Source of the DNA: Vitrella brassicaformis CCMP3155
Taxonomy: Eukaryota; Protista; Chromerida
Direction of reading: 5' to 3'
Length of the DNA stretch: 64,000 nucleotides
Assembly: GCA_001179505.1 (NCBI GenBank)
Contig: CDMY01000301.1
Span: 65,474-129,473, forward strand
Part shown: positions 1 to 64,000 of the stretch, in pieces
Layout: every line of letters begins with the position of its first letter
How positions within the stretch are numbered: the first letter of the stretch is position 1
Program-made: the position numbers and the translations under genes
The notes under the pieces: generated by a model
What the model saw: only the letters and a program-made list of their open reading frames with translations
Databases searched by the model: none
What the model was told of the DNA's origin: nothing

Positions 1-618
1 CCTCCGGGCGGCTGTCGTGTGTGTTGGCACTGGGGCGGCTGTGGGCATCGTGACATGATGTGTGGGCGGGGGTGCAGGTCGGTGAGCGAAGCGGGCGCCA
101 CTTGCGGCCGCAGGAGGCCCCCAGCAGCCGGTGTGGAGTGGCGGGGCGAGCGGGGGGACCGTGATGTGATGCGTAAGTGCGGGTGGGTGACTTGGTGGCG
201 CCACTGGCACGAATGTCACTGCTGGTGGCGGGAGGGGGGCGCCAGGAGGAGGCGTCTCGCCATGCTGCGGTCTTGTTCGCGTCTCTTCGACCTCACCGTC
301 GCCATCGTTACACACCCCCGCACTCTCATGGTCGTCCTCTCGGCTCAACTCGGACCAGCTGTCGTCTGGAATGAAATTCGGCAGCTCTGTCGACAGAAAA
401 CGGCGAAGGGCGGATCGCACCTGCATCAATCAATCCATGCATTCACAGAGACAATCAGACAATGAGAGAGGGAGGGGCGGCCGTGGGCCCCTGTGGTGGC
501 GTCGCGAGGACGCCTCACGGCATCGGCATTAGCACGCTCGATGATCTCCACAAGACGCCAGTGCACGCGGATCTCCTTGCAACGCTGCAGCAGGGACCTG
601 GTCGCACACCACACATCT
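1..618 (-). repeat. Diverged tandem copy of 1081-1718 (3' part of the kinase-like locus)
   Basis: 1-618 aligns to 1081-1718. The offset is 1080 at the start and 1100 at the end, with substitutions and a ~20 bp indel at an exon/intron junction. The copies flank an N-gap. Confidence 0.9.
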
Positions 619-918
619 NNNNNNNNNNNNNNNNNNNNNNNNNNNNNNNNNNNNNNNNNNNNNNNNNNNNNNNNNNNNNNNNNNNNNNNNNNNNNNNNNN
701 NNNNNNNNNNNNNNNNNNNNNNNNNNNNNNNNNNNNNNNNNNNNNNNNNNNNNNNNNNNNNNNNNNNNNNNNNNNNNNNNNNNNNNNNNNNNNNNNNNNN
801 NNNNNNNNNNNNNNNNNNNNNNNNNNNNNNNNNNNNNNNNNNNNNNNNNNNNNNNNNNNNNNNNNNNNNNNNNNNNNNNNNNNNNNNNNNNNNNNNNNNN
901 NNNNNNNNNNNNNNNNNN
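619..918. other. Assembly gap (300 N)
   Basis: Run of N. Confidence 1.
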
Positions 919-2808
919 GGCCATGCCGCCCACCAGTGGACCAGCGCAGCTGTGTGTGGCTGCCGATGGCCTTGCGAGTGCCGCTGGGGCGAGGAGAGGT
1001 GGGGCGACTGCCGTTGTGGGCGGGGCGGGGGCGGCACACAGCTGCTGGCCTCCTCTGCTGGCGTCGGGTGGTCGTGTCGGCCTCCGGGCGGCTGTCGTGT
1101 GTGTTGGCACTGGGGCGGCTGTGGGCATCGTGACATGATGTGTGGGCGGGGGTGCAGGTCGGTGAGCGAAGCGGGCGCCACTTGCGGCCGCAGGAGGCCC
1201 CCAGCAGCCGGTGTGGAGTGGCGGGGCGAGCAAGGGGACCGTGATGTGATGCATGAGGGCGGGTGGGTGACTTGGTGGCGCCACTGGCACGAATGTCACT
1301 GCTGGTGGCGGGAGGGGGGCGCCAGCAGGAGGCGTCTCGCCATGCTGCGGTCTTGTTCGCGTCTCTTCGACCTCACCGTCGCCATCGTTACACACCCCCG
1401 CACTCTCATGGTCGTCCTCTCGGCTCAACTCGGACCAGCTGTCGTCTGGAATGAAATTCGGCAGCTCTGTCGACAGAAAATGGCGAAGGGCGGATCGCAC
1501 CTGCATCAATCAATCCATGCATTCACAGAGACAATCAGACAATGAGAGAGGGAGGGGCGGCCTTGGGTGTGGGGGAGTGTGGGTGTGTGCGTACCGCTGT
1601 GGTGGCGGCGCGAGGACGCCTCACGGCATCGGCATGAGCACGCTCGATGATCTCCACAAGACGCCAGTGCACGCGGATCTCCTTGCAACGCTGCAGCAGG
1701 GACCTGGTCGCACACCACACATCTTGGCCCATGTCTAACGCACGCGGACCCTGCACACACACACACACACACACACAGACAGAGAGACACACACACGCAC
1801 ACAGACAGACAGAGAGACATCCAAACACACATCCACACACACGAACAGTCACGCGTCTTTCTCTTCCTGTCTGGCTGGCTGTCTGGCGTCGGTCGATTTT
1901 GTGAGTTAGTGCGCGAATGGGTACGTACGTCATCGAGTGGTCCTTCCTGAGCCGGTCGAGGTCGATGAGCACCGCCTCGCAGCCGCCGCCAACCGACTCA
2001 CGCAAACCAACATTCGCCGCCTGTCGACAAACAAATACATACATGAGACATGGCTGGATGACGGGATGGATGGGTGGGTGCACTTGACGCGACGCACGTA
2101 CACGGATGTCGCCATGCACCAGTCGACTGGTGGAGTTGTCGCTCTTGAATGGCCGCAAAGAGACCGTCAGCGACAGTCCCGACGGTGCGCGTGGCCTCCA
2201 GTGTGGACACCGCCGACAGGTCCAGGTCAATCAGAACTCCTGCAGACACCGACAGACAGACAGACAGAGAGAGAAAGAGAGAGAGAGAGATGGTCATGAG
2301 TCACTCATCCATCCATCCATACGTCTGTCTGTCTGTCTGTCTGATGCAGGCTGCTCCCTGCTTACGTACGTACCTTCGATCCATTCCATCTTGTAGGCCG
2401 TCAGGCGCTCGCCGTGGGGACCGGCGATGTGATAGACCTCTTCGACGCTGACCACGTCGGCGCACCGCGGCTTTTAAGTTACCGCGCGGCCGCCGGCACA
2501 ATGTCAGCCATAGGTCGTTGCCGGTCCGCAAGTACTCGCCATCCTGTGTGTCGACATGCCGACACGTGCAACCAACACAAGACCACACAAGAACCAATCG
2601 GTGCGCACCCACCACACCATCTCTCGCCACACCCACCCACCCAATCACTCACGCACCTGTGCGCCAGAGTCGTGCTGGTCACGCAGAATCTTCACAGCCC
2701 AGCGGCGTCCCCCGCCGTCGCGCATCGCCACGACCACACCAAAAAGCGGCCGAAACGCGCCCCCGCGCTGCCGTCCAGAGACAGACCGGCCTCCCTCTCC
2801 AACCAATC
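919..2808 (-). pseudogene. Atypical protein-kinase-like gene, apparently frameshifted; 3' end runs into the gap
   Basis: Spliced pieces give RRWAVKIL (~2690), YKMEWIEG (~2372-2395), LVHGDIR|AANVGL (~2101-2122 and ~2010), AVLIDLD (~1960) and QDVWCA (~1720), then a Pro/Ala-rich tail. The frame changes near 2120 between FAAIQERQLHQS and LVHGDIR. Confidence 0.55.
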
Positions 2809-5116
2809 CTGCAGACAGACAGACAGACAAGCAAGACAGAGCAGATGTTTGTGTGCAGGACGGCGACGTCCAGAGGTGTCTTGCTCGGCTCTCTTTGACT
2901 GGCTGAAGCACTCACCACTGCAACATTCGCCCTCTTCAGCTCCGCGGAATTTCAATCTGATTCAGGGGCTCTCCTCTCTGCCTGTGCGACGCACGCGGAC
3001 ACACAGACACAGTCACACGCACACGCACACGCAGACACACACAAAAGGACGGGACACGCACTTCGATCCCTTCCCCGTGCCCTTGTCGTCCTGTGCTGAC
3101 TTCTCTCACCGTCATCGACGAACCAATGCTCCCCCTTATCAAAAGGGAGCATCAACAGGGTGTCATCATCTCGTACATGGAGAGTGCAGGGACTTGGCTA
3201 CCCCTGGATTTCGGAAAAAGGCCAGATCTGCAATAGTCTGCGTGTCGTGATGTCGTGTTAGAGAATTCACAAGTGGCCGGGATTCTTTGCGGGCGGTGCA
3301 AGCGTGCCAATCAGATGGCGGCTTGTGGTGTGAGTGGTAATCATGTTGAGTCACAGTAAAACAGCACACATGCACAGCAGTCTCGAATTGCGAAAACAAA
3401 GTCAAACAATCACGTAGCAGTCCCACCAGTGGTCATGAAGTCAGACAGACAGGCACGGACAGACAGACAGAAGGCACAGCAGGCAGCCGGCTGTTTGAGC
3501 CAATTCATCAGAGAGGGAAGGGGTGGCATACACTCACCTGTACGTACGTACTGCCTGTCTGGCCTTCCTTCCCTTGTCGGACAGTGAGTGCCAGGGGGTG
3601 GGTGGCTGTGTCTCAAGTCTCTGAGTGGACGAGGAGGCATATCATATGATATCGTACCGTGTCCACGTGCACTACTTGCTCAGAGACCACTGGACCGACC
3701 GACCAAGAGAAGGCAGGCAGGCACGGCAGCAAGGCCGACACACACGCAGTGCCCCAGCAAACAGCCAAGGAAGCGGTCATAGGCAAAAAACGAGGACATA
3801 CATCTGGGTGGTTCTGTTGTCGATAAAAATAATGTGCGCCGTGTCCCTCGTTTCATGTGTGCCTTGCCTGTGCATCCATCCATCCAGCTAACAAGCCAAA
3901 GCAGCAGCCAAAATAGGTGGGGCAACGAGTGAGTCTGGCTGGCTGGCTGGCTGCTAGATACAGTTTCCTACTGCCTGACTCGGGATGGGTCCACACCGTG
4001 CAAGGTGAGACATTCCGACGGACGAATAAGGAGTGATGCCAATCCAGGCAGAGGCAGGCAGGCAGGCAGAGCGGAGTGTAGTGGAGTGGGGTGAGCCTAT
4101 GGGCCAGCCAGACATGGCTCGTGTCCCTTTCTTAGAAAAGGGTTGGTTGGTTTATGTACACACAAAAGCTGAGAGAAACACTTCACGCAGCTCAGTTAGT
4201 CAGTGAGGAAGTGAGTGGGAAGTGTCACCATGTATGTATGAGCCAGTCAGTAAACACGCACAAGAAACCACTCATTCCCCCCCACACCACACCCACATCG
4301 ATAGGTAGGGAATGAGTGAGTGTGAGGGAGTGAGTCAGCAATCGATGCAGTCAGTCAGTCAGTCAGTAGACATATCGACACCCCTCCCTCCGCCCCTGCC
4401 CCTACGTTCGATTGTATCGATCGTGCCGCGCCGCCGCCCGTGCGCTCGCTTCGCTTGGAAGCGTTCACATGTGGCGCCGACTGACTAACCTGCACCATCC
4501 ATCAATCCATCTCTTTACAGGCCCAGCAACAAACCACACAGACCACCCAACCGCTCGGAATCTTTACATTCACGCACTCGCCAGCCATGTAGGCAGTCAG
4601 GCAGGTACATAGGTCAGGCCGGGGCAGCCAGGCAGGCAGGCAGGCGGACAGTCAGGCGGGCAGGTAGGAAGAGAGCATCAGTCAGCAAAAGACAGGAAGG
4701 CATTTGAATGGCCACACACCCCAGCCAACACTCACATCCCTTCGGACAATCCTTCAATTGTGTTACCCCCTCTCCCCCAGCCGACAGCACACGACTAAGC
4801 TCAACTCATTAGGCACAAAATCAGCATCAGTCAGTCATCTATCCATTGATTGATTCGATCGTATCCTGAGCTATTTAAGCAAGCAGCGTAGCTAGCTATA
4901 GCTGTTCATGGATTAGGCGTTTGCATGTGGGATGTATGTATATGGATGGATGTCTGTATTTATGTATACGGACGCCATGGGCAAGTAAGTACGCAGTTCG
5001 ACAGGGAGACAGAGGGAGGGGAAGGAGGGAGGGAACGAACGGGCAGGTTAGGTAGGGCAAAACCAGGAAAATTTCTCTACGGGACGCCAATGCACTGGCA
5101 CGGCCAATGGGTAGCG

Positions 5117-7027
5117 TTACGAGCACCTGCACACAGACACACACACACACACACATACATACAGACGCAGTCAAGTGAGTGCGTGAGTGCGGCTCCCTAC
5201 TTGATGCAGAGATCAAGTGCTGCGTCATGGTGGACGATCTGGGACAGGCAGCCGGCTATCAGCTCATGCTCCTGGACAGACATATCACGCACACAGACGG
5301 ACAGCCCATATGTCAGTGCAGTCAGTCGTCACATGTGGTAATGTGGTCCGTCCCTTCACCGGACGGACGCATACATCCATGGTCCGTACCTTTTGGAGCT
5401 GGGCGATCTCGGGGCGCTCGACAAACTTGAGCGACTTAGTCCGGCAGTTGGGCATGCCGCTGACACCACAGACAGACAGAGACCAGGCGTACCGACGACA
5501 CAAACGAGCAAGGGAGACATGAGTCCACATGGTACGCAGATCTGCACAGCCTGCCTGCCTGCTCGTTGTCTGTCTGTCTGTCTGTCTTGTCTGTATCACC
5601 CACCTGGTGACATGGAGAATGGCTTCTCTCTCATGCGCACTATCACCGAATGAGATGACGTTACGACGGCACACCGAACTCCGCTCCGAGTAGAACTTCC
5701 CGATCTCGCGATCAAACGCCTTGGCCTGAGTGAAACACACACCAACACGGACGGCATGGGAGATCATGTCCGTCGGTGTCCACCACCGCTGCCACGTCTG
5801 TCCCTGCCTCGCTCCTCCGTCCCTGTCTGTGTATTTGTGTGCCGCTGTCTGCCTGCCTCTCTGCCTCTCTGGTGTTCGACAGGTGGGTAGGTGCCTCCCT
5901 CCCTCCTGTGGGTGCTGTGTCGTGTCGTGTTGCGTTGTGTTGTGTGTGATGTGTCCCTCCCTCCCTCACCCCTGCAGGTACCTACCTTCCACTCGAAGGG
6001 TGACTGGAACCCCTCAGGCTCGAATGTGCTCCTGGCGGAGAGGATGCGGTACTGAGTGACTGAGTCGTAGAGGGAGGGCATGAACTTGCGGCAGGAGAGT
6101 TCGATCCAGCCCTGCTCGGCGTTGGTGATGATGACCACCGTGCCCATGGACGCCGCCAGCTCCAGGGTGCGCTTGGCGCACTCCGCCATCGAGTCCAGGT
6201 GCACCTGCAGGTCCTCGCTCACCACGCAGTCGTTGTCCAGCCGCAGCGACTTCTGCGTCAACCACGTGCTCGGCATCAACGTGTCGTCCTGCACACACAC
6301 CAACCCACACGCCATACACATCACGCCACACACCACACACCATGCACCACACACCACACACCACACCACACCACGCGGCAATTCCCAGCTGTGTTGGCCC
6401 CTCGGTGCCTCCCCTGTCCTGCCCTCCCTCCCTCCTGCTGACTGACTCACCCAGTCAAAAATGAAAATGGTGGATTCTGGAGGGAAGCCTTCGGGGGACT
6501 TGTCATCAACATCCCCCGAACTGTGGTGGCCCTTCTCCATATCCATAGGCACCGTGGAACTGCACACACACACGACACAGCCAAGGACAGGACAAGACAC
6601 CGAGTGAGGGCATTGGCTTCGTGTCTGTACTTCCACCGCTCCACATCCCAGCCCCCGCCTGTCGTGTCTATCTGCGTATCAGTCACTGTCCCTCGTCCGT
6701 CCGTCCGTCCGTCCGTCCCACACGTGTCGTGTCATCCCTCCCTCCCTCCCCTCCCCATCCCACGTCATCCCACCCCTACCGACCTGGTGGATGCGTCATC
6801 TTCGGCGTCGAGGAAATCTTCGTCATCGCCGCACCGCAGGTCGCTGGGAGGGGGGGATGAGAGCGACTGCCCACCGTCTAACCCGCTGGGCAGGTCCGCC
6901 TCCGTGACGATTTCAACGGGACTGAGAGACACAGCAACGCCAACACACACGACACACGGCGTCCGTCAACCTCTTCCCGGGTGGTCCTTGACGCCGCTTA
7001 CGCGATGGGGTTCGCACAGGTAGCCAT
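5117..7027 (-). CDS. HAD-superfamily hydrolase-like protein, multi-exon
   Basis: Spliced product MATCANPIA|PVEIVTEA... with IFIFDW|DDTLMPSTWL (motif I DxDDT), VIITNAEQGW (motif II), FEWK and VISFGDSAHERE (motif IV), ending ...LDLCIK|CS*. Junctions are canonical GT-AG. Confidence 0.75.
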
Positions 7028-7192
7028 CGCACACGGAAGAGGACGCTCCACCAGAACCAGGTACTCGTATCTCACTCACAAGGCGATGTACTGACCACTA
7101 TCTCCACACGCCGTGCTGTGTGTTGCGGGGCCTGTGTGGCCTTGTCTTCCGGCGTGCGAGATAGGAGCCGCTAGGGAATCGTCCAACACTCA

Positions 7193-7200
7193 AGCTCGCA
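7193..7200 (+). promoter_or_regulatory. AGCTCGCA motif, ~165 bp upstream of the HAD-like gene
   Basis: Exact motif instance; see finding on motif recurrence. Confidence 0.45.
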
Positions 7201-7571
7201 CAGCTTAAGGCCGCTGTGAAACGAACGATGACGGGACGACGTGAACGATCGGTGAAAGATGATGCAGGCATTCTGCGTTACTCAAGAGGACTGACAGCAA
7301 GGAGGGGCTGCGTACGAAGACCTTGACGAAGACGCTTCTGCGCATGCCTGTGGATGCAACTACCTCGTGAATGAATCTTCAATGTTCGACGCACTATGCA
7401 ATGAGCTTACAACGCGTGTCTACTGACAAACAGCCCACAAAGTCAACCACCGATCGATTTGCAGCATGGTTTATCTATCTATCTATTATCTGCTGGAGAG
7501 CACACCAAGCGCTCCTTACGTCTACGCACCCATCCATCCATCCACCGCCTCCCCGCCCTCCCGCCCGTCAG

Positions 7572-10500
7572 TCAGTGTCGGGAGAGGAAGTAGTTGACAG
7601 AGAGGCAGGCGAGGATGATGATGAGGGCAACACCCAGCAGACACACGCACCTGCAACACACCACAACCAACATTCAGGACGGCGAGGGACATTTAGCAAA
7701 GTACGCTACGCCGGAGGGGCGGGTCTTTTCTTGCCGTGCCTACGTGCGAGTGTTGCGCCTCCTCTGATGCAGGCGAGCCACACGGACCTACAAACATATG
7801 ATGGCGCACCGAATCACCCAACCGGACTGCCAGTGATTTTGTCCTGAGGACGAATCTATCTGTGGTCTGTCTGCTTACCTGTTCGAGCGCCTGGGCTGTG
7901 CGGTCACTGGCGTGCCGCATGGTGCTCTCTATGCTATCTGTGGTCACACACACAGGTAGCAAACACGAGGTAGGCAGGCCCCTTGTGGCGTCAGTGGGTT
8001 CCGTGCATCCATCAATCAGCCAAGTGGGCTGGGTTCCTACCGATGTAGTTTTGCTGCTGGCCCACATGCCAATTCAGTTCCTGATACAACTGATGAATGC
8101 CTGCAGCCAGGCAGGCAAGGCAGGCAGGCAGAGAGGCAATACGTACGGCAAGGAAGGTGTGTGAATGTGTTGAGTGAGCACGTGTGCGGCTCACTCACCC
8201 TGAATGTCGCTTTGTATTTGCTGAAGACCTTCCTGTCTGGCTCGGATGACATCCTCCTGCAGACTGTCCTCCGCCAGGGGCTGCAACCTGATGTCACACC
8301 CGCACCCACCCACATAGGATATGGCATCCACCCGACTGACTGACTGATTGTCTCTGCGGTGCGTCTGCTGTCGTGTCCTCTGCCTGTGTGGCAGCCACAC
8401 AAACCGGCTGCCTCCCTGCCTCCCTGGAGACGAACGACGAACCTGTGTTGTGCGAATGGGTGGCGGACGAGTTTGTCATCGACCTCTGAGGCGTGCAACC
8501 CATATGGATTCACGAACACTGGGTTGGGGACCCTCCAATCGCGCGCAGTCCCGTCGTTACTGTCGCCATCTACGTCAATAGACCCACATACGCACAACCG
8601 CACACCAAGACAGACAGACAGATACAAACAACAACGGACCACCACTCGTCAGTCAGCACGAGCCCTTCAGATGCCCGCAAATAAATGGTGTGTTCACCTC
8701 ACCCCCTGTGTATCGCCACGAAGAGCTATGGCAGTCACTGCTATCCTCATCTGCACCGCACCCACCCCACACATCCAAACCAACGTGGATTGATTGGCGT
8801 GTCTGCCGATCTGTGTGTGTCCGTGCCTGACCTCCTCCCTCCTTCCCTCCCTTTTTTTGTTCATTTAGTCCTTACTTGTGCTGGTTGCTGAGGGGAGGAC
8901 AGGGAGTGGCGATGATGATGAGTGAGAGATCTCCACATCGGTGTCGCAGGCCGAGGGCGAGTGGCGATAGTCACCCAACAACGGCTGCTGCACCATCACG
9001 TCCACCGTGGGGCTGCCCTTCACACGCGTATACCTACACACACACACCAATACATACGTACAGACGTACGTACATCACACAACACAACACAACACAGTAC
9101 AACGAGCTCCCTCCCTCCCTCCATGCAATGCGCACCCATCGCGTCGGGCGTGTGTGTGCATCCCTCCCTCCCTTCCTTCCTCCCGCGCCCGCTCACCTGG
9201 TTTGCTGGATGTTTGGTTTGGTGGTTTTGTCTTCGACGCTGAATGGGTTGGGAGGGGGGGTGTCGTGGCCGCCATTGCGACACGACGGGGGGGCCCGCTC
9301 CGTGGGGTCCAACAGCGTATACCTATCACAGAGGGGATACCATGCACACACCAACAAGACAGACAAGGGACAGGGCAGGGCAGGCACACCAGCCAGCCCA
9401 GCCACCCGTGTGCACACTCCATCCATTCAATGATCCCGGTCAGGGTGCAGTGCGGTGCTGTGCTGTGCAGTCGATCTCCCGCGCCGCGCCGCGCCCACCC
9501 TTCGGATTCTATGCTAGCGATGCGCTGCTGTGAGTCGCGGCGATGAATCACCTGGGTCAACGTGTACTTCTCTGCACGCCCAACCACCCACACACCCAGC
9601 CACCAATGAACGACGCATACAAACATGGGAGTTCACTCCGGCGGCATAGCTAGCGTAGGTGTGCAATGCAATCAATATCTCTCTCTCTATGTATCTTTTC
9701 ATCTGTACGTACGTACATACCCCTGATGACGTGCGTTTCTGCGATTCGCTCGAGGTCCTGACCAAACCAACACACACAGGACAGGCAGACGATAGATAGA
9801 TACCATACGATTGATTGTCCTTGGCCTCCGGGCTGGCTAGATACACACATACGTACTTACTTGCAAGGCCTTGGCGTATGTCGCCGTCAACTTCTTGTGC
9901 ACCAAACGGCGCTGCGACTGACACACAGAGGGAGGCAGCGGAAGGCACAGGCAGGGAGACCACGACAGACCACCAGTAAGTATGCCATGAATGCATTCGT
10001 GCGTTCGTTGCCTTGGTGGTTCAGTCAGTAGTGACTGGCTGGCTGACCCTTTCTGTCGGATTGTCTCCTGTGATTGCGGAAAAGCGCCTGAGGATACCCT
10101 GCGTCTCAAGCGCCAAATCCTTGGCAGTGTTCATCTTGGAATGCCTGACCGACCCGACCAACCCCATCCCATCCATCCCCCAACAGACAAGACAAGAGCA
10201 AAGATCCCCACAGAAGCCCCCCGTGGCCGCCTCTCTGCTGATCGGTCAGGTGGCTTACAGCGCTGCCTGGAACTCGGCACGTTCATGCGACTGGACGGGG
10301 CGAGCACACTGACCGACCGACACACACACACACAGACAGACGTACGTACATAAAGACCAATCATGAATGGCATTGGGCGTGGGTGGGTGTGCATGTGGAG
10401 GTAAGGAGGGAGGGGCCATGGAGGGTGCGGTGTGGCTTGCTTACCAGCTTACTGATCTCCGCTGTCTTGGCCTGCAACTGCACCCACACACACCGCCACA

Positions 10501-10666
10501 GACAGGGTTGAACACTCATCCAGCATCGGCGTGTCCGAGTGGCCTGCTTGCTGTGGCTGCCTGTATCTGCGTGTCTGACCTGTTGGATGTACTCCTGTAC
10601 GTGCCGGGCACCTTCGGCCGCTGCCTCCACATCCCGCGGGCTGTCAGGCTCAGCAACAAACGACAT
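7572..10666 (-). CDS. Syntaxin (Qa-SNARE, STX7/STX12/SYP2-like)
   Basis: N-terminal Habc-like helical exons; SNARE motif EDVIRARQEGLQQIQSDIQG|IHQLYQELNWHVGQQQNYI|DSIESTMRHASDRTAQALEQ; C-terminal TM CVCLLGVALIIILACLSVNYFLSRH*. Confidence 0.85.
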
Positions 10667-10755
10667 CGTCACAGTGGATGAATGAATCAAACTAGGATGC
10701 AACAAAAGGCCAGGCTCTGCCAACCACAAGAGTCGCTCTGGCAGATCTCCCAAAA

Positions 10756-10763
10756 AGCTCGCA
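10756..10763 (+). promoter_or_regulatory. AGCTCGCA motif in the syntaxin/Fused head-to-head spacer
   Basis: Exact motif, 47 bp before the kinase ATG (10810). Confidence 0.55.
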
Positions 10764-10809
10764 ATGATTTTCGGTGTCGCCAGCTGAAGGAGCGAGTGTG
10801 CGTTAGATC

Positions 10810-12131
10810 ATGGCTCAAAGCAAGTAAGAGCGATTTCCCCCTGTGCTGTGAGTTCGCAGCACGAGTCATTGGTGCGCGCTCCGCCTGTGTGTCTGTCCCT
10901 CTCAGGACCTCCCATGAGTTCTTGGCTCAGAACAAGTACATCATTATGCATCAGCTGGGCGCTGGCTGCTTCGGCAAGGTGAGGCTCCATATACTTACTT
11001 ATACGAACCGGGCTTGGCTTACCGGCTGTCAGTGCAAATGGTGATTGATGTGCGGTGGGTATGTGGCTGCACCAGGTGTTCAAGGCCCGTCGTCGCTATA
11101 CGGGTCAGATCGTAGCGCTCAAGTTCATTCCGAAGCGTGGCAAGACCGACCGTGACTTGAGCAGCCTGCGGCAGGAGATCAACATCCTCAAGCGGCTGCG
11201 GCACGACAACATCATACTCATGCTCGACAGCTTCGAGACCGCCGAGGAGATCTGTGTCGTCACCGAATTCGCACAGGGGGAGCTATTCGATGTCTTTAGG
11301 GACGAAAAGAAACTGCCCGAAAATGAGGTGGGCAGGGGTCGGTGGCTGTGCGGGTGGAAAATTCGGGCGTGTGTGTTGCGTGTGCGTCAGGTTCGTTGGA
11401 TAGCATCCCAGTTGGTGTCTGCGCTGCACTATCTGCACCGCAACCGGATCATTCACCGCGACCTGAAGCCGCAGAACATCTTGGTGGGCGCCAACCGTGT
11501 GGTCAAGGTGTGTGACTTCGGGTTCGCGAGGGCCCTCTCCGACCAGACCCACTGCCTGCACTCCATCAAGGGCACCCCACTCTACATGGCACCTGAACTC
11601 GTACAAGAAAAGTCTTACGACGTCAAAGCTGACCTCTGGTGTGAAAAACAGTCAAGGGGCCGGGAGGGAGGGAGGCAACGGGGACCTTGGCTTGGCAGGG
11701 AGCTTGCGGGCAGGCAGGCAGGCAGGCAGTCTGGCAGAAACACTCAGCCATCCAATCCACTGACCTGATGTGTGTGTGTTTGTGTGTCTTTCTTTCTGTC
11801 TTATGTGTGTGTCAGGTCGCTTGGTGTGATAGTATACGAGTTGTATGTGGGGAAGCCCCCTTTCTACACCCAGTCGCTGTACAGTCTCATTCACATGATC
11901 GTACAAAACCCCGTCACATACCCGCAGACCATGAGGTACCTACCGAGGGAGGGATACACACCACGAGGGTCGCCTCGCCACCCACCCAATGCTGTCTGTC
12001 TGTGTGGGTTGATGTGATGCAGCCCCACGTTCCGCAGTTTCCTGGACGCCATATTGCAGAAGGACCCGACCAATCGGTTGCCAACCGAACAGCTGGCCAA
12101 GCACCCATTCATCGCCACTCATGCACGCTGA
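10810..12131 (+). CDS. STK36: Fused/STK36-like Ser/Thr kinase, kinase domain only
   Basis: MAQSK|[13 protein letters not shown]|[73 protein letters not shown]|[28 protein letters not shown]. The 82-nt first intron (10824-10905) fixes the start at ATG 10810, not the longer listed ORF. Confidence 0.85.
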
Positions 12132-12420
12132 ACGGACAGCATGAGGACGTCGGTCTGTCGGGTGGGCGCTTGTAATGGTCTGGGGTGGTTCGTAGGTAGG
12201 ACGGGCGGTGGCTCTTGTGAATACATACACATCTTGATATACATGGTATCTCATGTGGGGCGGGGTTGGAATGCCCAGTCGATGCAATGTACCCAATGTA
12301 CGGATCTATGCATGTATGTATGTATCTATGTATGTGTTTATGTACGTATGTGCATGCACATCTGTGATGGATGGACGGATGGATGCCGGAGCAAGAGCCA
12401 GCCAGAAGAGAGCAGCTTAA

Positions 12421-14571
12421 TTAGCTAGGTCTATCGACGGGGGCGATGATGCCTCTTTGTGTGAAGATGGACATGAGTCGACTAAGCTTCTCTTCCGCGG
12501 CTCTCGTCAGTACAAATGCCTCCTCACTCTCCATGCCACCTGACGTGACACAGACACAGACACAGACACAGACACGTATATGAATAATGAGACACACGTC
12601 TACCCATGTGTTGTGCACTGAATGTCCGTGAGAGAGGTGACTGACCTTGCAGCGCCCAGTCAGAGATGCGTTGGGTCTGAGGGTCGACACGAATCATGTC
12701 CCAGTATGCCTGGGCGGGCCTCTCACAGGGGGCGTCGGGCCTGTCGTCGTCTCGGCCGGCCAGAATGGCACGTACTGCACCAAGTGACGCCTGTCTGCTG
12801 CACATTGCTGGCGGCGCGGCGCCCTGATCACTCGAAAAGAAAGGCCTGCACGACACGATAGATATGAACACGATCGATGGACGCACAGATTGACGCATCC
12901 GATGGCCGGACGGCGCCGGCCGACCTGTGTTCTCTCTTCCACAGATGGCTGACGACCGACTGCAGCAAATCCGTAGGATGGAAGTACATTCACTGACTAC
13001 ACTGGTGGATCGTCTATTCACCTGCCTGTCTGTATGTGCGTCCGCTCGTTCCATCCGTACGTACCTTTGTTGGGCAGTAGAAGTCCCATCCGTGCCGGAA
13101 GAGCAGAAGCGTCATGACCTACAAGAAGGTGGGCACCCCACCACGAATGCGGTGCCTGCACTGCACAAGAAGCCCCGCTTCTGCACCGCTGGCACTGACC
13201 TGTTCCTCGCCGAAGAAGATGTCCGGCAGGGGGACGTAGGGCACCTCACGCAACACGTCCGAACGACCGAACCAAAACCCTTCACAACACCAACACCACA
13301 GAGAGAGAGAGAGAGAGAATAGAGAGAGAGAGACCTCACAGCATTACCTCGCGGCATTTCCCGTGTGGTGGCTGACCTGCTGCCCAGAAGAGCGAGGGGC
13401 AAGGGGAAGGCAGATGTGAAGTCAGCATCCGACTGCAATGCGCATCAACATGCCTCACGCATGGCAAGGGAGCTGTCTCTCTGCATCAGACAGGCATCCC
13501 ACCCACCCACCCACCCTTTGGTGCGGAGCAGGCCGTTCTCATCAAAGTGCGAGGCGCACAGCAGCACGGGACGAGTCTCATCACTGACATAATCCCAGCC
13601 GACCCCATGTGGATAGGCGGGCGGGTAACTCGTCAAGATTGGCTTGGACGAGGGACACCGGCCAAGGTCCTACACACCATACACACAGATCATCCAACTA
13701 ACACCCACTCAATGAATGAATGCATCTCATCTAGCCCAGTCACTTAACCCGCCTGTGTCGTTAGTTATTGATTGATTCACTGACCCACCTCACCTCCAGC
13801 AGGAGGGTGTCCCATTTTGGACGAAACCTGAGGGAGTGAGAACCAGGACAGACCCCCACACAGTGTCTGTATGCAGACAGACGTCCTGGCGTCGTGGCTG
13901 CCTGTCTTCCTTCCTACGTGCGTACCTCATGTGGCTGTCTATCGCCAGAAGGTACGGCTCGCCCTCCCACAGGAGCTGCGCCAAGTGTCGCGCCCATGCC
14001 GGACCCCTCGCAGCCCCCTTGTCCAGCACCAGCACCTTCAGATACCCGCACTCAAAGCGGAAAAGGGGATGAGGTGCACGAGCACGTGGGCGGCAGGCTG
14101 CAGGCCCATGCTGAGGGTCATCTTGCACTGTCGATGACCCACCAGAAGCTCTGTCGTCCTGACGTCCTGGCCCAGCCGTGCGGTGGCTTGGCCTATGAGA
14201 TCCTAGCCACTTGGCCCTGAGTGCAGGATTGAAGGTAAAGGATGTGATAAGATCGTCAGCCGCAGTCTTGTCTTTGTTTCGCAAGTCGCCTGCACGCGGA
14301 CGAAGGGAGGGAGAGGCGGCATGATATGATACGAGTGAGTGCACCTTGCCAGACGCATCCAAAGGAGATCTCGCGCGGGGCATCTGCTTGGTGGATGGCA
14401 GACTGAAAGAAACGCCACACACATACACATCACACAACCAACGAGAGGGAGCATCTGTGAGAGGAGGCAGGATCTTCCCACACGATTCATGCACACCTGT
14501 ATTGTCAAGGGAAGCTCGTCGTCGCGGTAAGACGGGATGAGTACGAGGATCTTGCGCATCGCGCTCGGCAT
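12421..14571 (-). CDS. GNT1: [Skp1]-hydroxyproline N-acetylglucosaminyltransferase (Gnt1-like, GT60 family)
   Basis: ILVLIPSYRDDE, GPAWARHLAQ, LAIDSHMRF (DxH), ILTSYP, SLFWAA|GFWF, EVPY..FFGEE, HGWDFYCP. No N-terminal signal anchor, as expected for the cytosolic Skp1-modifying type. Confidence 0.8.
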
Positions 14572-14582
14572 CTTTGCTTTCG

Positions 14583-14590
14583 AGCTCGCA
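14583..14590 (+). promoter_or_regulatory. AGCTCGCA motif in the Gnt1/F-box spacer
   Basis: Exact motif within the 52-bp spacer. Confidence 0.55.
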
Positions 14591-14623
14591 TTTCAGGCGA
14601 TCGGTGGGAAAGGTGGCAGGCCC

Positions 14624-15976
14624 ATGTCGCTTGACGAGACCCCCGAGCATGTGACTCTAGAGCGCGTCTTCACCTTCTTTGAGCCCTTGGATCTGTGCGT
14701 TTTGGCAAGCGTATCCAGGGCTCTGCGCGGCCTCTCGTAAGCGTGCCCCCTCCCCCCCCAATGCGCTGCACAGCCGTACACTGCCTGTCGTGTGCCCCTT
14801 GATTTGCAGAGAGCGGGACTCTCTTTGGAGCGTCTTATGCACCTCTCTGTGGCAGGGCAAGGCCTTTGTGGCGGAGAGGTTCCGGCAGACCCCGAGCAAG
14901 GCCAGCTACCGCGGATCACTGGCCGACAAACATCGTGACACCATTACGCGTGGCGAGCTGTGCTCACTGACGTGGCACTTCCGCTTCAAGCGAGATGCGG
15001 GCGAGGAGTGGACAGATGCCGATCCGTATTGGAAGAGGGGCTCGCCCATGCAATGGAGCTTCCGGACAGACGGAAAGATGGAGCGGGCGGACGACCATCC
15101 CGAACTCAGAGCGAATGAATCGGTTCGTGGAGGGCCGGCCTGCGTCGGCCGACAGCAAAGGAGTGGGCTCGGTGCACTGCACAGCCCTCTGTCTGTCTGT
15201 GCCTGGTATATTTTGTGCAGGAGGTGCGGCGTTGGAAGTTCACGAGGGTATCATGCGGTGCTCGTGGCCCCAAAGGGCGCTTTGTCAAGGTCGGCCGTTT
15301 CCCAGGTATGTGTGTCATCCATCACACAGAAACAGACACAGACACAGACACAAACACATGGGCGCACGCAGGATCCGCCTCTACACCAGGCCAGTGGACG
15401 AGTTGTGCGTGGCTCTGTGTTTCTGTGAAAACGGTGATTCAGCGTATGTCGTGTCGCGTACCGCCAACTGGGGGTGGCTGATGGAGAGCTGCTGGGTGGT
15501 GCTCTACAGCTTCCCCATTTCCCCCTACAGCCAACTGCCAAACGAGTACCGAGACGAGGGCCTGAAGGTCGATACGGACCTCCAGTGGGCAGTAAGCACG
15601 ACGGCAGAGCACAAGCCTGCCTCAGAGGATCCGATCACACACACACTCCCCACATCCGGTCCATCTCTCGTGTTGTTCTGCAGGAGGCGTTCCTTTACAA
15701 CAATGCACTGAATGTGCCCCTGCGTTACCTCCTGCAGGACGGAGCCGACTCAGAATACGAGCCAGAGACAGGTCAGCGGGTCGGTGGGTGGGTGAAAACA
15801 GGCAGGCAGGCAGGCAGGCAGTTAGTTTTGGTTCATGAGCGAGATCCCTGCGTTGAGTGTATCCATTGGTGTGTGGTGTGTGCATGGCAGAGGGTCGATC
15901 GGCCAAGCGGCGGGGCGGGGCCAGGACAAGGGACAGCAAGCGGCGAAAGAAGAGCAGTCCGAAGGCCAATGGCTAG
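14624..15976 (+). CDS. F-box domain protein with basic C-terminal tail
   Basis: N-terminal F-box-like PEHVTLERVFTFFEPLDLCVLASVSRALRGLS|ERDSLWSVLC; multi-exon; ends AKRRGRARTRDSKRRKKSSPKANG* (NLS-like). An in-frame upstream ATG at 14537 is possible. Confidence 0.7.
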
Positions 15977-16430
15977 CAAGTCCGTCCGTCCGTCTGTCGA
16001 GACGGACAGGCACAGCACGGCGTGGGCTGATTTTTGAGCCTGTGCAGTGCATGTACGTACGGTACATGCAAGAAAATGTTAGTTGAGTCCAGCGAGTCGA
16101 CGGCATCCATGTTACGCGTATAGGGACATTTGGCATGACGAACACTTATGCATCGATCAATTTCCTCATACCAAATGGACGGACATCGCTGTGTTGATAT
16201 TAGGTTTAAGTGAATCAGCGGTGTTTGACTGATTGATTGGCCGTTCGTAGATCCATGAACGAATACCGTCTGTCCATCCATCCATCCATCCACTCATCCG
16301 TCCGTCCAGCCCACATGTCTGTCACGCCACGCGAGCCACTCATGCACAATACACTGTACAGCTCTGCCCGCAATGAACCGTCCACCCACCCGGTCACGCA
16401 ACGTGTCCTTGGATTAGCCAGTCAGCTGAG

Positions 16431-18797
16431 CTAGGTCTCTTCCTCGCCATCAGTCAGCCCTCCACGCATGTCTATGTCTGACTCTTCCTTGTTGATGGCT
16501 ATGTCTAGCTGTGCACCCTGTCCCGCTGCTGCTGCTGCTGGTGGTGCCTGCTGTGTGTGTGCAGTCCTGCGCTTCTTGGCCACATGAGTGTCGGCGGGCC
16601 CAGAGCACACGTAGTCGATCGCTGTCATGCCCAGGTTGTCCTCTGGGTTCCAGAGGTCCCTGAGAGGGGCCTTCTCGGGGGCATGGTGCAGCATCTCATA
16701 CCGCAGCGCCTCGAAGAATCGCACCTGCACACACAGACACATATGCATACATACATGAGTGGGGGGTGGGGTGGGGTGGGTGGTTTGGTCGCTCAGCTCA
16801 CGACGGGCCTGACGAGGTCCCTCTCTTCCTGGTAGTTGCTGTGGGCCATCCGGTAGAGGATCTCGTTGGGCCCCTCGTGGTCCTTCAGGTGTTCCCTCAG
16901 CGCAGCACCAGACAACTCCCAAAACCTGCATGCCGCCACACCCACAGAAACAAACAAAGAAGAGGACGTCTAGTATGGTATGCGACGTCGGGATGGATGG
17001 GTGGATCGATTGACCGACGTGTGTTTCTTGGGCTGGGGTGGTCCGGTGCGGTGTGCAGTGCTATGGTCCCACCACTCACTCGATGCAGTGCGACAGGACA
17101 TGTTTGCCCAAGGCGGCCAGCCCATCTGCGGCGATGGCCGGCGTCACCAGCACCGGGTGGGTGTCCTTGCGCTTGTGCACCTTCACGCTGAACACCTACA
17201 ACCATCAGTTCAGTAGTTAACACACATCACGGCCATTCACTCATGGATCAGTCAGCCGGCACACATAATACAATACACAGACGTGCAGTGCATCTGTCCA
17301 TTGTTTGCTTACGGCGCTCTCCCCGCCGATGTGGACGGTGCTGACGATACGGTAGGAATCGCCCCTGCTGGGAGCCCCCTCAAACATGCTGCACACACAC
17401 ACACACACAAATACAATTACGTGTTTGTCCCTGGGTGAGTGAGTGAGTGGACAGCACTTACAACTTATCGTGTGTTTCGAACCAGACGTGACTGCTGCTG
17501 TTGCTGCTGTCGGTGGTGCCGGTGGTGCCGGTGGTGCCGGTGGTGGTGCTGGAGGACATCTGGGCAGGGTCGGGCGGCTTGGGGTAGTCCTTGGCTGCGT
17601 ACCGACTCGGCACCAACTCGCCGCTCGGCGCAACACGCCAAAACTGACAGACAAACAGAACGTCCAATAGGCGATATGCCCATGTGCGCCATGGAGTGTC
17701 TGCATGAGTGAGTGAGTGATTCAGTGAGTGAGGAAGACAACGCAACGCACCGCACCTCGGGTGGAGTCTTGGTGAAGCTATTGAGCAGCCGATACAGACG
17801 CTGAAACTTGAACTCTGAGTTAGGAGGAACGGCTGTGTCCTTGCCTGCATGCAGGCAGGACACACACACCCACACACAGGCCAGCATATGCAAGTGAGAT
17901 CATTCTTACACTTTCATCTTATCCCGTTTCCGGCATGCTGTGCTGTGAATATCGTGCTATGGTTACGTTTGATCTTCTGCGCCGTCCATTTGCGGTCTAT
18001 GTTGACCCAGAATTGGTCAGTGTCCTCGAACTGGTCACGGCCGAATGCACCGGGGTCCTTCTGAACGGCCACCGTCACCCCGCATGGCAAGGGCCAATCG
18101 TCCGGGAGAGCAGCGACGAACGCGGCGAAGCCACCGGTGGCTGATGACCTGATCCATACAGACACATGCAAAGCACAGACTCACTCAGCCCAAGCGCGTA
18201 TGTGGGTGGGCGTGGGCAGCTGGTGCGTGTGCGTGTACATCTCCTCAATGGGTGGTGCGAGCATGTGTAGCGACGAGTCCTCCACCGAGTCGAATGCACC
18301 TGTATATATGGATACAGACAGACGATTGGGAGGGATCAAGTCGAGTGCACCATCAATTGACAGCCTCTCCCCCTCTCTCTCTCCCTCCCTCCCTCCCTCC
18401 CTATCTCCCTGCTCTTGTCAAAGTTACCGTATTCTTCGATAGTCAGGTCATCCTGGCCCCATGTGCAGCGCACCGTGAAGCCCTTGCCCGCCTCGACGGT
18501 GACCTCCCGCACCATGTCGCGCATCTCGGTCGTCCCGTCGCGGCGCATGAAGAGGAAGGCAAACCGGATGGTGGTCGACGGGGTGAGGCAGAAGATGTGC
18601 GCCACGGTACAGCCGCCCCACGCTCCATCAGCACCCTCGGCGATGTGGAGGGGGATGGGTCTCTTCCCTCCCCCCAGATACGGGTGCTCGCCCACCACCG
18701 ACAAGATGGCGTGCTTGCGTGGGATCTGATAGACACAGCTGCGGGCATCAATCTCAAAGCAAACCACTGCAGGGGCGAGCGTGGACGGCGACGCCAT
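16431..18797 (-). CDS. Hypothetical multi-exon protein with possible N-terminal CBM20-like domain
   Basis: Exons join in frame where checked. VVCFEI..LSVVGEHPYLGGG..PIPL..W..IRFAFL loosely resembles CBM20 starch-binding domains; the remainder is unrecognised; Thr/Gly repeat at ~17511-17550. Confidence 0.55.
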
Positions 18798-20541
18798 GTG
18801 ATGGGCTCTGCGCGCCTGCACGCGTACAAGGGTAACAAAGACAGCGTGGGCAATGCATCACGACGCAGGAAGAAGGCTATTCTCGCAACGCACCTGCGTC
18901 AATTGCTGCTGCTCACATAGGCATCAATTAATTCATAGTCGCCTTACAGACCGCCGCTGCTTCCGCCCCGGCACATGGAGCGGCCTGTCTGTCCTTGTGC
19001 GGCTTCAAGTTGCGAGCCTAACTTCGATCCGGACTTCTCGTTCGTTGTTCTTGAGATCTGGCTCTCTGTGGCTCCCCCCGCCCTCAGCACGGCTGACGTG
19101 GCAGGTGAGGTAAAAGAAAGAAAGAAGAAGATCCATGGAACATGTTGCCAGATGGCGTGTCGCGTGGCGTCCATTGCGTCCCTCCCTCCCTCCCTCCCTC
19201 CGCTCGGCCATCAATCCATGCCGGCCAGGTAATGATGTCGAGTGGTGCTCTTCGAATCTGTTGAGCATGTGTCATCTGTTTTTCCTTCAGGGGAGGCCTC
19301 GGGTGATCTATCAACCATCATTTGTCGCTGCTGGTTCTGGCGTTGAATTGCAGCACACAAGAACGCTCACTTTGAGAGCCAAGCCCTCCCGTCGAATCAC
19401 AGCCGTTCTTGCCTGTGCGTGTGCGTATTCCTCTCTCACGGGGCGTCCGTCCGCTGAGGCGTCCATCAACAAGCAGGCAGCTGCCGCCCCACCCCCGCTC
19501 GACCGGCTGGGGTGGGCTGACCTCTGCAGGTCGACTCACCTTGGCTGGCCGAGGATGGCCGGCCTCTCACTCGACCGGTGCCTTTGAGTCGACTGGTGGA
19601 CTCCGCCTCTCAGCTGACGGACTGCGCCTCTCTGCTGACTGACTCGATCGCCGATGTCCCACAGTGCAGTGCCCTTCTTCTCTTCCCAGGTGGCTGCAGG
19701 CGACATGCGGTCATGGGAGCGTGGCGCAGCTGAGCGGTTCCGTCCCCTCGTTCAATCAATGCAGCGGTACGCATTTCCGTGGCCGACAAACTGAGGAGAG
19801 ATATGTGGGTGCAGTGCGGTGTGCGGTGCAGTGCACGTGGGGGCGGGTTGTGAGCAAGCCTAAGGCAAGTGGTCTGACTGCCTGCCTGCCTGCCGATGGA
19901 TGTATATATCCGTGACCTCGTGAAGTGGACGCATTGCATGGATGGCCTATGTTGTGTGTCGTGTGTGAATCGAATCCAGGTCGCTTTCTGTCCCTTCCAT
20001 CTATCCCTACGTCCGTTAATTTGCACGAGTCAGTCAATCACACCATTTCTGTCTGCCTTGTAGGTCTGTCCGTCCACTCCCCACCTCCCATGCCGCACCC
20101 CCCACACACAACCCCCCACACACGCCCCCCCTGCCAGCACTCGCTAGTTATCCCACTGCCCCTATCCTAAAGCTAACTCGGAGAGCGGCCAGAGAACTGA
20201 ACAGCAATGGGCTAGCTAACTAGGCTGTCAGAGGTGGTGTGATGTGTGGGCGTGAAGGGAGTGCAACAGAGAAACCAAAAATATCACCACATCCATCCAC
20301 TCATCCACTCTCATGGACACTGTACAGCTCCACATATGAAGGAGGACACCCCCACAACACAGACAGACAAACAGATCACCCATCCATCCACCATCCATCC
20401 ACACGTGGTCTACCCCGGCCGTCCGTCCACCCCTGTCTGCCCCTTCCCATAAGCTAGCTCACTTACAAAGCGGCCAGAGGTCAACAGCAGCAGTAGACAG
20501 ACTACCTAGGAGGCGCGACACACGTGGGATGGATGAATTAA

Positions 20542-21312
20542 TTACATGAAGAGGGCGCTGACGCCCTCGACCGCCTCCCTGCCGGCGTGGGCGATGTTGA
20601 TGGCGGCCAGCCAGAGGTTGTTGGCGAGGCCGCGCGCCGACAGGGGGCAGTAGTCCTCCTCCACCCTCACCGCCCACACATGCCCCGCCCTCTTCTCCCA
20701 CTTGGCCAGCCGCCCGCCAAACAGCTGGGGGTCGACGTACCAGCCGTCCGGCCCCTCCCGCACGTCGCCGACGAACGTGCTGAAGGGGGCCTTCTTGCCG
20801 GCACACCAACCACCCTTGGCGGGGGCTGTGTGGGCCCTCTCCCTCTCCATCTCCCTCGCAGCCTTGGCCTTCTCCAGCCGGGCCTTGTCCACCTCCATAC
20901 GGCGGGCCATGGCCGTCATGATGGCGAGGTCCTCCTCGCAGTCGGCCTTGATGGCCGCCAGGTATGCGGCGTCCTGGCGGCGGCGCTTCTCGGCCTCTAT
21001 GAACGCCTGCAGCCAACGCACCACATAACACCAGGACAATGACACCCGTTGTGAGGTGGCCTCTCCTCAGTCACCTCCTTCTCACCTTGTTGGCGGCGTC
21101 AATCGCGGCCATGTCCTCAGCCGTGTAGCCCATATCGGCGGGCTGCACAGAGAGAAGCCTTGCTTGCATGCGTGAATGCATTTGTGCCAGCACATCAGGT
21201 GCATCCCAGCATCAACACGAGTGAGCACATCCCATCCACCACACGAGCCAGCCCATCGCATCAGCGCCCCACCAAGTCCTCAAGTACTTACCGTGGGCAG
21301 GTGGACGGGCAT
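20542..21312 (-). CDS. Hypothetical protein (3 exons, helical N-half)
   Basis: MPVHLPT|PADMGYTAEDMAAIDAANK|AFIEAEKRRRQDAAYLAAIKADC...SALFM* with canonical junctions. Confidence 0.6.
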
Positions 21313-21412
21313 TGCAGCGGCCCTGTCGCTCACACGGGCCTCTTGGCCTTTCTGCTGCTGCTGCTGCTGACGACGCTGAGTGTGGTGTTTGCAGCAGAAA
21401 CTCTGAAATTTG

Positions 21413-21420
21413 AGCTCGCA
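21413..21420 (+). promoter_or_regulatory. AGCTCGCA motif in the hypothetical/metaxin-copy spacer
   Basis: Exact motif, 36 bp before ATG 21456. Confidence 0.55.
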
Positions 21421-21455
21421 AACGACAAGCAGGAACAAAGACTCCGAAGGAGTTC

Positions 21456-22469
21456 ATGTCATCGGCCGCCGCGGCATCGCCGGCCCTCATCATATGTCAT
21501 TTTCGTTCGATAGGTGGTCGAGAGGGCGCGTTCCCGGTGTGCCCTCTGGTGCTGGAGCTGCAGCTGCTGTGCCACGGGAGAGATGACGTCCAGTTCAAAC
21601 CAATGCCGTTCATGGAGGCTGGTGTGTGCAGTGCAGAGCCTCGCACCAGAGAGGCAGACAAGTGAATGCTGTGAGCACTGTGCCTTGAAGCTTCTGACTG
21701 TGCTGCTTGTCTGATCTGATCAGGCGGCCATGCATTGCCCTTCGGCATCAGTCGGCAGGCCGTCATCTCGGCCTCGTCACTTTACGGTCAGCCGGGGACA
21801 TTCACTCATTGTCAGACACAAACGGATGCCTGGGCCCGGCCCGGGTGTGTGTATGTGTGTGCAGAGCATGTGCAGGAGATGATGTCCGCCAGTCCGTCAG
21901 CCAAGAAGGATGGCGGCCTCGCCATCGAGGAGAGCGGTGACGTGGCCTTCTCGGTCATGGTGGACGAGATAGACCGCGTCATCCACCACCTCATATGGGC
22001 CGACGCCGACTTGTTCTCGTCCTTCACGGCCCCCCTGCTGCTCAAGTCCATCCCCTGGCCCCTCTCGTGGTGGTCGGTGGCCCACGCACGGCTGGCGGCG
22101 TCGGTGCAGGGTGGGGGAGCGGTGGTGGCCGACGAGCTGCACGACATCCTCATCGCTCTCGAGAGGCGGCTGAGGGCGCCTGTGGGGCGGCAGCTTGAGG
22201 CGAGGGTCTTCTCACGGCTGGCCATCCTGTTCTCGCTGCCTTTCCCCTCGTCGAGCCCCGTGCCGGCGGTGTTGCGGTCCAAGCACGGCCTGGTGCAGTT
22301 CTGCGACTCGGTGCTCAAGAGGCAGCCGGCCCTGTGGCCCAACAGGGCCACTTTCCTGCGGGGCGCAATGCCCCCGCGGGAGGGCAGGAAGGCCAAGGAG
22401 GGGCAAGAGGGCGGCGGTAGAACGTGCCGTCCACTATCGAAAGATACATTGTCACAGGGGATGTGTTAG
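21456..22469 (+). CDS. Metaxin-like protein, 3'-truncated paralog lacking the C-terminal TM
   Basis: Near-identical to 61127-62085 including introns. Metaxin-like segments IHHLIWADADLFSSFTAPLLLKSIPWPLSWW and LEARVFSRLAILF..LVQFCDSV. It diverges after ~22418 into an unrelated short tail. Confidence 0.7.
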
Positions 22470-24555
22470 AGTGACTGAATGAGGTCCTAGCTGCTCTTAG
22501 TGGGATGGGAGCGCGTGTGTGCGCACACTGGGTATGTCATGTGTCCCTTCGCCTCTGTCAGTTGAGAGAGGTGACAACGGCTGGTTGACAATGCTTCTCA
22601 CTGGCTGAACAGGCTGTACTGATTGTGTCTGCATGCATAGGTGTGTGTGGGCTGATGTGTGAGTGACGACTCGTCATATTAACGTGTGCTCCATGTGTAC
22701 CCATCATCAATGCATGTAATGCGATTCGGTTCCCACGTATGTTCGCTGATCCACACGCGCACGCACGAACTCACCCACCCACCTCGGTTCACCTACCGTG
22801 TCGCCTTTCCATTATTGCACGCGTGCCTTCTTGCTTTGCACACGAACACCCACTCTTGCAGCCAAACGCGGACGTGTCAAACGGCAGCCAGCCAGGCGAG
22901 AAAACGGATAATGCGCGTCTGTCTGTCTGTCTGTCTGTATCCCCCACCGAGCCAGTCCAATCATACCCCTCCCACCAACCAACCCACACACACGCAGCCC
23001 ATGACATGAACACGATGGCCTTTCTGTCTTATGTCTGACGGCTGGTGTGTGTGAGTCAGTGTGGGTGTGACCCATGTGTGAAAGAAGCGGGCATTCCTGA
23101 GAGGGAATGCCAACCCTGATTCACCTGACTGCCCACAGACGCCCCTCCTCTGCCCGCCCGAGAACTACTCATCGTCAGTCCACGCAACGCAGTAAGACAA
23201 ATACCCAGGTCGAAGGGCAATGAGACGACGGTCAATCCACGAGCCATCTTGCGTCTCTCTCGTCTGTTGAGGTGTCGTCTCTTCGGACACCTCAACAGAC
23301 ACCACCCACCAGAAGGAAGGTGGGCAGCGGTTCCTAACGGATGCCAAAACCTGCCCGCAGTCACAACACACAGGGAGGGAGGGATAGACGAGCAAGACAA
23401 GGAAGGAGACCGAGGGCAATTCGAGCGAGAACCATTATATAGGTGGGTGTGGTGTGGTGTTATGTGTGAGCTGAGGGTGTTATGTGTGTGCTCTGGGGTG
23501 GGGTTGGAGCTTTGGCAGTGCCGGGGCATTTGTCCCGACACTCGCAAAGCCAGCCGACTCCCCCTCCCCTACCACACGCTTCCTACCAAACACTCAGGCA
23601 CGTCTCCTCCCTCCCTCCCTCCCTCCCTCACACACACACACACACATGCAAACAAATAGGATCTCAGTCAGTCAGTCAGTGCGTACGGTATGCAGGTGTC
23701 AGGTTAGCGAGCAAGCAGGCAGGCTGCCATCCATCCATCCATCCGTCCGATCAACCGCACACACACGCCACCACATCGGCAGGCAGGCAGGTAGCTGGAT
23801 AGGTACACATACGCGATCAGACGGCATTGGCAACACCGTCAACTCAACCATTGCACGCACCATGACACCAATAGTCAGTCAGTCAGTCAGTCGATGAGTC
23901 CTTCACTGCCGCCCCATCAGCAGTTTGTCGGCGAGAAGGTAGGCAGGGTGATGGATGGCAGGACATGCCCGCATCGGCTCAGGCAATCAGTCGATTCGAT
24001 GATTCGCGGGACACATTCTCTCTCAAACACACACACACATACCAAGGTGTACAGGGCCAAGACAAAGGGAGGGATATTCGAGGGTGCTATATGACAGTGT
24101 GTGTTGCTGCGCATGCGCGATGGTGCGTGCCGGGCTTGGGCTGTGGGAGGTCAGGCATCTCCCGACCTTCGCAAAACCAGCGTACTCCCAACACAACCAA
24201 ACACACACACCACACACACACAAGCGTCTCACTCAAACCTTTCCTTATTTCCTCCCTCTCGCCCATCCCTCCCTCCCTCCCTCCTTCTCAGACGCCCCAC
24301 ACACAACATGCAAACAAATAGGATCCGACAGCAATAATGGGTGCGTGCATTGCGGTCAACAGTCAGTCAGTACGTAGGCCATGCATGCGCAATATGCATG
24401 AATCAAATTACCTCACCAATCGAGCTGTGGCAGGCAGGTACAACCAAGCAGGCAGAGCAGGCAGGCGACCACTCATCCAATCACTCACTCACTCACCCAT
24501 CCATCCATCCAGCCATCCAACCACATGTGTACACCAAGACGACAGACAAGAACGA

Positions 24556-26466
24556 TTAGGAAGGAAGTTCTTCGGTCATGGCCCGGGCCATCTGCTCCTC
24601 CTCGCTGAGTCCTTCCTGCAGGTGCCCGGCTTGCTCAGCCTGAGCGGCCGACATGGGCTGCACAGCTGTCCCCGCGATCGTCCCGCCGCTCACCGACGCC
24701 CTTTCGGGGAACGCCTGCCGCCCGACACCCGCCTGTATCGCGCTCGCGCCAAATGCGGTGGCACGCCTCACACTGAAGGTTGCCACCAGCGGGAGGCCCG
24801 GCCGCGGCACGTCAAACCGCCACTCCCCACTCGTTCCTCCGGCGGTGCGTGTGACTGGGTCGGGGGCCTGAGGGTGGGGTGGCGTGAGCGACTGCAGGGC
24901 GATGGCCTGCACGTCGGCGATGCTGAGAACCAGCTGCTGGGTGGCCGTCAGGTCGTACGGCAAGGTAGCAGCTGGTGGGGGGAACTCGAGCCGGTACCTG
25001 CAGCGCCTCGGTGTGTCCTCGAGAATCGTGATGCTGAGCGAGCAGCACATACCACATACATACACACACATGATTCAGAACGAGATCCTCACTTTTTTTC
25101 CCACCGTTCCCTCCCCTAACCTACCCCAGTTGGTCCAATGACAGGTTTCGGTAGTACAGCTCCACGGCGCTCTCCACAGCACCTTGTCGCCTCTCCAGCA
25201 CTTCGCCTGCGCCCCTCTCCCTCTGGCGTCCCTGCCCGTCCTCGAACGGCTCACGCACCTGCATCGCGTCACTGATCGCCTGTGTGGGCAGGATCAGTCG
25301 GTTGACGTCGTCGTAGTGCTCGGCGCCTTGTGCCAGCGGGAGGGAGTGCATGGGCTGCTGTGAGTCGGGGCGGACCAGAGACACGTCCCATGGCTGCTGG
25401 CTGACGCCCTCGAGGCAGAGGGATGGCTTCCATATTTGGCTGGGATAGGGTGTGAGGGTGGCGCGGCCGGTCATCTTGCCGCCGTCACTGCGCTTGCCCA
25501 GGTCGATGCCCATGCGCACCTTCGTGCTGCGCAGGCTTGCTGTGCAGGCCTCCTTCACCCCGGGGAAAACGATGCCGACCTTGACGGATCCTGCGGGAAT
25601 GGTGACGTTGGTAGTGGTGGTCTTCGGGTGGTTGATGTAGTTGTGGTCCAACACCAACCGCTCCGAGTACTTCTTGGCACCCGTGCCTGGAGCGAACTCC
25701 AGCCCGCGGCAGCCGGGCGCGATGAGCTCGATGCGGGACACGCTCGCCATGAGGCCGGCTGAGGGACGCAACGGGAACATGTGCGATTCGTCGAACGTCA
25801 CAACGTTGAAGACACTCACAACCGGCTCACCCACAGGGCGAACGCTGACCAAACACACATACAGCATACATGCATTAATACATACATACACACCTTTCTT
25901 TCGTGTCTCACTCACCACATTTCTTTGTAGTCCATTTTCTCGTAGATGAACCCCACCAGCAGCGTCCGCGAGGCCGTCACGCGCTCCTGAGGGACCAGCA
26001 GGCGGACCGCTCCGGTGCTGCCATCAAACGCCCACATCGTCTGGTCCAACTCGTGGGCGTCGAGGCCGAGCACCCCTTCGTATTGGTTGTCGCTGGTCGG
26101 TCCCGACGCCACGCTGCCCGCAGCCGACTGCGCCACAAAAACCTTGCTGGGCTTCTTGCACACGTCGAATACGGCCAGCGACACACTCGAGTTGGCGGCT
26201 GCGGGCACGCCGCTGATGAGTCCCCACACAACCAACTTCAGCTGCACCACCCGTCCGAGGACATGGATCTTGACCACCCGCCGGTAGAGCTCAATGGATG
26301 TGAAGGCGCCCTGGTAGTCGCACTGGTCGGTGGGGGGGAGGGTGGCCATGGCCAGTCCGGAGGAGCTGCCAATGCAACACCAGCTGAGAGCGATGAAGGT
26401 ACTAGCGGTGGCCGCAGAAGATTTCGCTACGAGGACACGATACGAGGCACACGCGGAAGATTTCAT
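24556..26466 (-). CDS. Hypothetical protein (3 large exons), possible C-terminal UIM
   Basis: Long open exons 25912-26466, 25121-~25845 and 24556-~25035; ends LSEEEQMARAMTEELPS* (UIM-like). Confidence 0.6.
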
Positions 26467-26713
26467 CGAGAGCGGTTGGCGCTTGTCAACCGACCTTCAC
26501 AGCGCCATGCTCAAGCACTTCTTTCGCTGCTCAAGCGGTTTGCAATTCGTTTAACGAAACCCGCTTTTCCTAACTCGACAAAACCCTGCCTGCGGAGCCA
26601 GCCGCGGCTGAAGTAATGGATAGCATCGGCGGCCCTGCCAGCGGCGTGGCGACCCCAGCGGGCTCATTTCGGTTCGATCTCCGCAACCGCGCCACCCCGG
26701 ACCCCAGCTGTCG

Positions 26714-29700
26714 ATGAGTAGGCCAGCAGCTCCTCACACAACGCAGCCTCCCATTGCAGCAGAGGTGGAGCATCGGCTGCAGCTGGAGAATGAGCCGTCC
26801 TTCATTAGTGTGAAGTGGGTCGGGGGAGGCACGTCTGGTGAGGTGGTGCACGGCAAGTGGAAGGGGAGGCCGACGGCGTTCAAGGTCTTCAAACTGGACC
26901 AGCATGGACGAATAGACGCCCGGCAGGAAAGCAGTCGGCTCAACCACATCAAAGTCGCAGATGAGCCGCAGCTCTGGCGCAGCAGCGTCCCCTTCCCCAT
27001 GCCGTACGCTGACGCGCCTATCAGGGGGCAGCTGACCATGGCCGGACAGAAGCCAAGGGACCGCCTTGTCGTCCCCATGGAGTACCTCGGTAGGTGCGGG
27101 GTGGGTCATCGAGGGGAAAGATGCACTCACGGCACGGACAGATGGAGAGATCCCACACTACTTGCCCACATCGCCTTCTGTTCCTGTGCGTGAACCTGTG
27201 TGTGTGTGTGTGTGTGTGTGCAGACACTCCGCCTTACCTTACACTGACGGGCCTCATCCGGACTGGCTTCAACGTGCCCTCAATCGCCAAGAACTACCCC
27301 AATACCAACAGCGAAGACGAAATCGAGAGACAAGATGAGCGGATCGACGTGGCCGGCAGGCTGCTGGAGCTGCTGGCTGTCATGCTAGTCGTCGTCCGTG
27401 CGCACCGCGCCGCCTACGCCCTTGGCTTCGTCTGCACCGATCACGTCACCAGCGACACCTTCCTCCACGTCGACCTTGTCGAAGCCGTCAAATGGGATAA
27501 GGTCGCCGATCTCCCCGGCTCGATACCCACCATCGGCAAGCTGGTCGACACCATCGCCGTCGTCCTCCTCACCACCCCTCTCCCCCCTCTCCCCCCTCTC
27601 CCCCCCACCCCGTCATTCCTCGGCGACAGCATTGCCACCGTGCCCTTCCGCTACGAGCGCCGCATCGAAGTGTCCCAGTTCCCCACTGGCAAGCCCTTCC
27701 AGGAGTCCCCAGAGGTGGCTGTCTATGCCGTCGAAGACTACAAGCAGAAGGGCCTTCTGTCGGACCTCTTCGGCAACAACAGACAAAGAGAGATTGACGA
27801 CATCGTCAAGGCGGAGGAGGCGCTGCTGGCTCGGTGGCGGCCCCTCGGGCTTGTGGTATCTGACAGCGGCGGGCAGGGAGGGAGCGGGGAGGCATGTGTC
27901 ATCGGCAGACCGACCTCGACGTTCAACCTGGGCATGTGCCTCCAGACCCTGTTTAGGGGGGAGACGCTGCTGGACTGGTCTTGCGGGGTAGCGGCGCCAG
28001 AGGAGGTCACTGAGACGGAGGCCCAGAAGGCCGACCGGGAGCGCAGCGAGTGCGCTGCGGGCAAGAAGGCGCTGTTCGAGTGGGAGAAGACACTGGCCGA
28101 CATCTGCGACGACAAGGGGTACCCCGTGCTGAGGGAGGGGGTGGAGTCGCTGAGGGAGAGGGCCGACAGGGAGGAGGGCATGCAGTGGCTGGCAGAGGTC
28201 CTCGACCCCATCGCAAGCCTCTCGCGCAAGGCCATCTCGACGCACCCGGCTGACCGAGGCCATCCAGAGGACCTCGAGAACGCTGTCCTCGCCGGCCTGC
28301 AGAGACTGCGGACCGTCATAGTTCGGCTGAACGTACACACAAGACCCACCCACTCACTCAACCGCTGTTGTCGGTATCCATAGGTTTGTGTGTTATGCTC
28401 ACAGGCCGAGTGCGCCAATTGTATGGCGGCGGCCGCACATGATACCGCTCAGGTACGCCGTCCCCACACACGACGCTCATGTGGCTGGATGACGAGACTG
28501 GTGGCGTGGCCTGTGGTGCCTGTCAGGAGGATCTATCGGTGCCTGCGGCCACTGACCAACGAGAGCCGGCGGTCAGCCCAACCAGACACAGATTTGGGAA
28601 TGAGTCCGTGCAGATGTGCACTGTGTTGATTGGGTGCAGTTGCAGCGGGAGGACTTGGAGCCCATGCCGGCAGGCACCGCAGCTGATGAGAGACAGGTGT
28701 GTTGCACACCAGCACACCCACACACATCTGTGGAGTTGATCTGTGTGTGGGTGTGCTCTGCAGGTAGACCCTGACGGTCGACTTAGCAGCATTGCCTTCG
28801 TAGCGTTGAGTTTGCCGATGACGGAGCTGGCCGACAAGTGCCGGCGGGAGCCGGCGGAGCGTCGCATGGCCTTAGTCCACGAGCACAAGCAGCAGATCGT
28901 CGATTACATTAGTGAGTGGTTGGTTGGTTGGTTGGGCGAGAGAGAGAGAAGCGATGAGCTGGGGGTGGGGAAACCTTTCTACCTCCCTCTGTGTCCCAAT
29001 CTGTTCCAGCTTACGTGGAAGGGCACCACACGGCGGGCAGACTCCGCCCCCACATGTGTGGTGTGGTAGTCGAGACAATGATGGCCCTCATCAAGGCGGG
29101 CGGGCTGTACGCCCCACCGACACCGGCACCACCACAGGTCATTCACATCTACACGCAACCACATGGAAGTCACAATCAACGAGTCCAATATTGAATGGGC
29201 TCATTGCTTTCGCCGTGGGTATACAGGGTCCCCCACCTGCGCCCGCCGGAGGATCGCCTTGCCGGCCGCAGCAGACGTCCAACCACTCAAGGACTTCTCC
29301 ACAAGTACTTGCGTAGAGAAAGTGGCTGCCTGTCTGCCGTCTTTTGATGGTTCTCGTGTTGTGCTGTGCCGGTGTCAGGTTGCCAGTGGTGGAGGGTCGA
29401 TGTGTTCGGTGACGGCATTCTCGTGCCTGCAGGTCATACACACACAAACAGACACATACGGACGGACGGACAGAGAGACAGAGAGATCGACATCCATCCA
29501 TCCATTCGCGTATCTCTCTGTCTGTCTGTCTGTCTGATTTCAGCCCCGGGCGTCCTCGCGGCCAGTGCCTCATCCACCTTTCTGTCCTGCCCTGGCCCCA
29601 CAGCCTGCAGCCGTCCAGCCTCGCCCCCCATCATCCCACGTCAAGAGGCGCCTGCGGGGCGGAGGAAGCTGTGGACGAAAGCCCTGGGGGAGGGTTTGGT

Positions 29701-29803
29701 GATTGACACAGATGAGGTGGCCAGCGACGGCAAGTGGAGCATGGACCATGTCAGGGCCTTCACTGCACTTCGTGGGGGGGAAGCCGTATGGCCCCTCGAC
29801 TGA
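26714..29803 (+). CDS. Divergent protein-kinase-fold protein (probable pseudokinase) with long C-terminal region
   Basis: VGGGTSGEV (Gly loop), TAFKVF (VAIK-like), VPMEYLG (hinge), FVCTDHVTSDT in place of HRDxxxxN, no DFG, STFNLG (subdomain IX-like), HPADRG (XI-like). The 3' exons are less certain. Confidence 0.55.
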
Positions 29804-31821
29804 CAGACAGGACGGAGGGAGGGAGGGAGCTGTACAGCGATGTGTCGCTGTGTAGCGGACGGCACGATGGATACACGCCTTCCTTGTGTTGTATCTATCG
29901 TTTGGATCGGCTGGTGTTCAGTTCATGGGGTTGGTGTGACACTGTGAATAGCTACAACCTCAACCAAGTGAGTGCGTTGATCATTCGATAGCTCATGCAC
30001 GGACAAATGGAGCATGCGACTGCCCGCCTATGCATGAGTCGCTGTGGCGGTGGCAGTGGCGTGCTCGCTCATCGGTCCTCTGCACATGGTGCAATAAATC
30101 AGTGTATCAACCAGTGACTTGATCAGGTCATGCCATCCCGGTGCAAAAAGAGTCTGCAGCAATAGCAGCAATTACACCGACGAGCATCCATCCAACTAGA
30201 GACATTCATGAAACCCTCGATCCCCCCTAGGCCTTCGTGCCGTGTCTTTTGCAGAGAGGGACGGGTGCATACCACACAACATACACACGCACAAGCATCG
30301 CCCACCCACCCCACAATACACAGACAGGTTCGCCCTCACCCACACGTGACAGACACGTGCACAAAGCCACCTACACACCCCACCTACACACGCGGCTAGA
30401 AACAGACAGACAGACAGACCAACCCACATAGTCGCATATACAATGGATGATATCGATCGAATCCATACAATGCACAGCAGGGGGACACTTCCGCTGTGCA
30501 TGACCCCACACACACGAAGAAAGTCCTTTCCCTTTCTTGTCGAATGCACACAAGCAAGAGGGCCCAAAATGTGTCTCTCTGCTTGCACGTGTTCATGGTG
30601 CGTGAGTGCGTTTACCAGGCAGGCAGGCAGGCAGGCATTCACTCAGGTCATGCATGAGTCAGCCAAGGGCGGGCATACCACGTGTGTGCACCTGGGGTGC
30701 TTTCGCCCTATGGGTCGGTGGTAGGAAGCAACCAAGCAACCAAGCAAGCAGGGAGACAACAGGAACAGACACAGACGAGGCATTCAATCAAGCCAACCAG
30801 GCCATCCATCCATCAAGTAAATTGGGAGTGTCTCTTGTTTGCGAGACCTCCTACACACACCACACACACACAAACGGGCAAACGCACAAATTCCACACGA
30901 ACAGACCGACAGACCGACCGACCGACCGACCGACAGACACATCCATCCATGGTATCAACCACTGCGATCCGTCCATCCCATTCGTCCATCCATCCATTGA
31001 TTCGGCAGCCATGAAGGGCTCAACTAAATCAACGGCTCCAAAAAACACTCTGATAGGCACTTTCTGACACAATGAACAGACAAGACACCCAGACAGACAG
31101 ACAGACAGACACCCAGATAGACAGACAGGCAGACAGGACAAACGGCAGAAAAACCACAAACCGACCCTTACAAGAGATCACGCAGCAAATTCGGGCAGCC
31201 TGTGGCTGTCCTTTCCGCCATCACAGCACCAATCACAGCGCATGACATCACATCGCCCTTGCCGCCACTTGATGTGCCTTGTGTGTAGCACATGAGTGGG
31301 GGAGGGTGGGACAAAGCAGAGTGCACCAAGTCACCAAGTGTGTAAGGGGCAATCAACCATGTATGTGCCAATCTGTCTACCAGCCTTGCAAAATGGTTGA
31401 TAAAACCGTAAGTAAAAAATTGTAAATGGCCAGCCAGCCAGCCAGCCAGCCAGCTTTTCCCCCGTTGGAACGGAACATGCACCCACCCCTCCCCACCCAC
31501 CCACCCACCCCCGCCCGGCTACAGGTACACAGCCCGTAAGGTACGCACTCGCTCGTCTTGATAAACGTACACCCGCACAGCCCTCGTCGCACCTTGCACC
31601 GTGCACACCAGCACCAATACTCATCGCGGCATCAGCGAAAAATGTGGTCGTTCACTCATTCTCGTCTGCCGACACAGACGGACAAGGGGAGGGATAGCAA
31701 AAACACCAAGTGCTCATAAGCACTCACTCATTCGTGGGGAGGGACTGCCGCCGGGGTGTACGTAGGCACATGAACATGCACATTGGAAAAAGACGAGTGA
31801 GTCATGATGTTTGCAGGGGGG

Positions 31822-32121
31822 NNNNNNNNNNNNNNNNNNNNNNNNNNNNNNNNNNNNNNNNNNNNNNNNNNNNNNNNNNNNNNNNNNNNNNNNNNNNNNN
31901 NNNNNNNNNNNNNNNNNNNNNNNNNNNNNNNNNNNNNNNNNNNNNNNNNNNNNNNNNNNNNNNNNNNNNNNNNNNNNNNNNNNNNNNNNNNNNNNNNNNN
32001 NNNNNNNNNNNNNNNNNNNNNNNNNNNNNNNNNNNNNNNNNNNNNNNNNNNNNNNNNNNNNNNNNNNNNNNNNNNNNNNNNNNNNNNNNNNNNNNNNNNN
32101 NNNNNNNNNNNNNNNNNNNNN
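31822..32121. other. Assembly gap (300 N) flanked by G-runs
   Basis: Run of N. Confidence 1.
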
Positions 32122-32231
32122 GGGGGGGGGAGGACGGGGACGGACGGGCAGAGCGAGTGAGTAGGCAGCCATGTTACATGCACACGCCCATACCTCCCTC
32201 CCTCTCCCGTCCCTCCCTGTGTGTGTGTGTG

Positions 32232-35200
32232 TCAGTAGAAGTTATTCAGTGACTCGAGCATATAGTGGACGGCCGAACAGTCACCCGTATATCCTGTTTG
32301 AACGACAGGCAGCAGACCGAAAAGGGTGTGTGCGTTGTCCTGTTCCCCATGTCAGTGTCAGTGTGTGCGAACCGTCGTACCGTTGTGCGATATGATGTTG
32401 TCAGGCCGTATGAGCACGAACGCCCCCGGGTGTTTGGGCATCGAGATACCGAGCTTGTAGTTGCGCTTGAATTCGCCCTTCAGATCCCACCTAAACACAC
32501 ACAAACCAGACCCGCATTTCCGCCAACCACGTCTGGTTTTTCCAACCACGTCTGGTTTTTCCCTCGCTCACTGACCCCATCTCGAGGTCCATAGTCGAGA
32601 AGGCGCTGCCCATGGTGTGTTCGAATTTCATCCTGACCTGCAATGTCCCCTCACATACTGTCTGCCATGTCCTTCACCCACCATCACAGGCCACTGACCT
32701 GCTTGAACACCTCCGACAGCGCCGTGCCCTCCAGCTGCGGCATGAGGGAGGGGTGTTGAGGGCACAGCAGCAGCACCGACCGGACTCCCCCTGACGGCGA
32801 TGTGGCCGAGACGGTGCCCAGCCGCTGCATCACGTTGGTCGCCGTCTTGATCAGATACAGCATCGTCTTGCTCACTATCACGGAAGGAAGATACACGGCA
32901 ATCAAGACCATGTATATGTGGCTTTCGTGTAGGGTTGAGAGCCGTACTGATGTTGTCGGGTGTGCCGGGTGCCACAGGGTCTTCGCAGGGGTCCCACGGC
33001 AGGAGGCAGCCGGTGGATGGGTCGCAGCACACGGAGCAAGTGCCGAGCATGCCCGCCGATGCGCTGTCGGGCGGTAGGGGGACGCACGCGGCCAGTATGA
33101 GTGTGTATGAGGTGCGCAGGATGATCTGGTGCAGCCGCGTCGACTTGAGGTTGTTGTTCTCATCAACCTGATCAAGGAAGGACACGTGTCTGTGTGTGTT
33201 GGCTGGGATTCTCGGCTCTTGCGCGTCCTTCCTGACCACTCCGATGATGGCATCAGGTGCCCGTTTGCCAGGCGGTATGGCGCACGAGAGCACATTGGAC
33301 TGGCCGATGAAACTCCGACCCACCAACATGCTGACCAATGCAGGCGAAAAACACAAGGACATGCAGCCGAGGATGACACGTGTATGTGTGCCTGTCTGTC
33401 TGTACATACTTGTCCTGCTGATATCTGAGTTCGGTGTTGGCCATGGCTTTGGAGAGCGCTCGAGTGACGCAGGGTGGCTTGAACAGGTGCGGCAGGATGG
33501 CCTTGAGGACCCACGTGTTCCAGGTGTTCGGCTTGGCCTCCACCAGCTCCTTGAAACCCATCGACGTATAGCGTACCATCAGCTCTACACACACATTATG
33601 ATGAAATCCCCCCCATGTGCATGTGTGTCGTTGTGTCTTTGCCCTCACCTCCGAGCGGCCTTCTCTCTTGGTCGTATGTCTCGAGCAGCGATGTGTAGGC
33701 CCCCTTGAGGACGTATGACAGCTTCCACGCGAGGTTCATGGCGTCCTGCATGCCCACATTGAGACCCTGGTAAAAGAACACACTGTACACACTGAGAACA
33801 CTTGGGTGGCCGTTATGTGTACAGTGTACACAGCCCCCAAGTCTGAGCTCGCTTCAACCACTGCACCTGGTAGCCGAGGGGCGGCCCGCAGTGGGCGGCA
33901 TCACCTGCACAGCCACAGAGAAGGGTTGGTGTCTCAAGGCGTGTCGGGAGTGGTCCTGTCGTCTGCTGTTGTGCTTACCGACGATGAAAGCGTTGCCGCA
34001 CGAGTACGCGGCAGCACATCTGGAGTGGAGTGGGTAGACGTCCCGCCAGTGCACCTCGAGCAACTCAGCACCTGGCACCACCTGCACGCACGCCACGCCA
34101 CGGCACAAACCAAGGACACACAAACCACATGATGCACCGTACCCGATGAGAATCGATCCATCCCTACCTGTGTGATCATGGCCTCCATCTCTTTGACAAC
34201 GGGTGACAGCGGGTCCCAGTCGTTGCTGAGCATCACAGCGGGGTCGACGGCCGTCTGCCTGACCATGACCACACGCCACCTGTCGCCCTTGACGTTGAGG
34301 CAGCAGATCAGCCCCCCGTTCGCCGACAGGAAGTGCCACTTAGACTGGTCGGGAGGATCGCTAGGCACACCCCTGATATATACATACAACACACACATGG
34401 ACAGACAACAAAACACGCGTCGTGATTGCAATGATGTGCTCCGCGTGGGCTGGCTGTTTGGCCGGCGGTGGGTTGGGTCACCCACCATTTGATGCGCACA
34501 TCGCTGTCAATGAATCTGTGTGGGAGAGAATAGAGATAACATGGAAGATGTAGACCTGTTGTTGCTGGCAGCCATCTGTGTGGCTTACTGGTAGGGCAGG
34601 CTGCTTCCCGGGAAGCTAATCCCCAGGTGCTGCCGCACTTTGCTCGCAGCACCGTCGCAGCCCACAAGAAAGCGCCCCTTGATGGTCACCGGCTCCCCGC
34701 TCAATTGCAGCTGAGTGTTGCTGTTGGCCAGCCCGTTGGCGCGTACATCGATGAGCTCCTCGGTGAGTGTGTACGGCTGCACCGTGACCGACGCCCCCTC
34801 GTCAGGCAGGAGGCCCGCGTTCATCTTGTGGATGTGCAAGGGACGCTTGATCTTGTCGGGACCTAAAAGACACACACAAACAGATGGACACACATATGCG
34901 TCCGCGCGTGTGTCTGTGTGTCAGTGTGTGTGGGTACCGATGATGTCCATGAGGGCCTGCTCGATTTCGTTTTCAGGCACGAGGATTGGGTATTTGAAGT
35001 GGCTGTTTTCGCACTTTGCGAAGTCCCAGTCGATGACACAGGAGCCGTCCACAAACAGCCGCTCGCCCATCACGCGCTTCGTCGACTCACTGCGCAAGAT
35101 CTCATCCATCACACCCAACTCTGATAGAGTCACCACACACGGACACACACACACACACACACTGTGTGCGTTGCACTGCCTTCCTCTCGTCTCTGCTGTT

Positions 35201-35682
35201 GGTGTGCGTACGTTCGAGTATTTCCTGCGTGCGGGCATGGATGGTCTGCGGTCTGGTGATGGGAATGACGCGGGGGCATCGGTCAATCACCACAAACGAC
35301 ACGCCCCTCTTGGTCAAATCGGCCGCAAGCGACAATCCAGTTGGACCTGACAGGAGAAACAACACCCACAACACGCACAAGTCAATCTGTCTGTCCACCG
35401 CAGCAGCCAATCTGTCTGTCTCCCTTCCGGCCGGATCAGATCCCCCGCTCACCCACCTGCTCCAATGATGATGACGTCCACGAAAGGTGGGATGTCCTCC
35501 ACTGCATAGTAAGCCAAAGTGCGATACTTGTCGATGGCGAGGCGGCCGTATGGCGAGGGCAGGCTGCTGGCTGTGCTCTGCTGTGTGATGCTGATGGACT
35601 TGTCCCCGATGGTGGAGGTGGACGCGTGCGGGTCCAGCAGGTGCGGATCTCGGCTCACTCGGGTGGTCATTACTGTGCTCAT
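32232..35682 (-). CDS. FAD-dependent aromatic monooxygenase (class A, PheA/TfdB-like), multi-exon
   Basis: VIIIGAG|PTGL (GxGxxG), [12 protein letters not shown] (DG), G|[12 protein letters not shown]|[16 protein letters not shown] (GD), [15 protein letters not shown]-terminal VLIRPDN. Confidence 0.9.
32523..32560. repeat. 19-bp direct repeat x2 (CCAACCACGTCTGGTTTTT), intronic
   Basis: Two adjacent copies seen. Confidence 0.8.
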
Positions 35683-35717
35683 CGCGTTCACAAAACCGCC
35701 TCTCCTTTGCAAATCTA

Positions 35718-35725
35718 AGCTCGCA
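35718..35725 (+). promoter_or_regulatory. AGCTCGCA motif in the monooxygenase/EF-P spacer
   Basis: Exact motif, centred in an 80-bp spacer. Confidence 0.55.
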
Positions 35726-35762
35726 GATGTCGATCGGCGAAAAATCGGCAAAAGGCGCTGAA

Positions 35763-36825
35763 ATGACGTGCAAATGCACCATGATAGTCCTTGTGGTCGT
35801 CTTTGCAACGATCTTCAAAGAGATCCATGCCTTCATGCTCCACAGTGGAGCACAGAGCGGCTTGCTTCAACGTAAGACACAGGCAGACAGCACAAGAGAT
35901 GCAAAAGGGCTGCAACCACCCTGTCGGTGTGTTTGTGTATGCCACTCCAGGCCCTCTTGCGTCTCTGCGTCGCTCGCGAGGCCGGCCGGACAGTGCTGGT
36001 CTGTTCATGGTGATCAGCACGGCTGACTTCAAGCCGGGTGTGACTATTGAGCTCGACGGCTCACCGATGAAGGTGGTGGAATTCAACATACAAAAGATGG
36101 GACGGGGCGGGTCGTTCGTGAGGACCAAACTCAGGAACATGCTCACGGGGACAACCATTGACCACTCATTCAGGTCAGAGAGCAGCACACAGGGAAGGAA
36201 ACAGGGAGGAGGGCAATCGCATGAGTCTCTGTGTCCGTGTGTTTGTGTCTGTGTGTGTGCAGGGGCGGCGAGAAGGTGGAGGAGGCGATGATAGAGAAGG
36301 TGCCGTTGTTGTACAGCTATGACACGCCCGACGGCCTGGTGTTCCAGAACACCGAAACATGGGAGGACTGCACCGTGTCGCGGAAGCAGCTCACTGACGC
36401 CATTCCATACCTCAAAGACGGCATGGAAGTCACTGTAAGTCAGCCGAAACAGCCACTATGACAGCAGCGAGCCTCACTGTGGCGTGTGTGTGTGCGTCGT
36501 TTATCGATGATGCAGGTGATGATGTGGAAGGATCAGGTGGTGGATGTGGCATTGCCGGCAACGGTCTCTTTTGAAGTGACAGAGACGGGAATCGCTGCAG
36601 ACAGGGCGGCAGCAAGTAGGCATAGCGTGATGTCACGGCCAGCGTGTGAAGGCGCGCGCCTCTCACTGTCTGGGTATCTATCTCTGTGCTTATAAATATT
36701 ATATATCAGGTCGGAAGCCGGCGACACTGGAGACGGGATTGACGGTGAATGTGCCGGCGTATGTGAATACGGGTGATGTGGTGGAGGTCAACACACAGAC
36801 CGGCGAGTTCGTCAAGAGGGTCTAG
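35763..36825 (+). CDS. efp: Translation elongation factor P, plastid-targeted (bipartite leader)
   Basis: [38 protein letters not shown]|[41 protein letters not shown]. Hydrophobic signal [18 protein letters not shown] followed by a Ser/Arg-rich transit-like segment. Confidence 0.9.
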
Positions 36826-39056
36826 ATGGTTGATGCATGCATCGGTCAATGAGTGGGCTGTCTGTGCGACAGAGATGCAAAGCCATGCTTGTCGCACCGC
36901 GTGTGGGTGGTTGAGATGGGGGTACATGGCATGGATGCGACCTGACTCGATGGATTCACCAATGGTGAATGAATGCCGTCCTTGTCCCTCGTCGTTCCTT
37001 GAGTCCCAATGGTCACTGTTTTGCCATCCAGCATGCTAGCTGGCTGGTGGTTTTCGTCTATGCTTTTGCCAACTGTCTCTTTCCCCTCACACTCATCCCA
37101 CCCACACACGTACACACACATTGGCCCATCTCTGGCAAGACCCGCATAAGCAAGAAAGGATACACACAATACACACAAGGCACTCACCCACTGCATCACA
37201 TGGCCACTCCTCTGTCATTCCTCATTGCCCCACTCTGTGTGCATACCTAACCTAGGAGCTCACTGACTGACAGACTGTCCTAGTAGCTGCACATGACACA
37301 TCACCTCAACTCCTCCCCCTACTCGATGTGTGTGATTCCACACACATGGCTGGCTGGCAGGCAGGCAGGAAGGCAGCAAGGAACCAAGGAAAGGACAGCA
37401 TACGCAGGCAGGCCAGGTAAGGCCAGGCAACGCAAGGAGGTCTCGTCTGGAAAATATGACGACTGAGCGCGCAGCGTCGTCATCCGGACCTTGCAGCGCT
37501 CTGTCGACCGACGGACGGGCGGCCTTACTTGCTCGGTGACTTGACAACACACACAGACGTCGGACTGACTGACTGACACAAAAACGAGCCAAGAACTACA
37601 ATTCGACTAGCGACACAACGCACGAAACAGGAAAGCAAGAAAGATGGATGGGAGGGAGGGAGGGAGGGAGGGAAACATGCAACGGGTCCATGATGTCAGG
37701 GTCCCAGTGTCTCTCTCGGGCAAGCTCCCAGACCACGTATATACCACCGCCCACAGTGAGCTGTACACGCCCTCTAGATGGCTCCTACTAAGGCTATACA
37801 CCCGCACCCACCGATCCATCCCTCCACGCACAGACCGACCCGCGCGCTCCTGCTAATTTGAGTGGAAAACAACCACCCCAGGGCGCAGCTGTGAGTGCGT
37901 CCGCACGTGGATGCATGGAAGTGGCTCAGACACCAGACGTCAGACACCCAGCCGGAACATACAGTATCAGCAGAGAGACAGCAGAGAGAGAGGATGAGAA
38001 AACAAAACAGTAGCAGCAGAGTGGGCGAGACAGGGAGAGAGGGGGGAGGGGGGAGGGAGGGGGGAAAGAGTGAGGGTGCGTGTGAGCATGTCTCTCGTCT
38101 TCGCGGCTCCCTTTCGTTTTAGGAACTCCGCTCGAAGGACAATAAGAGACACACACACGCGACAGCTAGCGGAGACACAGGCAGACAGAGAAACGAGCCG
38201 AGAGAGTGTGTACGGTATGCCTCCGGCATCTGTGTCGTCAAGACAGCGTGGCGGAGACCAGGTATAAAAAGGAGCGATTCGGTACTCTCACAACACACGG
38301 GTGGACGTATAGTATAGACGTATCCGGTGCGTGCGTGTGGGCATGTGAAAAAGAACGATCACTGCACTGGCTGCCATGGACGGATACACACACAGCCAAA
38401 TTATATAGAAAGAAGACAAGACGTGTGTTTGGTGTGGTGACTGATGGGATGGATGTGATGTTGTGGTTGCGACTGACAGACAGACAGACAGACACGCACT
38501 CCCCCACACGTACGATAAAGTGACAGACAGACAGACAGACAGACAGCCAGGCGGACAGACAGGCGGAGAGAGGGGGCTCCCGACACTCACACGGCACACA
38601 CGGATGCGTAGCAATGATTGCAATGCAGTACGATCGATACGGATATGGATATGCTATACATGTATGTATGTATATATGATCCTAATACCGATATGTATGT
38701 ATACACATGTACGTATGTACGTATGTAGGTATGTATGTATGCAGATGTAGGTATGTATGCAGAGACATTGGCACGTGACAAAGAAAGAAGTGAAGAAACA
38801 ATGAGGGGAGAAAGGGATGTGCGAGGGAGTGCGGGAGCGCGTGACGTCAGAATAGAACAACCGACGACAGAGACTGACTAGGGTACACATCACACAAGGA
38901 GGGAGGCCAACAAGCTAACAACAATCCGAACTACTCCTCTCTCTTAGGTGCATTGTCACGTCTCTCAGTGCAGCACAGCAGCCATCCATGCCCCCATCCA
39001 TCGACCGACATCACCCATACAGCCAGGCGAGGCATTCAAACGCCCCATGCCATCTG

Positions 39057-40735
39057 CTACTCCTCGTATGCGCGTGGCTGCGCTCGAATCAGGTCTGCAG
39101 AAGCAAGAAGGTAGATATGGCCATTCTGTTCCGTCAGAGCTGCTGGGCGTTGCGTTTGCGTACCGTCTTCGCTGACGGCATACATGCCGACGAACGTGAG
39201 TGGCGGGGAGGAGGGGATCCTGTTGGCGGCGATGCTCCCACATGCATCGATGAGCCAGCAGGCCACCGGCTGGAGGGGCGGGACGGAGGAGGACGCCCCG
39301 GACGCCCCACTCAGCTGCCTCTCGGGCACTGTGCTCGCCTCCTCCTGCTCTTGCTCGGTCTCATGCTCTTGTTCGTTCTCATTCTCGCCCTCGGTCGACT
39401 CCCTCTCGAGTATGGCGCTGCCTTTGCCCTCCTCCTCCACCACGTTCACCCGGCCGTGAGTCTTGGGCGTCACGGGCTGCGTCTGCGACGTGGCGAACGA
39501 CGTCACCGACTCACTCGCCGCCCCCGGGGTGGCGCACCGTGACTGAATCGGTGTGGGGTAGGGGTGGGTGGCCGGGATGGCAGGGAGGACGGGCGTGAGT
39601 GTGAGAGCGGGTGTCTCAGTTGGTGAGTACGGCACAACCGATATGGGCGGGGGAGGAGGGGGGCTGGTGGGTGCGGGGGGGAAGAAGGAGGGCGGGGGAG
39701 TGTACGTGGAGGGGACCTCTTCGAACTGGTCGTCGTTAGAGTTGTTGCGGAGGAAGGACGTGGGGGACGTCACCAGCCTGATACACACACCACACAGGCA
39801 AGGTAGAGAGAAAGGCGTACAGGTCAGCACGCAGTTAGTGTGGTTGTGTGAGAGTGCGCACCTTCTTTGTCTCAGCTCGCTGACGTCGTGAGCGAAACGG
39901 CAGTGGTCCCTGACACCAAACAAATAGCGCCAAGACACTCAGCGAGCGAATATCACCGCATGCATATGTAAGTTGCCTCCCTCCTCAATCAGTCACCCAC
40001 CCATCCACTCACCTCGCTGGGCAGTTGCCCTTCTTCCAGTGCATGCACAGCGACGTCTTGTAGCAGCCCACCGGGCTCCTCAGGTCACGCTCACCGTGCG
40101 CAAAGGGGCACAGCTCCGCCCCCTTGGTGCACCGACGATTCTTCCAGTCAGGACATATCTTCGTCTGCAAACGTCACGACACATGACACACAACAAGACA
40201 TCCATACACACGATGATGGCGAAGACAGCAGTGCCATCTGATTCGTGTGGTCGGCGCACCTTGAGAAGGTTCGGCGGCACGCAGAGTTCTGCCATGGAGT
40301 GAGCGTACGTACACTCGCTGCCCTTGGAGCAGCCCCGGCCGCCATGGGCAACATGATACTTGCACAGACGCGTCTTGTAACACCTGCAGTACACACACAG
40401 CAGCGCCGGGCGGCCGTGTTGGCCGTGCGTACAGCACAGCAGCTGGTGTGGCTTACTGCATGGATGTGACGCCTGGCAGGGTGGACCGGGAAAAATACTG
40501 TCGGCTCCCTTCACACGGCGACTGGGACGCGCAGCCAGGCGGGAGCACCGCGCTTGTGCTCCGTACCAGGGGAGGGCCGTGGCTGCAGAGAGGAGCACGT
40601 CAGTTTGACAACCCAGTGCAGAAGGGGAGAAGGTGAACTAATTTGGGGCACGGGAGTCCCCCTCGGACAGACACAGACACCTCCGACGGGCTGACTCGGT
40701 TACAATCGCTGGGAGAGTTAGAAGCTGTACGCCAT
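39057..40735 (-). CDS. Tandem CCCH zinc-finger RNA-binding protein (3 fingers) with Pro/Ser-rich tail
   Basis: YKTRLCKYH..GCSKGSECTYAH; TKICPDWKNRRCTKGAELCPFAH; YKTSLCMHWKKGNCPAR|DHCRFAH. Start inferred as a 5-nt exon ATGGC at 40735-40731. Confidence 0.85.
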
Positions 40736-40774
40736 CGGTTACACGGAACCGGACGTTTAAGTCCCAACGGCACA

Positions 40775-40782
40775 TGCGAGCT
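40775..40782 (-). promoter_or_regulatory. AGCTCGCA motif (minus strand) in the CCCH/membrane-protein spacer
   Basis: TGCGAGCT on the plus strand, 40 bp upstream of the inferred CCCH ATG. Confidence 0.55.
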
Positions 40783-40914
40783 GAGTAGTTTGTGGGAGAG
40801 CCATTTCCCTCCTTCTCACACGTAAGCCATCACACGTACTTCACCACACATTCACAGGGGTCATATTGAATCGAAGTTTGACTCCTCAGAGTCTCCCTTT
40901 GCAGAAAATCAGCG

Positions 40915-41603
40915 ATGGCGACCAATCCGAGCCGAGAAGTGCCCCAGCTGTCGGGCACACTCAACCCCCCGGCAGGCGACAGAATCCACCCCCCTCTAGC
41001 CACCTCAGCGTCCACGGCCCCGCCGGGCTCACCGCAGGCGGCCCACACGCAGTCCAATGAAGTGGCTCTCGACATGGAGCAGGTCAGAGGGGATTCCCAT
41101 GCGGCAGAGGAGCGCCACGAAGAGAAGGAGAAGCGTAGCAAGCACAGCAAGCACAGCAAGAGGGACAGCACCAACCCGGGGGGCAGCCGCCAGTCAGCGG
41201 AGATCTTTCCGTCGCGTGCGTCTGAGGATGGGGCGCGCCGCAGCACCGGTGGTGGTGTGATGGAGCTGCCCGATATGCAGGCCCTGCAGAACCAAATCAT
41301 GGAGCAGGAGGGAGAACTCATCTGCCTCAAGGTCAAGGGAAACAGAGAGAGACACCGTATTTGGTCCACATTTGTCTGGCTTCTTCTCCGTGTGTGTCCC
41401 CTGTGTGTGTGCAGTGGATGTTGCTGGTGTCTCTTTTGATTCCTTTTGTGGGCTGCTGCGTGTGTCTGTTCAACCAGAGCGGCAGCCCCGACACGCCCCC
41501 CAAGGTCAAGAGGCTCGTCATGCTCAACCTGGTCTTCTCCATCCTCAACGCCATAATCCTATTCGCACTCAATGTCGTACTCGCTCTGCTGCTCAGAAAT
41601 TGA
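40915..41603 (+). CDS. Hypothetical protein with two C-terminal hydrophobic segments
   Basis: Two exons: MATNPSREV...LICLK|WMLLVSLLIPFVGCCVCLF...LVMLNLVFSILNAIILFALNVVLALLLRN*. Confidence 0.65.
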
Positions 41604-42149
41604 CACACATATGGACGACTCACACAGGAAATGATGAGTGCCGCATGCGTGTTCTTGTTCGGTCGTCTGCGAGAAAGACTGCGGCGAGCGGTAGGTAGGA
41701 AAGTAGGTATTTGTAGGCATTTAGAGGTGTAGTCAGTGCCCGCGTGCCGATGGTGGGGGATTGGTTTGGTTCGGTTTGGTTTGCAACAGTGAGCCGGTTG
41801 GGTGAGCATATGGCTCATGGTGCGTGAATGAATGAATGAATGGATTGATGCGTACGGGAACATTTATAGATAAATTGATTGAATGCATTAGAAATACCCT
41901 TATGTCATCAGAACAGGGAGTCTCATCCATCCATCCATCCGTCCGTCCGTCCGTTCGTCCGTTCACAAGCCTACACGCGGCAGCCGACGCTGTCAGATCC
42001 ATGCGAGCATGAAGCACGCATCGACGAGCAGCTAGACAGCCCACCAGCCAATCAGGCAGCCAAAACGTCCCAGATGTGGCCCGTCTTCTACCGATATGCC
42101 AATATCTCAACCCAACCCAACCCACCCATCTGTCCCCGTTCTATCAGGA

Positions 42150-45100
42150 CTAATTGTTGGCCGGCCCGGAGGCCCCCCTGCCCCCGTATTGCGGATACAG
42201 CTGCGGCCTCTGCTGGCTCGCCGCCATCGACCTATCTCTCTCGACAACACCGCTGGAGAAAGCACCCGCCACTTGCTGCGTCACCTGTATGCCTATCGCA
42301 GGCACGCCACCGGGTGCTCGAGGACGGCCAGACTGCAGCTGAGGGGGCATTGTGTGGTGAGTCGGATGATTGAATGGGCGGCCGTGCGTGAGGGTCAGAC
42401 CCGCCTGCTGCTCGGGGATGAGAGGAACAGCGGACGCCGCGTTCTGCTGCTCACGCATGTTGTAGTCCTCTTGGAACCTGTTGAGCGTCGCGATCGCAGG
42501 CGGCGGACGGGCAGCACGGGCAGCTCCACCCCCCTCCGCACCACCACCAACAGCAGCAAATGACGCTCCTTCCCCGGTCCTCAGCTCGCGCGGCACCGCG
42601 GGCGGCTGCACCATGTGCGGGCCGCCATGCACCCCCAACCGTGACTGGTGGCCGGCGCCCGAATGCGTCGTGGGACCTGGCGTGAATTGGGCTCGGCTGA
42701 CCAGCGGGATGGACGGCGCCGTCTGCTGCTCGCCGGGAGCCTCCTGCCGCTCCTTCACCTGGGCGGGGCGGTGAGCTGTGGTCCCCTTGGCGGCGTCTCC
42801 AGTGTTGATGCCGTTGATGCCGCGCCGATTGATGCGACTGAGGGGTGGAGGGGGCGACGGACGATGGGCTTGCTTGCTCCGACCACCGCCCACACCGGTG
42901 TCCATCGCGCTCGCCCCAGGGGGGCGCTCCGCCCTTCTGGTGCCCAGATTGGTGTTGATTCGGGCGCTCTGCGGCACTGGCGGGGGCATTTTGCGCCGCC
43001 CTCCAGGGACGGCGGGGATGCTTCTGTCACGCGAATAGCCGCTTGATGGGATGAGGGGCGCGCCGGTGCGTCCCTGTGATGCCGCCCGCTTGGTGCTGCC
43101 GGTCGATGTGGTGGACTGGGGGGCCTTGTCGGCCGTGAGGCTGCCGCTGGACGACTGGTTGGATGATGGCGTCATGCGCAGGGAGGTGCGGGTGGGGCCC
43201 TTGGATGGGGTGCGGGTGCCCTCTGCTGCCGGTGTGCGAGTGCCGACACGGCGCTTGGGCGAGTGCTGGCCACTACGAGCGTCATGGCGACGAGGCAACT
43301 ACATGAAGACAAAGAAAGAATGGCTCGCATGGATGAGTGCGCTTCCCAGTGGTGTTGTGTGTGTGTACCTCTGACGGTCTGACATTGCGTGGTCTGTTGG
43401 GGTTGGTGGTGGTGGTGGTGGGTCTGGGCACATGTTCGACGCCAGAGCTATACCCGCCCTTGGCCCCACCCCCACCCCCAGAGGCGTCCTGCTTGTGCCC
43501 CCAATTCTGAGGATTACGACGGAAGTTCCTTGTGCCAGGTCGCGGCTAAGCGGACACAAACCCGACATGAGAACACACACACATGATAGTCATCGAGCGG
43601 CGCTCACCTCTGCAGGCACATCAGGACGCCCCCTCTCACGCTCGTCGTCCGTCACGTAGCCATTGGTGGTAGTGTGGGACTGCTTGTGATCCTTGGTCGG
43701 TGAGGCCTCCTGTTTGTGGGGGTAGAGGGGGATGTTGGCCGGGCTGCGCTGCTGCGACGTGGCTGGGGCGGTTGCATCATCGGCTGGCTCCTCGGGACCG
43801 CCCAAACCGACCGGGATGTTGTTGTGCGACGCTACTGCACACACCACACATACATGCAGGCCAACGAGGGGATGGAATCCCTTAGTGTGTTGTGTTTCCG
43901 TACCGTGTTCGCGTCTCATGTGTCTGCCGATGAGGGAAGGTGACTCCTCCTTCGCCTTCATCTCCTCACGCACGCGGCGCAGCTCCTCGCTAATCAGATC
44001 AACGTGCATTGGACAGCACAGGGGAAGAGTTCTTGACCGACCTGTTCTATGTTGCCATTCGTCTGTCTGTTGCTCACCCGGACTGTTGGTATTTTTCAAC
44101 AAGTTTGCGCAGCAGTGTGTCCTTGCGATTTACCGCCTCTCTGCACAGATCTACCTTCACCTGCAGTCGCTGAAAAACGACCGGCCGCAGACAAACACGT
44201 ATGCACATTGGTTTCAGTGCTGATTCGGTCGTGCGCGTCATGTCACCTGTTCTATCCTTTTCAGGCTTCGGTTGACCTCGGCGGCCTTCATTTTGAAGGT
44301 GTCCATCGCATTCTGGGTGTGGATCGCCGCAGATAGCTTGGAGCGCAACGACTGCAGACACACATATAGCACGCACATAGGGAGAGAGATACTCATTGAC
44401 ACACATGAACCCCCTTAAGAGTGGTGTGTGCAATGCTTCTTCTCACCTTGATTTGATCTTTCGCCTCATCTAAGTTCCTGGGCCCCGTCTCTACGTCACC
44501 GCCAACACCGGCACCTGCCGCCCCACTAGAAGCCTCCTCTCTGGCCCCGCCCCCGTCCCCCTGGCCGCCCTCCCCCTCTCCCTCTCCCTCTTTGTCTCCC
44601 CCATCTGCAGCACCGTCCCCCTCTTCGGTGGGGGGGTGGTCTCTCGGGTATTTGCGGTCCAGGTCTGCATTGTGCTGCTGCTCTGCTACTCGGAGGAGGG
44701 GATAGTAGATGGACCGGGGGCTGGTGTCTTCGAGCTCGGGGCGATCGATGTAGTCAAATCCATAGGGGCGAGGGGTGCTGAATGAAAAGAAATCATGGCA
44801 GAGAGTTGGTTATGTTCATGTTTGCGGTGTTGGTTGTGTTGTGTTGTGTTTGGTCCGTGGTGCTTGTTACCGGCCCTCGCCAGTGTAGACGGATGGCCCC
44901 TGTGCGTATTCTGACGTCTGGGCGTGGTGGTGGTGCATGCCTGGGTGCGGGCCGAGGATGCCGTCATACTCAATGGCGTAGCCATGCGGCACGTGGGGAT
45001 GGTCCACCACATATAGATCATTCTCCTCACCATCACCTGCACATCCAACACATCCACACACACAAATTGAACACGAAACCAAGTGAATGAATGGACCTGT

Positions 45101-45499
45101 TCTGACCACACAAATTGAACACGAAACCAAGTGAATGAATGGACCTGTTCTGGTTCTTTCACCTTCTCCTTCCTGCTCCTCTTCTGCGCCTTCCTCCCCG
45201 GTATCCTCCTCCACCACAGCATACCCTCCCTGCCGCACCTCGTCCAAATACGAGTCGTCCAGCGAACCAAGACGCAAAGCGGACCCGAGCAGCCCAAACG
45301 ATGGATGGCCGCCGCCGAAACCGACAAACGCACGGCCTTGCTGGAACATCTGAGGCACGGGAGGCAGGCTGGACCCGCCCTCGAAGGAAAAGGAAACCGA
45401 ACCTGCTGCTGGCGGGCACACAGCGCTCACGTTCCTCGTGAGAGGAGGAATCTGCGCAGGGGCGCGATCGGATGCATCTCGCCCATCAGGAAAGCTCAT
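42150..45499 (-). CDS. Large low-complexity/coiled-coil hypothetical protein, multi-exon
   Basis: Open exons joined by GT-AG introns; coiled-coil-like LDEAKDQIK|SLRSKLSAAI..LISEELRRVREEMK; 382-codon disordered last exon. Confidence 0.55.
45060..45152. repeat. 48-bp tandem repeat x2, intronic
   Basis: CAAATTGAACACGAAACCAAGTGAATGAATGGACCTGTTCTG at 45063 and 45111. Confidence 0.9.
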
Positions 45500-48400
45500 T
45501 TCTCAACTCAGATTTCAAGCTCGCGGCCATGATCGACCGCGCCCGGAGGCGCGAGATTAGGTAGAAGGGAACTGCCATGATGGCGGCTGCAGCAGCCGCC
45601 AGCTCGATGAAGAAGCGCAAGGCTGAGAATGGAGAGGCCATAGAATCCTCAGCTGCCTCGTGTACTGACTTACTTGCATTTAATCGGTCTTGAATTGGGA
45701 GTGTCTCTCCACCGTCATCCCGCCCAGCACACACACGCGCGCGCACGCCTCCCCTCCCCTCCCCCGCAGCTGCACGCACGCAGACACCTAGAAGGCAAAA
45801 TACCACAACAGTGTGTGAGTGGCTCTGTTGTAGGCAGGCCAAAGCCAAAAGGGTGGCCAACAAAAACACACACACGGGCGATCCGATCCATAGTATCCCC
45901 ACGCAGCACACACACACACACACGGTCGGTTGGAGAGAGAGGCGAGTGGGTGTCCGAAACAAACAAACAGGCGTGAAAAACAGACCACTATTGTGCCCCT
46001 GCCCTCCCGTGCGGCCCGCCACGGACATGTCAGCGATACGATATACGATAGATGGATATGTGTGTGACCGATGGACTCTCTCGTGCGCATGCTTCAAAAA
46101 GGGGAGGTAGTGTTGCATGCGGGACGTGACAGGCACTGCGTTGCGCGTACGTGCGTGTGCGGGTGCACGATCGCGGTCACAACATGTATAAAACGCCATA
46201 CAAACGAAGGTGCGCACACATCTCGTTCCGTGCTCGCATGGTGCCGTGTATGATGGGTGCTTTCGTGCGCATGGGGGTGGGTCAGTCAGCGAATGACTTC
46301 ATCGCTCGCGCAGAGACGCACACCACGATGGACACGCCATTCATGCTGTGTGTAGCGGCAGGCATGTATGCAGCGTAGTACACACAGATAGCAAACACGC
46401 AAGCAGACATTGCAGGCAAAGTACGAAAGGTACGGGAAGTGCACCCAATACATACGTACACCCATGCATGCATACATACATACACATACATATAGATGGA
46501 TAGATACGTAAGGACGTACGACGCACACCACTAAAGCCACACACACATGTCCGGAGGTATATACGCAGACATGCAGGCAGGCTCATAGACAGACAGACTG
46601 ACAGACAGACAAACAGGCAAACAGGCAAACACGGGAGAACCTCTGAAATTGAGGACACACTGCACCCAGGCAGGCAGGCAGGCAGGCAAGAGCCCGGTCA
46701 CACAACTACAGCCCACACGCATGCACACATTCGGGAGCACACAGGGATGTGTTTTGATGGGCACGCACACACACACGGACGAACATGCCTGTACGTACCG
46801 ACGTGAGTGAGCGAGTGGGACACACACATATAGGTGGTGCGGGGTGTGTCTATCTGGAAGGAGGGAGGGAAGGAATGCGGACGTACATCGCACGAACAGA
46901 CATACGGTTGACGCGTTCATGCGGATAGATGAATGGATGGATAATGGAGAAATAGATAGTCGATGGATAGATGGATACACACATACACACATACATACGT
47001 ACATGGTCGTCAGTCGATACGGAGGGTCGATACGGATGTAATGGGAAACGCCATGTACTGTGTACTGTCTGTCGTATAGCGAGCGGGTGCTGGTTCTACT
47101 TCCTCCAATCGGTGCACGTGTCGGGGCGTGCGAGTGAGCAAGTGGTACACCGACAAATTACGACAAATCACTAAAGTGGCAGACAGGCCAGCGGCATGCT
47201 CCCCATCCAGCAGATAGCCTGTCAGTAGAGAGTGAGTGAGTGAGTGGGTCATGCATCTTTGTATGTCATCCATCGATGGATCGAGCCAGTGATGAAAAAA
47301 TGCACCTGTGCAACTGCAAGCAGCGAGGGGGGGGTGAGTGGCAACGCAGCGACACGTGATGGTGGGTGGCACGGCTCACATTATCATGCAGCACGGCTCA
47401 GTCCACACATACACATACACATACCCACAACACATCCATGCAGGTGTGTACCCCCGCACGCACAGAGGGAGAGGGCATCCACCCGTCCGTCCATCTCAAG
47501 AAACTTCTCGCCTCGTTGATTGGACGGGCGAGCCATACCCACCCACATCCACGCACACGTGCCTACTTATGTGCGTGTGTACGCACATGTGCGTGGCTGG
47601 GTGGCTGGGCCGGACGGGACGGAACGGGTCGGATGCTGCACACCTCCTTCTCGGTACGCACGAGTGTACACAGGTGTAGTGAGGGTATGCATGGCACACA
47701 GGCAGGGCAGGTGTGTCCCACATACAAATACAGACACTCACTCACAGAGAGAGAAACACACACACGCATGCAGACGTACCTACGTCCGTACGGTAGGGAG
47801 CAAGGGAGTTAGTCAGTCAGTCAGTGAGTGTGAGTAGGCAGTTTGACCCCAATCACAGCCCCAAGCCCCCCCAGCCACCATTACCCCAACATCTAACGAG
47901 CCACGCCCATGTATGGTATGTATATGTGTGTACGTTTGAAAGCCCCATGTTCCCCGCAGCATGTCTGTAAGCAATATGATATCATATCAGGCGAGTCGAG
48001 TAGAGTAGTGAGTGCATCATAATGATCAATCACTGAATGAAGAGTGGGTGTATGTGTCCGATGGCAGAAGGCACACGTGAAGGAGCCGAGCCCTCGATCC
48101 TTCGATCGATCGCGCGGTGCAAGAAGAAAGATGAGTGCAGGTGCTCCCGTCGTGCCATCTGTCACCCGACAGACAGAACAGCAAAGTGACGCAGCGCACA
48201 ACAAAGTGCCCCCAAGGCGCCCTCAACGCCCTCTCTCTCTGTGTCCCCAACTCCCCTGCTCCCCCTCTCGGGTTCCATGTGTGTCTGGCCATTCATTCAT
48301 CCGCTCGTCAGTACGATCGTGTGTCTTTCTTCTCTCTAAACAATGGCCGCGCGAGCGATCCACACTCGTTGCAAGTCGGAACTTCTGTCTTTCTCTCCCT

Positions 48401-51400
48401 CTATCTGTGTCACGCCGCATCCATCCAGGCTTTCAGCAACAGTGCATGCAGTGCAGTCGATCGAGCGAAGTAGCGGAACGCATACATGTGTAATTGGCAG
48501 CCAGGCAGCCAGTCGGACAGACAGACAGGCAACGTCATAAACGGCTGGGTCGACGAGTGGGGATCAGACCGTCCGAAAAAACGATATTCGTCAGAAGATC
48601 ATCGAGGCATCCACTCGTTCGTTCGTCCATTCGGGAGCGGCAGGAAAAATGCAAAAAAGCATCGTCAAAAAGGAGTGGGTAGTTGCGGCTTGTATGTCTG
48701 TGTGTGTGTGCATTCGTGTCTGTGTCTATCTGCTGTCGCGTGTGTGAGTGTGCGCGCTTGAGGGCAGCTGCGAGAAGGCAAGGGTCAGCCCAGCTCAGCT
48801 TGACTTGACAAACAAGGACGACAGGCAGACTAGACCAGAGCAGGCCTGGCCTCAAGGCCAGACACGGGAAGTATTCACACACAGGAGGGAAAGGGAGAGG
48901 CAGAGAGAGAGGGAGAGGGAGATACGATCAGAGAAGAAGCCAGACTGAGGGAAAAATGGTGAGATCATCCGTCGGCTGCGTGTGTTGAGTCCTACAGCCG
49001 TTTCCAGCGTGTGTAAGGAAGAGAGTGAGAGCGAGGGAGAGAGAGGCAGAGAGTCAGTTGGCCCCCCTAGAGCACCCTAGAGATACTATACAACAGCGAG
49101 AAATGGCCAAGCGAGATTCGATAATGGACAGATGAGGCAGAGGGGGGTAAAGAGGGGGCAGCGTTCCAGCCAGCGATGGATAGAAAGAACAATACGTCCG
49201 TGCGATCGACATCCGTACACACATCCGTTGTGTTAGTTGCTGCCTACCAGCCATCTATGCGACTACACATTACGTACACGACACACCAAGAGAGACGACA
49301 GAAAGACAGACCGACAGACCGAGGAGGAGAAAAAGTGTGCTTGATAGAAAAGAACCAAAGCGTCCCTGCGTGTATAGGCGAGACGAGCGGTTGGTTGAGA
49401 ACCAGGCCGAGGGGCGAAAATCAAAACAGACCCAAACACCCACCCACACGCGACGCAGGAAGCAGAGGAGCAAACCATTCCTCTGCCTGCACCAAGTACC
49501 AATCGCTCTTCCTTTTACATAACATAACATAACAAAACAACGAAAGGAAGCCGACTCACTTCTTCTTGATTTTGACTAAGTGCGTGCTTACATATCCATC
49601 GCTCCCTCCACGGTACATAGTATATTATGCATCAGCCGTCACCACTTGTTCCGTCCTCCGCTCCTCCGCTCTTACCCACGGACGTGACGTACAAAGGTGA
49701 CTAAACCCCCCACATGCCTGGCTTGATGGATGGATGACATGCATAACAATACATCCATCCGTCCGTCCGTCCTCCCTCCAGTAAGTAAAATCCTTGAAAA
49801 GAAAGACGAAGCCTCATATGTGCGCGCGTGCGTGGCAACCGACGTAATACGTACAGTGAGTGAGCGAGCGAGCGACAATCCCTCCCGTCCATGAATGACC
49901 AAGTGACCGACCAACGACTGGCGGACTGACTATAGACGAGTTAGGTAGACACCCCGACCCCACACCCCTAGAGTGAGTGGATTGATGTACATCCATACAA
50001 TCAAGCAGGGCATGACCCACAGGCGCTCACCTCACGTATGCACAAGAGGCAACCATCCACCCACCCACCCGCCCGCCCGCCCAACCATTCAGCCAGGAAG
50101 CCAGAGCCCGTCCGTCCCCTTATCGCTACATACATCCCTGCAGTGCTTTGTGGTTGAAAAAAAAGGACCCAGCCGGGCTGGGCTGCCCTCGGTCTGTCTT
50201 TGTCTCTCTCTGTTTCTGTCCGTGGTGTGCGACGGCATGTAGGGTAGGTACAGACATACAGGGAGGCAGGCAGGCAGACAGCAGGCCATTCACACACGCA
50301 TCCAGCAGGCATCCGTAGCACCTAGTACTATACCCATGTAGCACCATCCAGCCATCCATCCATCAGCCAGTCAGCTACACAGACACACGCCCATCCATCC
50401 AATCATGCATTGACCCAATTCGCAATAAGCAGCAGGAGCAGCAATGAGTCGGTTCATGCAGCTCAGCACAGCAGGCGAGAGGCAAAACCTGACCCGCACC
50501 GTCCATCCATCTAGGAAGGCGTTATGTGCGGCGTCAGCTATCGAATTGCATTACATATGCGGCCTCTCCTCTTCGCGACGCCTGCCTGCACGCCAGCCAG
50601 ACCGACAGCCATACGGATCACACCCCATCACGTCTTCCACACACAGGTCCCTTCCCTCTTGATTCCACTGACTCGTTGCTTGATTCCAAAAGCGACAAAA
50701 GAACCGCTCAGCCCCCCTACTACACACCGGCCCACCTCACATCCATCCATGCACACTGCACACACAGCAGACAGGCAGACGATTAAATATGACATCACAC
50801 AGTGACATACACACCATTCACACCATGCACACCATGCCACATCATGCAAGCATCAGCACGTCAATCCTCCAGAGGGCTCGTGTTCCTTTTCATTCTCTGC
50901 CTCGATCCAATGAAGGCGGGGCCAGCAAAACGGCACACATTACGCCTTCCGGGCAGCTAGTCAGTCAGCTAGCCACACGAAAACACAACAAGTGCACTAC
51001 CGAGCAGCATCACCTGAGGCAGACAGCACCGAAAAGAAGAAAACGGTGAGAGCCCTCTCGGGATCGGAGGATTGAGTGCGATCAGAAGATGTCACATCAC
51101 AACAGCTAACACGACGGACAGGCCACACACGGAGACACGAGAGAGAGATGGGCAACCGTTGATAGGTATGCACAGCAATCATGTAGTTGGGTGGCATGTA
51201 CTCACGCACGCCAAGACAGAGAGAGAGAAAGAGAAGCGGAGGGACAAAAACAAAGCGAAAAATCAACATGAAGAAAGAAAGAAATAAGAAAAGAAAACGT
51301 GAGAACTGTGTGATAGTATAACTTTTCTGCAGGGCGTTGAACCGATCGCTGTCTCCCTCGGTGCCTTGCAGTCGTCACGGTGCATGCATCATTCGCAGTT

Positions 51401-53230
51401 AGCCATCTATCGGCTATTCATTTGAGCTATGTCCGTGCGGGCTCGCCTGGTGCTTGTGTCGAGCGCACGTATATAGCTATGCGATCAAAACCGGCGGGCA
51501 CCCATCAACCTAGCGTTCTGCTTCGATACGATGGAGCCCAGCCAGGCTATCTACCTATCTATCGGCTCATGTGAATTGACGAGAGAAAAAGAGGGAGGGG
51601 AAGCGGGAGGGGAGGGGGGTGTCTGTGTGTGAAAATCCCAGCGAAAGAAAGCGGGAAGAAGGAGAAGACGAACGACGAAAGGACAAAGAAGCACGAAAGC
51701 CACCCTTGTACCGAAGGGTAGGGTCTGTCTGTCTGTCTGCCTGCTGTGTCAGGTTGCCTCTCTGTTGTCTCTCTCGTGTCACCATACATTACATACCACA
51801 CACAACACGCAATACGCTCGGGCAGTCGGGAAATCGGCAGGCAGGCAGGCAAGTTGGTGGGTCGTCACTGTCGTGAGTGACCCACGAAAACAACAACAAG
51901 AGCAACATGACAACACTAGGAGGGTGGCTCGCTGACTCACAGACAGGCCTTTCCTTCGTTCCTTCCGTTGCTGGCTGTCAGGTCATCCATCCATCCATCA
52001 GGTCTCTGCTGTCCATCTGTCTCTGTCTGTCTGTCTGTGTGTCAAGTAGGCCGCCGGCACACCAGGCCACACTACGCCATGCAATGCAGTGCAATGAAAC
52101 TCACCCACGAATTCAGCCAATCACACATTGAGCATCCAACCTAGCCCACCCAGAATGAGTCCCATCCGTCCGTCCATCCATCCATCCATCCGTCAGCCAG
52201 ACAGCCAGCCATCCAGCCATCCAGCAATCCAAGAGTGAAAGTACGTATGAACGTCAAATTAGTGCCCCCCGTCGCCGGCGTGAAACGCCGACGCGAGGGC
52301 AGTCACGTCTGTCTGTCCTCTCGTCTGTCCGACGTGTCTCTCTCACTTCTTCTTCTTCTTCTTCTCTTCGTTTGTCCTTTCTCCTTTGTGTCTCCATCAC
52401 AAAGCGACTACGTTCGTCCATCCATCCATCCAGCCATTAATTGCGCACAGACAAGACCGACAGACAGATGTGGATAGACAGCACCACACACGCATACAGA
52501 AGGCATACACACACAGTAGATAAGGAAGGAGCACCTACATACACACGCACATATATAGGTAGGTAGACATCTTACGTAACGACCCGAACACTGGCAGGCA
52601 GATAGACAGACAGACAGAAAGCGGGCCCCAGCACAGACGGACAAACATACAGTGGTAGACAGCAAGCGGGGAAGACCGCACGCAACTCCGCCCCTATTGC
52701 AGACAGACCCGAATACCGACCAACCAACCAACCAGCCACACCACACCATCCATCCATCCATCCATCCACACAGCACACAGTAGTAGTCATGGACCAATAT
52801 GCATAGCCAGAGCCACCCAGCCATCCACCCACCCATTCACCCTCACATCAAGCCAGCCAAGTAAGGCATCACCCCAGAAAGTGACGAGCCGGGATCGCAT
52901 CGATCCACTCACCCATCCGTGCATGCGTCCCGATTGACAACAAGCCACTTCGTTGCCAGACGTACATACAATGTGAACGCTTTTCAGTTGCTTCGGTGGT
53001 TGGTTGGTTGACACGTATGTATGAGCCCTCTCCCCCCATCCCATGCACCCCCTCCCATCCCAACGGTCAGTCAGCCAGTAACCCAATCGTGATGCATGGG
53101 CGCCCTCCCTGCACACACATCAAGACGCATACACCACCAAGACACATACACAAGTCTGTCTGGAGGTGAGTGGAGGGCTCATCGCGTCGCTGGCTCACCA
53201 CTGTGTCGGTTCGCTGAGTCAGTCGATCAG

Positions 53231-56200
53231 TCAGTCTCGTCTGTTGTCGGGCCTGCCCCCTCCCGTGTGCGAGTGCTCCCGGTGGTGTCCGTGCACTGGG
53301 ATGAATCGCCTCTTTCCCGTGCTGTCCCGGTCACCGTTGCTGCCCCACGGCGAGCCGTACTCCATCAGATGGTGGGCTGGGTGGTGGTGATGCTGGTGGT
53401 GCCCGTAGCCCTTGCCATAGTCGTCTCGCTGCACGAACCGGCGCGTGGGCGCCTCGGCGAGAGCAGCCGACCGGTGTGTGTGTGTGGCCGTGGATGGAGT
53501 GTCGCGCTCGCGAGTGGGTGGGCGGTCGCGTGTGGGTGCGGGGAATGGCTGTGCCACACCGTTGCGGAACAGGATGGGCTTGTGGTCGGGATTGGGCACG
53601 GACATCAGCTGAACAAACGAACCACACGGCAGCACGAGGGAGGGACAAGTGATAGGCGTGGTGCGTATTATGCCATGCAGGTCTTACGGCAGAGTTTCTG
53701 AAGTGGTCGATGTTTGCGTCGAGGCCCTGGATGTGCGCCCAGCACACCTCCGATACCTGAGGACACACAATCCACCCGTCCGTCATTCATCATTCGTGTG
53801 CGTGGCGCATTCGTGTATGCGTGTGTGTACCTTGTTGCTTTTGAAGTGGCTGAGTTTGTGTCCGTTGAACTGCTTGGTGAACGAATCCGCAAACGACGGA
53901 TGCAGGAAATTCAGAAACGCGTAGCCGATGTTGCCTGAAGCAGGTAAGGAAGAGCACACAGCAAGTGAACGTCTGTCCACCACCAGCCGCGCATGTCGCT
54001 GGCTCTGGTGTACGTTTGTTTCTGAAGTCGATGGGCAGGTAGAAGAAGTCATACAGACCCTGACGCACACACAAGAGGACAACAGACAATTGCTGCCAGC
54101 TGTATTGATTGACGTGGCAGCTGTGTTGCTCACCTTGTATTGGGGGTCGACGATGGACTTGAGCAGGCTGACGGTGTACTTGCAGGGGATGTTGCGCCAC
54201 ATCACTGTAGTCTTGCCCTCTGTCGTGTCCACCAAACCATCTGATATCCCATACAAACGGAACACAACACCTATGATGCATGTGTGCCTCATTTTCTCAT
54301 TCTCCCCTGGCATACCCATGTTGGGCATCGGGACGTAGTCGGGATGGCTGGGCGACACCTCACCAACGTACGTCTCCACCGCATGGCCCCACCCCTCCTT
54401 CCTCGGCAGCACGGGCCGCTCCTGAGGCGTCGGCGGCCGACGTCCACCTCGCCCGTCACCGCGCAGGGGCGTCAGCGGCGTGCGGGGCGTGGCGCCCTCC
54501 CGCTTGTGTGGCGGCACATACTTGCCCGGTGTGCTGCCGGGCGTCAGAGGGGTCAGCGGGCCGCCCGAGTCATCGGCCGACCGCGGCAGACGCGAGCCGT
54601 CGCTGACCGTCCGTGGTGGCATGTCCACACGCACCGTCAGGACGTTGCGCTCCCGCCATGCCGCGTGCTGCGGCTGGCGGGGCAGCTGCTCGACGCTGGT
54701 GCGGCGGTCGGGTATGCCGATCTGCAGCGGGTCGATGGGCGTGTTGGGCGATTCGTCTGAGCTGCTCGAGCCGTTGGAGCGGCACGTGTTGACGGCAATT
54801 CGTGGGTTGCGTGAGTACGGTGGTGAGGATGCGGGGTTGCTGGGCGAGAATGACGAGTGCGTGGTGCTGGTCTGGTCGCGGAGTGACGCCAGAGGGTCGG
54901 GGAGGAACTGGAACGTGTCCGGCGACAGGCTCGCCACATCGTCAGCCGCCCAGTCGGGTAAAGGCTGCACACACACACACACACACACAGACAGACAGAG
55001 AGAGAGAGAGAGAGAGAATAACAAGTGGTTGTCTGCATTGGACTTGTGTGTGTGCTTCTCGCCTCGTCTCACCGAGTCGTCAGAGCTTCGCTTTGCCCCC
55101 AGCCGATACCCATTGTTGTTGTGGTTCTTGTTGGTGGTGTTGTGCCCGTTCCGCCCTGCCTCATTGTTGTCCCCCCACCCTCGCTCAACCCTGCCGTAGT
55201 GGCCCCCGCCCCACACACCGCCGCCCAGGCTCGGTGGCATGGGGGAGGGCGGGGCGATGGGCAGCGGCGACTGCATGCCAGGAGGCATCTGAATGGCGTC
55301 GCCGTGGTGCAGGAACGGCGTGCGGTTGGGCTCGCTCTGGGTGGCCAGCACGCCGTGTGAGAGTGTCCGTGGCCGCTCCTCGTCTTCAAAACCGGGAGGA
55401 GCGCCAACCGCAGACATGCCGACGCCCATGGACGGCTGCACGTTGGTCGTGTCGAACGGCGAGGGCGTGCCCGGCGGTGACGGCGTGGCGGCGAGGCCGT
55501 GCGGCGGGTCGAGCAGACCCCACGAGAAGACCGACTGCGGTGTCAGGTAGCGGCTGTCACTCAGGCCGGTCTGGTCGGCCAAGAACGCCGACTCGCGCGG
55601 CGCCGCCCCCTCGCTCACATCTGCTGATCGGTTGCGCTTCATGTCTGAAGGTCGCAACTCAGGTGTGGGGGGCGGCGGGCGGATGGGGCCGGGACGGATG
55701 GAGGATGATGAGGCCGTCGACGAGGGGGTGAAGCCCAGGCCGATGTTGAGTCCCAGCGACATCGGGCTGGCGTTCGGCAGCTCCCGCACATCCTTGCCCT
55801 CGCCCAGCACGAGCACGTCCGGGTGCGTAGACGGCGACATGTGCTTGGCGATGCTGATGACGCTCTCACTGCAGGCATCTGGGCTAGACCTCGATCGCGT
55901 GACGAACGTGGCCTCGTCGATGTCCCAGCCGAGTGTGGCGGGTGGTGAGGGTGAGGGGGGCATGTTGTGCGGGAAGAAGCTGGAGGGCGACGCGTTGGAT
56001 GCGGCGGGCGTGTCGTCCAAAAATTTGAGGTCGATCTCGGACTTTGAAGTCGGTGGCGGTGGCGGGATCACCTCGGGAAGGACGAGACTGCACAAGGGCA
56101 AGAAACGAAGGAGAGGTGAACACACGAGGCCCTCATGTGCGTCCGTCTGTCTGCGCCTACCGGTCATGTGCACTGGCTGCTGTGGTCGCCTTCACGTCGG

Positions 56201-56234
56201 CTGTTGTTATCTGGTGGCTGTTGCTGTCACTCAT
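53231..56234 (-). CDS. Mei2-like RNA-binding protein (C-terminal Mei2-type RRM)
   Basis: TTVMWRNIPCKYT, YDFFYLPIDFRN, NIGYAFLNF, FNGHKL..FKSNK, EVCWAHIQGLDANIDHFRNS, DHKPILF after a long disordered N-terminus. Additional 5' exons are possible. Confidence 0.9.
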
Positions 56235-57622
56235 GGTCGTCTGTCGCTGGAAAGCGGGGCGCTTGTGGCATTCACAAGGGCACGGAAGCACGGAGAAGAA
56301 GGGCACACTAGCCGATTCACGATGAGGAAGATGAAAATCGGACACTCGCAGGGACGTTTCTGCGTCAGGCCGACCGAAGAACCTGACGACACACATCCAC
56401 ACAGGGAGACGGGCGGAGAAACGAGCGAGACGGACATGCATGGTCACCATAGGCTCACGCCTCTCTCCCTCCCCACCTGCTCACCTCAGTCACTGTAAGG
56501 GCGCGAGTGCCACGTAAAGCACAAGAGGGGATGAAGGCCAGGGAAAACAGGTCTCGCAGATGGAAGGAAGGGCTGGCTCTGTCAGTTGTCCCGAGTGACC
56601 GACAGACTCAGCACGCGAAGCAAAACGCCAACAGGCCTGCCGGATGAGAGGGAACGAGCTGGCTGAAAACTTTCATCCGCTGGGATGCGCACAGTCAGAA
56701 GGGTGACGGGATGGGGGAGACGGCAGCTCGATTGCTCGACAGAGGCGGATGGCAAGCAGGCAGACTGGCGATGACGCGAATCAGTGGATCACGAGACAGA
56801 CCGGGGAGGGAGGAGAGTGCGTGGCCTGGGACGGGGACTGCAAGCAACCACGACCGACAGGCGAGGCTGTCTTGTCTGGTGGGTTGAGGTTACGCCTCCC
56901 TTGCGTTGCGTTCTAGAAGTGTAGAGGTCGGGATAACAAATCCGCCCGTAAAACACTTACTACCCTAACGATTCCGTTACCGCTCGGAGAGGTGTGATTC
57001 ATTGTTTCATTGAGCAGAAGGCCTCACACGTCCGACTCTATCTGATCCTCCCCGTTTGATTTACTTCGCTTGAGGGAGGCTGCTTGCAGCGCGCCCAGCC
57101 TCACGGGGCAGCAGAGAGATCACGAAGGACAGCACGACGTCGTGCTCCTGGAGGAGTTGACTGCCCAAAGGAATGACAAGATTCAAGTGAGAATACCGCT
57201 CCGTTGCTCGCTCTGCTTCAAAATAGCGGACAATCTCAGTTGATACACTCTTTCCCCCCTGTCTTGGTGCCGTACGAATGGACTGGTCCGTTTCTGAGTC
57301 GACTTGCAATGAGTGAGTGCACTTGACAGACCCTCTGCTCACTGCCTAAGCTCTCGCCTCTCTTGCCCGTACGATTCCAACCCCAGCACACCACCACCAA
57401 CCACGGTACACTCTCTACCTCTCTATGTACAAAACACACGTGGCGTTCACAGCTGGGCGCGCACACCGACAGAAAACTGCACAGGAGAAGTGTTGAGCTC
57501 CAAACTCTACTGTACACAGAAACTCACGTGGAACAACATGCATCAGGCATCAGGAGTGGCGTAACCACAGGAAAACTGCCACGAGAAACGGGCCCCCGTC
57601 CCTCTACACACCCGTTCATACA

Positions 57623-59861
57623 CTAGATGCCCATCCCCTCCACTAGTCCGCCGCTGACTGGCATCAGATGGGCAGAAAAATGCCTTAGAGCACTCGGCTG
57701 CTTCACGATCTTCATCCCTCTGATCTTGTGAGCCACCGTCTGTACGGCCGCCATCACCTCCGCCACATAGTCGACGTGGGACTGACACACACACACACAC
57801 ACACAAATCCCGCGGCCCTCGCCGACTTGTCTGGACGTGCACACATACCTGGGTGTACATCCGCCTGGGGAACGCTAGCCTCACAAGCTCCATGGGCGCC
57901 TGGCTCTCCACCGTGCCGTCTGGCTGCAGGCCGAACATGACTGAGCCGATCTCGACGCTGCGGATCCCTCCGATGAGGTAGAGGGCGCATGAGAGAGCCC
58001 ATGCTGGATACTCGCTGGACGGGATGTGCGGCAGCCACGAGGCGGCATCGATGTAGATCGCATGACCACCTGCACACGCCACGCAAGAGAGGGGAATACA
58101 TGGACGGCATCCGCGCGTGTGTGCTACCTGTGGGCTCAACGATGGGGATGCCCAGCTTCCTGCATTTGCGCCCAAGGTACTCGATCGAGGCGATACGGTA
58201 GTTGAGGTAGTCGCTGTTTAAGGCCTCCTTCAGACCAATAGCGACGCACTCGAGATCGTAACCTGACACACATCAGGCAGCAGGGTGTTTCAGCGATTGC
58301 GTGATAGCATATTCGTTTCTGCTGACTGACCTGCGAGCCCCCCGTAGGTGACGAAACCTTCCGTGAGGATCAGCTGGTTCCGACACGATTCGGCCACATC
58401 GGAGAGGGAGGCACTCAGCGCGATGAACCCACCGATGTTGCTCAGACCATCCTAGGGACGCACAACACACCGGCGGACAGAAGATGACTCCCCGGCTCTT
58501 GTGTCGATGTCAGCAAGTGGCGGAGGGCAAATGATGTCGATGTCGTGTGTGTACCTTTTTGGCACTCATGGTGCATCCGTCAACATGTGCGAACATCTCC
58601 TGGGCTATCGACGTGGGAGAGCGGTCCGCATACCTGTCAAATGGTTGGGGCGGGAGAAATGAGGATTTCGCGGGTAGTCGCAATCATGATCTCTCTTACC
58701 CTTTCTCTCTCTGTTTGATGAACCATGAGTTTTCCGCAAACCGACACGCATCGAGGATGAGGGGGACGCCGTGTTCGACACACACCTGACGCAAAGCACA
58801 ACCAAGGGCACGATTGTTATTTCCATTTGTGCAGACGAGGGAGACAATCCCTCCGTATGTACCTGTTTGACTTGTTTGATGTTGGTCATGCTCACGGGCT
58901 GGCCACCCCCAGAATTGTTGGTGACGGTGAGCATGACGAACGGCACCCGCTCTTTGCTGTCGCTGAGCAGTTTGCGCAATTGCTCCAGGTCCATGTCGCC
59001 CTTGAATGGGTGGTGCACGCTGGGCACTCGGGCCTCCGGGATGGGAATGTCAAGCGCCGTCGCCCCGCGGGCCTCGATGTTGGCCCTGCACACAAACATC
59101 GAGAGATACAGATACGGTAAGGGCGTCTGGTACAGAGAGATCTGCCTGATCGGTTGACCTAGTTGTGTCGAAGTGCGTGTTGTTCGGCACAATGTGCCCC
59201 GGCTTGACCATGGCATGGAACAGAATCCGCTCGGCAGATCGCCCTTGATGCGTTGGCAGCACATGTGACAGACCTGCACACCAGACACGACAGCACCGTT
59301 CGGCACCTGTCCAAATGCACTCGTGTCTGTCCGCGTCTGTCCACCTGTGATGTCTTTGACGGATTGCTCGAAATGAAACCATGACCTCGCCCCAGCATAG
59401 GATTCATCGCCCTTCATCATTGCGGCCCACTGCTGTGATGAGAGCGCCCCTGTCCCTGAGTCGGTGAGAAGATCGATGAGCACATCCTCGGCCCGCAGCA
59501 GGAACGGGTTGTAGTGCGCCTGACGGAGATACTCTGCCCGCTGGTGGAAGGTCGTCTGCACCACTGGCTCCACCACCTTGATGCTGAAGGGTTCGATGAC
59601 GGTCTTGAAGTGAAAGGGAAACTCCTCACGCTGCACGAAGATGCACGAGCGACGGATAGAAGGATGGACAGATTCATGTACCTGAGGCAGAGGACTTCCA
59701 AGATCCAGAGTCTGTGAGTCGACGCGCGGGAGAGAGGATGCGCTGATGGTCTGACCCAACACACATACGCATGGCGTGTACGCGAAGGACTCAGCGTCGC
59801 TTCCTCCTCTTACGCGATGTCCGAATGGGAACTCGCTCGACGCGTCGCCACAGGACTCCAT
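57623..59861 (-). CDS. tnaA: Tryptophanase (tryptophan indole-lyase), about 10 introns; 5' end uncertain
   Basis: EPFSIKVVEP, IDLLTDSGT, GDESYAG, THQGR.AE, HFDTTR, TVTNNSGGGQPVSM, DACRFAEN, MSAKK|D (PLP Lys), TYGGLA, GGHAIYID, ELVRLAFPRRMYT. The tryptophanase-type residues D (FDTT), I (VEIG) and H (LRHF) differ from T/R/F in tyrosine phenol-lyase. Confidence 0.9.
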
Positions 59862-60150
59862 TGGCCGATTGGGGAAGGCAGTTAAATGTCCTAAGTGAGA
59901 GAGCGGTTTCACGGAATGTCCTAAGCGGCCTGACGGCCAAGTCCCATGTCTTTCACGCACAATCAAACGACGACACGCAACAGGAATCACCCACGCACGC
60001 TCCACATGCACAGAGGAACCCAAGGAATGTCCTAAGTGGCCTGTGAGCTTGAAGCGAGAGAGCGGTTTCACGAAATGTCCTAAGCGAGAAGATGGAAGCA
60101 GACACGACAAGGCAGGACCTGGTGCGAAAGCTGCGAGCTTCCCCGAAAAG

Positions 60151-60635
60151 CCAGCTTCCTCACTGCAGATCACAGCTTGTCGGCTGCAAATGACTCATGC
60201 ATCATCACTGCGTGTTGCTTGATCATCCCCGGCCCTCGCCCACCCAAGAAGCTGACGTTTGCCGACAAGAAGCTGGACATATGTACACAGAAGCCAGCTT
60301 CCTTGACAGATCCACCAGCTTCCTCACTGCAGATCACAGCTTTCTGGCTGCAATTGACTCACTCATCATCACTGCGTGTTGCTTGATCATCCCCGGCCCT
60401 CGCCCACCCAAGAAGCTGACGTTTGCCGACAAGAAGCTGGACATATGTACACAGAAGCCAGCTTCCTTGACAGATCCACCAGCTTCCTCACTGCAGATCA
60501 CAGCTTTTCGGCTGCAAATGACTCACTCATCATCACTGCGTGTTGCTTGATCATCCCCGGCCCTCGCCCACCCAAGAAGCTGACGTTTGCCGACAAGAAG
60601 CTGGACATACGTACACAGAAGCCAGCTTCCTTGAA
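60151..60635 (+). repeat. 164-bp tandem repeat x3
   Basis: CCAGCTTCCTCACTGCAGATCACAGC at 60151, 60315 and 60479. Confidence 0.95.
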
Positions 60636-60712
60636 CAGACTGACAGCTTCTTGGCTTGAATCACATCTTTCGCATTGCAAGACACACACAGCGCTTCAGT
60701 CGATACATGGAC

Positions 60713-60978
60713 GTCAGCTTCTTGGGTGGGCGAGGGCCGGGGATGATCAAGCAACACGCAGTGATGATGAGTGAGTCAATTGCAGGCAGAAAGCTGTGAT
60801 CTGCAGTGAGGAAGCTGGTGGATCTGTCAAGGAAGCTGGCTTCTGTGTACATATGTCCAGCTTCTTGTCGGCAAACGTCAGCTTCTTGGGTGGGCGAGGG
60901 CCGGGGATGATCAAGCAACAGTCTGCGATGATGCATGAGTCATTTGCAGCCGAAAAGCTGTGATCTGAAGTGAGGAAG
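60713..60978 (-). repeat. Inverted copies (~1.6 units) of the 164-bp repeat
   Basis: Reverse complement of the unit, e.g. GTCAGCTTCTTGGGTGGGCGAGGGCCGGGGATGATCAAGCAAC twice. Confidence 0.95.
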
Positions 60979-61126
60979 TGTTGAGGAAACGATGTGTCGG
61001 CCCGCAGATGGACAACCTCGGCTATAGCCTGATTGGTTTCTCAACAGGAAGCTGGCTGTTCGGCGAAGCTCGCAGCTTTCGCACCAGGTCCTGCCTTGTC
61101 GTGGATCTTTCCGGTCCGTGTCATCG

Positions 61127-62527
61127 ATGTCATCGGACGCCGCGGCATCGCCGGCCCTCATCATATGTCATTTTCGTTCGATAGGTGGTCGAGAGGGCGC
61201 GTTCCCGGTGTGCCCTCTGTTGCTGGAGCTGCAGCTGCTGTGCCACGGGAGAGATGACGTCCAGTTCAAACCAATGCCGTTCATGGAGGCAGGTGTGTGC
61301 AGAGCCTCGCAGCAGGGGCCACAGACGAATGCTGTGAGGACTGTGCCTTGAACCTTCTGTGCTGCTGTCTTGTCTGATCAGGCGGCTATGCATTGCCCTT
61401 CGGCATCAGTCGGGAGGCCGTCATCTCCGCCTCGTCCCTCTACGGTCAGCCGGCGACATTAGCTCATTGTCAGACAATGGATGCCTGGGCCCGGCCCGGG
61501 TGTGTGTATGTGTGTGCAGAGCATGTGCAGGAGATGATGTCCGCCAGTCCGTCAGCCAAGAAGGATGACGGCCTTGCCATCGAGAAGAGCGATGACGTGG
61601 CCTTCTCGGTCATGGTGGATGAGATTGATTGCATCATCCACCACCTCATATGGGTGGACGCCGACATTTTCTCGTCCTTCACCGCCCCCCTGCTGCTCAA
61701 GTCCATGCCCTTGCCCCTCTCGTGGTGGTCTGTGGCACACGCACGGCTGGCGGCGTCGATGCAGGGTGGGGGAGGGGTGGTGGCCGACGAGCTGCACGAC
61801 ATCCTCATCGCTCTCGAGAGGCGGCTGAGGGCGCCTGTGGGACGGCAGCTGGAGGCGAGGGTCTTCTCACGGCTGGCCATCCTGTTCTCGCTGCCGTTCC
61901 CCTCGTCGAGCCCCGTGCCGGCCGTGTTGCGGTCCAAGCACGGCCTGGTGCAGTTCTGCGACTCGGTGCTCAAGAGGCAGCCGGCCCTGTGGCCCAACCG
62001 GGCGACTTTCCTGCGGGGCGCAATGCCCCCGCGGGAGAGCAGGAAGGGCAAGGAGGGGCAGGAGGGGGGCGGTGAGGGTCAGGACAAGGACGAGAGCAGG
62101 GCCAACATGCGGCGGCGGTGGTTCTACTTCGGTGCCGCGGTCTTCTCGCTGGCCGCTTACATCATGTCGGGACAGAGCTCTGTCATACACCTTTCACACG
62201 TACGTGCATGAACAGACCAGACACTCACCGACACATGCGAGATCTCATTCATTGTTATGTGAGAGCGTGTGTGTGTGTGTGTGTGTGTGTTCAGTCGGGC
62301 TCCCATCACCATCATCACCACCATCAGGAGGCTCATCCCACCCCGCCTGGTCAGGGTCCTGGGGTGCCGCCACACCCACACCCCCCGCCGCACCAGCCCA
62401 ACAACAACGGGTCAGTCAGCAGCTTATGAGGTGTTTGTATCTCCGTGGCTGGACCTTGCAGTGACGTGTTTCAATTTCTTGTGTGTGCAGGGCGCATCTG
62501 GACGAGAGTGATGAGGGCGACGTGTGA
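61127..62527 (+). CDS. Metaxin (MTX1/Sam37-like), full length with TM anchor and His/Pro-rich tail
   Basis: Metaxin-like GST-fold segments as in the 21.4 kb copy, plus RRRWFYFGAAVFSLAAYIMSG (TM), then |SGSHHHHHHHQEAH...NNNG|AHLDESDEGDV*. Confidence 0.75.
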
Positions 62528-63171
62528 ATGAATGCCGAGAGAGAAGACACCTAGACAGACAGGCGGCCTGCCGTGAGTGTGTTCATCAGGTGCATGATTG
62601 ATGAGTGACATATTAGACGATCCGTTTCTAGTGTTCCTGTCCATTCGCACGTCCCACTCGAGCAAGCGGACACTTGACAAAACACACGGACCGACCAGGC
62701 CCCACCCAGCCCACCCACCTATACACATTCACACCCACATTGACTCACACACACGGACATCAGAGCTCGGTGGACGGGCACCTGACTGAAGCAGCAGACA
62801 CCCCAACCCCAACCCCACTCGCACACACATCATCAGTACAGCAAGCGAACCCTTCATTATAAAACAATGCCCTCAATTTCTTTTCACAGGAGAGCAGCTG
62901 CCCCTACTTGTCTGCCTGACTCTTTAAGTGCACGAACTCACGGACGAACGCGTCCAGTGCGCCGTGCACAAGGCAGGCACGACAGACACAAGGAAGGCGT
63001 GACAACACAGAGAAAACTCACATCTTCTCATCGGTACGGGCGGAAGGCGATGTGAGTTGGACAACCACCTGCAGAACAACACATGTACAGCCGTGAGAGG
63101 CAAAGGATTCGGCTGGGGCCGAGAATGGCTGTCTGCCCGGTCACTTACGTGTCGAGTTGAGTAGAAGGTTG

Positions 63172-63705
63172 TCAGCAGTTGGGTTTCCCGCCCAGACCGG
63201 GGTACTTGATCTTCCAGCACTTCTTCCCGCCGAACCAGGGGATGCAGTGCTTCTTGCGGCATTCACACGGCTTCTTTTGGAAGACAGCAAGTGCAGCGGC
63301 CTTGTAAGCGTGGCACTCTGGCGTGGAACACGACGCTCCAGGGAGGTCCCTCATGAAGTGAAAGTCGCTGAATCATTCATGAAACAGTCACAGACAGACA
63401 GACAGACAGACATCGCCATGGGAGAATGCTCAAGTGCTGTGCTGCTTGCCTTCTCCCCTTTCCCCTCCACCAACTCACCAGCCGCACTTGTGGTATCCAT
63501 GTTGGTTCAGACATCGGTCATGCTCCTTGCACACGCAGTCCACACCGTCACGACAGTCCATCACGGGGCATGGGGTGCCCACACCACAGCCACGGCTGTA
63601 TCCACACCAGTTGCCGTAGTTCGCCAGACCACTCGTCGGCACAGCCGCAGGAGCGACAACCACGGCGGTGAGCAGCAGCACCTTCCAGTTGAACTGCATC
63701 ATCAT
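63172..63705 (-). CDS. Secreted phospholipase A2 (small Cys-rich, 2 exons)
   Basis: Signal peptide WKVLLLTAVVVAPAA, Ca-loop YGNWCGYSRGCG, catalytic DCVCKEHDRC (His-Asp), CG|..DFHF, Cys/Lys-rich C-terminus. Confidence 0.85.
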
Positions 63706-64000
63706 TGTGAAAGCACTCCCGACAGATGATTCAGGTGATGAGAGGGGGGGGGGGAAACTGTCATTAACCGTAACACTCGTCTGTGTGTCCGTGATACTCA
63801 TACAAATACAGTCCCATCAGCATGCAGAGTCAAACAGGCTCAAGGGGAGGAGAGATCAATCCGCGCCCCATCAGCACACCCCAGTCCCGCAAACCCTCCC
63901 CTCCCTCCCCCACGCAGACAGAAGCTAGTCGCACGCGCGAGGGCGATAGACAAGCGAGAGCGAATCCATCCAGACACATGACTGAACCCCCGACCCTTCC

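Follow-up and report, generated by a model that had tools for sequence, protein, structure and literature searches.

The short word AGCTCGCA recurs beside gene starts in a stretch of the Vitrella brassicaformis genome, and the question raised by this locus is whether it is a signal that marks the 5′ ends of genes or a product of base composition, of a repeat or of the RNA that is copied from it. Vitrella brassicaformis is a free-living alga and kin of the malaria parasites. Almost nothing is known of transcription initiation in chromerids, and the core promoter signals of apicomplexans are still poorly defined. The material analysed is a 64-kb window at the end of contig CDMY01000301.1 of Vitrella brassicaformis CCMP3155 (GCA_001179505.1), and the promoter reading given here covers this one window of one Vitrella contig. 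The most likely answer is that AGCTCGCA is an undescribed signal that helps to start the reading of genes.

The word was scored on the + and - strands as exact matches (AGCTCGCA / TGCGAGCT). Eight copies are found in the window: five on the + strand (7193, 10756, 14583, 21413 and 35718), another at 61067 that is also on the + strand, and two on the - strand (40775 and 60132). These are the eight positions given in the original prediction, and the window holds no further copy. Dinucleotide shuffles lead to an expected count of 2.56, with at least eight copies reached in 2 of 100 shuffles, and an order-3 Markov model predicts 2.0 copies against the eight observed. The earlier estimate of 2-3 random matches per 64 kb was right, as the models give 2.0-2.6. 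Ranked by count only, the word takes an unconvincing 324th place among the 8-mers of the window, a low rank that is due to the microsatellites that dominate 8-mer counts. The case for AGCTCGCA is positional, not count-based. Such a modest excess and rank are what would be seen if the word had been chosen post hoc in a window that is rich in GC and has promoters of a different composition. Against this, the one-mismatch variants of AGCTCGCA, which are of similar composition, are depleted rather than enriched, and they are located mostly inside gene bodies. The 8-bp boundaries of the word are sharp.

The positional comparison was a blind test in which all 22,109 8-mers were ranked by how strongly they are enriched upstream of 17 annotated ATGs, at distances of up to 100, 150 or 200 nt. 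AGCTCGCA came top of the 22,109 at each of the three distances, and at 100 nt the upstream interval took in five of its eight copies (p = 4e-7). The control consisted of circular shifts of the gene starts, with tandem copies collapsed to remove microsatellite contamination; shifts that gave any 8-mer an equally good score numbered 0/3000, 8/3000 and 0/3000. When the tandem repeats were left uncollapsed, in a control contaminated by microsatellites, some 8-mer with an equally small p appeared in 93/2000 shifts, which counts in favour of a chance origin. Among 6-mers and 7-mers, the sub-words AGCTCG and AGCTCGC took one of the top two ranks in all settings. The upstream enrichment of AGCTCGCA is thus beyond that of any comparable word in the window, as is looked for in a promoter-associated cis-regulatory motif, and an accident of choice or composition appears extremely unlikely. 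The word CGATCGG was considered as a partner and was unconvincing, with only 3 of its 7 copies upstream of starts.

Gene starts were taken from the public gene models. The region of 32.4-43.2 kb is without official calls, so the starts around 35718 and 40775 were inferred from ORFs, Pfam hits and coding potential. All eight copies of AGCTCGCA lie outside genes (by the public models, and by inferred models at two sites), and all are in gaps that bear promoters. The claim that no copy falls in an exon or intron is borne out, with 0/8 inside a called gene. The assembly gap at 31822-32121, flanked by poly-G on both sides, is located between the 3′ ends of convergent genes (stops 29702 and 32232). 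The finding is independent of continuity across this gap because the nearest motif is 3.6 kb off.

Five copies occupy the tiny head-to-head spacers that had been described for them, three by public models and two by inferred ones. The copy at 10756-10763 (+) stands in a 143-nt spacer between a syntaxin/SNARE gene (ATG 10666, -) and a protein kinase gene (ATG 10810, +), with the kinase ATG 54 nt from the motif start. That at 14583-14590 (+) is in a 64-nt spacer between a Gnt1-like GlcNAc transferase gene (ATG 14559, -) and an F-box gene (ATG 14624, +), 41 nt from the F-box ATG; with the two ATGs only 64 nt apart, the divergent transcripts can avoid overlap only if they are nearly leaderless. 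A second 143-nt spacer, between g180 (ATG 21312, -) and metaxin-like gene A (ATG 21456, +), holds the copy at 21413-21420 (+), 43 nt from the latter ATG. The copy at 35718-35725 (+) is found in a spacer of ~80 nt between a FAD/Pyr_redox gene (inferred ATG 35682, -) and a gene for a plastid-type EF-P (ATG 35763 or 35781, +). The fifth, at 40775-40782 (-), is in a spacer of ~180 nt between a CCCH zinc-finger gene (proposed ATG 40735, -) and a + strand gene with its ATG at 40916.

The remaining copies are placed differently. The one at 60132-60139 (-) points outward to a tryptophanase gene (ATG 59861, -), and that at 61067-61074 (+) points outward to metaxin-like gene B (ATG 61127, +), 60 nt away; the two share a 1265-nt tryptophanase/metaxin-like spacer. 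A distance of ~270 bp had been given from the 60132 copy to a provisional tnaA ATG, and it measures 271-278 nt to the annotated tryptophanase ATG. Two tandem minus-strand genes, 544 nt apart, flank the copy at 7193-7200 (+). This copy was said to be within ~170 bp of a start codon, and it is indeed 166 nt upstream of the g282 ATG (7027, -), but it is antisense to that gene and no annotated + strand gene follows it. Scans of the whole window against Rfam and for tRNAs gave no match, and the copy is therefore not accounted for by a known RNA gene. A one-mismatch copy, ATCTCGCA, at 7155-7162 (-), reads in the sense of g282 and forms a divergent pair with the exact copy, 30 nt away.

From motif start to ATG the distances are 54, 41, 43 and 60 nt for annotated starts and 45 and 47 nt for inferred ones. 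Among the six downstream ATGs proposed in the original prediction, those at 10810, 14624, 21456 and 61127 are exactly annotated CDS starts. The ATG at 35763 is in frame with that at 35781, and the one at 40735 is only plausible, as judged from a 5-nt coding first exon whose phase would fit the acceptor at 40521. Orientation is informative at only four sites, all four of which point to the nearer ATG, and two sites fit either way. The rule of spacing and orientation is not absolute, the 7193 copy being antisense to its sole annotated neighbour and the 60132 copy ~275 nt from an ATG.

AGCTCGCA is present in 6/7 head-to-head spacers and in 1/6 other promoter regions (one-sided Fisher test ~0.025, computed by hand). 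The promoters that do not carry it are those of the Mei2-like gene (transcript contig begins at 56996), the 26466/26714 spacer, g521, g839, g140 and g736. This tie to head-to-head spacers, in each of which one copy would serve two genes, may also suit a proximal site at which bidirectional promoters bind an abundant factor, be it an activator or an opener of chromatin, comparable to the general regulatory factors of other eukaryotes. Such a factor would keep the spacer open in either orientation and without fixing the start, and would accommodate both the antisense copy at 7193 and the distant one at 60132. It would also be in line with the Toxoplasma promoter word gCATGCa, which lies ~82 nt upstream of starts and is without a known factor (PMC7854901). 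The tight spacing of 41-60 nt at six sites and the agreement of all four orientation-informative sites on the nearer ATG run counter to it.

The copies could owe their places to a shared repeat, and for one pair this is the case. The region 60094-61112 is a foldback, in which a terminal inverted repeat of 67 nt (91%) encloses a 164-nt tandem repeat arranged in inverted blocks. The copy at 60132 is in its left arm (60094-60160) and that at 61067 in its right arm (61046-61112). As the two are arms of one inverted repeat, the sites are seven independent ones, and not the eight separate sites of the original prediction. The outward-facing positions of this pair at the ends of a 1-kb foldback would be natural if the word marked the ends of a mobile or foldback element. 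However, the other six sites have no flank similarity to the foldback or to one another, which makes this origin as improbable as a chance one. Outside the inverted repeat, the flanks of the sites are ~25% identical, which is the random level, and the sites are thus not copies of one repeat; with that one exception, the copies are independent, as would be expected for a promoter-associated cis-regulatory motif. The metaxin-like paralogues A and B are ~99% identical from the ATG on and unalignable upstream of it, yet AGCTCGCA is found in both.

RNA contigs end close to the word at two sites. The ends of spliced RNA contigs cannot give the true transcription start, whose offset from the word is known to ~20 nt only. 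The syntaxin contig ends at 10737/10736 in two runs, 19 nt before the 10756 motif, and the kinase contig begins at 10767/10778 in two runs, the first of these being 4 nt past the motif; both are contig ends and not proven 5′ ends. The motif at 10756-10763 falls in the gap between the two contigs. In deeper runs, a single contig bridges this spacer. F-box contigs begin at 14606 and 14615, which is 16-25 nt past the motif at 14583-14590. The block aligned from 14596 in deeper runs shares its contig with Gnt1 pieces, with 88 letters between, and no weight is placed on it. Contig ends within 4-19 nt of the motif on both sides would speak further against a site that leaves the start unfixed, and an activator or chromatin-opening site is regarded as rather doubtful.

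The constant distance to the start codon and the sense orientation at six sites, together with the fact that the word starts with AG, could instead indicate a role in the RNA, either as a 5′-leader element that acts on translation or on stability or as the acceptor to which a leader is spliced. This is very unlikely, as the contigs begin past the word at two sites in two runs, and the 7193 copy has no gene in its orientation. No consensus loose end is listed at AGCTCGCA in the RNA contig data. The Mei2-like contig L003 aligns to the genome from the very first base, and a spliced leader was ruled out on the ground that L003 carries no added leader.

The reading that is favoured, and held to be fairly probable, is that AGCTCGCA acts at the DNA level as an RNA polymerase II promoter element of Vitrella brassicaformis, near the transcription start, where it would be recognised by a sequence-specific DNA-binding protein that anchors initiation. 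The original proposal, in which a lineage-specific promoter element would mark bidirectional spacers and the 5′ ends of genes, is supported by independent gene models, by the blind 8-mer ranking and by the fit with RNA contig ends. What is observed is where the word lies relative to annotated genes, how sharp its 8-bp boundaries are and where the contigs end; we infer the binding protein, the precise start site and a causal role. According to this promoter-element model, the word would be found mainly in very short head-to-head spacers, at or within ~20 nt of the transcription start, and the gene to which it points would have its start codon 41-60 nt downstream. The protein would read the full 8-mer and anchor the initiation machinery. 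Transcription of the sense gene would begin shortly past the word, and that of its divergent partner a few tens of nucleotides away on the other side.

A stronger version has the non-palindromic 8-bp word as a true bidirectional initiator, where one factor would set up two divergent complexes with starts ~25-30 bp apart (as at 10737/10767). Bidirectional promoters typically have starts 100-200 bp apart, which is far wider, and this version is put forward only tentatively. If true, it would give the chromerid-apicomplexan lineage its first defined core promoter element, which might date to the common ancestor.

A strict 8-bp word at gene starts would improve gene models, as with the proposed CCCH start, aid the design of Vitrella expression cassettes and serve as bait for fishing out its binding factor. 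The closely spaced divergent pairs, in which a single motif lies between ATGs that are 64-143 nt apart, offer natural material for asking how a small element may serve two genes. Should the word or its factor be common to Chromera or the apicomplexans, it would bear on the origin of the unusual transcription machinery of the parasites.

As to relatives, word-based protein searches with the metaxin-like, Mei2-like and Gnt1 exons returned only the Vitrella protein itself and no Chromera or apicomplexan orthologue. An exhaustive representative protein search with the minus-strand ORF at 32687-33592, probably a shadow frame, gave 0 matches. A literature search on chromerid and apicomplexan promoters found no description of AGCTCGCA, and the papers searched contained no ApiAP2-type binding word in this context. 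Chromerids carry many ApiAP2 genes (PMC4501334), and a factor of this type may be named as an example of a candidate.

A close parallel is the gCATGCa word of Toxoplasma gondii (Markus et al. 2021, PMC7854901), which is present at a large share of promoters and peaks ~82 nt ahead of the start; roughly one in four genes of that genome has a head-to-head partner (PMC7854901). Both are short promoter words of related lineages with no factor named, and AGCTCGCA would likewise keep a preferred distance to the start. The Toxoplasma word differs from AGCTCGCA in sequence and is palindromic, and Toxoplasma leaders are very long. In the Vitrella window, TGCATGCA has eight copies, with 0/8 in the 200 nt that precede a gene start; AGCTCGCA is a word distinct from the apicomplexan TGCATGCA/gCATGCa motif.

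Initiator-type elements, such as the metazoan Inr and TCT, the Trichomonas Inr and M3 and the Entamoeba GAAC, are short, oriented and located near the start of TATA-less promoters, and some are lineage-specific with dedicated factors. AGCTCGCA is unrelated to them in sequence, its 8-bp match is stricter than most, and its offset from the true start is known to ~20 nt only. The CGCG element TCTCGCGAGA is a 10-bp palindrome of vertebrate CpG-island promoters that is tied to TATA-less bidirectional promoters. The window contains one copy of TCTCGCGA, inside a gene. Like the CGCG element, AGCTCGCA is a CG-containing word of bidirectional promoters; unlike it, AGCTCGCA is non-palindromic and appears to have a preferred orientation.

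The 8-nt word AGCTCGCA, put forward in the original prediction as a candidate promoter motif, is found in eight exact copies in the whole window by exact search, at exactly the coordinates that had been claimed and with no further exact copies. The expected count is 2.56 by dinucleotide shuffles and 2.0 under an order-3 Markov model, in agreement with the earlier chance estimate of two to three copies per 64 kb. The sequence neighbourhood of the word is depleted rather than enriched, with 33 one-mismatch variants in the window against approximately 60 expected. By count alone, AGCTCGCA ranks only 324 among the window 8-mers, as microsatellites dominate the window. The case for this word thus rests on position.

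Position was assessed by a blind ranking, in which all 8-mers were scored within 100, 150 and 200 nt upstream of 17 ATGs. These were taken from annotation or an earlier note only, with newly inferred starts excluded. AGCTCGCA ranks first of 22,109 8-mers at all three distances, with five of its eight copies within 100 nt upstream of an ATG (p = 4e-7), and under all settings its sub-words take first or second place among words of k = 6 and k = 7. In a first control, all gene starts were shifted circularly, and 93 of 2000 shifts gave a best p-value equally small; one microsatellite can fill one interval and yield a value of this size. Once copies less than 300 nt apart were collapsed, the observed value was reached in 0/3000, 8/3000 and 0/3000 shifts. 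The positional enrichment of AGCTCGCA is therefore significant within the window alone, with the choice of word allowed for; a chance origin of the pattern is unlikely.

Window coordinates equal record coordinates minus 65473, the window being the final 64 kb of CDMY01000301.1 (GCA_001179505.1). Public gene calls were used for 2421-32469 and 43231-64000, and starts across 32.4-43.2 kb were inferred. Word-based searches with three proteins of the window matched nothing beyond each query's own protein, and a search of representative proteins gave no hit. None of the eight copies is inside a called gene. The copy at 10756-10763 occupies a 143-nt head-to-head spacer between the syntaxin ATG (10666, −) and the kinase ATG (10810, +), and that at 21413 another of 143 nt between g180, a public gene call (ATG 21312, −), and metaxin-like A (ATG 21456, +). 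The copy at 14583-14590 lies between the ATGs of a Gnt1-like Skp1 glycosyltransferase (14559, −) and an F-box gene (14624, +), which are 64 nt apart, or 52 nt when counted from the in-frame ATG at 14571. With divergent ATGs this close, either the transcripts overlap or they carry next to no leader.

Two further spacers are predicted. The copy at 35718 falls in one of ~80 nt between an FAD-type gene (predicted ATG 35682, −, followed by a GxGxxG stretch) and an EF-P gene (predicted start 35763 or 35781). The copy at 40775 falls in one of ~180 nt between a CCCH gene, situated below 40735, and a plus-strand gene (predicted ATG 40916, supported by coding potential). The proposed CCCH start at 40735 would call for a first exon with only 5 coding nt, and its phase fits the acceptor at 40521. 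The copies at 60132 and 61067 share a 1265-nt spacer between tryptophanase (ATG 59861, −) and metaxin-like B (ATG 61127, +); the former and the tryptophanase ATG were measured to be about 275 nt apart, close to the ~270 bp claimed. In the orientation of the motif, its start precedes annotated ATGs by 54, 41, 43 and 60 nt and predicted ones by 45 and 47 nt. Six of the seven head-to-head spacers in the window carry the word (the exception is 26466/26714) versus one of six other promoter regions (one-sided Fisher ~0.025, computed by hand).

The remaining copy, at 7193, resides in the gap separating two tandem minus-strand genes. It is antisense to g282, a public gene call, with a one-mismatch sense copy 30 nt off. 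No annotated plus-strand gene lies downstream, and Rfam and tRNA scans gave no match at this site.

The RNA evidence consists of spliced contigs of this region in four public runs, as contigs rather than raw reads. The kinase start at ATG 10810 is confirmed by splice joints, the joined exons reading as kinase from there. In two runs, the contig for syntaxin stops at 10737/10736 and that for the kinase begins at 10767/10778, and AGCTCGCA falls in the unassembled 30-nt gap between these divergent transcripts; in deeper runs, the spacer is spanned by one contig. Contigs of the F-box gene begin at 14606 and 14615, 16-25 nt past the word. Transcription would start within about 20 nt of AGCTCGCA, as judged by contig ends, which do not show true 5′ ends. 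A role at the RNA level is unlikely. The reading we favour, with moderate confidence, is that AGCTCGCA is a DNA-level promoter element near the transcription start, read as a full 8-mer by a putative factor and occurring mainly in short bidirectional promoters. The main rival is that AGCTCGCA is a site for an ordinary upstream factor, which would open the spacer but not set the start; we consider this distinctly less probable.

The Mei2-like gene lacks AGCTCGCA. L003, the transcript contig of this gene, starts at 56996, contains an intron in the 5′ leader and agrees with the genome from its first base, which argues against an added spliced leader. According to this contig, the leader is ~660 nt with an intron (56385-56482 and 56996), in contrast to the ~35-70-nt leaders implied for motif-bearing genes.

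The flanks of the AGCTCGCA sites show ~25% identity, as at random, and conservation is confined to a block of exactly 8 nt; the only bias is a purine preference immediately before the word. The exception is the pair at 60132 and 61067, which are the outward-facing arms of an inverted repeat (67 nt, 91%). This repeat closes a 1-kb foldback (60094-61112) between tryptophanase and metaxin-like B, the interior of which consists of a 164-nt tandem repeat in inverted blocks of three and two copies, and each end bears AGCTCGCA directed outward. Thus, all eight predicted copies are present and represent seven independent sites. A mobile-element footprint as the source of the copies is unlikely; the foldback pair alone shares its flanks.

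The metaxin/Tom37-like paralogues A (21456-22469) and B (61127-62527), 40 kb apart, share ~99% identity across the first ~190 nt of their coding sequences. The similarity ends at the ATG and the upstream regions cannot be aligned, which suggests a recent duplication or gene conversion confined to the gene body. The presence of AGCTCGCA at both promoters, 43 nt (A) and 60 nt (B) before the ATG, is suggestive but anecdotal, since the copy at B arrives with the foldback arm.

Another word, TGGCCTTT, has four copies in the window versus 1.2 expected, at 3217 (−), 10705 (−), 21344 (+) and 23016 (+). Three of these precede a CDS start by 39-72 nt, at g736 (a public gene call), at syntaxin and within the g180/metaxin-like A spacer. 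TGGCCTTT is a possible second promoter word and, in the 10756 spacer, might act for the partner gene.

The assembly gap at 31822-32121 (region 31815-32135) has poly-G on either side and therefore probably marks a long unreadable homopolymer. The 3′ ends of two convergent genes flank it, the nearest AGCTCGCA is at least 3.6 kb off, and the finding is independent of continuity across it. Elsewhere, 45350-53230 forms 8 kb with no called gene, a strong A-over-T skew and lower GC, which is unusual within this compact contig.

The Vitrella/Chromera genome paper has reported that closely spaced head-to-head genes are in excess and that ApiAP2 genes are numerous, and describes no promoter word (PMC4501334). 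A full-text literature search found no paper on AGCTCGCA in this context. In Toxoplasma, 44% of start sites are preceded at ~82 nt by gCATGCa, a word whose factor is unknown (PMC7854901). The comparison word TGCATGCA has eight copies in the window (12351, 22630, 36834 and 40040; also 17846, 46465, 48443 and 51381) versus 3.2 expected, none of them near a gene start. Four are located 9-220 nt past stop codons, in the tail-to-tail gap of kinase and Gnt1 and downstream of the stops of metaxin-like A, EF-P and the CCCH ORF. TGCATGCA is linked to promoters in Toxoplasma and Plasmodium; in Vitrella it may be a 3′-end signal.
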